Shown one piece after another: positions 1 to 64,000 of a DNA stretch of 64,000 nucleotides. The stretch is from Owenia fusiformis (lineage: Eukaryota). Positions within the stretch are counted from its first letter, which is position 1; each line of letters begins with the position of its first letter. Position numbers and translations under genes: made by a program. The stretch covers positions 20,770,001 through 20,834,000 of the forward strand of contig CAIIXF020000001.1 of the NCBI GenBank assembly GCA_903813345.2. Direction: 5' to 3'. A model generated the notes under the pieces. That model was not told the DNA's origin. It was given only the letters and a program-made list of their open reading frames with translations, and made no database searches.

Positions 1-1367
1 AACTAGATTTCAACTATCTACTATATGAACCTACTAGGGACCTAGGTTGAACTTACCGGGAAAGGAATTTTTATCTAGGTCAAGGTCAAAGGTCAAAATC
101 TAGGTCAAATCAAAGTTTTTTCTAAGTTTCTCAGATTTCGTCCTCATACTTCATTATTTTTTGCGATGAATTAAAATGTAACTAGATATAAGCATTCCCT
201 ACAAATTACTCACTATATGTTCGCGTTAATTTTTTACCGTTTTTGAGATAATTGACGTAAAAAAACGGTAAAAATTGGTCATTTTTCAACTTGCTTCAAA
301 TTGACCAATTTTTTTTTTTAAAATCATCTACAAGTTCTCAGGAACTCAAATCTGACCTTAGTTTTGACCTTTGACCTTTGGTTGACCTTCAGTGACCTTC
401 GAAAGGTCAAAAAAGTTGATTTTTCAAATTGATTTTCTGGATTCAAATTTAGGTACATTTGATCACAAAAGACCCACTGAGGTCTAAAAAAGTAAAATTT
501 GCAAGGTCAAAGGTCAAGGTCATCAAACTAAATCATAAACTGTGTTTTCTAAGTTTCTAAGTTTTGGTGACTACAAATCAATATTTTTTCATGAAAGTCA
601 GGATATATATTCCTCTATAGGTTATACACATATTAGCAATTGACTATTTATTAAAATTGTGTACCAGTTTTGAGATATTAGAACTCAAAAACTGAAAAAA
701 GGTCAAATTTCGAAACTTTTCAAGACTAAATTTCAACTTGCTTCAAATTGACCAAATGTTTTTTTTAAAATCATCTACAAGTTCTCAGGAACTCAAATCT
801 GACCTTAGTTTTGACCTTTGACCTTTGGTTGACCTTCAGTGACCTTCTAAAGGTCAAAAAAGTTGATTTTTTAAATTGATTTTCTGGATTCAAATTTAGG
901 TATATTTGATCACAAAAGACCCACTGAGGTCTAAAAAAAGTAAGACTTGCAAGGTCAAAGGTCAAGGTCATCAAACTTAATCACAAACTGTGTTTTCTAA
1001 GTTTCTAAGTTTTGGTGACTACAAATCAATATCTTTTCATGAAAGTCAGGATATATATTCCTCTATAGGTTCTACACATATTAGCAATTGACTATTTATT
1101 AAAATTGGGTACCAGTTTTGAGATATTAGAACTCAAAAACCGAAAAAAGGTCTAATGTTGAAATTTTTCAAGGTCAAACTTCACATTGCTTCAAATTGAC
1201 CAAACTTTTTTTTTAAAATCATCTACAAGATGCCTGGAGTTCATATATGACCTTGTTTTTAAGATTTGACCTTTGGCTGACCTTTAAATGTTCAAAAAAG
1301 CCTACGGGGCCTCCGTAAGATTGCTTGCAATCTTTATACGATTGCTTGCAATCTTATACATCTAGTT
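1..1367 (+). mobile_element. Helentron/HINE-like non-autonomous element with ~445-bp internal tandem units (left end probably outside window)
   Basis: units start near 286, 732 and 1180 and are rich in TGACCT/AGGTCA; terminal hairpins TACGG..CCGTA (1303-1317) and AGATTGC-TT-GCAATCT (1319-1334); ends CTAGTT. Confidence 0.6.
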
Positions 1368-1537
1368 ATAGATTATAGTTTAGATGGAAAAGATTAATAT
1401 GTATCACATTGTATGAACATTTCTTTTTGTAGTTTCATTGTTACAGCTATAGTTTGTTGTATTTATAGTGACTATAGCATCATTGTAATCGATTAGAATC
1501 TCATACTTAGTTAGGATGGGATAACAACAGGTAATTG

Positions 1538-1883
1538 TTATCCCATTGAACGAAGTTAGGTGGGATATATGAAACACCTCCGTCCCTCTGTCCATCTGTC
1601 CGTCCGGGCAATAACTCAAATACCATTGGCCCAATTTTGTTCCTATTTTGTACACATATACCCTATGGAGGTAGAAGTTCTGCTCGAAAGCCGATCTTCA
1701 AAATGGCCACTCATTTGAAAATGGCGGCTATTTTAGTGCTGATTTTACAGTAATTTAGATACAATATGTAAAAATGACACTTTTGGTAGAAGGCGACCAT
1801 TTTGAAAATGGCACACTGTCTAGTGACACTTTTTGTAGAAGGTGGAATTTGCTACGCTTTGACGTTTTGGTTGTTGTCTAGTT
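1538..1883 (+). mobile_element. internally deleted copy of the HINE-like element at 47162-48357
   Basis: high similarity to the reverse complement of both ends of 47162-48357; (CCGT)n-like tract; ends CTAGTT. Confidence 0.75.
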
Positions 1884-3560
1884 GTATTTATCATGGTGAC
1901 AGGATATGGTTTATTTTTAATTTTCAACCAGTGGCAGAATCCCCTTTACTAATGATTTTTCTCTTGTTTTTGATAATAGACTTTGTCATTTTCAAAACTT
2001 TTTAATGAATCAGTTATATAAACTTGTAAATAATCTGGAGATGAACTGTGAATTTCCCTCTGGATGAAACTTATATTCAGAACCTTCCATCATACATTAT
2101 AATGGTACCATATATGGAATTTATAAAAAGTGAATGGCATATAAAATATGAGATAATAAACGTCACATAAAAATAGATTTTATAACTTCATTTACATCAT
2201 TTAAAGGTTGCCGAATGAATTATATGCTGGATTCTCATAAAAATATTTATTGGCAGGAATTACTTGGGAGGTTATAATTCTGTTTTCTGATTTAACGTAT
2301 CTACAATGAAAACCTTAGTATGTTTTATTAAGAATATAAATTGATGTCATGAGTTACATTGACACGCCAGCCAACTTGGTATTTAAGTTTCATTTTATGT
2401 CATCCTTTTGTGTCAGTTCAATCCAGCCAAAGGTCTTTATGGTCTTTGAAACTAATCATCTATATCTGATTCAATATATGAAATTATCTTGGTGCATTCT
2501 GACCCCCTCTTTTCTGCCGTTTGCATCTGCCATTTTGGAAAGTTCAAGACAAAGGGGTACAGTTTTTGTGATTATCTTGGTGTTAAAGGGGTATATTGAA
2601 CAACCCTGTGTCAGCTACAACCATTGACTGTTTAAAGCCTATTCTTTGACCAACATATCATGCCAGATAGTATGACGTTTATAATATTTTATCTCAAAAT
2701 ATATATTCATAAACGTGACATAAAATAAGGTAAACAACCTTTTGATGGTATTATTTATTTTCCGCTTGATTAACATGTTTTTTTTCAGTTTGTATATTAG
2801 GATAGGTGATCGTGATCTTTATCTTGATCGTCCTGCTTTTTTGTCATCACCATTTTTCTAAAATGTTATGATTTCAGTGTATTTTCTGTGATAACATACA
2901 GTACATATTTTGAAATCAGTGTGGGAATACAAGCATATAATTTTTGTAATAATGACAGTGATCATTAATAATTGATATGTTTCACATTGTGATAAATTGA
3001 TATCTGTCTCTATATTATAGAGACTCTCTAAATTTATTTATTCTGAGCAAGGAGTAACATGTTGATCATATTATAAAAATGCCCAATTTGAATGAATTGG
3101 CCAAAATAGCAAGACATGAATTATACAATCAATAATTGATCATATAAATTTAATTGTGTGAATATATAAAAATCAGGCACTTCATTTGCCTAGAAAAGCA
3201 GAGAATATTAGGTACTTAAGCAAAAGTTTTGGTATTTTAACCATGCGTAACAACCTTTTAAGGTCTAGTTAAACCTCATTTTCTTGATTGCATCTATTGA
3301 TCTCGTAATGTGTTTAGCCTACACTAATTCTCAGCAGGAATATATTATATAACATAATTAAGAACAAGACTATAGATATAGTTCTAATCAGAATGTGTTC
3401 TAAACCCTGTTGGGAGTTTATCCTATATGAGATAATGTTGACATTTTGACATCTCCTTTAGGAGACCATGGGATATATGTTGATGATGCTGGGAGTTAGT
3501 CCAGGTAAATCACTTCATGTCAAACCTAAATATTTGAGGAAAAGAAATATTTATGAGATG

Positions 3561-3829
3561 AAGTGTTCTCCACAAGATTTTTTCTCAAATAGGTGCAAAA
3601 TTCTCATTTTCAAAAATCAGTCCAAAATTGGAATTTTTTTTCTCAAATAGGTGCAAAATTCTCATTTTCAAAAATCAGCCCAAAATTGGTAAAAATGTGC
3701 TAGTTTTTCATGATTTTTTCTCATTTTCTAGTAGGTGCAAAAGAATTTTCAGGTGGATGCGTGCCTATTTTTAAAATCTCAGGTGGGTGATACACCCACT
3801 AATTTACTTTAATGCTTGAGAGATCATTG
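3561..3829 (+). mobile_element. MITE, same family as 63559-63766, 5-bp TSD AGATG
   Basis: shared internal sequence (ggtgcaaaattctcattttc...tttcaggtggatgc); decayed TIRs. Confidence 0.65.
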
Positions 3830-4098
3830 AGATGAGTTAATTTTGACAAGGCATGGGTATGTCAGACAAAAATTAAACATGTACTGCTCAATTAAGACTA
3901 ATTGACAAGTTAACTAAAATGTCTGCAAATAACATCTATTATTTAAAGTATAATTTGTTAGACATGTCTTACTTTGACATGTCTTCCATCATCGATGTGT
4001 GCTGTATACTGAAAAGCATACAGAACAATGAATCAAATGTATTACTATACTTGATTCATTATGCCACCAAATAAAGTTTGAGTAGTGATATAGAGAAG

Positions 4099-4952
4099 CC
4101 ATCCATCCATCTATCCACCCATCCATCCATCCATCCATCCATCCATCCCATCCATCTATCCATCCATCCATCCATCCATTCATCCATCTATCCCATCCAT
4201 CCATCCATCTATCCCATCCATCCATCTTTCCCTCCATCCATCCATCCATCCATCCACCCATCCATCCATCTATCCATCCATTTATCCATCCATCCATCTA
4301 TCCATCCATCCATCCATCTATCTCATCCATCTATCCATCCATCCATCCATCTATCTATCCCATCCATCCATCTATCCCATCCATCCATCCATCCCTTCAT
4401 CCATCCATCCATCCATCCATCCATCCATCCATCTATCCATCCATCTATCCCATCCATCCATCTATCCATCTATCCCATCCATCTATCCCTCCATCCATCC
4501 ATCCATCTATCCATCCATTCATCCATCTATCCATCTATCCATCCATCCATCCATCTATCCATCCATCTGTCCATCCATCCATCCATCCATCCATCCATCC
4601 ATCCATCCATCCATCCATCTATCCATCCATCCATCTATCCATCCATCCATCCATCCATCCATCTATCCATCCATCCATCCATCTATCCATCCATCCATCT
4701 ATCCCATCCATCTATCCCTCCATCCATCCATCCATCTATCCATCCATTCATCCATCTATTCATCTATCCCTCCATCCATCCATCTATCCATCCATTCATC
4801 CATCTATCCATCTATCCCTTCATCCATCCATCCATCCATCCATCCATCCATCCATCCATCCATCCATCTATCCATCCATCCATCCATCCATCTATCTCTC
4901 CATCCATCCATCCATCCATCCATCCATCCATCCATCCATCCATCTATCCATC
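4099..4952. repeat. (CCAT)n microsatellite, ~850 bp, imperfect
   Basis: visible tetranucleotide array with ctat/ccct variants. Confidence 0.97.
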
Positions 4953-6350
4953 AACTAACTGATATGAAGCAAGCATAAATTATTAATTAAAGGCAGTTCT
5001 GCAAAATAATTCAGGAGTTTGAATCTAGTCAAAATTTATTTTTATCATCTGAACTTATTTTGTTTTGATTATTGGATATCCAGAAGGTTGTTTCAGTCAT
5101 CACTATGAATCTTGATCTCTAATAAATGAGACTTGGGAAGTCAAGTATGAGAATATCACTCATTTAGAGATTAGAGTTTGTCTTTGTTAATTAATCTTAG
5201 ATTGATCACTGATCAGTATAGACTAGAAGATTTCACGCCATGTCGCATATTGCCCGTAGTTTTACATTAGCAGCGGAACAAACATACTCATAGATCAAAG
5301 CAAATGTACTTATTTCAGAACTCAATTTCATCTGTTAATTTATTTTTTGTTCAGTCAATACCTTTGATCTTATTTTTCTGTTTAAGAAAGGTGGAGTAAG
5401 AGTTAGTATCCATTCTAATATGGACACAAACAGGTTAAACATTTAAGCCCATGTCTTGCTCCACCTCCCCCAGATTCCCTCTCTAACTAGGGACATAGAT
5501 ATCAAGTGAGGGGATGCGTTTACTGAGGTTTGATGCGAGATTACAAAAACTGACACTCTTGGTCAAGTTAATACACAAATTAGCAGTGTGTTATTTGCTT
5601 TTATTATACGACATTGTAAAAAGTCAAAAGTGGTTGAGTATTACTAATGGTTAATATGTAGCATGATATTAACAGTGGTTGCACTGGACAGGATAATAAA
5701 ACAAAAATGAAAATGAATTTAAAAAAGTGAAGGATCATTCTCGCCTTAGTGACTAGAGCCATGTTAATGGCCTCATTATGGGTAACTTTACGCTTGATTG
5801 AGATCAGTTTAAGTAAAGTTCAGCAGAGAAAGTTAGTAAATATCCATTGTTCTTTTTGTTAAACCAAAATAAGCTGACTTTATAGCTGCTTTATTTACCA
5901 CTAGGGGATTAGAGGATTTGTGCTGCAGAAGGATAACGGGCTAAAAAGTTACATTATTTATTGTATTATGTATTTAGTAACATTGAGTTTGTGCAGTCAG
6001 GCGAAGAGGTATATTTGCAAACTGAATAATAATTGTTACTTACTGGTTTCAGTGAAACTGTTGATCTCTAATACATTCTTAAGCATTCTTTTGTTTTCTT
6101 GGAGATATTTTCCTACTCACCTCTCCTTATCTTGTGCTAAAAGTCTGTAAGAATATGTAAAAATGTTCTTCAAGCCTGTTCTTGGAGTAAATATCATACT
6201 TACCTTAATGTATGCATGCTTGTTCTCACAAAATAAATAAAACATACATATTACTAACCTTTCCTGGCATATGGATGCTTGTTATCACAAAATTAGACAG
6301 CTGAAAACAAATAAGATTTAAAATAATTTTTTTGATAATTTCCATTTCAG

Positions 6351-6563
6351 CTCCTTGTGAAATGAAGTTTTGCGCATTTGGCGCAGTTTGTCTAGTCAAA
6401 GAGGGTACGAAGGAGGCTTACTGCTCATGCTCAGAAACATGTAACAATGTCTTTGCACCCGTGTGCGGGAACGATGAGGTGACATACCAATCTCTCTGCC
6501 ATTTACGTCAAGCTAGCTGCACTCAACAACGCAAGATCAAAGTCAGATCACAAGGCACATGTG
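6351..6563 (+). CDS. AGRN: agrin exon, follistatin/Kazal domain 1 (in window)
   Basis: tttcag|...TGTG|gtaaga; 213 nt, phase 1-1; [13 protein letters not shown]...[16 protein letters not shown]. Confidence 0.92.
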
Positions 6564-9500
6564 GTAAGAACTGAACTCATTTCTGTTGTATAGCTTGAAC
6601 ATATTCTTTGAATTATGGCCAACTTAATTTTTTGTGTTCTCTTAAATCTTTTAGCCTTGGTTTATTTACTATTTTGTGTTGATTATTTTAGGTATTTAAC
6701 AGGCTGACCCAAAATGCAACCTTTTCTCAATTTATGTTCTTGAAATTTCTTTTGCATATAGAATGTTCAATTATTGTTAACCAATGCATTTGGTATATAG
6801 AGATGCTGTATGTCAAAAAATACTTATGAGTTTTGGGACACCCTGTAGACTACAATTTAAAGTGTGGCATCTTCTTGATTCTCAAGTCAGGAACAATAGA
6901 TAAGATGTCATGGGTATTGCAATGCCATGGGCGTAGCGCTATTTTTTTAAGTAGTACGTCACCACGGGATACGTCACCACGGGAGCCCACATGGGAGCAA
7001 GATTTGAGAGAACCAAAGAAGCATTCAGGGGGTCTGTGGGGTTCTACCCCTAGGAAAATTTGGAAAAAAATTTGAAATTTGGTTGTATATGGTGCGAATT
7101 TGAAACCGCTACGCCCATGAATGCAATGGTATGATAGGTCTCATATAATTTATTGCATAGTACTTAAATGATTTTCAGGAATGCTTCAATGAAAATATAT
7201 ATTTTCAGTCCTTTACTTTGTCTAATACAGCAGGGGTGCCATCTATTCTTAGAAAAAAATAAATAAATAAATGATCAGTAAGCAGATTCTATATTCTAAG
7301 TTCTATACATTACTGCCATCTTTTTAAATAAACCTGCAGAACAAGTATTTCTACATTGTCTACTATTATGGTACCATGCATGTGTTTAGATGGTACTTTT
7401 ACATTGAAAAAACATAACCCAAAAATGCCTTGAAATACAGAACTAAAGATATAGTAAATGTATCTTAAGTGAATAAAACTGATTTTTGTCCACATAGGTA
7501 TTGATATTCTAATAATATGTTATATATGGAAGTGAATCTAAATTTCTGAAAATTGAATCTAAAATCTACGAATTGTTCATACTTTTCAAGGAAAATTCAG
7601 ATATGCATCAAAATTCTACGGATTGTTCATACTTTTCACAGAAATTGATCGACATGTCAGTACATCACTCATCACTATTCAATTAAATCCTAATTACATC
7701 CAACATCATCTGAAAATCCTTAATTCTCTATGACTCTTAGCATCAATTATGCATGGGTATAAAGACCCATAATTCAAACAAGCATGGTAATACTGTAATT
7801 AATTAAATAAAGTTCATCACAAATAAAGAAATAGAAGTCAATATATCAAGTGTTATGAATACTCTTAGCATAATTAATATTTTGTTTTATCATTATTTTT
7901 CTTTATTATTTTTTTAATGTTCTGTATAACTTGACGCACCTTTGCATGCAAAACTTAAGAGTGTCACTGTTTCAAAAGTGTGGATCGAAATGAATAAATA
8001 AATAATAAAATACCTGGTTAGAAAAAGTGTGAACTGAATTGTATTTTTCTTATAAAGCAATTACTCTGGACACTTTGAGTCCATTTATATGCATTTATGT
8101 TATTATTTATTTATATTATTTATTTATTTATGTTATTTATTTATTTTCAATAGGAAAATTATTCATGCATTGAGACTGCAAAATCCTTGAATGAAATGGT
8201 TTGCTAAAAAGTCAAGGTTATCATATACTAAGTTATCCAAGTCTCAATGTGAAATGTCACAGTGTGTTGAAATATATCATTAAAGGTGGAGGGAAGCAAA
8301 GAGAAATATGAACATGTCACACATCAATGCGGAAATTTTAAAACAATGATTGAATTTATTCAATTTTGTTACAATAAATCAACATTATAACTTGTGATCT
8401 CATTCAGAATTCTCTTTTTAATAGAATTTGTGTGTTCTTTCGATAATGAATTGATGACGAACATGTTAAGTATGTAATTACATCAAATTGACGTACCACC
8501 TTCAGTGAAGAACAGAGAATCTTGTAGAGCAACACCAATAGTATATGATATTCTGAGCTTTCTTCTATGCTTTTCTTTTATGTTTTTCTTCATTTACCAT
8601 TCTGTTTTTAATTTGAATCATTTTGTGGTCATAAATACAATTAGAATTGTATTATTTCCCAAAATTAAATTATTGTCAAAATATATTCTTCCCCATTTAA
8701 GATAATTTAAACAGAAAAAAAACTACAAAATTTGCTGCAATTTTGGAGAGTGGTTTTCTTTAAAAAAAATCATATTTTGGTGTCTAAATAATTAGATGCG
8801 AAAGGTGTTCAAATAATTAAATTAACACATCCTATATTATATTAATAATTGTATTAATAGATTTATGATATTAATTCTAATGAATATCTTGTAAGTACAT
8901 CTCAGAACTATCTCATATTCATCTCAGACCTTGCATGCAAAGTGGCATTGTTCACCACAGCAATGTACATACATCACAATCTTTCCCTCCTATCACGATA
9001 GATTTAAATTTTTAATGACATTGCATTTATGATAAGATTACTAAGCATGAGGAGTAAGCTTAAGCTGGATTAAAGTCAGTAAAGATCAGTTTAGGAAATA
9101 CAATCTTTACACATCAATGTACCAGATCACATCTTGGATTACCGTTAGATTTTCTAGTGTTGTCGCGTTTCCTCCAACGCCTCAGAGTCCCAAGACTAAT
9201 TTGTATGGATGGAACAAGTTTTTGTCGCTGAAGAGGTGTATTGATCAATCAAGGAGTACAAAGTGAAATAGTTGCTAGCTCAGGATGCTCTACGGCTCAA
9301 AGAATCATGGACCTCTATGGATTTGGCTGAACTCAAGTTATACAATTACATTCCTAACTACATTGCTCATAATATTTATACATTTTACAAATTGTTGTTA
9401 TGTTTTTCCACCAGAAACTCGAGATCCTTGTGAGGACAAGGAATGCCACTTTGGAGCGAGGTGTGTGTCCTCGTTAGACAGTTCACAAGCGCGATGTGAG

Positions 9501-12500
9501 TGCCAACAGGAGTGTCACACGTATGGAGACTCTGTGGATAGTACGCCTGTCTGTGGGACTGATGGTGTCGACTACCCCAATATGTGTGAATTACGCAAAG
9601 CTGCTTGTAACCAATTTAAGGAATTAAGAGTACATTATTACGGCAAATGTGGTATGTATGCAATATATTTAATAATACATTAATCATTGAAAACATTATT
9701 TTTAAAAATGATTTTTTATTATAAAATTTTGAAATGTTTCATTTGAAAAGTATAGCTGAATTTCTCAATGAATGAATGAATGATACCATCCTTAGCTAAT
9801 ACTGTCTTCATAATCAATAGCATTTATAATTCAGAGTGCATGGTACCTATTATTAGTCAACATAAATATCTTAAAAACTTTTTGTGCAAAAACTATACAA
9901 GTACATGCATTTGATATCAAAATTAAGAAAAGATTTTTTAAATTATATGATTTCTTCAATTTTGATTTTATGTTTTTATGTCTTCCAAAAATTTGATTTC
10001 ATTCATAAAATTATTTCATCTTCAAATTTTAAACCCTTTGAGTAAATACAGAATCATTGGCAGTGTCAGATTAATCCCTCTGGAAATGCTTTTATTTTCC
10101 AAGCTCACAAGATAATAAGCCTGTTTGAAACCTTAGGGATGATTTCAAAGGATGCACTTAAATAAAAGAGGGGTCAAGTCTATAAGGAACCACTGATAAT
10201 CAATGGATAGTGTAATAAATCATTCTTTGGATATTTTCAAAGTTTGAAATACTTCTGAAATAATTATTACGTTTTAGCAATTAAAAAATCGTGATGTTTC
10301 TTGAATAGTAATGTTTCTAGAATCGTAATTTTTCTAGAATCAGTCCCCAGAAGGATTCAGAATCACACAGGATGATTATTTAATGTAAAGCTATTATCTC
10401 TTATAATGGTACCAACCCAAGTTCTAACATTACCTGAATGTTAACCAATGAAATATGTTATAACATCTTCTCTGCAATGAATCGGATATAATCAGCATAC
10501 ACTGTACTTTTGATTTACTATTTTACTTTAAAATTATAATTAATGGATAAAATCAAAGAAATAGAGACAAATTATCTGATTTAACTTATTAATTGCAATT
10601 AAAGAGAAGCTCGGTTTGACTCATCAGAGTCCATCTGTATCTAAAGCTTGAGAGGGCCTGTACTCCAAGGGGTTGTGAAGGCTGTGGATCCCACAATGGT
10701 AGAAACTCTAAGCAACATTTTCTCAATGTAAAACATAAGATATGTTGTATCGATCACATACATGCCACAATATTGAAAGTAAGGAAAGCCACCACTAGCA
10801 ATTTGGTAACATGTAGAACATCTTAATATGATTGCTTCCTCATTCCCTGTCACAACTTATTATAGATTTTTTGCTGACTAATTTTATTTCTATCAAGATG
10901 GTTGGTGAGATATTTCCTGTATCATGGAATGTTTCCTTTTAACCAACTTCCACATTGTGGGAATTGAGTCTTTGAGGATTTTTTATTGATTCTATCAGCT
11001 TGGCATATAGGTCCAAGGGGTGAATCAGATGATCTCAGGGGAGGGGAGAGAGAGGAGGTAGGGGTATGTTTGTTTTAGATAAATAATTTTGAATCAGGAA
11101 GGATGAATCTTGACTTAAAATAAAAAAAATCTGAATTGTTAAAACAAAGTTAGTCAACTTAATGTAGTTGCAGAAAGAACTATTCTCATTGAGGGTGTGA
11201 ATGTTGGATCTCCTTGATGATATAATGATTCATCCCAATCATGAAAAAACTATGTCGAGTGAATCAATTACATTTCCAACATAACAATGCACTTTGAAAT
11301 ATTACGTAAATAATTTATAAACCAACAAAAGGTTATACTCCTTCTAATGAGTTATTTAAGGTAATTTCCTAATTCCAAGTACTTACTAGAACTTAATGGC
11401 ACGGGAGCAGAATTGAAATCTTTCTTCTTTGACATAAATAGAAAATTGTAAACAGAAAATTGAGGGAGTGGGTACAAGAAAATTTGACTTTTAACTTTGT
11501 TTCCACATTAAAATGTGAAAAAAACGAATCAAAATTACTCTATATTTCATTAATTTCCTGCATTCTGCAGTATTGTGTCAATTATAATTGAATTACACTA
11601 TACACTTAACTTAAATTTTAGGGACATCAACGGTTCAAATCTGACATCTCTCTTTTATCTTATTTGCGAGTCTCATCAGTATCCAGGATAAATGTCCTGT
11701 TATTTACGGGTCATTGGAAAAATGTATAAAGCCCAAGTTAAGAAATAATTTGAACACTTTTTATCTCCTCTTTGGGAATATTTCCATTCTATTAGTATCT
11801 TTCCAAGTAGCAATTTGCCTAAAAGCACTATTACAATGTTAAGCCAAATAAGCGAAGCAGTGGATGCCATCCAAATAGTGTAAATTTGATTAAAAACTTT
11901 CTGTGATGAATCTGTTTTTACACTTAACTGGCCATTCTAAGCTTATATGACAAATGTGTGGTGCATCAGATAATGTTCAGATGTATAAAAGGGTAAAAAA
12001 TAATTACTAAACAATGTCACCCCACAAATGTTTTTTGATCAAATTCTATTGTTATGGGTCATGGCGACCTACATACAAGTATTTATCTTCAATAAATTAC
12101 ATTTTTATTTCATTCACTTTCTTAGGTTCAAACTATAAATATTTAAAATATCTATGTTATTGAGATAAAAAAAAATGTTTGTCTGATGAAGCTAAAATAT
12201 TCAGATTTTATTGACCGGTCTATTTTTGCATATTCCATATTTGGAATGACATGTGTCAGAAACTGAAGGTCAGACCGATCTTGTCACTTTCTAAGGTAGT
12301 TTAAAAACGGAATCTGGAGCAAAAAATCATCTTCTAACATTTATTTTTCATATTTTAGCACTTTTCTCAAACAATTCTCATGAATCTAATAATCAGTTCA
12401 TATAAGCACCTTTGAAGCGTGAAATATACATTTAAGTTGACATTTAGCAGCATTTATTGGTACTGTTTTGTCAAAGAATTCTGTGTGAAATAAAATAGAT

Positions 12501-15500
12501 AGATGATATGAGATACATAGTCATTTACCACCAGAATAGTTTTACAATCCCAATTTTCGATTACTTTTACGCATAGAGTAGATTAAGCTTAAGAGAAGGT
12601 TCCTTTGACTCGCAGATCAATATTACCCCAAAACTGAATCCTTTATGAATTGTTTGTTGCTTTTGTTTTATAAAATATGAGGCAATTATATAAGATATAT
12701 AACATGTGAGCCCAAAACGATTACACATACATGAAAGCATTGTCACTGTTCCACAACTAGTTACTTTGACGGAACATCAATGTAACAAAATGGATGAACT
12801 TCCTGGATATGAGTTTTTTGTTTTTTTCGATTTAAACTTACGTATAAGTCATGTTGCGGATTATCATTTGGCACAAAGTTAAACAATATAGTCTAGCTTT
12901 TAGAAATGCTCTCAGTTTGGAATTTGATTTTTAGATAAAGCTGTAATTCATGCATTTTGACCATCGCTTTTGTTAAATTGACGTAAGTCGTCAAAGTAAC
13001 CTACATTGGTAAATATAACTCAGTTTCATCAATATAACAAAAGTGAGGTGCTTAATATATGAATTGCAACTTCATTTACAAATCAAATTCCAAATCGAAG
13101 AAACTTATTAAAATAAGACTATATTTTCTTGCTTTGTGCCAAATTATAATCTGCAACTTGACTTATAAGTAGATCTAAATTGAGAAAACAAAAAACACGT
13201 AACCAGGAAGTTCATCCATTTTGTTAAATTGACATTCCCTCAAAGTAACTAGTTGTGGAACAGTGATTGTGTAATACAGTAGGATTGAAATGTACAATGT
13301 TCATATTTTTAAAAAGATTGTACCATATTTTTTTTCTTATGGAAAAGTCAATTCCAAAATAAGATTCTAGTGTGAAATTTCAAAATGAGACTTCTGGCTT
13401 AGAAATCTAGTATTTGTAAGAAACATAGACATTTGAAAACAATAACTTTTACCTTTATATTTTTATTACATAACAGATCATAAAAGCTTCCTTAGTTCTT
13501 CTCTGTTTTATATACCAGGAACCTCAACTCTAGAATGCAAGCCTTAAATACAAGAAACCCCACAGGGAGAACAATTTTACGACGATTTAATTGAAAATCC
13601 CAAATGCAAAATCCCAAATGAAACATGTTGTGATTTGCAAACTAAACTCTAGGAATGTTCTATCTGTATATTCTCAGTTGCATCTAATTTAATTATAGTT
13701 CGTTTTACTTGACTGTTGAATATCAATATAGACATTTCTGTTACAATAGGGTATTAGAGATGAGCTTTGAAGGAAGAAATGCAATTAGAACGACTAGCTA
13801 GATTTGGCGGTGAAGCTATGGGGGAATACTTTGTCATCTCTTGAATTCATTATTCTACTTTTGTTATACCCGATAGAATCCTTTAATTCTTTATCAGAAT
13901 TTAATTTTTTTTGCATCTCATCAAAATATTTTATTTCAGAAAGAAGATGGAAATTATATTATTAACAAGTTCTGGAGCCTAATGATCTATACTGTTCTGG
14001 TTCATGAGAAGTTAAATGTAAAATACTAATATATAATCAACGTGGTAAACATAAAAATACAATGCCCAGAAAACCACTCTTTGGACATTAAAAGAGAGCT
14101 TCATCTAACAAGACTCTATGTGGAGTGCACTTAAACATCTAGAAATATTTCAAGTGCAAAAACAAATCTTGCCATTTATATTAATATTAGTTATGATTCC
14201 AAGTATTTATGGATGGTGTCAAATATGCAGATAGATGTAAGAATCATACATAACTATCAACATGTGTCACTGATCTATGTAAAGACCATAAATGTGACAT
14301 AGCCAACAACATGTATTTCAGATCCTTGTAAAGACCATGAATGTAGATAAACCAAACACATGTGTTAAAGATCCATGTAAAGACCATAAATGTGACATAG
14401 CCAACAACATGTATTTCAGATCCTTGTAAAGACCATAAATGTGATATAACCAACAAAATGTGTTACAGATCTATGTAAAGACCATAAATGTGACATAGCC
14501 AACAACATGTATTTCAGATCCTTGTAAAGACCATAAATGTAACACAAGCAACAACATATGTTACAGATCTATGTAAAGACCATAAATGTAACATAATCAA
14601 CAACATGTGTTACAGATCCATGTAAAGACCATAAATGTAACATAACAAACAACATATGTTACAGATCTATGTAAAGACCATAAATGTAACATAATCAATA
14701 ACACGTGTTACAGATCTATGTAAAGACCATAAATGTAACATAACCAACAACATGTGTTTCAGTTCCTTGTAAAGACCATGAATGTAATATAACCAACAAC
14801 ATGTGTTACAGATCCATGTAAAGACCATAAATGTAATATAACCAACAACATGTGTTACAGATCCTTGTAAAGACCATAAATGTAACATTACCAACAACAT
14901 GTGTTACAGATCCATGTAAAGACCATAAATGTAACATTACCAACAACATGTGTTACAGATCCATGTAAAGACCATAAATGTGACAATAACCAAGTATGTC
15001 AACTTGATGAGTCACGACGTCCTGTGTGTCGCTGCAGTGGTGCCTGCACTCAAGAATACAGGCCAGTCTGTGGTAGTGATGCCAACAGTTACAGTAACGA
15101 ATGTATGATGCACATGGCATCCTGTAAAGCACGGGTTGAGATTCGTGTACTTTACAGGGGAATATGCAGAGAAGGTGAGTTTATTGAAAGTAGCAATAAA
15201 ATTAAGTGTAATATCTAACTCTTTCAATATTGCATCAATTTATTTGTTAATTTACATGTTGTGGTGAAATTCTTTTGAAATCACTTTTGTATGTACTGTT
15301 CAACAATTTTCGGGAATTCTAAGAAATCTCATTGAATTTGCATTTGGACAATTTCTGAACTGTGGTGTCAGATCTTGTTGTAAATACAGCATGACAAATT
15401 AGCGCTCCCTGTCACTAAAGCTCCATTATTAATGTGGATGTTTTTACATATGGGAAAACCTAATGGATAGTGCCTATTTCTTGGAAATTGCTGAATACAT

Positions 15501-18500
15501 ACATGCCTGTAACTCTTGAAGATCTCCCCAATTTACATCATATGATCTCATCCAAAAATTATTTTCCAATTTGACGGATAGATTCTTATTTTCATTCTCA
15601 TGATGTTTATTGAGTTTTGCATTATTGGCCAAGTCTACTCAAAAGTGTGATCAAGAAATCACATCCGACAGCTTTGTATTGAGGAAATTGGCTAATCTAG
15701 TAAAGCTTCCTGATGGACCCTGACATCACACATCAATCATGTTGACCATCAGTAAAGATTGTCATATATCACCAAAGTCATGCTTTTAGCATATAAAATC
15801 CAGAAATGTGAGAAGGTTAATTTTTGTTCCCCATCGTGGAGACAAATATTCAATTAGAATACTAAGAAGTAGACAATCATTGAATAAGAGTTGAGTATTG
15901 ACATTATTTTTCAAAGATTTATAAATCCCTGTTCAAAGTTACCATGGTTATTCCACTTAATGTTATCATTTACAAGTAACCATGGTTATTCAAGTTACCA
16001 TTATAATTCACAAGTTACCATGGTTATTCCAGTTACCATTATAATTCACAAGTCACCATGGTTATTCCAGTTACCATTATTATTCACAAGTTACCATTGT
16101 TATTCAAGTTATCAAACAGTTTTCTTGATTAATGGTAGATGTGGGAGAGGCTAAATTCAAATCTTTTCCTATTGCAGACACAAATACTGGCTTCAACTAT
16201 GAAGCTGACATTGATATAATAAAAGATGAGTATTCACATGGCTGTTCACTTTTACCATGGTTAATCAGAGTCACCATGGTTATTCACATACATAAGTAGT
16301 AAACCATAGTAATTCACAGCAACTATGGTTTTTCAAGATTATGTCATATGTAAAGTTACCAAGCTTACTCACTGTTACCATCATTATTAGTATTTATACA
16401 TGTAGCAGGGCTCGCTATGCTACAATGGTTCCTCATCTGTGCTTCAATTGCATCATTTGAAAAATAAGAGAAAGGTGGAGCTCTGTTGTGTTCTAGTTTC
16501 ACACTTAGTCATTTCTTACACAAGGGCCTACTCAGATACAAAATATGTCAAGTTAATTCTTGAGGAATTGTGTGAATTAATCACTTTATGTGTATAAATA
16601 ATTAGATGCCAGCTCTAACTTTCTCTTCAATTCTCTACCTGAGTTCACATGCCAGCAGGCTCATTCAAGCTTATTTATGATATCCTTGAAAATCTCTGAC
16701 ATTTGCATGCATTCTTTATGAAAAGTATTAATTAACCCTGATTGTGTTGAATTATTCATTTTGCATCAATGCAGTATAGCTCTTCTGAGCTTCAGTGCCC
16801 CAATCATTGTAGTCTCATGGGTATAAATGCTCGTAAACAAAACACATCTCTCGATACACTATACACATTCATCATTACCAGACAGGCTATTTACCTCGTA
16901 CCTGGACTTTACAAATAACGTTCATGTTTATATCACACAAAATACCCCAAAATTTGTGTGTCCTATTATATTTCCCCAAAGGTTCCAAGATGTCCGTAAT
17001 ACCATAGTGGTGGATATTGAACACAGCATTTTGTTTCTTTGACGCCTTGGCTTCTTCCACTAATGTTATTTTCTATATGCCACTCTGAAAATGAGAAAAC
17101 ATTTATATCAATTATGAACATCCTATCTTTGCTTAATGAGGATAATAGAATTATTGAGGGGTTTTAATGGCCTTGGAAGTACTAATCTAGTACAGTAAAA
17201 CCTGTCCATTTGACAGGAACTGATATAAGCAAAAGTTAATTCTAATAATTTGTCCACAACCAGAGGGTTTTTACATTGTAAGGTTTTCAAATTTAGAGGT
17301 TTTGACATTATATGGAGTCAATGGTATATTTAATAGGAAACTGAAAACTTTCAGATAACAATGGAAAGATGTTCTTATAGAACTTACTGTATCATTATGT
17401 GTCAGGGCATTAAATTTTGGTCCTTGGCATGTGTCCTGTTCTAAAAGAATAAAGTGTACTTACAAAATGATATGCGAGCCAAGACTCAGGGGAAAGCCAT
17501 TAGCAAGGATGATACACTGGTAGCCTCTCATATAATATTTCTTTGCACTTTGGCCCCTTTGATTTTGGTGAATTCCTTCTCATCACAATTTTTTGATTTT
17601 TTTATATAAAGTAACTCTCATATCTTTTCTAAATGATATATTTAATGAAGAATGTGTTAACAGTATGTTTTATTTTTACCCAAAACAGGCAAAAATGCAT
17701 GTCAAGGAATGACATGTGACCCAATGGAGGAATGTCATGTCAACCGCAATGGGAAAGCAGAATGTCGATGTCCCCCAGAATGTGAGGCTATCATGCGGCC
17801 AGTATGTGGCTCAGATCTCAATACTTACGACAGTGAATGCGATCTAAAGCGTCAGTCTTGCATCACTAAGCGTCCAATCAGACTTAAGTTTATCGGCCCC
17901 TGTGGTAAGTTTACCTTTTATGGTCATTACCATGTTGGTTTTCTATGTCTTGATCTTTTGTTGCAATATTCATTGCTTCTGAGCTCTTTATTTACATTTT
18001 TATGAAAACTCCTTGTGCTTTTGAAATGTTTCATGTGATCTAAAATACACACTTCAAGCAAACAAAAAGATGGAGGAACAGGAAACACAGACTCACTATC
18101 TTTTCGTATTTGCTTTTTTCTTTCAAAATGTGCTATATTTACTGAATTATTTCAACTGCAATAGCTGTGTTAGTATGTTACAGATAATGTCTCCCAAAAC
18201 TATCATTTATTGTAGGTACTGCTTAATTATTTTTACTTTACACAATTAAAATAGCATTTTATCACACATTTTGGTAATAATAGTTGCTGTTTTGGACATT
18301 CCTGGGTCAAGTTAATTTCTAGTTTCTTGAATAATGGCTTTCTGTTTAATGATTAGTTTTGAACAAGATTTAGTTTGGATCAGATCTTGAGTGGCCTCTC
18401 AAAAGGTGTACATTGTGCACTGCATTTCACTTCAATTCAATTCCTTATCACGTATAATCTTTTGTATCGTCAAGTGGCACATAATTCCATATCATATAAA

Positions 18501-21500
18501 TCCAGATCTATTTTAATGAAACTTGTGTTTTAAGTCATATGAAATACCCAAGTGGGTTCCGTTATGGTATATTCACATGATATCATATGGTAAATATTCA
18601 TTATCATTTTCGAGAAAAAACCTATTAAGGCTGTTTTTGAATTGCTTTGTTAAGCTATTCCCATAGGGCTTGCTTTGAATTGTACCATTATATGCTCTCA
18701 AAACATAGTTAGTTAGTTTTGGCTTTCTCAACTAGATACAATTTTGTAATTTCATCTATGGCCCTATAACCCACACCATGCAAATTTGTATATGTTCCTC
18801 CAAAACTAAAATGACTTGGTTATAGTTAACTTTTTTGCAACTGTATCATATTGAGTAATCATTTTTGTGTTGATGTGAGTAACAGTTGTTCTGTTGATAC
18901 CTGCTTTACTCCTAAATATTTTGCTAACTATAAGGGGGAAGAGGTTGGCGGCTGCGTAAAGGTCGTAAAGGTAGAATAAGGTCCCATCTTGCCAGGCAGC
19001 AAAGCGGAAGCCTTACCAGAAAGTACATCTCCAAGTATAAAGGTATAAGCAGACGGCTCTGCAGGCACATATCACAAGATCAGCAACCCAAGAACCACAT
19101 AGATCACAGAATTTATTTGAATATATTAGATGCATCCTCGTTGTTGTAAACCATAATTCCACCTAAATTCTACTTTGTTTAGGAATGTGTAATGTAAGAG
19201 CTAATAATTAGCTATTATTAATCAACATATTTGATGAGATGAAGTTTGAATCAAAGAAAATCAGGAAAAAATCTCATCAATAATTTAAACAAAATATTAT
19301 TCTATTTTTTTTATCAAAACACTGTTTCACTGTCAGCCTGCATGTAGCAAGATTGTAGAGATAGTAATCTCAATGGGACCACGGACTATTGCAAGTGACA
19401 CATCTTACCCCAGGGCCCAGAGTCATCACTGCATACACATTTCAATATAAAATATGTGACATGCCAAATCAAAATTTGATATATTCTCCTGGCACTTCCT
19501 TCAAATTTTCTCATTGGCTATTTCATGTTGAACCAGTTAGCTACTAGCAATGTTACCAAATTCTATTTGAGTGGTAGTAATTCATCCACTGGGAACAGAG
19601 ATGATATGAGGCAATTTGAGTCACATGTCCTCTTGCATTCTACATGTCATAAGTAGGGAATATAGATGACATGTCTTACTTTAAACTGGAGTTTGTTATT
19701 CAAGTTGTCAATTTTTGTCACTTTATACTTTTACTGCACCATTTAACACTTCCCATTGTACTTCTTAATGTCTGTATCACCCATGTCACTGGTAGGATCA
19801 CTTGACGTCCAAGCAAATAGCCTATCCCTTTCTGTGTAGCATTCAATGATACATCCTTCTACGTTAATTATAAATGGTTTGGGGAAATGGACACCATTTT
19901 CCCAATGATTTTAGATAAACAAAACATATTGGAATCATTTCTCTGTCTGATAGAACAGAATGTGAATTTATTGTTATAAAATTGTCACACCTGGATCAGA
20001 TTTGGTTTCAATATACCACCGGTCTGTTCATAGACACATCTTCTTTTTTGTATCAAAGTGTTTAATGCTATTTTTGCTTGTGTATGAGACTATGAGTGGG
20101 TATGTATGCCAACACTACTGAGGATCTGGGAAGAATTGTTAATTCAAACCAGAAATGATAAATATATTTTCGATGTCATTGTATCAATGTTTGTCTTATT
20201 GTATTGATGTCATGTTGATTTTACTAATATCACTTATTTATTGATGTCATGTTTATTTTATTCTTACTAATGTCAACATGTTTTTTGACATTAAAATTAT
20301 ATTGATGTAACAATGTATGATGTCATGATATGTTTACAGGAGATGAAGGGCCATGCAGACATCACACATGTAACCATAATGCTATCTGTGTTGTAAGCAA
20401 GGGAAAGGCCACCTGTCAATGTCCATCGTGCCCCAGAGACTTTAGACCAGTAAGTTTGGTTTGGCTTTCAATATTGTGATTTTTTCAGTCAAATGAAGAT
20501 GATGGTTGTAATATTTATAGTTTCAAGTAAAACAATTTTGTTCATGAATATATTGACATTTATGGCCATGACAATTTAGCAAAAATAAGCCAATAAATTA
20601 GCAATGTAATTGTACGGGCCCGAAACCAGGATTTGCCAAGGGGGTTCACTTGCGACAATTTTGGTCCAAAAATGGCAAAAATCACTTAAAAAGTGCTCAG
20701 AATGGTGAAAACTGCATGTTTTTGAAAGATTTTTTGGCCAGGGGGTTCAATGAACCCATCGACCTCGCCCTGGCTACGGGCCTGTTGTATACATAATTTA
20801 TACGACAGTATTATTTCTTGTTTGAGTCACAATTTAGCAGTTTCGTACTCTGATTGGAACTCATTTACCTAATCTTGGGATTTTGGGGATTTGATTGAAA
20901 AGTGTTGTGAGGGTTTTTGATGTCTAAATTTCCCTACCTCATGGAATTTGATTAAATTTTGCTTTTAAATGCACTCATCAAATGCTCTAATTGTTGTAGG
21001 TGTGTGGCAGTGATGGAGTGACTTATGCCAATGAATGCAGATTGAAGTCTGCAGTGTGCGAGAACAAGAAGAAAATAACAGTGCGACACAGAGGAAGATG
21101 CAGTAAGTCATTATTATAAAATCTAACAGCAGACTTTTTAATTACAGCTTTATGATCAATGATTTAAAGTCATTGATTTTTTCTGCATTGTTTTCTCAGT
21201 TTTATTATTAATTAATCAAGTTAAGCTCCTGTGGGGTTTTGGTAACCAATACTTTGTTAATTTTGTTCAAAATACTATGAATTATATGAGGATTTAATTC
21301 AAATGAAGATTTAAAGCGAACAATTCCTATTTCACAAATGCAATACCAGGTCTACTTACAGTGACTTTTAATCAGCGTTGCAGTCATCATAACCTCATAG
21401 TGACCTCGAAATAAAAATATTATCTCGTTGCTTGGAACATTAAAGAATTCCTCTGAGCCCCATGAACAAGACATAAAACAAGTTTTACAATATCTTAAAT

Positions 21501-24500
21501 TGTCCATTACATGTTAATAATTTTTTCAATGTATACATGTAATAAAAAATTTAAATTTAAAAATGGCAAATATAAGGCCGATTAATCAGAAATTTTTCTT
21601 ATATTTTTGGGTTTGATCTAAGCAGTTTACCAATTCATTTTTAATATGTTCATTTGTGAGGAAAATAATATGCAAATTGTATATTTTAGTACAGTAAATT
21701 ATGTAAAATATATAACAAAGTGTTTAACATAGACTTTGGTAAGCTGAGCTTGTAAAGATATGAATAATCACCATCTGGCCAATGTTGTTCACAGATGTAA
21801 TAGCGCACAATAGTACTTTGTATAAAGAAAGTACATTCATCGTTTTGAGATATGAACCACAGCACAATTGTATCACAAAACACTAGGGATGTCAAAAGAA
21901 GCTTCATAATCACTAGGGGATGTCAAAAGAAGCTTTACAATCACTAGCGATGTCAAAAGATATATTATCATCACTAGGGATGTCAAAAGAAACTTTACGA
22001 TCACTAACGATGTCAAAAGATGCATCACAATCACTAGCGATGTCAAAAGATACATCACAATCACTTGGGATGTCAAAAGAAGCTTTACGATCACTAATGA
22101 TGTCAAAAGATGCATCACAATCACTAGCGATGTCAAAAGATACATCACAATCACTTGGGATGTCAAAAGAAGCTTTACGATCACTAGCGATGTCAAAAGG
22201 TCAATCACAATCACTAAGGATATCAAAAGGTACATTACACTAATCACTAGAGATGCCAAGAGAAATTTAAATGATCATGTTGGATTTAACACAAAAGAAT
22301 CACATTGGACTTATCACAAGGGATCACATAACAGCTACACATGCTTCATTCCTACATGGCTTGGCCTATTATCCTATTGTTCTCTGTTACCATGTTCTAG
22401 TGGTTCTGCTGTGGTTTCAGATAGGACAGTAGCATTCAAATCTATTGGAAGAAGCGTAAAGATGTCCTCAATTTTGCTGATGATGTCATGCATAATACAT
22501 TCTCTTGTATCAGTTGCCATGGAGATGACATCATAATGTCTGGAGTACTTTATGCACTAAGAACAAATATATTAATGTCATAAGGATAGTAGTTATTATA
22601 TGGATACAAGTAAGACTGGACTAATAACCAGATTTATATTGATAACATTCGACCAAGAACCCAAATATACTCGATTGGCTGGGATTCAAAATGCTGAACT
22701 AAGAATTTGTTTGACAGCATAAACCAAGGACCTATTGGTTAGAATATTAGGAGACTCGCATAACACTGACTTACATATTCAATAGACCTTTCCAATAAAT
22801 TCTGCCTCCCTTTTTTTAGATGAGGATAAGTTGGCTAGATTGATGATGTCATTGGTTGTTGCTAGCAGTCAGTCCAAGTAAAAATAGGATTTACTTATTT
22901 CTAATTTTTTTGAAAAGTACAACCTAAGACATCATCAATCTAGCCGATATAATTATAAGTTCTTTGATGTATTAAAAGGTGGCACAATTTACTGGAAAGG
23001 TCTATAAGCATGGATAGTACTTGACATTACCATGGCTGTATGGCAGTTAGACAATGTGGAAATAGAACCTTACGTTAAATCTAATTGCTGCGGACTTTAT
23101 GTATATACGAGATTGATTATATTAATAACTCTTTGATTAATATAATGTCATTTTTTATATGAATTAATCATTATTCTTGGACTTGAATAACCCCTTAAAG
23201 TTTTTTTTCACATTCCAATGTTGTGTCACTGTAATTTTCCAGACGTACATCAATGTAATGTTGTATTTATTAGATGAATAAAACATACAATGACTTAGAA
23301 ATTGATTCCCTTTCCACTATGATGTTAATAAATTGGTGTTTTACTAACCTCCTCTGAGAATGTGTACCGTAATTTTGGCACTCTCTTAATCATTTACCCA
23401 TTCACCATGAATAATAATGATTTGTTATATCAACAAACAATGTGAAAGCCAGCTACCAAGTTTATTCTTAATATTTCTTGTTCATGAGTATGTATGTACG
23501 AGGGTTGTCCTAGAAGTTTTTGGTTGACTCTTACCGGTAATCATAATTATTAAGTTGTACAAGGGCCATCTGAGAAGTTTCTGGATGGCTCTTAATCATT
23601 ATTAAATTGTACTAGATGTTTCTGGATTAATCTTCAGCATATAAGGGCTGTTCTAGAAAATCCTGGAAACTCATACTAATGAGAGTTGATCTAGAAGTTT
23701 TTAGAATCACTCTAAAAGTTTTTAGGAGTATTTTTCACATTGATTTAGTATAAACTGGAGTTGGAGTATCATCTTAATATTGTGGCACATGGTATCTTGT
23801 GTGAGATAATTGTAACTCAAATGAAATGAAGTTTTCCTTCAGGCACGTAGCCAGGGAGCAGTTGGATGGGTTTGAGCGAATCCCCCCCCCCCCAGCCAAA
23901 AATTCTTTCAAAATCATGCAGTTTTCCACCATTCTGAGCACTTTTTAAGTGATTTGGGCCATTTTTTTTGTTAAAAGTGAACCCCCCCTGGAACTTTTCA
24001 AAAAGTGACCCCCTTGGCAAATCCTGGCTACGGGCCTGTCCTTGATGGCTTGCTGTCAATTACAACTTAGGAGTTGATAGCAGTGATATCTTAAATTATT
24101 ACTTGATACCCCGAGACAAATTGTCAAAGACTTGTTTCAAATCTTTTCTTGTAATTTTATTGGCACATATATCTGATAAAAATATATTGGCCTGTCTAGA
24201 ATTGACATTCCTTGTCATAATTGTAATTCTTATGAGATCTTTGTCAATTTAAGAGTAATTAATTGAAATTCATTGAAATTTAACATTTGCTATTACATGT
24301 AAAATATATTATTATTGTATTTAGATATATTTTTGTTAGTCTAATATCTTTCTGTGACTTTCAGATGAATGTAAAGATGTGAAGTGTGACTATTATGGTA
24401 TATGTGAAACCAACAGTAAAGGACACACTTGTGTCTGTCCACAAAGTTGTGTCAGTGTAAGTTCACTGTGTATCTTATATATGGCTGTGGCAATGTAATT

Positions 24501-27500
24501 GAGGTTGTGATTCGTATTCATCTATGTGTCAAGTGCCAGATTAAATGTCTTGATTTTGAAATGAAATTACTAATTAGCCTAATGGTAAAAATTTATTTAG
24601 TGTTAATTTTGATGTATAAAAATCTCTAAAGTTGCAGAACTGGAATAATCCCACATTTAACATGGATACATCTTTCAGAAAAATACTTTCACAATTGTAA
24701 AACATCTAACAGATTGAATCCCTTTACTATTTGTTAGGTTGATGCAGCGGTGTGTGGAACAGATGGTAAGACATACCTGAATGAGTGTGAACTGAAGGTG
24801 GCCTCTTGCAAGATGAAACAGCTCATCAAAGTCAGCTCTAAGGGCTCATGTGGTAAGTGTAATGATCACACAGTACTCTCTGATTAAAGCCTCAGTCACA
24901 TTTCCTCTACGGCAGGCATACGGTATATTGAAAATATACATTGTACTGCGTATCCCTATATTTTATGCTGCATATTTCTCTCGATTTTGGGAAACTATAG
25001 CCACCATGTGGTTGCCATAGATGAAATGTGACTAAGATATTACATAGTGTTCATGTTCACTGGGAATGGACTGTGTTTTGATTTTCTCAATTCTTTCTGA
25101 TTGGTATACAGACAGATCCCAAACCAAAGAGTGTAGGTTTTGTAGAAGGTAAATAATGCTCAATAATATGACTTAAGTTAAATGTTACAGGTAAATTTCT
25201 GCCCAGATGTATATTTTTATGGAAGTATTCTTTAATTCAATTCAAGTAGATAAGATAATGTTATTTAAAATTTCAGATATGTGTGCCAATGTCAAATGTC
25301 GCTTTGGCTCTGAATGTGAGAAAGGAAAGTGTGTTTGCCCACAAGGCTGTCCCACAGACTACACACCTGTATGTGGTACTGACGGACAGACCTACAACAA
25401 CGAATGTGAAATGACGAGGTCTGCTTGTGAGAGCAACTTTGAGATCACGATCGAACATGAGGGCGAGTGCAATGAAGTCTCAGGCTCAGGTAAGGACCAT
25501 ATTAGGATGTTTTTCAAGACCATATATGGATGTTTGTCAAGACCATATAAGGGTGTTTGTCAAGATCACAAGAGGGTATACAATAAATTTAAAATAGAGA
25601 CAATTTCTATGATTAAAATACGAGAATAATTAAAATAAAGGAGGGGCCTTCCTCCTTTGAATGATGTCTATATTGCAATAAGTAACTTATGATATCTAGC
25701 TAACTTCAAATATCTTGTAACCATTTGAAATTGAAATATATTTATTTGGACTATTGTACTGAATGAGGCCATTGTTATTTTGTAACTCCAACTTGAATTA
25801 ATGGTGAGTTTCATTATAACAACAGCCAATGTCACAAAGTGAATACATATCTTAATGTCATGTCTCGTGATTAGTTGATGTAAATTTGCATGCTTCATTT
25901 TTTCTTTACTACAGTATAAAAAAGCTGCATGTTCAAATGTTTATGTCATTTGTGGGTCATTGGTTTTTTCCATATTAGTATAAGACATCCTATTTTCTAA
26001 GAACCTTTTTTCTCTTATATACTATTGTACACTGTGTCCTTGTCAAATGTATGTTTCATGTAAATATAAACTTGTGTCCTCTGCATTGTTCTATTCACAT
26101 TTTTTGTAGTTCAGTATGCTATCATGTAAATGAATTTCATGTGCATTAACTAACTGCTATTGGAAAACTAGAAAATGATCATTTTAAAGTGGTTTGTCAC
26201 ACCTAGAAACAAATAAAAGATAACTCATGTAAACTCTTAATCACAACATATTGATGTTCATAGCATTGTATCCATACATGTGTTGGCAATGTATTCATAC
26301 ATGTATACACATTGTAGGCATGCACTTGTTGACATGTTATTCATACCTGTGTTTACCATAATGTATATATACATGTTTTGAGATTGTTTCCACACATGTG
26401 TTGGCAATGTATCTATTCAATACAGCATTGTAGCTATACATATGTGGCTGACATTGTACCCAGACATGTATTTGGTATTGTATCTGTACATGTGTTTATA
26501 TTGTATCCATACATGTGTTGGCATTATGGATACAATAGTTTCTTACATGGATACAATCTAATGTTCTTGTGTGTCTCTTTCTTCCTTTCTATCTGTGCTG
26601 TATTATAAGACTAAACATGTAGATGCCTTACCAGGTAAACATCTATTGATCTTACTACAAATTAACTATTGAATCAACATTTACTAACTTCTACATTACA
26701 TTTATCACCACGTTCTCTTTCATGTAAATGCTTCTTTAAAACACTACTGGTCATAACATTGTTAGCTTTCTTATAGCTCAAGAATTTGGGGCCTAAATGT
26801 TGCCACGACAATAATTCACATAATACCCTTTGTTCTCATTCTACTTCATTACTAACTCTATAAAGCTTTGTAACATCTGACCCGTAGCCAGGGGGGTTCA
26901 GAGCTAACCATCTCTGGCCAAAAACCTTTTCAAAAGCATGCAATTTTCACCAGTCTTAGCGCTTTTCAAGTGATTTTGGTTTAAAATGGTCAAGTGTGAA
27001 CCTCCATGGATTCCCTTGGCAAAAGCTGGCTATGGGTCTGTGACTAATGACTAATGTAAATAATACCATTAACATCTAACATTCTCTTATATGTTTGGTA
27101 CTGTCTGGTGCCATTTTCTGAATTAAGCATGTGATGTGATACTTATTTATATTAAGGTTCAGGAGCTGGTATGTGTGACGAGACAACGTGTCAGTTTGGT
27201 GGAGAGTGTGACATGGATGCAGAGGACATTGTGTCAGTCTGTGTCTGTAACTTCAACTGTGAGGCCCTCAGGTAAATCATACCATATATACACTTTACAT
27301 CAGTTTCAAAAGTGTATATCAGTTACTCTGGTTCAGAGCCTGATTACTGGACTCTTAAGCCTCAGTCAGATTTGCCCTACAGCGCCCGTAGCTTCACAAA
27401 ATTGATATAGAAAATCTACATTGTACTGCAATCCCTATATTTTATGCTGCATATTTCTTTCTATTTTGGGAAGCTATGTGTATGGTAGTCGTAGATCAAA

Positions 27501-30500
27501 TGTGACTGAGGCATTACATACAGCCTATAGGGTGTTGGGTTTTCTTACAATACAAGAGAAATTACAATAGTAATTTATATTCATAGATAATCATTTTATC
27601 ATTTTTTGTCATTTTACCTAGGGAATTTACAGATGATATCCTAATATTCCACACAAACACAATTGAAAGTTTCATTAAATTACAAATACATTATGGCATA
27701 ATTGAATTTATTTCTGTTGCTAGGCAACCTGTGTGTGGAAGTGATGGCCATAAATATGGAAATGAATGTCAGATGAGAGAGGAATCGTGTCGTCAGCAGA
27801 AGCGCATCACTCAAGTTGATGATGATGATTGTGACGACAGTAAGCTAAACTCTAAATACATCAGGGTTATTATCTGAGAGGTTTTGGATATAGGGTTTAT
27901 CCCAAGGGAGATATAGATGATTCCTGAGGTTATGAGATACATTTCAAATGTCTAATAAGAAATATTATAACATTAAATAGTAGAATTCCAAAATTCCTTG
28001 TACAGAGAAAATTCTATATTACTTAAATCTATTAACGCAAATGCGAGTAGGTAATTACCAGTTTCACCACCAGGTGGCTCGCTCGAGTCAGATAGCATGG
28101 TGGGTCAGATAGCATAGCATGGTGGAGAGAAAATACTCTATGTGCTATTTAAACATGCACAGTTCTTTTGATGGTGAATATCGCTTAAATCGATTATGCA
28201 AAAAGTTTTATTAGAAGCTTAATCTTGTTGCATATATTGTAGTATTTGATGAGTTCTGCGATGGCAATGACGCAGTGGTGGATGAGACAACAGGAGAACT
28301 GTTCGACTGCAGTACATCATCAAAATGCCCAGATGGAAGTTTCTGTCATAAAATCAAAATTAACTCAGAAGTAGTTGGCCGATGCTGCTTTGCAGGTAAA
28401 CAATTCTGTTTGTCTCACAATGTAGTTAATGTAGTTAACATTAGATATTCTTGTTAGACTCACTGCTTCCCTGAAACTATAATATATCAAGGCAGATTGA
28501 AGATTTGAAATAATCCTCTCAGTTTAGGTACCAATTTTAGTTTTACTAATAACTGGTATATATAAGTCTATTCTCCATTTTCAGCATAGATGGTCTAGCT
28601 TTTTCTTCTGTATTTCATTTTGCTAAGATCTGGAATCTTAACTCTTGATTCCCTAGAATGTTACCTCTTTAAACGTTAATACTGTACTTATTTATTGCAA
28701 ACAGATTGGAAGAGTAAGTTGTATAAAATCACAACTCACAACAACTGAATATTTATACCTAGTTCCCATATTTTATTGAATCACGTATATAAGACTGTTT
28801 GTTAACCCTATCACTGCCAAAGACACAACTTGCTTCATTTTGACACATTAACCCTTTTATCCCTAAATGAAGACAAACTTCTGCAAAGTAATGTTGCTGT
28901 ACCCCCAAAACCATATAAGGTGATATTCATGTATAAATAAAATTCCTTGCCTGGATTATTTTGTGTGGGATTGTCATACCTCCTTTGTTTTCAAAACCAT
29001 AGTCTCATTAATTCCCAATAGATATTTTCTTGGCTTCCAATTAACCTGCAGGTCAGTCACCATTGTAATTTAGTCCCTTTGGGAATACCCATTACTTTAC
29101 TCCCATATATCTAGCAGTACGGGGTTAAAAGGATTAATGATCACATGAATTTTGGTTTGACGTCACATTATTTTGTAGACACTCCTATTGTAAGTTGTAA
29201 GGATACAGAATTTGGCTGTTGTCCAGATGGAAGAACTTCGGCCCCTGGAGCTAGTGGTGCAGGTTGCCCCAGTAAGTGCCCCAGTGATGCATAGTGGCTG
29301 CTGCATTAGCTAGTTATGCAGCATTCTTATCCAGGGTTAAATGATGTTGTATACTGGTATACTCAGTTCACTCTGCAATTTTGCTATTTAGCATTGGTTT
29401 ATTCCACGTTAATTTGATAATACAACAGGCGCTTGGGGAAACATTTGATTGAGAAAATGAATGTGTACTTCAGATCCCTAGAGGTATTTTATAATCAAGG
29501 CACTTACATGTATTTTAATCATGACTTACATGTTGTACTATATACATGAATATTTAAATGACCATTTTCAATTAGAATGATTATTAATGGTATTATGACT
29601 CTATGTAATACTTTTTTATTGGTTGTACATTGAATTGAAGGTTTAGGTATAATGTATATAGCTGGCTAGAACGGAAAGGGTAAGGGTTTGGACCATAAAA
29701 TTCATCCATGCATGTTCGACCCTTAACCTATTTTATACAGCTGGTATCAGCATACACATCAAATCAACATAATTTGAAGCTGGTGTCAGTATACATTGTT
29801 GTATACCATTCAATCCTTACTAATAAATTCCCTTTTGGCTATGGTTGATCTTGGAATGCTCGTTTTCTTTAATAGTTTATTCCCAAATTTAGTTTGCATG
29901 AGACTCTAAGTAAGTGGTGGTAGAAACATGGTATGAACTAACATTCCAAAAAGGAGTTCAATTTCATGGAATTTTGGTTCATTAAATATTCAATAAGGCA
30001 ATATTATGCAATATAGGACCTCATCTACAGACTTAAAAAATTGTATCATATTATATTTTAGGTGTCTGTCAGTGTAATTTGCTAGGATCATACGGTGGAA
30101 CATGTGATCCACGTACACGGCAGTGTGTTTGTAAACCAGGAGTAGGGGGATTGAGGTGTGACCGCTGTGAGCCTGGGTTCTGGGGATTGCCAGACATTGC
30201 AAATGGCAAAAGTGGATGTACACGTAAGTTTTTTGAATTCTGTATTTTTTGTAAAACCGAACTGTGACAAATGAACCGGTTGAATCTGAGGAATTCAGTA
30301 TCCATTATACAAGTGATACCAACAAGAATTTAAAGAGAAGTTATCAGCCTTAAAAAAATTTTGCAATTTTGTTTGATGTGAAGTTTTAATCCTGAGATAA
30401 TTTACTAATGTACCAATAATTCTCTGATGTAGCCTTTGAATATGAATTATTAATTACTCAATGAGTAAGATTGTAATTGGAATCTAGGGTATCATGCAAT

Positions 30501-33500
30501 AAAACCACCAATGTCTGAAATGTAACACCTTTAGTTGAATGCTATTGTGTATTATCACACCTGAAGTGAACTGAAGTTGGAAGAACAGAGAATACTCAAA
30601 ATCTTTGTTCATAATGGTGGGGAGCATCTTTACTCGGTTCCTGTCAGTTGCAGTGAAGACCGAGCATGCAAAGATGGGTTGGGAGGGGCTAATCAGCCTC
30701 TCAGCTCTGGAAAATATTGCAAATCGCAACTCCCAGATAACATTCTTAAGTTCTTCCAAAATTGTTCATATTGTCTACACTGTGTATTGTTATTCAATCA
30801 ATTTTGAGAAATGTCTTTGTTTGATCCTTTGTACCTTTATTTTATAACAGCCTGTGGATGCAACATCTTTGGCTCACAAAGGGATGACTGCGAACAGATG
30901 GATGGCAAGTGTATGTGCAAGAAAGGAATATCAGGACCCAAATGTAACGTCTGCCCAGAAGGAAAGGTCCTTGGTCCCCAAGGATGCATGGATCGTAAGT
31001 AACGTTTAGTTTGTGTAAAATATTTCAAAAATCGACACTTAAATGTCAAACTAATGCAGAATTGAGCACTGTTAATGGTGAGCCTAAAGCTCCATGAAAT
31101 GGAAATACCAACTTGACTTGAAACAATTTGAAACAAATCTACCGTATATCTGATTTACATAATTTTCCAGTGTTTTGTTTTGTGGAATGTTTTCATTGTT
31201 TATGAATTGTACTATACATGCATTGTGTTTATTGTATTAACATTTTTCAAAGTTTAATTTTGATGTATGATTGTTCGTGTCACGATGCATTTCTTGACTG
31301 TGTATGGTTCAATAATTCCAGCTATTGATGCCTTGAGAGGTAATAGAGTAGTTATAGAGTCAGTGAAGTAAATAAGTTGTTTGCAATGGTGCAATATAGC
31401 ACCTACTTCACAGTCACTGGTGCAATATAGCACCCTCACCAAAACACTTGTGCAATATAGTACCCCATCCAATCATTGCTGAAATATATAGCACCCCACT
31501 GAATTATAGTTGCAATTTGTCCCCCTCTCAAATTATTGGTCCAATATAGCACCCTACTCAATTATTGGTATATTGTATCACCCCATCCAATCATTGGTTC
31601 AATATGGCACCCCCACCCAATTATTGGTGCAATATATCACCCCCATCCAATCATTGGTGCAATATGGCACCCTCACCCTATTATTGGTGCAATATATCAC
31701 CCCAATCCAATCATTGGTGCGATATGGCACCCTCACCCAATTATTGGTGCAATATATCGCCCCCATCCAATCATTGGTGCAATATGGCACCCCCACCCAT
31801 TTATTGGTACAATATATTACCTCCACCCCATAAGTGCAATACAACACCCCCCCCCCCCATCTACCACCACCCTATCATTGGTACAAAGAATCCTTACAAA
31901 TTTTATTTCACAATATTGTCACAAAAATGTTTGAAAAGTATCACTCAGTTCGTGATCGTGATGGCATGTTTGATGGATTGAAATTATAATGGCATAGCAC
32001 TGATTTGCACATTAGACTCACAAGCAAGTTTAGGATTTTGTCAGATGAGATGCCACAAAGTACTCACAAATGTATTGCCACGAAGTACTCACAAATAAGT
32101 TGTCACAGATTTGTACTCACAAATATGTTATCGCAAATGTGTACTCACAAATGTTGCTTATGTTCACATCACTTTCTCGCTTTGTTCAACATCAATTCAT
32201 TGCTCAATCTACTGTTTGCTTTAATGTTTTTTTCCCAGAGAGTATTGCAATGTAAATTTTCCCAGAGAGTATTGCAATGTAAATTTTCCCAGAGAGTATT
32301 GCAATGTAAATGAGTGCTCTGCCAATGCCAAGTGTCCACAGATTAAAAATAGACCAAAGAAAATGTCATTTATTAACCTTGATATTTTGCAAATTTGATT
32401 TGCTTTAATTTGACAACTATGTCTATTTAACTCAATCAACCCTTCTGAATATATAATTTTATAATTCAGGGTGAAAGTCTTTGGACACTTTGAATAGAGA
32501 ATGGTCTATCTTGTATGTCAGTCTGGGAAGGGCCCATATCTTATACATAAATCTTCTATATATAAATCTTCTATATAAACCTGAGAATGGTTTATCTTGT
32601 ATTTAAAATCTTAGGCAATATCTGTAGATGTAGTATAATAGAAGGTTCTGATGTAAAAGGACTTTTAATGAATTAGTTTCCCGCTGATATTAGTGCCCCA
32701 CAATGGGTTATAATGGATTGGTTGTGGTTTGGTGACTATGGGAGACCCCTAGGACTTCAAAAGTACATGCATATATATCTCCATATATACATATGTACAT
32801 AAACTGTGTACATATTCTACTACTTTTATTCTATATTTTAACATATCCTTTGCAATAATGCATTACCATGAACTGACCACTGTTAATTGTAGAAATCTGA
32901 ATTATTATATTGTTGAGATTAACAAGGGCAGAATCATGATCTTAATTTTGTCTAATCAGATGAACCTTTCATTCATTATGATATCCTCTTTGTGCTACTC
33001 TATGCTAGCAGTAGTTAATACCTCCAAACATTGTAAAGTTACGGATCAAAACAATTACTCTTTTGTAGATATTCTCATATTATTGCAAGATTGAATTGTG
33101 GATCTATAACTTTTCAATTTTTGAGACATTAAACCACTTACATGTACTGATGTATACTTCTCAATACTAACATGTGTTTCTTGTCCTCCTTCATCTAGCT
33201 GAATATGTAAATGGGCATATGCGTGGTCGCATGCGACAAATATATCAATGGTTGCAAGGTTTGGCTTTTTAAACAACCAAGCATCATTTCTAGATTTCCT
33301 GACACTATTTAGGTCTGATAATGACCATAAAAGGAGCATTTCTGGAACATATCATAGAACCACGATTCATAAACGACTTTGGAAAAAGAATTTGAGATTG
33401 ATGAATCACAGGATCTTAATATATTCTGGAATTGGTCTGCAGAGGCAGTGATATTGTACAATAACCATGTACCAGACTCATGAACATGTACTTGCCATAT

Positions 33501-36500
33501 CAACACGATAAAGGTTAACATTTTCACTGAGTCTGTGTTTTCAGTCACCTGCAGAAAAATAAATATTTTTTCATAAGCATTTGATTTTTCCAGATAGTCA
33601 GATTCTATTTTCTCAGACATGGCTATAACAATATAACTGTCTAAACTTATATTTTCTAATTCAACTTTTAATCTAGAATTGTGTAACCACTTAAAGGCAA
33701 AGTTTGGTCTCAAATGATATAAACCAAAATCTGTCTCCAAATATTCTCTGGTGCTCTGATGTTCTTAACTTCTTCATCGGGTCATCAAAGATGTGTCCAT
33801 TTATGTAGTGTAATTTACTTTACTTTAATGTACTGTGGTGTCTTAGTTTTATTTTGTGCATTAATAATAATTAATAAATTATTAAATAGTATAAATTTTT
33901 ATATATTTCACATTTATTTGCTAAGAATACAGTTTTTTATTCATTCTTTGAACATTTTACATATTCTTTAAATGCCTCTAGAAGCTTGAAGTATGTTTGT
34001 ATAATTTGGATATTTTACAATTTAAAGTACCAAAAGATATTTGAATTTATTTGTCTATTTCTGCGTATGATTGATTTTATTTTTCATTCTTTCTACATAT
34101 TAGTTTCTTTTAACTTTTTATTTGATGAATCAACACAAATGGCAACATTTGAATCTTATCAGCATGTAAAAAGTACTTATGTCAATGTTGCAGTACTGTA
34201 CGTGTGAAACCCAGTGGTTATTTTAAAACTTATTTAGACACTGTACTGTATTCTTTCTTGTTTGTGTTTTACAGCATTGTCAAAATTTTCTAGTATAGTT
34301 ACATTATATTTTTCAAATAATAACATTTTTAATAAGGATTTAGAACAAAGTAGAAATCACAAACTGTCTCGTCTCTTGTTAACTGTCTCGTCTAAATTAT
34401 GTTCTAACAATTCTGTATTTATAGCTTTATACTAACAATTAATGTGGTGTTCACTAAATGTGCTGTTTACTAAATGTTCTGTTCACTAAATGTGCTGTTC
34501 ACTGACAGCTTCTCCTTCTGTGATTGAAACTCTTCAAATTGTGATTCTGTATTCTGTAAACGAGAAGAATATTCACAACTGTTTTATACCAAATATGGTA
34601 TGTGACATACATGTGTTTATAATTTCCTTATATGGGTATACTCTATTCACATGTACTATATATGGGTATAATGAGTATGTCATACACTACAATAACAAAG
34701 TGAATATCCGTTCTTGTTGGGTATGGGAATTTTTGGGGAAAATTTGATTCCGAGATATTTTCCCCACTGTAAATCAGCAATAATATGACCACTATAGTCT
34801 TATATAATCCTTATTTTGATATTTGTAGATAATGGTAAAATGCCCGCCAGCTCATGTAGAGACATCAGGTGTGAACATGGTGCGTCATGTCAAGTGATGA
34901 ATGGAGTAGCAGAGTGTGTTTGTCTCCCAACATGCCCTGCAACGAATGCTCCCCCAACGATGGTCTGTGGCACAGATGGACAGACCTATGGGTCAGAATG
35001 CCAGCTTAGATTGTTCGCATGTAGGCTACAGAAAAATATACAATTAGCTGGGAAAGGAGCATGTGGAATGAGTAAGTTTTATTCTTCATATTGAATTACG
35101 TTTTAAATGTTTTTTAATTCAAAATGGTTGCCTAAAACAGGAATTCGCAATAATTTAAATATCTCTTCAAAGTGTGGTTACTATTCTACATTAGATCACA
35201 AATTGTATCGTCTTCATGAGTTGTTCTTTTGATACTCCTTAAATGGTTACCCAAATGCTTAAATTGGTAGAAAATCTGATTTCTCATGAGGAGAGTAGAT
35301 GGTAAATATTATATTGTAACATATACAGATTTAAAAATATTTTTTTGTTGGGATTTTCTACTCTGTAGAGTTGCCATTTTATGGTCATTAATAATTCTTT
35401 CAATTTTTTTTCCAGATGGCCCCATGCTACCGACTGCCGCCCCCGACAACCGCAGAACTCGTAAAGTTACCCGGCATGTTGCAACCACACCTGATACGCC
35501 AAAGACGAAGCATATAGCCCTTGAAGATGAATGTTTATTCGACTCTGATTGCATGGCAAAAAACAGCAGATGTCTTTATAATCGCTGTAAATGCAAACCT
35601 GGATTTTTCCAGACAGATAATGGAAAAATGTGTTCTCGTGAGTAAACATTTGTTACAGATATTACATTTTTACATTTTGATAGAAGGATATTGGTGGTTT
35701 TTATCTTTTCATGTTGTACTTCATTGAGGATCTTCAGTGTTTTATGCACTTTTTGAATTTGTTATTTTGTACAGAATTGTCTTTCATGATAGACTAGGAT
35801 ATTACCACTATACAGTACCTCTTTTTCTGGGCACCTTGTAATATTTTGATATACATGTAGTAATTTTTATTTTTGTGTTTTCTTGAATATCATGCCTCAC
35901 TTTCATTTTCTACACGTAAACCACTTTTTTCATTTGTCTTTTTTCATTTGTCACAAATATTGTCTTACATAACATCTTGGGTAAACATTGCAGGGTCATC
36001 ATTTAAACGAAACATACGCTGAAAAATAATGAAATGATTAAGAAATTAATAGACTAAATATCAAATCTAGCGGAATCAAGAGAAATCGAGTGAAATAAAC
36101 ATGACCCTACAGATATTTACTCTCAGATGTATTTTTAGTTGTTACTTGAATGTTTTTTGGTTTATTTCTTCTGATGGCGCTTTAGCTGAGATGATTGAAG
36201 TAGATGATAATAATGCTGAGATAGACATTGACCTAGATGCTGGAAATCTTTTGGACAATGATGATCTGTATGAGGTTCAACCAGAAACCTCTCCTGAACC
36301 AGAACCCACACCTAAATCTGAATTAGACATGGAAAAAATAAATTTTAATAAGTTCAAAGATTTGAAGACTTTATATGAGGATCCATGCGCAAGCTCACCA
36401 TGTAAAAAAGGAGGCACCTGTATACCAGATGATAAACTTTTATCAGGGTTCAAGTGCAAGTGTACTAAAGGCAGACGGGGAGATCTATGTCAGAAACGTA

Positions 36501-39500
36501 AGTGAGATTACATGTAAGAATATACATCATTGTGAGAGGTTACTATGGTTACAGCCCAGGTAAATTGTCTCAGAGAATACAGCAATATTTGATGTTGTCC
36601 AAAAATGTAATTAACAATTTTTCAGATCAACTTCTTCCAAAAAATTCAGTTATTTTCAAATTCAAATCCACTTATAAAAACTGATATCTCAAGTAAAAAT
36701 GATTTTACTATCTTCCCTTACAATGAATAATTACATTTTTGGATGTGTATCAAACTATTCAAACAAATGGCCTGAAGTATTAAATCTCTCTTATTTAGAC
36801 ATGGTATTTTGAATCAACAACAATCAACAATTGGTCAATTAATCATTACATTAAGGTGGCTTTGTATAAAAAACCTCCTACCTCATACCCACCTACCCAC
36901 CTACGTGGGACATGATACAGTCATTGATGGGTTCAATTTTAAAGATTTTTAAATCTCAAAATAGCTATAATTATTAACATTTCTACAATTCCGGCTTTAT
37001 TTTATGACTACACGGATCACAGATCCATAAATAAAGGCATATGGGTGTATTGTAATGTGTAATGACCCAAGGGCGCCCCAGGGGAATAACTATCTAACGA
37101 CCGCGAGCATAGGTCCAACAAGCCAGATAAAGAAATTGAATGAAAGTGTGCTAAATTCGATGCCCCGAGTGGGAATTGAACCCAGCTGGGCTGTAGTAGC
37201 AACTTGCTATCAAGGGTCGTTACAAATGCATCCATAATTATTATAAACTAAGATATAATAAACTAAGATCTTTAAAATTGAACCCTTCAAAGACTGTATC
37301 ATGTCCAACGTACGTGGGTAGGTGGGTATGAGGTAGGAGGTTTTTTATACAAAGCCCATTAAGGTTGATTTTTAAGCCACGGATGTAGGACTAATGATAT
37401 GTTAATGCATGGAATTGCATTATAATGTCACTCACCATCTGTGATATGACACTGGGCACCATATAACATTATATCGATCGTATATACACATTACTAACTC
37501 CATCTCATTTGAGCGTGTTTTAAAGCTATAGATGGCAGCACAAGTATGCAAGCCACGCTGACTGTCACATACACGGCTCAGTTATCAAGCATACAGAATG
37601 AATATGCTCATTTTACAAGAACATCATATTCATTTAATAGATTGATGTAAAAGAAATATATTTTAACAGAAGATGTTATTGTAAGACCAGCTGTTACATA
37701 CATAGTGTAGTTTGGTCTGGGAGGGAATGGCTGTCCTACTTACAATTACATTTAGCCTATGCAGAGAATCAATCTGTGATTAATACTTAAATGATCAACG
37801 AAATGGAATCTCATGATTAACCTTCTGTTTTTTATCTTCTAATTTTAAAAAAAAGTTTCTTAGTTTCCTGTATAATGTTGTTTTTTAGATGTCATTTATG
37901 TTCTTGATGTTTCCTATAAATTATTCATTACTATTCTAATATATTCCATAATTTTTACATATAATTGAATAATAATTGTATTTTGTCCAGCATGATTTTT
38001 GATATAAAGTTCCCAGTAGATTTTATTATTTCAAATATGTTAGTAATGATATATGTTAAATATTTATATTATCGTTAATATCTTCATTCCTCCTGTACTT
38101 AATATCCCTCCCTGTTTTTGTCTTTGTAGGTAGCAAAAAACAACGTAAAAAATCTAAAAAAAATAAAAAAGATCGTATGTAGTCTCATCCTAAAAAATAT
38201 CGCTTCCTCTATGTATCATAATTTTCATTTTATTTTCCTTTATACGCTTCTAACACACACCTCCAAAACCTTTATTTCATGTTCAATTTCACATATTTTC
38301 TTTTACTGAATCTCATTTTATTAACCTTATAAGCTGTATTATTATTTTATTTAATTGTGCCACTTTGTCAAAACTTATATCATGGAATTATTCAATTTTT
38401 TATCAGATTGATTGTTTCTGAGCTGTGAAAACTTGTAAAATATTTTGTAAATATTATGTACAAAAAAATCTTTTAATGTTGTAAGGTTTTCATGTTTATA
38501 TCAGAGACATTCATTTTCATCAAAACTTCAGAAAATCTCACAATTTTATATATTATCTCCGCCAGTAGTAAAATATGTAATAAAATGTCATCTTTTTATC
38601 ATATGACATTTTACATTCATAGCATAATACAAATTTAAAAAAAAGTACATTTGCAGTGAAAAAGTTGCATCATTGCTTGTTTTGGCGGGGTGTTGTTATC
38701 CCAACTTATTGTATGGACATTTACACCTTTATCATTATTAAAGGCATTAGAATGCTGATCGTATGAAGCTTATTACTGAGATACTTGAATCCTTTGTCCA
38801 AACTGCATGTTTGAAGCTATCCATTTTATCATATGGACTGGTCAGTTATGCTTGATAATCCCCGCTTTGTATTATATTTGATAACAAGTACATCAAATCA
38901 GTATTACCCATAAGAAACTACAATATTAAATAACAAAAAATGAACCGCAAAATAATCAATTTTAATCATTCTATATCTACATTATCTTCATAATTTTAGT
39001 TTTCTATTAGTTCCTCAACTTTTGTAGACTTAATATTCTCTTAGAAACCTCATATTTATGTACTTCCTAGTTATTTATTTTACCTTCTAGTTCTTTATCT
39101 CGTAGAATTGTATGCTTGTATAGTGCATAAGTTGTTTGTTCTTTATGTTGCTTTAATGGTTAAGTTCTGCTATTGCTTGCTATGTAGTCGCATTTGGTGA
39201 TGGGAACTCCGCTTCATCAACTTCATCCCATATCATCACTGACACTGACAACCCTCCACTCGATAACGACTTCCCGGAAGACCTTGATGATGTCACAGTG
39301 GACAACGATAAAAATGACGTCATCAAAAGTGAGCAAAGAGATGCGCCATTTGGAGGAATGCTGGGAAAAGGTTTGTCTTGGATTTATCATGTGTGAGCAG
39401 CACTGGCTTCATTTTCACTTCCTCCAATTTGCCGTCCTTTCAGCTATCAACACCGCTCTCTGTTCAAACAATAATTACTATAGATAAACAATAAAGCATA

Positions 39501-42500
39501 GTTAGAGAACTTAGCATATTTACTTTAAAATTTTACAACTTTATTTGTAGGACTATCTTTGGTAGATGCAGAAACTAACCTTTCGTACATTACCTATACG
39601 TTTATGTAGAAACCTCCCAGTAATAGATCGTATATTTTTAGATGTATTTTACCAGTCATGATTTATTACATGTAATTAATTAATATTTCTTTCGTCTTTA
39701 TCATATGCACTCTTTGATTTTTGAATGTAATTAACACTGATTTAACATGTCATTTTATTTTAGTTTGATTTTCATATTCTAAAATACTCACAGGTTTTAT
39801 ATTTGATACTGTATCTGCTAACTACACTAACAGTTTTAGCTTTGTCTTCTCAAGGGTACATGTACCTGGTTTGATATTTTTTATGTAATCAGTGTTATAT
39901 GAGTTCACTTGAATTTTTGTTCATTTCTTTCTTTGTGTTTTCTATAAAAACCACAAGCATTTTATAAAATGTTGATTGCACAAATAGTGAAAGAGTTGAC
40001 ATTAAACCCCTTGGACTAAAATACAAAATGTTGCATGTGCATGCAAAGTCACCTTTTGACTGATTTCAGAACTAGATGAAATATCATTACCTGAATCTGA
40101 ACCAAAAGCTCCAGAAAATCTGGAATTGGAGCCAAAAACTCCCGAATCAGAGCCCGAAACTCCATCTCCTGAACCAGAGTCTCAAACAACTCCCGAACCA
40201 AAGTCTGAAAATCTCCCAGATATTATAATTATCTCACCAGATGATGATCTGAACTTTAACAATGATACTGAGATAACTGCTGTAGTCGTAGAAGTGGTAG
40301 ATGTTTGTAGTTGTAACCCCTGCATGTACGGTGGCACCTGTCAACCTGACCCTGATGTGGAGGCTGGCTTCTTATGTCTCTGTCCTTCGGGAAAGGGAGG
40401 CACAGTTTGTGAGGATGGTGAGCTACTGAACTCTACAGAGGCCAGATTTTTGTACCATCCTAGTTGGGATTTGTCTTTAATCATTGTTCTGTCATATTGT
40501 TCAATGTGGTGCAATAATGTGACAGGTCCTATCTTAAGATCATATGATACTCTGGTCTCTGTATCTCTAGTATCTCATACCATCTGAGGTGCATTGTTTT
40601 TTTTTATTTAATCTTTATTTTTTCATTTTTCATTTGCTGAAATAAATTTTTAGATGTTGTACATCATTTGTTTCAATGGCTTGGAGTGAAAAGACACAAA
40701 GAGCAACAACAAGTGAAAAAAATCCATATGTTCTAACTTCATTGAGTTTAATTGCCAATGATCTGCATTGCTATAAGTTGGTTTATTGTTTATGGCTTCC
40801 ACAGATGAAATGGGATTCTAGCACTGTGTTTCAAATGCGGAGAGAATATGTAAAATAACATCTATTCTAATTGTTATCTCTTAGCCTTTAAATAATCGTC
40901 AGTATTCACATTTTTACATTTGTGATAATTATTAGTATTCATTTTTCCCCAAAATTATAATCATTAATTTTTGTTGAATGTTTTAGCCAGAAAATATTTG
41001 ATATATAATTTAGTAGGTTTTGTAATACATGATTATTACAAAACTAAACACAATGTTCTAGGAATGTTTTCTGGTCTAACTGTAACACGAAAAACAAAAC
41101 TGCAGAAATTTTAAACAAACATTTTTAACCTATTGAAAAACCTAGTTAAAGCTAACAATTTCTGTGTTAGAGAATGAAACCTCAGTTGGCCATTTCTGTA
41201 GTTTTGTTCGTTTTGCACGCCTTGGTATGTAGTGTAGGGTTTACTTCTTCTAGAGGTTGAGATGGTTACTATGGCCCCACTCCCCACAACAAACTCTCCT
41301 TCTGTATCAACTGCACCTACAACCTCAATGGAAATCCCTGATAATTCAACCTTAGGTAGCAATTCTTTCATGTCTAACTTCTTATCTTGTTGTAGTAGTA
41401 ACTATAGATATTTTCCTATTCACATAATAGTCTTATATGTGACTCTTTTCTGTCTTATAATGCATGCATCTCAAACCAAACACAGTTTTTTATTCGTTAT
41501 TCTTTACTTTTAGTATTGGCTTCGAAAGACCATCATATGCTTTTGTTATTTCAAAAATATGTTGTAATGCCACAGCTAGTTAATGTTCCACATAGGGCTT
41601 ATGCCTGATGATTTTACCATTAGGCAGTACTCTCTATGATGGCTATATACCTGGCCAAGGACAAAATCATTACAGGCCTATCCCAACTTTCTGATCCATG
41701 AATTCAGATTTGTCACATATACAATGACTCTTCCAGATGTGAAGTTCTCAGTACCATCATTTGCTGGCCATTCATACTTGGAGTTTAATAAACTTGAGAA
41801 ATCTGTAAAAGAGGTCAAAATCACCTTAGAGTTCCGCACCCTCAACATGGATGCCCTGCTGCTTTACAATGGACAGAACGCTGATGGAAAGGGAGATTTT
41901 ATATCTATCTCAGTGAAAGATGGATTTGTTGAATTTCGGTATGTGACCTTACAATTAAATATTCAGTGAACTCAATGTTTTGAATTTATCCAGGATTTTA
42001 TCCAATTTTCTAAGTTTGAAAAAATATGTTGATACTGAATGCTTTTATGTATTGTGTGAATGGTCAATATCACTATTTGGATTCCAGGTATGACCTTGGT
42101 AGCGGACCAATTACACTGAAGAGCATATACAGAGTAACCCTCAATAGATGGCATCGTGTTGTTGCCAAACGATTTGGTCGCGATGGAATGTTGAAACTTG
42201 ACAATAACCAGGAAATCAAGGCTAGAGCACCAGGGCAATTGAAATCTTTGAATCTGAATGAGGCCTTGTATGTAGGATATGTGCCTGATATGAATGCAGA
42301 GTAAGTAAACGATAGTTTGTCATTGTTAATTGGAGATTCATTTGCAATTACTTACCATGTACAGTAGCTACATTTTGTCTTGTTAATGCCTTGTTTATTT
42401 TTGTTATAGGATTGAAAAGAATGTTGGTGTGTCGATGGGTCTCGTTGGGTGTGTCCAGTCACTCCATGTATCCAGTAATGATTTCACCAAGATCTACTCT

Positions 42501-45500
42501 CTTATGTGGCCAGCCTCTAGAGATATCATCACTGGATCTGAAATAAGTGAGATTTCCACTGAAAACCTTTATTTTGACACTTATTCTTAGCCTGATAAGG
42601 AACAAACATGAGAAATTAGCTACTTGTAAAGATGTAAAATACAAAATAGATATTATGTAAATTTTCTGCCTAAATGATCTAAAATGTTAAGGATTAAAGC
42701 AATGTGAAGTCACAATAAAAGCATAGATGTTTACTAAGTTAGTACAAATTAAACAATGGGTTACTATTGTTGTCCATACAATATAGTTATCCTGAGATTG
42801 TGTGTTTCAGGTGAGTGTGGTGGGGACAATCCCTGTGCCAGCATGCCCTGCATGAACATGGGCTCCTGCATGAGACTCGATAAACGCAACTTCAAGTGCG
42901 TCTGCCCCAAAGGCTTTGAAGGTAAATACTGTCTACCCTCAATGATAATAGCACCAATAGCACCAGGATTTATAAGGTTTGAAATTTCACATGAGTATGG
43001 CAATTTATAAATGCTTTTAAGTAGGTTTAGTAGATTTTTCTCACTAGTGTTACTTGTAGTTGTCCAATCTACAATATAATATGTGTGTGTTGCTTAAAAC
43101 CTGTGTTTTGACCAGTATATTGTTTCAGTTTGAAAAGTAATTCTATAATTCAACTTCCCTGGAATATATTGGATGAAATGTACTTACTGTATTTTATATC
43201 GCTGTTAGGTTCTGTGTGTGAGAGAGGAGAAGACAAGTGCCAATCAATGCCATGTCATCACGGTGCTACATGTCGCAGTGTACCAAATGGAGACTTCATG
43301 TGTGAATGTCCTAAGGGCTGGAAGGGAACATTCTGTGAAACTGGTACAATTTACCATTTTTGTATCGGAGTTAGGCTCATCTTTTTTTATTTATCTAGTC
43401 ACATCTCATTATGTCTACACCTCATGTCTCCTCATTGCTGCTAATGTAATATTTTTGTGCAGTTAAATGATAATTCTCTTTAATAAAACTGAAATACATG
43501 TATAGCTCTCTATGTCTGTCGTGTTGAGTATCTCAATGTTTGTTGTGTTTTGGAGGAAAGGCCTATTTCACCACATTTGTTTAAAATTTTAATTTGAATG
43601 TAGACACATACCTTGGTATAAAAATAATAAGTTATGTTGATTCCAGAGACAAAAGGCGGATTAGAGGAGGTCATGGTCCCAGAATTTAATGGTCGCTCCT
43701 ACTTGGTCCAACCACTTAAAGGAAAATTTGCCAGACACATAGACCTGGAAGTATGGTTCTTGGCCAAAACGTCAAATGGTAAGGCAACATTTTGTGATTG
43801 ATATAATTTTTTATACTCCAAATATCTTTAACTTGATTTTGATACATGTACAATTTTTATACATTTAGCCCCAAAATCCATCTAAGTTTGAATCCTTGTA
43901 TTAGGAGGAATGCATAGGAATCATATTTTAAATTTGTTATTTTATTTAGGAATGTTGCTATATGTTGGACAGCAACCAGATGGAAAAGGTGACTTCCTCT
44001 CTCTAAATTTGGTCAATGGACACCTACAGTTCCGGTTTGACCTTGGGAGTGGACATGCAAACATCACGTAAGTCTGAGACATAAAGCAAACACATAAATC
44101 TGACATATACCTTCATGACTCCATTGAGCATTGGATATATCTAACAATTCCAGTCCGTGATATCTTGGATTGTGAGATTTTTCTGACCATGAAGTCAGCT
44201 GTAATGTATCTTTTACATCCATCCATTATATCTAACCAAAATATACAATAATGATTATGTTAATAGGACTCTGATAATAAAAGGGGCAATTAACCCATCA
44301 TCATACTTTTTCCATGACTTTGATTTCATATCCACCATAAAGGTAATCTTTAGTTAGGAAGGTTAGGCTTAGAAATGCTCCATGTATTATATGATATATT
44401 CAAATTATAGGACAACAAGTGAACATGACTGTATAGTACTATGATTTTACCTATTAGTTTCATGTTAGTGATTATATCTTAAAATTGAACTGTCTTTAGG
44501 AGCTCTAGTCGTATCCCACTAAATGTGTGGCATCGTGTACAACTGGACCGAAACAACAGGAAGGGGAGTATTTCTATCGATGGAGGTCCAAAAGCAGTTG
44601 GATCTGCTGGGGTAAGTTCACCTCTTTCACTGTTTTGCTCCTCAAATGGGCCAAGCAAAATATCAATGTTTTTGTGAGACTAGTTATTCTAGGAGAATAT
44701 ATAAAGCCAGATTTTTCTCCAGAAGAACATTATTGAGTGATATCCCACATCGATTCGAATTATATACGGTTTAAGGAACAGGAGGACGTAGATCTTACTG
44801 AATTGCACAAAAAACATTGAAATTATGACCTGGCCTGATCATGTTGTATAGTAATCGCTCATCTTTGCTTTGTGCTACAACTGTGGTTTGCTTAAATGGA
44901 CAGGGGTCAATAAAATGTAACTAATTTTGATTTTATGATAAAATAACATATTTTGCTGGAACTCAGTGATTTGATCAGACACCTTCCACATACAATAACA
45001 ATGTTCACCTTAATGATGTTGAAGTAGAAAATACTATTATAGGAATCATCAATGAATTATGGTATCTGTATAACTTGCTTCATACTGCTTTACTGTCAAC
45101 TCCTAATAAACTTGACAAAAACCACATCATGATCTTCCAACAGAATATATGACTTAATGACATTGGTTCCGATCATGAGATTATGTGATCAACAATAAGT
45201 GGCCAAGCTTAGTATTGTTGAATATTGTGTGATTCAAATTTTTTATACCTCATAAAATGCTGCATGTACTTCTGCAATATTAAATGTCACACTCTCAAAG
45301 TTGTTGGTAATATCATTAATAACAAATCTTGAGACCATTGCCATTTAATGATTAAACACTCTTTTCAAAGTTTTGTCTTATAAATGAGCGCATGAAATAA
45401 ATATTTCTTGTTGTCTTTAATTGGTACATATTCAGAAGGTATAGTATAGTGTAACATCAAAGTCAAAGCTTTTCCTTCTATTTCATTTCTAGGACCAAGT

Positions 45501-48500
45501 GGTATGTGCATTAGAATTTTATTTGGCTCAAGAAAATAACTAACTGAGCAAAAATAAGTGGAACCAAGAACAGGGGTAGTATCCAAGCGACAAGAGGCCC
45601 TCTTGCAATACTTATATTGTGTTGTCAAATACTGGTATAATTGGGATATAGCACATGGTACTGTGATGTAAAAATAGGCCATGATTTCTTGGATACTACT
45701 TGTAAAAAATCTCCTGTGAATAATAATAAGAAGAATGTTGTTTGTACAAAATCCATGCACATATACATAATGCACAAATCAAAAGTTATTTAATGAACAG
45801 AGGCCATTTAGTTTTTTCATCAATTGCAGTAATGATCCAATCGAATTTCTTCTTTGTGCATGACATAGCCCTCCTTTGTAACAGTAAAACTTGTATATTG
45901 GAATACTTATCCTAAGTTCAGACCCCACACCTTCTTTTGGGCCTATTCTAACTCTCATATTGTCAGGACTTCATAAATAAACATCATTTTCCTAGTCTGA
46001 ATTGTGACGAAACAAAAAGAATGAGCTGGCTGTTCAGGTGATTAAAATGTTTTGTTTTTTTTCTTTTCGCTGATCAATATAATCCTACATCATTTTTCCT
46101 ACAGTAAAATAAATATCATGTCTTGCATGCTCCATCTAATACATTTCAAGTTGCTGAGTTGATCAATGGTTCTTCACTGGTGCAAGTCACCAGGGGTATT
46201 CACATTAGACAAGTTTTACTGTTTTATCGCTATGTATTACTCAAGGGTATGATCTTGTTCACCCCCCTGTGTCCGCTTGATTTATCTTATTGTACATCTT
46301 CGTAAAACATGTTACTTTGAATGTTTAGTAATTGGTATTAGTACTGTGTACTAGAGTTGGAGATCTTCGTTCGATAAATATGCCCAAATATGGGCTTGCA
46401 AAGCTCTAAGCGTTTTGTCTGTTCTCATAAACTCGGGTGACAGCATTGTAAATGGCATTTAGCACTTCAAAGCATTTTAACATACATCTCTACAGTCTCC
46501 CTAATAAATATGGTATAAAAATGATACATATGTATAGAAAGAATAATTATTTAAGTCACTCAGTTATATGTATTTTGTATTTCTATTTTGTATTTCTTGT
46601 ACAAATTTTGTTAATTCACTGATTTATATAAATTGCAGAAAGAGCATTGAAAACATTTAAATAAACTATCGTTCTAAAATAGTTACTTCTATGTATTTTT
46701 AAATCTCAACAAGTACATGTAGCACTATGGTTATTATATTTTGAGTGCATGACAAATGTAGTATATAATCTATTTATATGATTAATAACATATGGCACAC
46801 CCTGTATATCTTGATACACCTTATATAATAAATGTAACTAAATCACAGATTTTACAAATATTTTGAATGCTTAGTTTGTTGCATTTTTGATATAATATTG
46901 CTAAATTCCAATTACTGGGCCCAGTTGTTTGAATGTCAAATTAATAGTGGTTTTGATCAACTGGCCCCAGTACTGATACAATGTACAGGGTTTCATCAAC
47001 AGTAGTTTTTGAGCAGAGATACACAACATTTTTGAATGATCTAATTTAATAAAGTGTTAAGGTACTTACTTTTAAATGAACTGAATCCCACACATTGCTT
47101 CAAAATTGTTAAAGTCTCAAAGTAAAACATCATATTTTACTTTACTTGTGATTACAATAATAACCAGAACAACGGCAACGCCAAAGCGTAGCGAATCCCA
47201 TCGAACAGAAATGGCTGGCATTTTTACAAATAAAGCGCAAATATCATAAAACAACACACCAGAAAGGCCACCATTTTCAAAATGGTTACTCACTAGTCAA
47301 GTTGTCATCAGAAGAAATAATATGCTTTTAAGTAGCCACCTCTAAAATTTTTTGAAAAATCGCACACGTACTTGTTAAATAACACACGTAAAAATGGTGG
47401 CCATTTTTCAAAATGGCCGACTACTCCCCAAAGTTTTATTAGACAATGTGCCATGCTTATAGTATTCACATACCAAATATGAACAAAATCGCTCTACTAC
47501 TTTTCGAGTTATAGTAAAATACGTTTACATGGCGGTCATTTTTCAAAATTGTTTTCAAAATGGCCGCCTTCTACCAAAAGTGTCATAGGACAGTGTGCCA
47601 TGCTTATAGTATTCACATACCAAATATGAACAAAATCGCTCCACTACTTTTCGAGTTATAGTAAAATACATCATTAAAATGGCGGCCATTTTTCAAAATT
47701 GTTTTCAAAATGGCCGCCTTCTACCAAAAGTGTCATAGGACAGAGTGCCATGCTTATAGTATTCACATACCAAATATGAACAAAATCGCTCCACTACTTT
47801 TCGAGTTATAGTAAAATACGTTAAAATGGCGGCCATTTTTCAAAATGGCCACCTTCTACCAAAAGTGTCTTTAGACAGTGTGCAATGCTTATAGTATTCA
47901 CACACCAAATATAAACAAAATCGCTCCACTATTTTTAGAGTTACAGCAAAAATCGTAAAATGACAAGTAAAGGCCGCCATTTTTCAAGATGGCTGCCATG
48001 TGCTTTTTAATATCTACATTTGTAGTATTATTAATGTCCTTTATAATATTTTTTACATTTAAAACATATTGCTATTACAGTTTTACATATTGCACCTAAA
48101 TTACTGTAAAATCGTCACTAAAATGGCCGCCATTTTGAAATGAGCGGCCATTTTGAAAATTGGCTTTCGAGCAGAACTTCTACCTCCATAGGGTATATGT
48201 GTACGAAATATGAACAAAATCGGGCCAACGGTATTTGAGTTATTGCCCGGACGGACGGACGGACAGACGGACGGACGGACAGACGGACGTACGTACGGAC
48301 GGACGGACGGACGGAGGCGTTCCCTATATCCCTCCGAACTTCGTTCGATGGGATAATGAATGTGAATGTGAAAGTATTGAATAGCATAACATTGTAGAGT
48401 GTTATTGTATCTGTAGGGCAATCTGAAAGACTTGAACTTGGGACCTGACCTATACATTGGAGGCTTTAAGAGCAAGAATCAACTCAGTCCAGACTCAGGG

Positions 48501-51500
48501 GTGACAACAGGATTCAACGGGGCCATACAGAGGGTAAGTACAGGCTCATGCATAGCCATAGTAAAACATGGTAAATGGATGATATAAATTAATGCATGTA
48601 TAACCATATTTGAGGTAGCTGTGTTCATTGTGTCAGTTTGTGTATTTTCTGAAGATTTTTCAGTGTCTTATAAGTCACCTGATCTTTAAAGTCCTCGCTC
48701 TTGCTATACATCTACTATCATTCAAAGGAGTGACTAATCTATAGCTCTGGTTTTATAACATATTGTTAGCTCATTCATGTCGTCACTGTGTTTCACATCA
48801 GCTCTACTCATCATAAATTTTGTGTAATGGATGGGTAGGATTAAGCCTTTCTCTTGACTATAAACTGTGAAAACCATTATGAACGCCTTGCTCATTTAGA
48901 AAAATTCATTTTCAAAAAATCTGTTTCATTAACAAGAGTAGATGTGTGGTCAAATAGATTATATGCAGAATTTAGTGTGAAACATGAAAGGCCCCTCTGT
49001 TAGCTCCCTAACCATAGCATACATGTATGTACTTGTTCACCTCTAGGTGTATGTGAATGGACGTCAGATTGATGACCTTGTGAAGGGGGCTATAGAGAAG
49101 GAGTTGATCACTCCCTATGTGGGTCCCCCTTGTATGGCCTCTCCCTGTCTCAATGGAGGCGTATGTGTCCCTATAATGAATGAAGCCAAATGTAAATGCC
49201 CAATGAAATTCACAGGGGACAGATGTGAGAAATGTAAGTTCATTCACATTTTACAAAAGACTTCAAAACATTGTACTTATTTAATGCTTATAATCTTAAA
49301 TCCTGAAGCAACAGTAGGTACATTTGTCGGTCTGTTTTCTAATCATTCACAGATTGTGACATTTTGTTAAAGGAATATTCCTTGCCAGACCCTTTCTCTC
49401 TTGATATGGTAGCTATAATCATATATATAGTTTCCATATTTAGCAAAACATGGGAAAATGTTTTAATATGGTCAATATTGATCATTTAAAAATCTTGTGC
49501 TTATTTCCAGTGAGCTGCCATCTTTTAAGATTTCTTGCAGGAAGTGATGTCATCAACTCTCAACTTCTATAACCTTGCCCATAACAGTATAGGAAAGTAG
49601 CACAAATTCACTTCTAGACAAGTGATCATTACTTTCTGTGCAAAAATAGTTCCAGGGCTTGTCAACTTAGAATAAAAGAATAGATTTTCAGAAGGATTAA
49701 ATAAGATGCAAAGTTGAAAAAGAATATTTAGCTGGTTTTGTAATTCTTAATAGCTCCTCACCTAATGCAATATGCAAAGTTGAGAGTCGATGACATCACT
49801 TCCTGTGTGAAATTTTAAAAGATGGCAGCTTACTGGAATTGAGCAAAAAAGTGATCAAATTTGACCATATCAAAACATTTTTGCGTGTTTGGCTAAACAT
49901 GGCAAGCATATATATGGTTATAGCTACCATATGAGGAGAGAGATGGTTTGGCAAGGAATATTCCTTTAATACATTACTAAATCATATCTCTTGATATGGA
50001 ACTGTAATATGATATCGAAACTGCATTCTGATACTCATAGCATCTTTCTGTTTCACCTGAAACATGATCTCAGGGCTGAGAAGATTTGAGATGTCATGGT
50101 TTATCATGATGTCGAAACTGTAATATAGAGAGAAGATAGCACAGTACAATAATTGTATTTTTGGTGATTGTTATTTCAGCCACTGACTCTGTTGACACTG
50201 ACCAACCTGTAGCATTTGATGGAAAGACCCAGCTTATGTACCCAAATATGGTGACAGAGAGGTAGGCATTTCACATCATTCATATTTTTCTATTGTCAGG
50301 CAGTAATATTTTTTTTGTTTTTGTCTCCACTTTAGTTTTATGCTTCTTGGTTTAAAATCTAGACCCTGGTAGTTTCGAGCAAGCTTTGCAAATGATAAGG
50401 AAACCAATTTGAATTTTACTTCCTCAAAATTGTGTGTTGCCAGATAAAACATTTAACGTGAAATATATAAGACATTCAAATGTTCGAAGATGCTTCTTGA
50501 TGTGACTACCAGGACATAATACATTTTTGAGTATATTGAGTGTTTACTTAATAAGGTGCAATGTCAATATCTGGGTATCCCACTGTATGCCATAGACCTG
50601 GGATGAATATACTAAACTATGCTAATCCCTCCATAGGCATCTTTCATGTGCAAAATATATATGTATATATAATTTCAGAGCACGAAGTCAGAAGGAAAAT
50701 AAATTCGAAGTGGTATTTAAGACTGAGAAGGACAATGGGCTGATCCTGATGCAGAACAAGGGTGACAATGTGAGGGGAGACTATGTAGCTATAGCCCTAG
50801 CAAGTGGTAAAGTTCAAGTCAGCTACAACCTTGGCAAGAACTCTGAGAAAGATCTACATGTTATCAAGAACCCAACTAAAGTGAATGATGAAAAATGGCA
50901 CACATTGACCTTCACAAGGTGAGGATACGTTAATGATAAATAATTGAGACAGAAAACAAGAGTGGAAAAATACTTTAGAGAATGCATTCCATTTGTTTAA
51001 GAATGACGGTGAGTTATTATCCCCTTTGCTTGGTGTTAGTGTCACAAGCACAGAAAGTCAGCATGATGCTCTTGTGTTATTTCTATTATCCAATAGTCAA
51101 CACTGTCTACATTCCTACTATAGTAATTACCTGTCATTTTGAAAGAGAAATGTCAATAGTTTTGTTGAATACCATGCTAATGATGGATTGCAATGTTCTC
51201 CCAATGATCTTTACTCCACTTGCTGCAAAATTTTCAGGAACATATTCTGACCAAGAAATGTTTTCTATCCAAAGTTTTCATTTCCAAATTCCCAATCCAT
51301 TTTAACAGGGGTAGCACTGGGTTGGTTCAAATAGGTGATTACTTACTCTGTTGTGTTGAGATCTAAGTGCCCAGTTGAAGTATTAAAGATTGTTTTGAAT
51401 GAAGAATGATTATTTGTGTCTCTAGGGAAAAGCGTAAGGGCATCCTGGTGATTGATGGTGGCACACCTGTGGAAGATGAATCCCCCAAGGGTTCAACATC

Positions 51501-52006
51501 TCTTGATTCAGATGGAGACCTCTGGATTGGTAAGTTGACTCATAATATAATGAAGGCCTTCATAAACAAACACATGTATTTGTTGCACAATGTCTAACTT
51601 CATTTCTTAGAATAAAGCATTAGCATGTATAGTATTGGGTGTCATTCTATGTTTGGAACCTAATAATAGACAATCATAAAGTGAAAACTTGTCAAAACTT
51701 ATTGTAGTTTCATGTTATTTTATGCAAGCTATTGCGTTTTCTTGTTTTGAAACACTGTCCATTTTCTTTTCACTTTTTTTAGGAGGTAATCCCAACCTCC
51801 CCGAGGGTCTACCCAGAGCATACACACGAGGCTTCAAAGGCTGCATCAAAGAGGTTCAAATTGACGGTGTTCAATTACACCTTGTTGACCACAGGGAAAA
51901 TCATACCTCATTGAAATTCTGTGAGGCAAAGGACTCCAAGAGACGGAGAAACACAGTAAACTCGAGGAGAAGAAGACCAGGATTACGAAGGCATAAGCTG
52001 TATTAG
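6351..52006 (+). CDS. AGRN: Agrin (5'-partial, multi-exon; 36 traced exons, about 1950 aa in window)
   Basis: Domain order FS/Kazal x8, laminin-EGF x2, FS9, spacer, EGF, LG1, EGF x2, LG2, EGF, LG3 is diagnostic of agrin. All traced exons have AG/GT boundaries with compatible phases; stop TAG at 52004-52006. Confidence 0.95.
6700..6845. mobile_element. Tc1/mariner-like MITE remnant
   Basis: ends ...tgggacaccctg|TA; a related end is at about 59750-59763. Confidence 0.4.
6926..7119. mobile_element. MITE with 5-bp TSD AATGC
   Basis: perfect TIR CATGGGCGTAGCG / CGCTACGCCCATG. Confidence 0.75.
9415..9651 (+). CDS. AGRN: agrin exon, FS/Kazal 2
   Basis: ccag|...G|gtatgt; 237 nt; [14 protein letters not shown]...[16 protein letters not shown]. 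Confidence 0.92.
12744..13265. mobile_element. foldback MITE with CACTG termini, ~200-bp imperfect arms and 5-bp TSD ATTGT
   Basis: CACTGTTCCACAACTAGTTACTTTGA / TCAAAGTAACTAGTTGTGGAACAGTG. Confidence 0.8.
14255..14984 (+). repeat. 49-bp minisatellite, 15 copies, overlapping an agrin splice acceptor
   Basis: unit accaacaacatgtgttacagATCCATGTAAAGACCATAAATGTAACATA; exact 49-bp period 14272...14958. Confidence 0.95.
14959..15174 (+). CDS. AGRN: agrin exon, FS/Kazal 3
   Basis: ttacag|...GAAG|gtgagt; 216 nt; [14 protein letters not shown]...[14 protein letters not shown]; its acceptor is the last unit of a 49-bp array. Confidence 0.9.
15935..16110. repeat. ~38-bp tandem repeat (~4 copies)
   Basis: acaagttaccatggttattccagttaccattataattc. 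Confidence 0.8.
17689..17904 (+). CDS. AGRN: agrin exon, FS/Kazal 4
   Basis: aacag|...TGTG|gtaagt; 216 nt; [14 protein letters not shown]...[14 protein letters not shown]. Confidence 0.92.
18935..19042 (+). CDS. AGRN: candidate alternative agrin exon, highly basic 36-aa insert
   Basis: ctataag|...AAAG|gtataa; 108 nt, phase 1-1, no stop; [38 protein letters not shown]-richer than the flanking intron. Confidence 0.5.
20340..20449 (+). CDS. AGRN: agrin exon, FS/Kazal 5 N-half
   Basis: ttacag|...CCA|gtaagt; [17 protein letters not shown]...CPRDFRP. Confidence 0.9.
20615..20784 (+). mobile_element. MITE (CAGGCCCGTAGCCAGG family) with 5-bp TSD TTGTA
   Basis: TIR and internal similarity to 23840-24038 in the opposite orientation. 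Confidence 0.75.
21000..21102 (+). CDS. AGRN: agrin exon, FS/Kazal 5 C-half
   Basis: tgtag|...A|gtaagt; [15 protein letters not shown]...RGRC. Confidence 0.9.
21880..22258. repeat. 30-bp minisatellite (~12 copies)
   Basis: tcactagcgatgtcaaaagatacatcacaa variants. Confidence 0.93.
22782..23005. mobile_element. MITE with long imperfect TIRs
   Basis: ATAGACCTTTCCA...TGGAAAGGTCTAT plus internal inverted ggctagattgatgatgtc/gacatcatcaatctagcc. Confidence 0.65.
23840..24038 (-). mobile_element. MITE (CAGGCCCGTAGCCAGG family) with 5-bp TSD TCCTT
   Basis: TIR CAGGCACGTAGCCAGG / CCTGGCTACGGGCCTG. Confidence 0.78.
24365..24456 (+). CDS. AGRN: agrin exon, FS/Kazal 6 N-half
   Basis: ttcag|...AGT|gtaagt; [13 protein letters not shown]...CVCPQSCVS. 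Confidence 0.9.
24738..24852 (+). CDS. AGRN: agrin exon, FS/Kazal 6 C-half
   Basis: gttag|...G|gtaagt; [19 protein letters not shown]...KGSC. Confidence 0.9.
24889..25037 (+). mobile_element. ~150-bp MITE (Harbinger-like), copy 1
   Basis: gcctcagtcacattt...aaatgtgact; near-identical core at 27359-27512. Confidence 0.6.
25277..25489 (+). CDS. AGRN: agrin exon, FS/Kazal 7 plus start of Ser-Gly cluster
   Basis: tttcag|...CAG|gtaagg; 213 nt; ends ...CNEVSGS. Confidence 0.92.
26623..26634 (+). CDS. AGRN: candidate 12-nt agrin microexon (DALP)
   Basis: long pyrimidine tract about 26564-26594, catgtag|ATGCCTTACCAG|gtaaac; phase 1-1, frame-preserving. Confidence 0.5.
26877..27040 (-). mobile_element. 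decayed copy of the same MITE family
   Basis: cccgtagccagg...ctggctatgggtctg with shared internal motifs. Confidence 0.6.
27157..27271 (+). CDS. AGRN: agrin exon, FS/Kazal 8 N-half
   Basis: attaag|GTTCAG (alternative in-frame acceptor at 27163)...AG|gtaaat; [18 protein letters not shown]. Confidence 0.88.
27359..27512 (+). mobile_element. ~150-bp MITE, copy 2
   Basis: TIR GCCTCAGTCA / TGACTGAGGC. Confidence 0.65.
27724..27839 (+). CDS. AGRN: agrin exon, FS/Kazal 8 C-half
   Basis: gctag|...A|gtaagc; [17 protein letters not shown]. Confidence 0.9.
28243..28395 (+). CDS. AGRN: agrin exon, lustrin/WR1-type Cys-rich module
   Basis: tgtag|...CAG|gtaaac; 153 nt; [32 protein letters not shown]...GRCCF. 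Confidence 0.85.
28806..29124. mobile_element. piggyBac-like MITE
   Basis: TTAA|CCC...actgc // gcagta..GGG|TTAA. Confidence 0.5.
29179..29271 (+). CDS. AGRN: agrin exon, Cys linker before the laminin-EGFs
   Basis: tgtag|...A|gtaagt; 93 nt; [26 protein letters not shown]. Confidence 0.9.
30062..30223 (+). CDS. AGRN: agrin exon, laminin-EGF 1
   Basis: tttag|...C|gtaagt; [15 protein letters not shown]...[19 protein letters not shown]. Confidence 0.93.
30851..30994 (+). CDS. AGRN: agrin exon, laminin-EGF 2
   Basis: aacag|...C|gtaagt; [23 protein letters not shown]. Confidence 0.93.
31385..31850. repeat. 30-bp minisatellite (~15 copies, alternating 60-bp higher-order pattern)
   Basis: tcattggtgcaatatggcacccccacccaa / ttattggtgcaatatatcacccccatccaa. 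Confidence 0.9.
32050..32311. repeat. two short ~27-bp tandem repeats
   Basis: gtactcacaaat x4; ttttcccagagagtattgcaatgtaaa x3. Confidence 0.8.
33199..33258 (+). CDS. AGRN: candidate 60-nt alternative agrin exon
   Basis: TACTAAC branch point 33165-33171, pyrimidine tract, ctag|...AAG|gtttgg; phase 1-1; [20 protein letters not shown]. Confidence 0.55.
34829..35071 (+). CDS. AGRN: agrin exon, FS/Kazal 9
   Basis: tgtag|...A|gtaagt; 243 nt; [13 protein letters not shown]...[15 protein letters not shown]. Confidence 0.92.
35416..35637 (+). CDS. AGRN: agrin exon, Thr/basic linker plus EB/EGF-like module
   Basis: tccag|...C|gtgagt; 222 nt; RRTRKVTRH...[25 protein letters not shown]. Confidence 0.85.
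36186..36497 (+). CDS. AGRN: agrin exon, acidic/PE spacer plus EGF
   Basis: tttag|...C|gtaagt; 312 nt; [14 protein letters not shown]...GFKCKC. Confidence 0.85.
36855..37358. mobile_element. foldback MITE with ~95-bp TIRs flanked by TTAA
   Basis: ggctttgtataaaaaacctcctacctcatacccacc... mirrored at about 37265-37356. Confidence 0.8.
38130..38174 (+). CDS. AGRN: 45-nt Lys/Arg-rich agrin exon (probably cassette)
   Basis: strong pyrimidine tract, tgtag|...GATC|gtatgt; phase 1-1; [15 protein letters not shown]. Confidence 0.72.
39188..39370 (+). CDS. AGRN: agrin exon, acidic/Ser-Thr spacer (probably cassette)
   Basis: tgtag|...AAG|gtttgt; 183 nt open, phase 1-1; [34 protein letters not shown]. 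Confidence 0.75.
40070..40417 (+). CDS. AGRN: agrin exon, PE/T-rich spacer plus EGF
   Basis: tttcag|...G|gtgagc; 348 nt; [13 protein letters not shown]...GFLCLC. Confidence 0.85.
41254..41355 (+). CDS. AGRN: agrin exon, Ser/Thr/Pro-rich (probably cassette)
   Basis: ttctag|...TAG|gtagca; 102 nt, phase 1-1; [24 protein letters not shown]. Confidence 0.65.
   Translation, partial: RLRWLLWPHSPQQTLLLYQLHLQPQWKSLIIQP
41737..41938 (+). CDS. AGRN: agrin exon, LG1 part 1
   Basis: ccag|...CG|gtatgt; [12 protein letters not shown]...LLLYNGQ...GDFISI. Confidence 0.93.
42088..42300 (+). CDS. AGRN: agrin exon, LG1 part 2
   Basis: ccag|...GA|gtaagt; YDLGSG...WHRV...[10 protein letters not shown]. Confidence 0.93.
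42410..42546 (+). CDS. AGRN: agrin exon, LG1 part 3
   Basis: tatag|...A|gtgaga; GLVGCVQSL. Confidence 0.88.
42811..42921 (+). CDS. AGRN: agrin exon, EGF
   Basis: tttcag|...G|gtaaat; 111 nt; [14 protein letters not shown]...[11 protein letters not shown]. Confidence 0.9.
43209..43343 (+). CDS. AGRN: agrin exon, EGF
   Basis: gttag|...G|gtacaa; 135 nt; [13 protein letters not shown]...[13 protein letters not shown]. Confidence 0.9.
43647..43778 (+). CDS. AGRN: agrin exon, LG2 part 1
   Basis: ccag|...G|gtaagg; [10 protein letters not shown]...LEVWFLA. Confidence 0.9.
43950..44067 (+). CDS. AGRN: agrin exon, LG2 part 2
   Basis: tttag|...AC|gtaagt; GMLLYVGQ...GKGDFLSL...FRFDLGSG. Confidence 0.92.
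44500..44611 (+). CDS. AGRN: agrin exon, LG2 part 3
   Basis: tttag|...GGG|gtaagt; [24 protein letters not shown]...GSAG; phase-0 end. Confidence 0.92.
45493..45501 (+). CDS. AGRN: candidate 9-nt agrin microexon (DQV) in LG2
   Basis: gcttttccttctatttcatttctag|GACCAAGTG|gtatgt; phase 0-0. Confidence 0.62.
47162..48357 (-). mobile_element. HINE/DINE-1/pearl-like element with 4 core repeats (~135-150 bp), (GGAC)n microsatellite and terminal palindrome
   Basis: core units at about 47448, 47595, 47745 and 47880; (GGAC)n about 48248-48315; palindrome tatccc..gaacttcgttc..gggata. Confidence 0.75.
48417..48533 (+). CDS. AGRN: agrin exon, LG2 part 4
   Basis: ctgtag|...AGG|gtaagt; [16 protein letters not shown]...GFNGAIQR. 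Confidence 0.92.
49047..49233 (+). CDS. AGRN: agrin exon, end of LG2 plus EGF
   Basis: ctag|...T|gtaagt; [13 protein letters not shown]...[14 protein letters not shown]. Confidence 0.92.
49371..49965. mobile_element. Kolobok-like MITE with TTAA TSD and long imperfect arms
   Basis: TTAA|AGGAATATTCCTTGCCA ... TGGCAAGGAATATTCCT|TTAA. Confidence 0.8.
50180..50261 (+). CDS. AGRN: agrin exon, LG3 part 1
   Basis: ttcag|...AG|gtaggc; [18 protein letters not shown]. Confidence 0.9.
50679..50918 (+). CDS. AGRN: agrin exon, LG3 part 2
   Basis: ttcag|...AG|gtgagg; [30 protein letters not shown]. Confidence 0.92.
51426..51529 (+). CDS. AGRN: agrin exon, LG3 part 3
   Basis: tctag|...G|gtaagt; [16 protein letters not shown]. 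Confidence 0.92.
51783..52006 (+). CDS. AGRN: agrin last coding exon, LG3 end plus basic tail
   Basis: ttttag|[22 protein letters not shown]...LKFC followed by an Arg-rich tail and TAG. Confidence 0.92.
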
Positions 52007-52953
52007 ACACACACAAGTGATAGTATAATGAATGATCTGATAGCCTCGACAGCTTATTGGAAGGGTCAGGGTGTAGAGTTAGTCAAGGCATACAATGTAT
52101 ATCACCCTGCCCTGTATGACAGTGTTGCAGTATAGCTACTGTCTGTACAATACAGAGATATTTAAGTACAGATGGACTATACAGATGTCTTATCTGTTCT
52201 CTGCATTCATGTGCTGTACACTACAAATATGTAGTTATAAACTATGTGCATATGTATCCGAGTCAGATGAAGAGACTCCCAAAATGTGGATGACTTGAAG
52301 TCTTTTATTTAACACATTCTTTATATGTTATAGATACTTTACAAATTGCCATTCTCATACTTTAATACCTACTAATATACCTAATAAGACCTACATATGC
52401 ATTCGAGAAACTTTGCATTGTTGAAATACAGTGTACCATTTGTGCAAAATGTGGGCATTTAACAGGCATATTGAGCAGTAAACTTGCACCTGATAAGCAT
52501 AAAAACTACATAATAGATAGATTTTCTTCAGAATTTTCAACTATTATTTTTATTGAAATTTAACAATTGAAGTTTACAGAGCAAATTGAAAAAGTGTTTC
52601 TATAAGACTTGTATGAAGCAATATCAAATTTGATAAAAAAAATCCTGTGCAAACATGTTCTTTTTGTGATTTTTATGAACTATCTAGGATAGGGAGAAAC
52701 AGAATGCAGTGTAGTAAATTAATTATGTGTAGTTCAAGTATCATTGTTAGCTAACCCTATAAGTGGAACAGAGTTAATGAAGTCCATTTACTTGTTATTG
52801 TTTCTTTTTGTATTGTATACATTCCAGCAAGTTTATACAATTCAGTGTTAGATGTCATAGTGTAGAATTGTTTCTGGCAATACACTGTACATGTTCATCG
52901 CAGACAGTTGTGATTTATATTGGTACCATGCCCGACATACCAGGCTTTTAGTG

Positions 52954-52963
52954 AATAAATAAA
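52954..52963 (+). terminator. candidate agrin polyadenylation signal (overlapping AATAAA x2)
   Basis: aataaataaa about 950 nt after the stop, followed by T/GT-rich sequence. Confidence 0.45.
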
Positions 52964-55624
52964 CCAATTAAGTTATTAATTAGTACTTGAACGTATCTAA
53001 ATACGTTTTTGTGCTCATCAATTTTTTTTGTTTTTGTGATGCTATGAAGACACAATTCTTTCATAATATTAGTACTGATAACTTTTTAATATGTAATATA
53101 AATGTATTGTTAGTACATTGTTAGAGACAGAAGCTTTATGTACATACTTAGATATATACTTGTAACTGTGGTCTGCGTGCTCAGTTTACACTTCAAGGCC
53201 CACTTGACCTTGACCCTTATTGTACTTATTTGACCTTGACCCTTAATTAAGTTATTTAGTGCACCTACTTTTCCATGGCAGAATCTAGGTGTATTAGGGT
53301 TTCAGTCGAATCATGAATTGTCACAATTTTATTATTTACAATGAATTTATGTTTGAAATACTACTTACAATTGAGAAACAATGAATTTTTTAGTATTTAT
53401 TACACTTACATAATTTTAGCAGAAATACTCATATTTTACATATTGACAATAACAATAACTATAAACAATACCAGTGTAATAACGAAAAGTTTAAAGGCCT
53501 AGTTAGTGTTAATTACAGTGGATGTTTTTATAATGTTTATGTTTGCATCTTTGCACCTCGAGAAATGTTAAGAAGCAGCTTGTTAGAACTGGGAGACTTA
53601 TTTGATTTATCACTTAATCATATGAATTAAGACTTGAATCATAGTATCACTTTAAGAAATTAAGACTTCAATTTAATTTTGAATTATAGTACCACTTTAA
53701 GGGCATGATGTATTGGATTCAATGTTTTCTAAAAGCATTGATGATAGGTTTTGTTAGCAACTTGCTTGTAGTTTGAAACAACGCTTTTTGCCGCTTTCTA
53801 GAATAAGACAGTGTATGCATTTATCTTTTAATTACACTGCCTCTATCATAGAAAATATAACATTATGGCTTTCTAGTTGACGTGTAGATATTATAATATA
53901 TGCATGTATAGTATTATAGTATTTTATTTAAACAACCATGTTGTATATTGTATTATAAATGAATCCACCAATGGAAAGTTGGTAGGATTAGTTTTACAAC
54001 TGATTTGTGATGCTCACTTTTCAATCATGTAATGCATTCAAGTACAAGTGGACTGTATATATGCAAGGTGTGATCGCAGTATATTCTATATGATGCTTAT
54101 AAACTGACAAAACATTAAAATATAGTCATCTCGCACATAAGGACTATTTATATAGGTCAAGTCCCTGTGGAGCTCCTTTAAGTTTTCTGCCTCTCGTTTC
54201 CAGACTTAACTGTTTGAAAATGTCTCAGAACCGAAAGGGCTTGTAACATGGTCACAATATGATGTAACTTGGAAAATGCATTAAATGATTGAAAATATGA
54301 GTTCTTTGTCTGTTAAACAAGCACTCCCTTCTCTTCTTTCTATTTTGTTTTGAGGAGAAGGGAGGGGTGTACAAGGACATGATGCAGTACTATAGTACAT
54401 GTACTTCTATACTTTAACTAAAAGTACTCAAGTACGTGCTCTAGTATTGCGCTGTCCTGGTTTATATTGTATTAACCCAGTTGATACCAATGTATATAGA
54501 TTTGGTCTCATTTTACATGTTAAGATGTTTAATGTTAATAACCATCAATGCAATAATCATTATTATTAGAATATGTAGACTTTTTCATACAATTGTTCAA
54601 TGATAACCCATTGTGAAATAACAGATGAAGATATATACATGATCATGAAAAATGATGTAAAACTCATTTCAATTGGAATGTATATAACCAGATGTATGTA
54701 TACATTTCCGTAAAGCATTGCCACAGGAGTTGGGATATAAATATGAAAGGTTGGGGTTAACCTGGGGTGTGAATACTAATGGGTAGGGTTAAGTTGGGGT
54801 ACAAATATTAAAGGGTAGGGCTAGAGAAGGCTGTACATATAGAGAAACTTAGAATATTTATGTTGATATAGCTGACAGTGTTTACAGTACAATGGAATAA
54901 CAAATAACCAATGATGCAGTTTAAAAATTAAGTAACAATGAACATAATATATTTATCATTACCAGACATTATGTACCATTGGAAAGGTGATATACTGTTA
55001 GAAAGCAAGACATATTAGGGTACAGTACAATATGAAGTGGAATTACAATTGTACATTACAACATTCAATTTGTCTTCAAAATAAACTCATGTACATTATT
55101 TACTATTTCTGTTCACTTTTTCCACATATATCAACAGAGGAAATGTTTTGTGGATTTCAGTGCCAGTCAGGCTGAGATCATATCATCCTTAAAGATGAAC
55201 CCTATATACAATAGTGACTTGAAATCTGTGACTATGAAGTGAGTATGATCGCTATAATATTCGGTATAATAATATGAGAAGAAAATGAATAGAAATCAAA
55301 TTTATTCTTTCACTTAGAAACCTGAAACCGTCCAGTTATATTACAATTATCTCAAGGATGGATTAAGCGTATGGACAATGGAATCATTCCTAATAAGGTT
55401 ATTCTTTTGTAGAACCATGAAACAATAGTTTGGTAAATTAATGCATTAGCACAGTATTTATATTTCCCTGTGAAAAGAAGACTTCTGAGAGATAAACGGT
55501 CTTTAGACTTAGATTATGTCAAATGGTAGTTAACGTATGTTTTGCCTCGTCCTTTAATTTAAAATAGACCGTATGAAATACCCTTTCACACTTTCGACAT
55601 TTATAATCGAATGTGTATCCTAAA

Positions 55625-55787
55625 CCGGTGTAAAAGAGTAGGAGGTCCTATCAATTTATTGTCCTACTCTCCACTGATTTATATGGCGACCTCTTTCCAT
55701 TATTAGCTTATACACAATCAGGGCCAATAAGGGCCGTTAAGAAGGGGGACCATAATCCCCGGGGGGCATAATTTCTTTCACACCGTG
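55625..55787. mobile_element. short TIR element with 8-bp TSD ATCCTAAA
   Basis: CGGTGTAAAAGA / TCTTTCACACCG; ATCCTAAA at 55617-55624 and 55788-55795. Confidence 0.55.
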
Positions 55788-56013
55788 ATCCTAAATTAGT
55801 CCGAGCCATTGGACTTCAGAAAATGAATACTGAGGTAAGCTCCCCCGGTAGTTCCCCGATTCCTACCAAAGGAACCGGCAGAACACAGATTTAATGCAAA
55901 CTCGAGCTCAAAATGTGAGGAAATTATACATATCACAAACATTGGAAAACTTGTTACCGTTGGACTGACTGCGTCTGGATTTCATATTGAGCTAAAACTT
56001 AATTGAACAACTC

Positions 56014-56027
56014 GTTTCCATGGTAAC
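56014..56027. promoter_or_regulatory. RFX X-box-like motif GTTTCCATGGTAAC
   Basis: matches GTTNCCATGGNAAC; partial second copy near 56316-56327. Confidence 0.3.
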
Positions 56028-56691
56028 TGTTTAACTTTTTTAGTTTAAGTTTTATTTATTTCATTATACTATTCAACAAATAAATACAGGGCCTATGCCG
56101 AAGGATTATTGCTCTTGTTGGTTACAACTATTACTCGACTGGTGTTGTCATTAGCATTTAAAAAGTAAGTGAAAATTATTATATTCGTTATGAAGTCATA
56201 ACTGAATTTTGAAATATATACTTCTTACAAATGATAATGATGAACATACCATGGAAGTTCAATTTAAAATGTTTTCAAGTTTGAAATATGCCAAATTCAA
56301 CGCTCTTCGCCTCAATTCCATGGTTACTGTTTCGCCCATAAGAAAAATAAACTAATTTTGGCCTGTCAACTTACCCCTTTACGGAATTTTAAGTTAGATT
56401 TTGTTGTCATATTTACAAGATGCATTTTATATGTCCTTTTTACCAAAATGAAATTGGTCGTCAAAAACTGAGAAATCAAATCTTACGTATATAGACATAC
56501 TTTACGACCATGAATGTCGTAGTCTTGGGCTGAGATAAAAATGAGTTTATTCAACATCAATTTAATTGTCATCCAGGTTTATATAATGTTTTGTTCTCGA
56601 CTTCTCGTACACGTTTTAATGTCGCTTTAGTTCAGTAGTTGATACACATTGAAGAATTGGATAAGCTATACGTCAAAACTTGTTGACGTAT

Positions 56692-57246
56692 TTATTGGGG
56701 GTAGGGCATGTGTCCTGGGGGCGGTGGGTACGGTGCCCCAGTCGGTGCGTCATACGAAGCTGCAGCAGCCACCCCCTCGAAGCCTATGCCTATAGGAGGC
56801 CCGGGTATGGCAGCCGCTCCATCGAAACCGACAGATGGCCCTGCTCCAAACTGTGGAGCCGAAGGGCCTGCTCCCAGTTGCTGATCCGGTGGGAGTGTGC
56901 TGGCTATGGCTTCCATCCATGCATTCAAGTCATTGATGTGTTCACATAGGATCCAGTGAATTTTCTTCTTTTTCAACGCCTGCGGTATAGAAATGAGATT
57001 GTATACTGAAGCCTCGGGTGGTAACATCGGTCGATCTGGAAGCGATGTTTTATCACCTACCGCAATGTAATATGCTATGTTTTTCAAAAGAACAGTTCCC
57101 TTGTCTTTTGTATCACCCGGATTCTTATACCATGTGAGTGTACTGTCCGAGTAAAGTACAAAATAATTTTTCTTCCATTTATCCTCTTTATCTAGGATAC
57201 TACCCTTTCCATATCTAAGAAGATATCCAGTTTTTACCGTTGTCAT
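56692..57246 (-). CDS. PH-domain protein with Pro/Gly/Ala-rich tail (evectin/PLEKHB-like), 184 aa, single coding exon
   Basis: VKTGYLLR...WKKNYFVLYSDSTLTWYK...KGTV...DLNAWMEAI is a canonical PH pattern; acceptor ttgtag immediately before 57260; ATG at 57246; AATAAA at 56551-56546. Confidence 0.85.
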   Translation of the reverse strand: MTTVKTGYLLRYGKGSILDKEDKWKKNYFVLYSDSTLTWYKNPGDTKDKGTVLLKNIAYYIAVGDKTSLPDRPMLPPEASVYNLISIPQALKKKKIHWILCEHINDLNAWMEAIASTLPPDQQLGAGPSAPQFGAGPSVGFDGAAAIPGPPIGIGFEGVAAAASYDAPTGAPYPPPPGHMPYPQ

Positions 57247-57537
57247 TATTGCTTTGTGACCTACAAGATGTGGCAACAAGATGATCCAAGTAATCTAAAA
57301 CTGGATGAAGTGATATCAAAAGATTGTCATGGAGTCAAACTTATGACGTCAGATTTATCCTATTATCTCTTATTTTCTGGGAATGAGTAGGCCTACCAAA
57401 CTCAAGTCCACTCGAGACCAACCAAAGGTATGGCAAGGGCGTTGCAAATCCCAGTTATCTAGTAAAACACCAGGTAAGAACTGTTACATCTTACAATAAA
57501 AAAACAAGGCATTAAGATGAAAAATGTCAGAACCTAC

Positions 57538-57630
57538 CATTTGTTACAGACGCCGAACACCAATAGCCGTCCAAAAAAGTTGGAGACACCACTTGTGGTG
57601 GTGGAGTAAAAATACTGTTTCTCTTGCAAT
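57538..57630 (-). other. putative first (5' UTR) exon of the PH gene; 5' end approximate
   Basis: donor ATG|gtaggt at 57538/57537; CpG-richer sequence; NRF1-like motif just upstream. Confidence 0.45.
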
Positions 57631-57638
57631 GCCTCTCA

Positions 57639-58925
57639 CACACTACCCTACCTCGATAGCGCATGCGCGAATTTTTTGGCTTTCAACCACGTCGCTTTTG
57701 AGTATTTCGACTGCTTAGTCAAAAGGTTAATACGTTTGGTGCTCGGAGTGAGTCAATATTGCTATTCGCTGAACTTCAGTGGTGCGATAGTGAAGTCCAT
57801 GTTCCAAGTTATATGATAGTTGAAGAAAGAATGTAAATAATATCGTTTTAAATTTTAAAATATTTGATATGTCATAGTACACGGTACACAGTTGCAAAAG
57901 TTGATCAATACAGGGTACAAGGAATGTAAATTGCTCAATAAGACAGGGAGCGAGGAAGTAAGCTGATTATACAGACATACTATGTCCCGATCTCATGTAC
58001 ATTTACGTTGCCAACAGCGAAAATAATGCTAAAAAGGCCGCCTGTTGATGCTTTGAGGTGTCATCAATTGTTATTTAATCCAAATAAAGTAAACATTATT
58101 TTGTAGATTTATATAACCCCTTGAATGGTCTAATTCACTACCCTTCTCAAAAACCGATCATTTAAAATATTTTGTTCAAAATACCATCATGCCACGACTT
58201 GAGAGCATTTTGTTCTTCACGATTTGCTGTAGCGCTGATTTGACATCGTATTTCTCTATTATTGTAAAATAAACTAATACCAGATCGATGTAGTCTTAGA
58301 TGACGTGTTGGATGTCAGATGTTTTTGGATGGTATCTGCTCCAGTGATTTTGCATTTAATCATGAAACGCTCATCACAAGACACCTCGAAACAAACATTA
58401 TCCTGTTTGTGACAAGAGGAAAAATGTTTCACAATATGTTATGCCTTACGGCAAAGTAAAGATACATTTCTGGGACGACGTTTTTTGCATCTTAAGATTT
58501 TAGAAAAACAATTAATTCACAAAAATACAGTTGAATAACATACTGGAAAACGTATCCACATATAACATGATGACACGTAGTTTAAATAACAGTTAACTGG
58601 GTTTTTTGTTACATATCAATGTAACATTTTTGAAGGGAAACTTACATGCTCCCTGTACGTTGATAGATTTACTGAAATGTATCGTGTATTGCATTGGGTT
58701 TTGCTTCACTGCGCCCACTATTATCTATCTTTGCCTATAGTGGTTTTTTGCCAACAATATTTTACAAACTGCTCGATGAATCAATTCTATGTCTGGTAGA
58801 ATACTAGAAATAAATGTAAAATGTATTTTACGTTCAGAAATATGGAATTAAACCCACGTCCTCCATTTGCAACTTAGCTGTACCCTGTTTCCCTTTTAAA
58901 CGTGGTCACGTGGTAGGGTAGTGTG
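57639..58925. mobile_element. 1287-bp non-autonomous TIR element with CAC...GTG termini and 5-bp TSD TCTCA (Transib-like signature)
   Basis: perfect 14-bp TIR CACACTACCCTACC / GGTAGGGTAGTGTG; TCTCA at 57634-57638 and 58926-58930; no long ORF inside. Confidence 0.72.
57659..57668. promoter_or_regulatory. NRF1/ewg-type palindrome GCGCATGCGC
   Basis: exact palindromic consensus just upstream of the putative first exon of the PH gene. Confidence 0.5.
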
Positions 58926-60012
58926 TCTCATGAGCATTAATTTTATACAATTTGCATCAAATCTCTCACAAATTGTATTTTATCTAATAAGTGATGTATA
59001 TAGCCTTATCCCATGATACCACTACTTCCCGGTGAATAAAACCGATATTGAATCACTCCCGGTAAATAACCTCTATGAAGCATTTTTCTTTTGGGAATCA
59101 CTTTTAAAGTGATAATTTACATCTGAATTCATAGATAGCCGAAAGAATAACTGGTTCTATATCATTATTTCATCGAGAGTTATTATGCGCATCATGTATT
59201 GAATAGCTCATTTGATTGTGGGATAAACATTGTTTTATTCTGGTAATACTATGAACCGCTGGCATTCAACATCATAGGTCCCTCAGCATAAAACCTTAAC
59301 ATTCAAATCCTCCAAATAAAGATCACGGTGAGATCGTTTTGCAAATGTGTTTATAGTTTTATCCAGACAATATACAAATATTTCATACGAGGTGAATACC
59401 CGTTCATCTTTCTTCAAGGATTCCAGTAAGGTGTATTCCCAAAAGCCTGAAGGACCAGAGGAATACACATTGCAGAATCATTGAAAGTGCAACAGGTATT
59501 CATCGCAAATAGAATGAACTATTTGTTTTAATATTTACCAATACATTATTCGGAATATCTTACAAGATCAAGGACTAGAACGCATTAGTACTGTTAGGGT
59601 ATGTCCCAGTAAACCTTCGGTCCTTTGTATCTGTAATTGTTCTTTCTGTGTAAACTAGACAGTATTGTATGTATTTTGCTAATTGGGATTATCCTTAAAG
59701 CTTTTTTCTGATATTTTTCGTAGTTTTCCGTCTCATTTGGGTACATTTCTGGGACACCCTGTATTTTACATGATTTTCATTTTAGATTTACAAAATACCA
59801 GTCTATGTCTGATATCCAACTGATTGGTTTTCTCACAGTGATTTTTCAAAGTGCTACTTCTGAATTCATAAAGCCAGAAGAACTATTATGGTCATAACTA
59901 ATTCAACTTTACTTTCTAACAAGGCACAGGACGTGAACGAGATCACACCATCAAATAGGCAGACACTATGAACCAGGAAAACTGTTCTCCTATTATGTTT
60001 ACAAATTTCAAG

Positions 60013-61067
60013 AACAAGAAAACAAGATGGCGGCCCAAAAGTTAATCAGCTCTAGTACTTGATATCCTCTATCATTTGTGTAAATTTGAAGGAAATCCGA
60101 TGAGCGGTTTTCCTGAAATGGCGATGACAAGATTTTTCGAAAAACCTTCAAAATGGCCACCCAAAAGTTAATCAGCTCTAGGTATGAGGTTCCATATCTA
60201 GTCCCTATATAGTCCATTTAAAAACTCGTGGTATTGTCCTAAATAACGCCAAAGTTGGCTTCTAGGGTACCTAGTATGCCACTATTTGGTATCAAAATAA
60301 AGAGGAGGAGTTCAACTTTCATGTGAATTACGAAAATAGCGATGTAGGTCAAAAATAGTTCCGACGTGAGGTTGTTTACTACGCGTTTGCCTGTCATATC
60401 AGAATTGAGGAAGTGGTAGCAAACGCGAGTCACAATAAATGGACGCTGATATCTCAAAAAGTAACCGGACTCCCTATAATTTGATGTAGATCAATCGAAC
60501 CCCTATATGAACAGGTACATTTTGATATATAACACTATGGGGGGTAAGCGTTTTATAGTTGGTCACGAACGCCATATGTGCAAAGTATTGTTATGAATTT
60601 TCGAATTTGGTGTTGGATTACGGTACTCATACCTCTAGTACTTGATATCCTCTATCATGTGTGTAAATTTGAAGGAAATCCGATGAGCGGATTTTCTGAA
60701 ATGGCGATGACAAGATTTTTCGAAAAATCTTCAAAATGGCTGCCAGAAAACAAGATGGCCGCCCAAAAGTTAATCAGCTCTAGTACTTGATATCCTCTAT
60801 CGTTTGTGTAAATTTGAAGAAAATCCAATCAGCGGTTTTCCTGAAATGGCGATGACAAGATTTTTCGAAAAACCTTCAAAATGGACGCCAGAAAAGAAGA
60901 TGGCCACCCAAAAGTTAATCAGCCCTAGTACTTCATATGCTCTATCAACTCTGCGAATTTGGAGAAAATCTGATGAGCAGTTTTCCTTAAACGGCGATGA
61001 CAATAAGCGGGACGATCACGATCACGACCAGTATGACGACTATATCCCACCGATGGTGTGATAAAAA
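60013..61067 (+). mobile_element. HINE-like element with core repeats, interrupted by a nested insertion
   Basis: repeated aagatggc..cccaaaagttaatcagctctagtacttgatatcc units; terminal palindrome 61043-61063. Confidence 0.65.
60181..60633. mobile_element. nested non-autonomous TIR element
   Basis: TIR GGTATGAG/CTCATACC; host motif gctctagtac is split with TCTA duplicated. Confidence 0.7.
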
Positions 61068-61130
61068 GTCAAGTCACTTCAAATTTCATGCTAGATTTGA
61101 CATACAAAAAATATTTTTTTCTAGAAAATC

Positions 61131-61136
61131 TTTATT
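61131..61136 (-). terminator. candidate PPM1G polyadenylation signal
   Basis: tttatt on + (AATAAA on -) about 720 nt past the stop. Confidence 0.45.
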
Positions 61137-61851
61137 GCCTACTTAAACTAGTATAGACAGTAGTCTAATGATACAGTAGACATATTCTATATGATCATAC
61201 CATAACATACATAAAGTAATGGACTTACAGAGGATATACATAACACACACATCCAATAGTGTACTTCATAGGAGCAATAATTGCTGACAGTTTGAACTTT
61301 TCGAGGCATTTTACCCTGATAGACAAACATATGTCAATATGTAGATATAAAATTCTAAGGTGGATAGGAGAAAAATAATTGACAAAATGGATACACAGAA
61401 ATGTGTATGTAATAACTTATAACTAGGAAATTTATGAACGATAAAAAACTAAAATAGATATACAAAAATAATTTAACATATTAGGCAAATATTTGACTGC
61501 TATGACTGATAGTGATTATTATGGATCCTCAAACTACATTCTAATAAATCATGCTCTATATTGGACAGGATGTCATAGTCCATGCTTCATGAATACAAAT
61601 AGATAATTTTAAAAGTTTCATAGAACTCGTTTGAAAATTATAATGGCATTCATGAGTACAGCGAATCAATCATGCCTGAACTCTCCTTATATGGCCAAAA
61701 ATGGTCACTTCCACAGTGTGGTTAAGATACACTGACATGTCTCATTTCGCACTCAACAGTTTTGTCTTGGCACTTTGCAGACTGGGCTTGCAATAAAACC
61801 TTATAGTATAGTAAGTAATACACGTTATAATTCCACTATGCATAGCTAGCT

Positions 61852-62043
61852 TCATTTCTCATCGGAAACCTCCTCATCGGGTTTAAGTTTTTTAGGACAA
61901 TTCTCATCTTCAAGTTCACGAGTACAAGATGGACGTTTGACAGTGGGTGCAGAGAGTTTGTTAAAAACAACGATGATACATGTCATGTTGTCACAGCCTG
62001 TTCCATCTCCCATTGTGTCTGGCGCAAGGCACCTATCAAATAT
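61852..62043 (-). CDS. PPM1G: PPM1G-like last exon
   Basis: ttacag|IFDRCLAPDTMGDGTGCDNMTCIIV...KRP...KKLK stop; the CLAPDT.GDGTGCDNMT motif is typical of PPM1G. Confidence 0.9.
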   Translation of the reverse strand: MFDRCLAPDTMGDGTGCDNMTCIIVVFNKLSAPTVKRPSCTRELEDENCPKKLKPDEEVSDEK

Positions 62044-62469
62044 CTGTAACCAAAGCAAACGAATTATTAATCACTTAAAATTTCACTATCAAAATCACAT
62101 TTCAAAATAATGCTGTCTGTGATACAATACCTGGAAACCTGTATAAAACTTTGCCATAGCAAATGGGCTGATTTGATTTTACACCAAAGGGTATTTCACC
62201 CAATACAATATAAACCTGAATGTTCAAAAATATTACACCAACAATTAAGGGGCTGATCTCCTCCCCCCATGATCTCGGAAATGAATAATCATACAAGGGT
62301 GTATTAGGTATCATTGGAAAGGATAATCAATTCCCAGTATTTTGAGCCTACTTCTAAGTATATTGAGCCATAATTGATGAAGAAATTCACATTCTAAGAA
62401 CATATCGGTTTATCATTGCAAGTCAAAATGTTTAAGGATTAAATGATTCATCAATACATTTGTTCTTAC

Positions 62470-62563
62470 CTCTTCACATATAATGGAGGGAGTTTTGCGT
62501 TTCTTCTCATCTTGCAGTCGTTGTTTGACAAAATCAACAACTTCTTGACTAGTTAGACAGTTC
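62470..62563 (-). CDS. PPM1G: PPM1G-like penultimate exon
   Basis: ccag|...GAG|gtaaga; NCLTSQEVVDFVKQRL...IICEE. Confidence 0.88.
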
Positions 62564-63302
62564 CTGGAATATAATAACACTTAAATAATATTTGTATATA
62601 TTTAATCACTGACATGTAGAAAACACTCATTTCAGTGGAGTTCTGAAAAGCAAAATACATGTAAACATATTACTGTATTCTAAAGCAAGTAAGTAGTCTA
62701 GTTTGAGATCATGATGGGACAATGGCAAGATATAGTAGAAGTCTGTATTATATGATCATAGTACATCTCATAATAACAATGTTCAACTTTTGAATGAATT
62801 TTTAATTTTCAAAGGATGAGAAATGAATTCCAACATTTCAATTCATTTCAATGGATATGGTAAATATATCATAATTTCATTTGTAGTACAATGTACATGT
62901 AATATGGTGTGCATGAAAGTACTTTATTTATAAGAAACTACTCAATATTGTTCTTATACTTAGTTTGTATATCATTTGACCGATGAAATACACCCTGGTA
63001 AAATGGATCAGTTTCTTGAGCCATTAAGTAGATGAGTATACATGTATTATAGATTACCCTACGAGCTTGAGCATGTTTTGAAAGGTGACTTCACTTTTGA
63101 AGATGTTTTTGAAGGTAGGGCACAACAAAGTTGTCTTATAATTGGCATCTGTTGTCTTCAATAATGATTTGCACATTTTAATAAGTTGGGATACAATAAT
63201 TGTGTCCCAAATTAATAAAATATCAAATATATGGATATAGTGTCTAAAAAGAAATATATGATCATAGTATAACTATTACATGTATATCAAACAACAGCCT
63301 AC

Positions 63303-63432
63303 CATATTCCATCACATGCCAGCACCAAGAATTCATCTCCTTCCTCTAGTTTGGTGGATTTCACATCAGGAAGTGCAGTGATCATTTGATCCTTTAGAGC
63401 TATGTCTTTGGTAGTCTTGTAAGCATGGTCAC
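63303..63432 (-). CDS. PPM1G: PP2C phosphatase (PPM1G-like) internal exon
   Basis: ttcag|...TG|gtaggc; GDHAYK...QMITALPDV...DEFLVLACDGIW. Confidence 0.88.
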
Positions 63433-63558
63433 CTGAAGTATTATAAGTAGAATACACTTAGAGTGAAACCAATGCATCTATCATTTCTATGGTAGATCTC
63501 AGAATAAAGTTACAATTCATTTTAAATCAACAGGAAGTACTGCATATCAATGTAACTA

Positions 63559-63766
63559 CAGTGATCTCCCCAGGATTTTTACTCAAGTGGGTGCAAAATT
63601 CTCATTTTCACAATTCAGACCAAAATTGGTCAAAATATTGGTCAAATATTTCATGATTTTCTTATATTTAAGTAGGTGCAAATGGATTTTCAGGTGGATG
63701 CAAGGCTGTTTTCAAAATCTCAGGAGGGTGCTGCGCCCACTTGCTTTAATGCTGGGGAGACCACTG
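63559..63766 (+). mobile_element. MITE with CAGTG termini and 5-bp TSD AACTA
   Basis: TIR CAGTGATCTCCCCAG / CTGGGGAGACCACTG. Confidence 0.75.
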
Positions 63767-64000
63767 AACTAGATAGCAGAAACTAAAATGTTATACATTC
63801 CAACAAACAACACTATTTTCTCTATTTTCAAGCACTGATGGACTTAATTTATATGTTTTATGATATACTCGTATTATTTAATAGATTTATTCTAATAAAA
63901 AAAGAAACCTTTAACGATGAATGGACCCCTTGGACTTGGTGAGGTTTTCACTAAAAGAGGGTTTTCTGTACATGGGCAATTTATACATACATACCTATAG

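Follow-up and report, generated by a model that had tools for sequence, protein, structure and literature searches.

An agrin gene of Owenia fusiformis with support for only two or three of seven proposed optional mini-exons

The locus analysed here, a window of 64,000 nucleotides from the forward strand of Owenia fusiformis contig CAIIXF020000001.1, contains most of the agrin orthologue of a lophotrochozoan (Table 1). The backbone model starts at the first follistatin unit (FS1, position 6351) and consists of 33 exons encoding 1852 amino acids with no internal stops; Pfam matches were obtained on 27 of the 31 open reading frames scanned along the gene. The first half of the protein comprises eight follistatin/Kazal units, a Lustrin-type Cys domain, two laminin-EGF domains and a ninth FS unit, and the second half an EB module, two linker+EGF exons, the succession LG1-EGF-EGF-LG2-EGF-LG3, and a basic tail. 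The FS array is evident from Kazal matches on eight open reading frames together with two split FS units, and the two EGF_laminin matches precede the last FS unit, in the order typical of agrin. Laminin_G matches on eight open reading frames, with EGF matches in between, outline the C-terminal EGF-LG1-EGF-EGF-LG2-EGF-LG3 arrangement, and proteins named agrin can be aligned collinearly along this region, with 35-47% identity across ~700 amino acids. The domain order and the best homologues, which are named agrin, bear out the identification of the gene in an earlier reading made from the nucleotide sequence (hereafter, the sequence-only reading). No SEA match was detected among the 31 scanned open reading frames; its place is occupied by the EB module, as it is in mollusc orthologues, and among the homologues listed the SEA family PF01390 is present only on two fish agrins.

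A tblastn search of the window with the first 150 homologues returned nothing significant upstream of FS1, so that the NtA/TM exons must lie before the window start. RNA confirms ten junctions between 29271 and 48416, all of the GT..AG type. Searches for agrin proteins of the same species with exon translations yielded 551 word-sharing candidates, none of them significant, and a second search yielded two candidates, again none significant; every match in the representative protein search was at most 57% identical. P0230, the one protein of Owenia fusiformis among the matches, is 27-52% identical and is a different multi-Kazal protein. Exons E15 and E16 represent two copies, and orthologues have a single pre-LG1 EGF exon. 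The motif TGCATGTGCATG is found at 40032-40043, 27-38 nt upstream of the E16 acceptor. The read depth of E16 is below that of the neighbouring exons, at about one read per raw run, a level at which depth dips are unreliable.

Table 1. Features of the agrin locus, in coordinates of the window
Feature	Position	Strand	Description	Evidence
Gene backbone	6351..52006	+	Agrin-like gene	Pfam, exon chain, RNA junctions, homologues
18935	18935..18970	+	Proposed basic cassette, net +6, between FS4 and FS5	Sequence
26623	26623..26634	+	Proposed 12-nt cassette (DALP) in the Ser-Gly linker FS7/FS8, inside SGS/GAG	Sequence
33199	33199..33258	+	Proposed 60-nt cassette, net +1, between laminin-EGF 2 and FS9	Sequence
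E15	36186..36497	+	Acidic linker + EGF exon	
38130-39370 block	38130..39370	+	Transcribed 1241-nt block	Single X3 contig
38130	38130..38174	+	Proposed basic cassette, net +9, phase 1-1	Acceptor used in RNA
39188	39188..39370	+	Proposed acidic cassette, 62 aa, net -11, phase 1-1	Donor used in RNA
E16	40070..40417	+	Pro/Glu-rich linker + EGF exon, second copy	
41254	41254..41355	+	Proposed Ser/Thr/Pro-rich cassette, 34 aa with 12 Ser/Thr, EGF/LG1	Sequence
y-site intron	44612..48416	+	LG2, 3805 nt	RNA junction, alignments
45493	45493..45501	+	Candidate 9-nt micro-exon (DQV), phase 0, LG2 loop	Sequence
z-site intron	50262..50678	+	LG3, 417 nt, just after the N-M-V motif	Exon model, alignments

The sequence-only reading had proposed seven small symmetric exons within this gene, designated here by their first positions, as optional parts of the transcript. 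All seven intervals exist, with AG/GT borders, a length divisible by three and a frame open in the phase of the flanking exons, and none of them brings a stop when added singly to the 33-exon backbone. Their location is also as described, between domains or at the LG2 loop, and so is their composition, the peptides being basic, acidic, Ser/Thr-rich or SG-splitting. However, the splice signals of four (18935, 26623, 41254, and 39188) were not confirmed as better than chance, and the reading frame of the backbone is complete without any of the seven. Among the junctions listed, none of the seven shows both inclusion and skipping, and clean-cassette inclusion was seen in no run over 28541-48540; the list contains no inclusion junction for 33199, 38174>39188, 41254 or 45493, and skipping was recorded for 45493 only. 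The tblastn search with the first 150 homologues gave no significant match inside the introns of the window, and no orthologue sequence resembles any of the candidates. Overall, no more than two or three of these candidates have any support.

RNA and DNA runs were compared over positions 28541-48540, where background polymorphism is roughly 1-3%; 18935 and 26623, which lie upstream of this span, were judged on sequence and orthologues only. Run X1 is DNA-like, X3 seems to combine spliced RNA contigs with genomic-like ones, and X15 and X17 are raw RNA reads covering the gene ~1-3x; at a min_likeness of 90, repeat-derived reads were admitted at 36.5-37.9 kb and 46.5-48.4 kb. All statements on junctions refer to the 15 joints listed, and minor ones may exist among the other 323. 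Rare variants are lost from contigs, contig depth is given as a flat mean, and depth dips prove nothing; inclusion estimates for 41254, E15, and E16 from bin depth, which combine flat-mean depth with raw counts of one to few, were set aside. Splice sites were graded with a crude score, and frame-preserving candidates with equal or better sites were counted in 32 introns and in 30 shuffles, a procedure that destroys natural pyrimidine tracts and hence flatters strong acceptors.

The introns hosting the proposed exons are indeed long, as had been claimed (1319-3834 nt, versus a median of 442 nt in the other 26), and greater length gives more room for chance candidates; four further long introns (2514-5307 nt) contain no claimed exon. 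The motifs said to accompany the exons fared differently. TGCATG is not enriched, with 2 occurrences at distances of up to 250 nt from the seven exons versus ~2.1 expected (0.61 per kb gene-wide). ACTAAC has 5 occurrences versus ~0.9 expected, but 4 of the 5 lie downstream of the exons. Separately, ACTAAC may have guided the choice of candidates in the sequence-only reading.

The acceptor of 18935 scores 2.8 and has no pyrimidine tract, with CTAAC just 11 nt from the AG; equal or better candidates number 127 in the real introns versus a mean of 112 in the shuffled ones, and an insert at this junction is absent from 12 aligned orthologues, apart from a 4-aa difference in a Lingula-cluster protein. 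Judged on these features, 18935..18970 is probably not an exon. Similarly, 26623 has 15 real versus 17.3 shuffled equals; the SG linker at this site varies in length among orthologues, including an optional GD in Haliotis, and the exon is unsupported. The third, 33199, combines a strong acceptor with a weak donor (GTTTGG) and a peptide unlike a linker. It has 3 real versus 0 shuffled equals and is essentially uncovered in X3, where depth is ~5 over 32543-33876 versus 1200-2500 for exon-bearing spliced contigs. No comparable insert was found at its junction in 12 orthologue isoforms; in Dreissena, 6 optional residues occur at the same LE2/FS9 junction. All three are most likely chance AG...GT open frames of long introns. 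The fourth, 41254, has a weak donor (GTAGCA) and 43 real versus 38 shuffled equals, and the orthologue isoforms aligned at its junction carry no insert. Its X3 bin depth is compatible with inclusion and cannot demonstrate it, and we leave 41254 as a candidate cassette, neither accepted nor dismissed.

The picture is different between E15 and E16. A single X3 contig maps exactly to 38130..39370, with 8 other letters, 4 gaps, and a depth of 225.9, far under that of the neighbouring spliced contigs (1200-2500). The block starts at the acceptor of 38130-38174 and its end adjoins the donor of 39188-39370; since the contig starts and ends exactly there, the outer acceptor at 38130 and the outer donor at 39370 are used in RNA. 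The contig shares exactly 30 nt (38130-38159) with the intron contig upstream of it, as expected at a k=31 graph branch. The 38130 acceptor scores 6.6 and is paired with a GTATGT donor (2 real equals versus 0 shuffled), and 39188 has 4 real equals versus 2.5 shuffled. The contig retains the 1013 nt that separate these proposed exons: the donor at 38174 is not used in any of the RNA junctions listed, nor is the acceptor at 39188 in X3, where the contig runs through. In the unspliced block the frame ends after 17 codons (...NKKDRM), and in the spliced form it stays open, 39188-39370 being open over 61 codons. We suggest that 38130-39370 is a real alternative region, excluded from most transcripts, and that the sampled RNA keeps the middle stretch and so would yield an early-stop transcript; the region would be either a retained or detained intron or a poison exon. 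Were the middle stretch cleanly removed in some tissue, the protein would gain, in frame, a basic linker segment followed by an acidic one.

Another supported candidate lies in LG2, at the y site. The alignments and the RNA junction 44610>48416 place an intron at the homologous loop position: the boundary after ...GSAG aligns with GESP[KSRK] of Polypterus, GESP[GGQSNNVPE] of Branchiostoma, KAP[EPPRAQ] of Haliotis, and EAT[FVNYV] of Biomphalaria. Within this intron, 45493 has the strongest signals of the seven, with an acceptor of 6.9, a full pyrimidine tract, and a GTATGT donor (6.0), and it is the sole intronic candidate at these values (1 real versus 0 in 30 shuffles). The junction 44610>48416 skips it in one X3 contig (depth 2527) and 3 X17 reads, and inclusion is not among the junctions listed, at a raw coverage of ~1-3x. 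The intron also holds a highly expressed repeat (~46550-48357, raw-read depth >1000). The candidate encodes DQV and not a basic KSRK-type insert; the y-site inserts of molluscs and amphioxus are likewise non-basic. The KSRK insert of vertebrates alters heparin and dystroglycan binding, and DQV would alter the LG2 loop that carries it. We regard 45493-45501 as a plausible micro-exon at the conserved y-site loop of LG2, skipped in bulk RNA and, if real, probably cell-type-specific.

At the z site of LG3, the intron position matches that of a z8-bearing Polypterus isoform and of the cassettes in amphioxus, Babylonia, and Littorina, and PNMVTE/RARSQ of the window aligns with the z8 site. A scan of the 417 nt for an N-x-I/V micro-exon returned only candidates with poor sites or hydrophobic peptides. 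Likewise, no counterpart of the FS3/FS4 cassette could be detected in intron 15175-17688.

Taken together, we favour, with a probability of roughly 0.55, an account in which the 38130-39370 region is real, 45493 is a plausible micro-exon, 41254 is left undecided, and 33199, 26623, and 18935 arose by chance. The gene model, the junctions, the use of the outer splice sites, the skipping at the y site, and the positional homology of the y and z introns are established. The main rival account holds that none of the seven is a functional coding cassette and that the region makes essentially one protein, with 38130-39370 representing splicing noise or a non-productive, NMD-type cryptic exon and 45493 a chance occurrence of good splice signals. 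The completeness of the backbone, the early stop in the sole transcript form seen for 38130-39370, the observation of 45493 only as skipped, and the lack of any orthologue sequence similar to the seven would fit this possibility. But noise does not readily account for RNA that uses, to the nucleotide, two predicted splice sites 1241 nt apart, and 45493, with its full pyrimidine tract and GTATGT donor, lies in the one intron that has an optional segment in four other lineages; we regard the purely negative view as rather unlikely.

At the opposite extreme, all seven would be regulated cassettes whose combinations set the charge of agrin and its glycosaminoglycan/O-glycan load, forming an independently evolved splice code, as the sequence-only reading had it. 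The seven are indeed frame-preserving, located in linkers or loops and skewed in composition; the modular exons around them are all of phase 1-1, and therefore any combination would remain in frame. Many isoforms are also predicted for related invertebrate agrins. This view is nevertheless very improbable, given the chance-level signals at 18935, 26623, and 41254, the lack of X3 coverage at 33199, the skipping of 45493 in all junctions listed, the fact that 38130 and 39188 were not observed as separate exons, and TGCATG without enrichment. Moreover, the cassettes that recur elsewhere (after FS3, at y, at z, and in the FS8-Lustrin block) mostly occupy junctions different from those of the seven. 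That the short exons are included at all, and whatever effect this would have on charge, glycosylation or ligand binding, is something we infer, and a charge/glycan code that would tune heparan-sulfate binding is purely conjectural. As for an independently elaborated isoform system, cassettes are real in invertebrate agrins and the outer sites 38130/39370 are used, at well below the depth of neighbouring spliced contigs, but no clean inclusion was seen over 28541-48540; independence is itself doubtful at the y site, where the intron position is shared with cassettes of vertebrates, amphioxus, and two gastropod genera.

A more ambitious, and in our view improbable, extension would regard the y-site micro-exon as an ancient bilaterian device, restricted to certain cell types and placed at the LG2 loop that is optionally extended in vertebrates, amphioxus, and gastropods, which, together with 38130/39188, 41254, and E15/E16, would form a multi-site repertoire, the protostome counterpart of the chordate neural/non-neural switch. 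Passages of PMC1939731 and PMC12445529 treat the y/z inserts as vertebrate or chordate features. If true, a lophotrochozoan y-site micro-exon and the gastropod y/z segments would date LG-loop splicing to the protostome-deuterostome ancestor or, alternatively, would mean that the same LG loop was reinvented repeatedly. At present, the window contributes a further agrin gene, a few exons of which are candidates for alternative splicing.

In vertebrate agrin, tiny exons at two sites switch the activity of a matrix protein: the y (A) site adds KSRK to LG2, and the z (B) site adds inserts of 8, 11 or 19 amino acids to LG3. The Owenia gene has introns at both homologous positions. At y, the segments before and after the intron align with Polypterus GESP[KSRK]DQHTELNL and the intron holds an in-frame 9-nt candidate, although the encoded DQV is not a basic heparin-binding motif. 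The N-x-V just before the z intron agrees with a remark in PMC12445529, passages of which also report Z micro-exons in Ciona and amphioxus agrin, call Z exons chordate-specific, and state that none were found in nematode or sea urchin. For C. elegans agr-1, an invertebrate agrin with FS, EGF, and LG domains but, unlike the present gene, only two LG domains, passages of PMC1939731 state that the authors observed no alternative splicing and that PCR detected no B/z exons.

The 14 aligned Branchiostoma isoforms show the pattern proposed in the sequence-only reading. Their optional segments include one in an FS-FS linker, PRNP (4 aa) in the SG-rich linker, 10, 16, and 29 aa in the Ser/Thr region, 9 aa at y, and 8 aa at z; these are, however, chordates with annotated isoforms. 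Lophotrochozoan agrins, including that of Liolophura (54% identical over the N-terminal half), share the domain order of the Owenia gene, and their RefSeq isoforms, which are automated gene models and not published experiments, carry optional segments at equivalent junctions, namely the y site (6 aa in Haliotis, 5 aa in Biomphalaria) and the z site (6+2 aa in Babylonia, 3+7 aa in Littorina). In contrast, no counterpart of their commonest cassette, which adds 12-19 aa after FS3, could be detected in the window. Our literature search retrieved nothing on agrin isoforms of molluscs or annelids; such papers may exist. RefSeq isoform sets with small cassettes are available for Haliotis, Biomphalaria, Crassostrea/Magallana, Babylonia, Littorina, Dreissena, Lineus, and Branchiostoma, with predicted isoform labels reaching X19 in Lineus and X33 in Branchiostoma hybrids. 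The comparison with annotated invertebrate agrins that the sequence-only reading had called for reveals, in predicted isoform sets, small cassettes that keep the frame and are placed in linkers and LG loops, and optional splicing of agrin at multiple sites is already present in database models of molluscan and other invertebrate genes.

Pfam matches were obtained in 27 of the 31 ORFs scanned in this AT-rich eukaryotic DNA (GC about 33%), all on the + strand and in agrin-typical order: Kazal domains on eight ORFs, plus two follistatin (FS) units each split across two exons; a Lustrin-type cysteine domain followed by two laminin-EGF (LE) domains; one more Kazal domain, then an EB module; and EGF and Laminin_G (LG) domains, the latter on eight ORFs, arranged LG1-EGF-EGF-LG2-EGF-LG3. 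Chaining by splice sites and phases yielded a backbone of 33 exons without the seven proposed cassettes, encoding 1852 aa with no internal stops. This backbone is transcribed, with ten of its junctions, each GT..AG, confirmed by RNA. The top homologues are named agrin or agrin-like, the nearest being that of the chiton Liolophura (54% identity across the N-terminal half), followed by Patella, the nemertean Lineus, spiders, Haliotis and bivalves. No N-terminal NtA or transmembrane exons were found within the window by tblastn with the first 150 homologues, and Pfam detected no SEA domain in the scanned ORFs of the window; the SEA position is occupied by the EB module, as in mollusc orthologues. 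The strongly basic C-terminal tail encoded beyond LG3 could form a built-in heparin-binding end; among 22 aligned homologues, only one protein (P0013) besides that of the window continues past LG3, with a shorter tail. The start of LG1 has two in-phase acceptors 15 nt apart (41737 and 41752), and an RNA contig begins at 41766; alternative use of the two could produce a five-residue difference (VKFSV).

The sequence-only reading saw in at least seven small symmetric exons a putative combinatorial charge and glycan splice code, and as a description of sequence it is accurate. All seven intervals have AG/GT borders and lengths divisible by three, are open in the phase set by their neighbors and keep the backbone frame; likewise, all seven lie outside domain cores, either between domains or, in the case of 45493 (candidates are named by their start), in an LG2 loop. 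Net charges are +6 for 18935, +9 for 38130 and -11 for 39188, as described; 41254 is Ser/Thr-rich (12 of 34 aa), 26623 inserts DALP into a Ser-Gly run, and 45493 encodes DQV. Host introns are indeed long, which is weak as support because long introns yield more chance candidates. We regard the observation as confirmed in part. The splice signals of 18935, 26623 and 41254 are at chance level in a count of frame-preserving candidates (9-200 nt) scoring at least as high as each claimed exon in the 32 real introns and in 30 shuffles, with acceptors scored by pyrimidine content and donors by consensus match. At thresholds set by constitutive exons, only four candidates emerged across all introns: 39188 with two alternative donors, 45493 and one unrelated. 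The suggested motif association fared unevenly: TGCATG is not enriched (2 copies no more than 250 nt from a candidate versus ~2.1 predicted from the gene-wide rate), and ACTAAC is in excess (5 versus ~0.9 expected), but four of the five lie downstream of exons and the motif may have steered the choice of candidates.

Features of the window, with counts from the splice-signal test (the zero counts overstate significance, because the score is crude and natural pyrimidine tracts are lost on shuffling)
Feature	Position	Strand	Real introns	Shuffled mean
Agrin backbone	6351-52006	+		
Candidate 18935	18935-18970	+	127	112
Candidate 26623	26623-26634	+	15	17.3
Candidate 33199	33199-33258	+	3	0
Candidate 38130	38130-38174	+	2	0
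Candidate 39188	39188-39370	+	4	2.5
Candidate 41254	41254-41355	+	43	38
Candidate 45493	45493-45501	+	1	0
Short tandem repeat, imperfect, ~900 nt	4075-4978			
FS8-Lustrin exons	27163-29271	+		
Linker + EGF exon E15	36186-36497	+		
Heavily covered repeat	~36545-37880			
Rbfox-type words	40032-40043			
Linker + EGF exon E16	40070-40417	+		
Repeat in y-site intron	46550-48357			
z-site intron	50262-50678	+		
Basic C-terminal tail	51920-52003	+		
PH-domain exon with Pro/Gly-rich tail (unrelated gene downstream of agrin)	56692-57294	-		
PP2C phosphatase exons (unrelated gene downstream of agrin)	61852-63457	-		

RNA mapping spanned 28541-48540; all the candidates except 18935 and 26623 fall within this range, as does the sequence on either side of the 9-nt candidate. 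Of the sequencing runs, X1 is DNA-like, X3 comprises spliced contigs at depth 1200-3500 together with low-depth genomic-like contigs, and X15 and X17 are raw RNA reads covering the gene only ~1-3x; junction evidence is from the best 15 of 338 joints, and X3 contig depth is a flat mean, dips in depth being unreliable as findings. One X3 contig (1243 nt, depth 225.9) maps exactly to 38130..39370, from the first base of one proposed exon to the last base of the next, and shares 30 nt with the upstream intron contig, as expected at a graph branch. These limits and the overlap indicate that the outer acceptor and the outer donor are splice sites in use (probability about 0.9), at a sub-stoichiometric level. 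The 1013 nt separating the two exons are retained in the dominant X3 form, no X3 contig branches at 38174 or 39188, and the unspliced frame stops at ...NKKDRM. Such a form would be non-productive or truncating, whether as a retained or detained intron or as a poison exon. Alternatively, it may represent an intermediate on the way to inserting a basic and then an acidic linker segment, in frame, between the two EGF exons; splicing 38174 to 39188 in silico gives 15 aa followed by 61 acidic residues, in frame. That 38130 and 39188 are used somewhere as two clean cassettes has slightly less than an even chance.

At the y site, the LG2 insert position of vertebrate agrin (KSRK), junction 44610>48416 skips 45493 in an X3 contig (depth 2527) and in three X17 reads, and the inclusion form is absent among the junctions listed, at the raw-read coverage of ~1-3x. 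The vertebrate insert in this loop alters heparin and dystroglycan binding; 45493, if used, would add three residues to it, and its use somewhere is about as probable as that of the two clean cassettes. The X3 bin depth over 41254 fits inclusion but cannot prove it, and this exon is possible, if rather more doubtful. By contrast with the well-covered X3 contigs, from all of which 33199 is absent, the segment containing it (32543-33876) has an X3 depth of ~5, the intronic background level; 33199 is unlikely to be a real exon, 26623 still less likely, and 18935 the least probable of all, the full combinatorial code of all seven being scarcely more credible than 18935.

E15 and E16 are consecutive and share 44% identity (E = 1e-10) in their EGF portions. 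A single EGF precedes LG1 in all eight orthologues checked, and both exons resemble it about equally. As both are phase 1-1, tandem use, skipping and mutually exclusive use would all remain in frame; E16 has fewer reads than neighboring exons, although each raw run contributes only about one. Two overlapping Rbfox-type words, TGCATGTGCATG, precede the E16 acceptor by 27-38 nt. The repeat in the y-site intron reaches a raw-read RNA depth >1000, mostly on the opposite strand, stops 60 nt upstream of LG2 exon 48417 and has related copies at ~1404-1753; a second heavily covered repeat is tabulated. Upstream of the first agrin exon of the window, the short tandem repeat has HPSI-type runs in all three frames and a strong C-over-G skew of -0.45.

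Named isoform sets from ten lophotrochozoan taxa and amphioxus were each aligned, and variable blocks were mapped to the window model. Short segments that are optional were found repeatedly at exon junctions. The idea of many small cassettes in linkers and LG loops is therefore right for invertebrate agrins, and public gene models already show agrins of this kind. A cassette of 12-19 aa with the pattern G.I..G..(D/E)(D/E)Y follows FS3 in Haliotis, both oyster genera (Crassostrea/Magallana), Biomphalaria and Lineus, with a similar segment in the single Patella sequence; it is missing in Liolophura, Babylonia, Littorina and Solemya, and no counterpart was detected in the 2514-nt intron after 15174 of the window. 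After FS7, GD is optional, as is a 159-173-aa FS8-Lustrin block in the Haliotis, oyster, Biomphalaria and Littorina sets. Its window counterpart comprises FS8, the Lustrin-type domain and the next Cys-rich piece, and junction 29271>30062 is confirmed by RNA. In some sets whole FS domains can be absent, as can the EB module in Liolophura and 6 aa at the LE2/FS9 junction in Dreissena. The candidates away from the y site, however, gain no support from this comparison: the 18935 junction has an insert in none of 12 aligned orthologue isoforms except for 4 aa in a Lingula-cluster protein, the 33199 junction has a comparable one in 0 of 12, and the 41254 junction has none in the orthologue isoforms aligned there. 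Nor did tblastn of the first 150 homologues against the window reveal similarity to any of the seven. The proposed interpretation is partly supported.

Optional y-site segments are EPPRAQ in Haliotis, FVNYV in Biomphalaria and GGQSNNVPE in amphioxus; those at the z site, the LG3 insert position, are AMDLEQ and DN in Babylonia, NLM and KELGPSA in Littorina, and ESNSIREQ in amphioxus. KSRK and the z8 insert of a Polypterus (bichir) isoform fall in the same two alignment columns. Compared with the vertebrate, gastropod and amphioxus sites, the window gene has introns at exactly both positions, with PNMVTE/RARSQ around the z site; its z intron contains no convincing micro-exon candidate. Because the position of 45493 is common to chordates, independent invention looks unlikely there, and the claim of independent elaboration is doubtful for this candidate.

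Our literature search found no papers on mollusc or annelid agrin isoforms. In PMC1939731, C. elegans agrin is reported to have neither alternative splicing nor B/z exons. According to PMC12445529, Ciona and amphioxus have Z micro-exons whereas nematode and sea urchin were found to have none, and Z exons are termed a chordate innovation. Optional z-site segments are present in RefSeq isoforms of two caenogastropods, Babylonia (proteins P0293/P0292) and Littorina (P0298/P0295), without a clear N-x-I/V motif. PMC12445529 also places a conserved N-x-I/V motif immediately before the z site, where the window gene has N-M-V.

Follow-up and report, generated by a model that had tools for sequence, protein, structure and literature searches.

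Agrin, a synaptic organiser, has its activity switched by the small y and z exons, which are textbook examples of microexons. Short alternative inserts are likewise known from the rim loops of the neurexin LNS/LG domains (e.g. SS2 and SS4), where they modulate ligand binding on the same fold. The loops carrying SS2 and SS4 differ from the agrin y-site loop and belong to another gene, and neurexin offers an analogy of principle with the locus described here, not a homology.

The vertebrate agrin Y (A/y) exon has 12 nt and encodes KSRK, which was placed in the J-K loop beside a putative Ca2+ site and assigned a heparin-binding role (PMC6450144, in the accessible part of its text). For human agrin, the accessible sections of PMC10139058 describe three constitutive exons that separate y from z, as well as the repression of the y exon by PTBP1. 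Both A/y and B/z were concluded to be vertebrate-specific in the available portion of PMC1939731, while PMC12445529 called the Z exons chordate-specific and, in the portion of its text that is accessible, never mentions the y site. No report of y-site splicing outside vertebrates was found in our literature search; supplementary figures S2/S3 of PMC12445529 may bear on this point.

Here we describe a candidate 9-nt microexon in the agrin gene of the annelid Owenia fusiformis, located in a 64,000-nt stretch of its genome (the window, whose positions are used throughout). The candidate has in common with the vertebrate y exon the gene family, the LG2 domain and the alignment column, the location in the loop that precedes the LNL..LY[IV]GG strand, and the size of a microexon with a length that is a multiple of 3; the separation of y and z by three constitutive exons is also common to Owenia and human agrin (the latter according to the accessible sections of PMC10139058). 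On the other hand, the two exons differ in length (9 nt in Owenia and 12 nt in vertebrates) and their inserts show no sequence similarity. The encoded peptide, Asp-Gln-Val (DQV), is acidic/neutral and not basic like KSRK; the basic heparin-binding tetrapeptide is not found in it, and thus no heparin-binding site is expected from DQV. With the SRRM/eMIC-dependent neural microexons the candidate shares a length of at most 27 nt and a very long pyrimidine tract (9 nt and 18/20, respectively), in addition to its predicted location in a loop at the surface of a protein of the synaptic matrix, whereas the UGC near the 3′ splice site and the long AG-exclusion zone, which are characteristic of that class according to the accessible part of PMC8797185, are absent from it.

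Identity of the gene and of the y-site intron

The gene in the window is agrin, as the initial annotation had proposed. Its LG2 domain is 100% identical to that of the annotated Owenia fusiformis agrin CAH1773592.1 (2092 aa), residues 153–2092 of which are reproduced by 35 exons of the gene, and its domain content, with Kazal repeats and laminin-EGF followed by EGF-LG1-EGF-EGF-LG2-EGF-LG3, has the order found in agrin orthologues (Table 1). Pfam EGF and Laminin_G matches were obtained for the 3′ exons. For Owenia LG2, an AlphaFold2 model (pLDDT 95.2) had the mouse agrin G2 domain as its top solved fold match (3PVE; TM 0.89/0.94, 41% identity), and neurexin LNS domains, both insert-bearing and insert-free, were also among its fold matches.

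Table 1 Coordinates of the agrin features identified in the window
Feature	Position	Strand	Remarks
Kazal-type ORFs	6305, 9279, 14886, 17661, 20321, 25195, 27587, 34798		
Laminin-EGF	30037, 30808		
Constitutive LG2 exon, 5′ of the y-site intron	44500..44611	+	annotated-protein residues 1739-1775; GGG/gtaagt donor
Phase-0 intron splitting LG2 (y-site intron)	44612..48416	+	3805 nt; coincides with the y/A splice site of vertebrate agrin
Polypyrimidine tract and tag acceptor of the candidate	45470..45492	+	18/20 Y at -23..-4; matrix score 11.48
Candidate 9-nt cassette microexon GACCAAGTG (Asp-Gln-Val)	45493..45501	+	in frame, stop-free
Candidate donor gtatgt (GTG/gtatgt)	45502..45507	+	matrix score 8.74
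ACTAAC	45539..45544	+	38 nt after the last base of the candidate
Multi-copy, highly transcribed repeat within the y-site intron	47162..48356		~1.2 kb; separate from the candidate exon
Constitutive LG2 exon, 3′ of the y-site intron	48417..48533	+	residues 1776-1814

The 3.8-kb phase-0 intron that had been noted within LG2 was found as described, and it is the third longest among the 34 introns of the gene. The upstream exon ends with GGA TCT GCT GGG/gtaagt at 44611 and the downstream exon starts with tctgtag/GGC AAT CTG at 48417. The assignment of this intron to the vertebrate y/A site also held, as the alignment of Owenia with lizard agrins (GESP-[KSRK]-[LV]PHT..LNL) is gap-free at the intron position, the Lacerta isoforms carry KSRK at the y-site column, and the agrin of PDB 8S9P carries the insert at the same column; the other lizards are without it, and the insert is present in 2 of 15 lizard isoforms. 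Judged by this alignment, the y-site intron of Owenia agrin is orthologous by position to the vertebrate y/A-site intron. In Owenia, y and z are set apart by three constitutive exons (48417-48533, 49047-49233 and 50180-50261). One third of the length of the y-site intron is occupied by the repeat listed in Table 1, which combines 150-nt units, in 3.8 tandem copies, with a (CGGA)17 tract.

Splice signals of the candidate microexon

The features on which the initial annotation had based the microexon, namely a strong pyrimidine tract with AG, the DQV codons, a gtatgt donor and the preserved frame, were all recovered (...ttttccttctatttcatttctag/GACCAAGTG/gtatgtgc), the 9 nt being stop-free in phase 0. 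When scored with position-weight matrices derived from the 34 donors and 35 acceptors of the gene itself, which is a small basis, the candidate donor is level with the median real donor and the candidate acceptor exceeds 33 of the 35 real acceptors, while the pyrimidine count ties with the best real site of the gene. Its combined score of 20.2 bits is higher than that of 32 of the 34 annotated exons under leave-one-out scoring.

We scanned for AG..GT pairs 3–30 nt apart, summing acceptor and donor scores, and detected no pair of at least 20.2 besides the candidate in the 39.2 kb of gene introns, the reverse strand of the 64-kb window and the 18.1 kb outside the gene (~121 kb). Seven pairs reached 20.2 in 6 Mb of a third-order Markov null, equivalent to 0.0044 per 3.8 kb in any frame, and this expectation drops to about a third when the frame and the absence of stops are demanded. 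The Markov null agrees with the real null at lower thresholds; for sums of at least 12, it gave 2782 pairs per 6 Mb, and the real null gave 50 pairs in ~104 kb, of which 37 lay on the reverse strand and 13 in other introns. Within the y-site intron, the second-best in-frame, stop-free pair scores 9.2, versus 20.2 for the candidate, and no pair above 11.6 was found by the same scan in the z-site intron; thus, the scan does not give strong matches everywhere. The splice signals of the candidate are far beyond chance.

The region around the candidate is single-copy, with a depth of ~10 in run X1 over 45241–45886, versus tens of thousands over repeats; the reads over this interval showed 18 differences and 7 gaps. 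Run X1 had been guessed to be RNA and acts as DNA, with ~10x depth across introns and many variants.

Sequence motifs near the candidate

ACTAAC, reported about 40 nt downstream of the candidate, starts at 45539, and the four TGCATG motifs reported at 45261, 45857, 46124 and 46746 are all present. Their proposed role as regulatory signals did not find support, both motifs being at background density in the y-site intron. Exons that respond to QKI/SF1 have ACUAAY enriched in their vicinity; here a single ACTAAC lies near the candidate, the motif occurring at 0.26/kb versus 0.31/kb in the other introns. TGCATG occurs at 1.05/kb versus 0.50/kb (4 found, ~1.9 expected). The nearest TGCATG motifs are 232 nt upstream and 356 nt downstream, and the local enrichment, as a rule on the downstream side, that marks Rbfox-regulated exons is not seen at the candidate. 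No enrichment of TGCATG, GCATG, ACTAAC, ACTAAY, TGC or YCAY was seen in the y-site intron, their densities being equal or close to those in the other introns, and no TGC, corresponding to UGC near the acceptor, occurs within 60 nt upstream of the candidate. The AG-exclusion zone of the candidate, measured to the nearest upstream AG, is 22 nt, and that of the real exons of the gene ranges from 12 to 185.

Transcript and protein evidence

The annotated Owenia agrin protein CAH1773592.1, a single-member cluster, is without the DQV insert. Three RNA runs with the same species label (X13–X15) were mapped on 43500–52000, with 6–12% of the reads sampled and a threshold of 3 reads for the listing of junctions, and the agrin exons had 0–2.1x mean depth per 284-nt bin. 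At this depth (<=2.1x), no agrin junctions, the constitutive ones included, were among the junctions listed, the list being filled by repeat-internal junctions at 46908–48611. Run X14 showed a sense-orientation depth of 0.5 in the bin 45488–45771 and 0.12 in the bin 45772–46055, which is about one read or read pair.

Protein searches with Lingula and Owenia LG2 returned one Owenia protein only, and it lacks the insert. The exon sequence 48417–48584 gave no match among proteins of 99–2000 aa, a size range that does not include the annotated protein (2092 aa), and a metagenome scan with one agrin exon gave 508 pattern matches, 0 of which were confirmed by tblastn. The statement that an invertebrate regulates the y loop with a microexon, made in the initial annotation, is not supported by these data, as the annotated protein skips the candidate and, at an RNA depth of <=2.1x, the insert turned up in no read, transcript or protein.

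Interpretation of the candidate exon

We lean towards GACCAAGTG being a genuine cassette microexon of Owenia fusiformis agrin that is included rarely or in a tissue-specific manner. If included, it would insert Asp-Gln-Val after G1775 and ahead of G1776. This point is the start of a 12-residue surface loop joining two LG2 beta-strands; in the AlphaFold2 model, the junction between G120 and G121 falls in loop 119–130, between strands 114–118 and 131–134. As this loop is the one that takes KSRK in vertebrates, next to the putative Ca2+ site, the DQV insert may be expected to tune the binding of LG2 to glycan or dystroglycan-type ligands, with no heparin site being created. A 9-nt exon needs unusually strong signals, such as the candidate has, and its inclusion is probably low or confined to some cell types. 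The analysis establishes the sequence and frame, how strong and rare the signals are, the exact orthology of position and, in a confident model, the placement in the loop; the inclusion of the exon itself, the place of its inclusion and the effect of the insert are points that we infer.

A realistic possibility, if not the one that we favour, is that chance has set a T-rich tract ending in AG 9 nt ahead of a good GT, within an intron that is AT-rich, forming a pseudo-exon that the spliceosome never, or almost never, uses. The annotated protein that skips the candidate, the RNA support, of which none was obtained at an agrin-exon depth of 0–2.1x, the context with no recognisable enhancer (no UGC, and TGCATG, ACTAAC and YCAY at background) and the constancy of the y site in every protostome isoform set compared are all consistent with a pseudo-exon, and at ~1–2 such pairs per Mb hundreds would arise by chance genome-wide. 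However, this intron was picked beforehand by homology, and the number expected in it is ~0.004 in any frame and about a third of that in frame without stops. The absence of any equal pair from the ~121 kb local null, together with a site strength above that of 32 of the 34 real exons, also argues against chance.

Two other readings take the acceptor to be functional. If it were used at 45493 and the 9-nt donor were not, an alternative terminal or poison exon would truncate agrin within LG2, since reading on from the acceptor leads to a stop after 16 codons. The X14 sense depth in the two bins from 45488 to 46055 would agree with such an exon, but one read or read pair is the amount expected of unspliced pre-mRNA at the expression level of agrin; as the donor equals the median real donor and a product truncated within a beta-sandwich domain would not fold, we consider this reading highly unlikely. 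Still less credible is a recursive-splicing (ratchet) site, at which the 3.8-kb intron would be removed in two steps with no trace in the mRNA. A strong acceptor with a donor close behind, in an intron that ranks among the longer ones of agrin, might suggest it, but the intron is short for recursive splicing and the junction after the first step would read GCTGGG/GACCAA; because the candidate begins with GA and no GT is regenerated at the junction, the defining feature of such a site is lacking.

If the candidate microexon is used, regulated splicing of the y loop in an early-branching annelid would go back to the protostome–deuterostome ancestor or would be a striking convergence, and Owenia would provide a tractable spiralian system for the role of the y loop outside the neuromuscular junction. 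If it is not used, the case shows how strong a decoy pair of splice sites can be.

The y site across animals

Inserts of 4–9 residues were present at the y-site column in 5 of 29 aligned agrins, which are those of Lacerta (KSRK), a Branchiostoma hybrid (9 aa), Ciona (4), Aplysia (LDIGG, 5) and Larinioides (5). DQV shows no similarity to KSRK or to the inserts of amphioxus, Ciona and Aplysia. Within the protostome isoform sets that were compared, a y-site insert was absent from all isoforms of Lingula (7/7), Lineus (2/2), Centruroides (10/10), Gryllus (6/6) and Oratosquilla (2/2). At the z site, alternative inserts were observed in a brachiopod and in scorpions.

Perhaps the LG2 y-site loop was an alternative-splicing hotspot already in the bilaterian ancestor, with the annelid (DQV, 9 nt), amphioxus (9 residues), the tunicates and the vertebrates (KSRK) all using microexons housed in one conserved phase-0 intron and the peptide being freely replaced between lineages; we regard this as a tentative and rather doubtful proposal. 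Were it true, then, taken with the z-site inserts of the brachiopod and the scorpions, the two-site (y, z) design of agrin would be much older than the chordate neuromuscular junction.

The amphioxus insert, seen in Branchiostoma belcheri, B. lanceolatum, B. floridae and hybrids, is a non-vertebrate, isoform-variable insert at the same LG2 column as the Owenia candidate. It is longer than the candidate peptide, with 9 residues (27 nt; GGPSNNVPE and variants) against 3, and it contains N-N-V-P, which resembles the N-E-I-P of z8; DQV, by contrast, is free of Asn. The evidence for the amphioxus insert is the output of annotation pipelines, and among the NCBI predicted isoforms compared it is alternative, being present in 9 of 14. 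Because the amphioxus isoforms differ by 9 residues at the y-site column, y-site splicing is, on these predicted sequences, older than the vertebrates.

The agrin gene and its y-site intron

The window covers residues 153–2092 of agrin, encoded on the + strand. Its open frames and Pfam matches revealed frames of the Kazal type, two of the laminin-EGF type and, at the 3′ end, an EGF-LG1-EGF-EGF-LG2-EGF-LG3 block. The LG2 translation showed 100% identity over 185 residues to CAH1773592.1 (2092 aa; source name Owenia fusiformis agrin), 35 exons of which were mapped codon-exactly. LG2 is interrupted by a phase-0 intron.

Features of the agrin locus (window positions)
Feature	Position	Strand	Remarks
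Intron 18	36498-39187		
Second-ranked candidate exon	38130-38174		45 nt, within intron 18
y-site intron	44612-48416		phase 0, 3805 nt; upstream side ends ..AVGSAG
Candidate microexon	45493-45501	+	9 nt, within the LG2 intron; with flanking splice signals, ttttccttctatttcatttctag/GACCAAGTG/gtatgtgc
Repeat in y-site intron	about 47162-48356		~1.2 kb; 3.8 tandem 150-nt units (47405-47951); (CGGA)17 tail (48248-48315)
Second repeat	49180-50110		in the intron following the EGF exon and preceding the first LG3 exon
z-position intron	50262-50678	+	phase 2; opposite lizard ..HNAVTKS/EKALQSNHFE..

The initial annotation had equated this intron with the vertebrate y (A/y) site, where the 12-nt KSRK exon enters the LG2 loop, and a gap-free alignment of the insert-free forms bears this out: across 29 species, insert-free agrins and Owenia showed zero gaps at the y-site column. 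In the lizard agrin cluster, an insert at that column was present in 2 of the 15 isoforms examined (Lacerta X5 and X6) and absent from the rest; the agrin chain of PDB 8S9P also carries the insert. Owenia LG2 was modelled with AlphaFold2 (pLDDT 95.2); in this model, whose top solved fold match was mouse agrin G2 (3PVE), the junction G120/G121 falls at the start of loop 119–130, flanked by strands 114–118 and 131–134. By sequence comparison, we place the Owenia intron at the agrin y site. Passages of PMC6450144 locate KSRK in the J-K loop, adjoining a putative Ca2+ site, and state that it reduces alpha-dystroglycan binding.

Three exons lie between the Owenia y and z positions, the same spacing as in human agrin according to part of PMC10139058. 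The constitutive exon preceding the z-position intron contains N-M-V, in keeping with the conserved N-x-I/V motif described in sections of PMC12445529.

A candidate 9-nt microexon

As claimed in the initial annotation, a putative 9-nt microexon (DQV) with its splice signals is present inside the y-site intron. Log-odds matrices were built from the 34 donors and 35 acceptors of the agrin gene itself, real sites being scored leave-one-out. The candidate donor scored 8.74 (median real donor 8.7), while its acceptor, at 11.48, exceeded 33 of the 35 real ones and its pyrimidine tract (18/20) was level with the best real tract of the gene. The combined acceptor and donor score, 20.2, was higher than that of 32 of the 34 annotated exons.

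All AG..GT pairs 3–30 nt apart were then scanned in the agrin introns (39.2 kb), on the reverse strand (64 kb) and in 18.1 kb of sequence beyond the gene, and none but the candidate reached its score. The y-site intron held 68 in-frame, stop-free pairs, with a runner-up of 9.2. No credible microexon candidate was seen in the z-position intron, where no pair scored above 11.6 (the top in-frame one, a 3-nt pair), which argues that the scan is not permissive. With a third-order Markov null trained on the introns, 7 pairs in 6 Mb reached the combined score of the candidate, or 0.0044 per 3.8 kb, and requiring frame and no stop lowered the chance expectation a further ~3-fold; since this null matches the real one at looser thresholds, it is not badly optimistic. 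The signal pair is statistically striking and is a good microexon candidate.

The second-ranked in-frame, stop-free candidate of the gene (combined score 18.3) encodes a very basic 15-residue peptide in A-rich low-complexity sequence, and could be a chance product.

The ACTAAC and the four TGCATG sites of the y-site intron had been correctly located, but their regulatory reading was not supported, as TGCATG (1.05/kb vs 0.50/kb in other agrin introns) and ACTAAC (0.26/kb vs 0.31/kb) were not above chance. TGC and YCAY densities were flat. Unlike SRRM/eMIC-dependent microexons, characterized in portions of PMC8797185 by UGC and a long AG-exclusion zone, the candidate has neither, and is thus not classed as an SRRM-type neural microexon.

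Agrin splice sites in other animals

Among amphioxus NCBI isoforms (15 of 84 cluster members listed), 9 of the 14 examined had a 9-residue y-column insert (GGPSNNVPE, GGQSNNVPE or GGPSNNVLE), and single models had extra residues there in Ciona (4), Aplysia (5) and a spider (5). These inserts indicate that the LG2 loop tolerates insertions and that y-site splicing predates vertebrates. Arguing against a y exon in protostomes, a y insert was absent from Lingula (7/7 isoforms), Lineus (2/2), Centruroides (10/10), Gryllus (6/6) and Oratosquilla (2/2). In passages of two papers, A/y and B/z were concluded to be vertebrate-specific (C. elegans agrin, PMC1939731), and Z exons were called chordate-specific with only nematode and sea urchin tested and the y site unmentioned (PMC12445529). 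We found no report in the literature, supplements aside, of y-site splicing outside vertebrates, the amphioxus insert included.

The amphioxus y insert contains N-N-V-P, resembling the z8 motif N-E-I-P; Branchiostoma agrin (P0034, P0159-P0172) also has a separate ESNSIRE-type z-site insert, with all four y/z combinations among the isoforms listed. The extras of Aplysia californica (P0021, LDIGG) and Larinioides sclopetarius (P0213, AFFFQ) could be microexons or annotation artefacts; no such residues occur in the closely related Plakobranchus or in 8 other spider models, respectively. At the z site, isoforms do differ within protostomes: those of Lingula anatina (P0173, P0185-P0190) by a 12-residue insert (AVRN-PLKNKTLDKTAI-QRSQ vs AVRK-QRSQ) and those of two scorpion species (Centruroides; P0176, P0192, P0194, P0197) by an 11-residue one (GEMSEESTETG), both without the N-x-I/V motif.

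Exon or decoy

Annotation pipelines commonly overlook 9-nt exons, so the lack of DQV in CAH1773592.1, the sole Owenia agrin protein in the collection, is weak evidence against the candidate. Its surroundings are single-copy in a DNA run (X1). In three raw RNA-seq runs with the same species label (X13-X15, 6–12% sampled), agrin exons had 0–2.1x mean depth per 284-nt bin, at which every agrin junction, even constitutive ones, fell below the listing threshold; the mapping therefore had no power on inclusion.

Because y-site variation was absent from the protostome isoforms, the prior was set modestly; it was weighed against a likelihood ratio of some tens, as such a pair is rare in one pre-specified intron, with a small penalty for absence from the annotation. 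On this basis, a real cassette microexon is our favoured reading, rated slightly more likely than not. An unused decoy splice-site pair is a possible but less probable explanation: the insert-free protostome isoform sets and the annotated protein agree with it, whereas the rarity of a comparable pair in this intron speaks against it. The small remainder is shared by a truncating alternative exon from the same acceptor, whose frame would end 16 codons on if the candidate donor were skipped, and recursive splicing, which conflicts with the sequence, as the first splicing step would not recreate a GT at the junction.

If the cassette microexon is real, its inclusion is probably low or limited to certain cell types, and would lengthen the rim loop adjoining the Ca2+ site of LG2 by Asp-Gln-Val. 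Judging by its chemistry, DQV could not create a basic heparin site as the vertebrate KSRK does.

Repeats in agrin introns

The repeat in the y-site intron is multi-copy, reached an RNA depth of 100–640x (vs <=~2x on agrin exons) and filled the junction table of the RNA mapping. Its reads were mostly in the opposite orientation to agrin reads, and within 46908-48611 they ended sharply at 47161/47162 and 48356/48357. The loose-end flanks differed among reads, pointing to many insertions genome-wide. The second repeat is also high-copy and transcribed, with an X1 word depth of 19,000–48,000, reads in both orientations and boundaries near 50024 and 50103.
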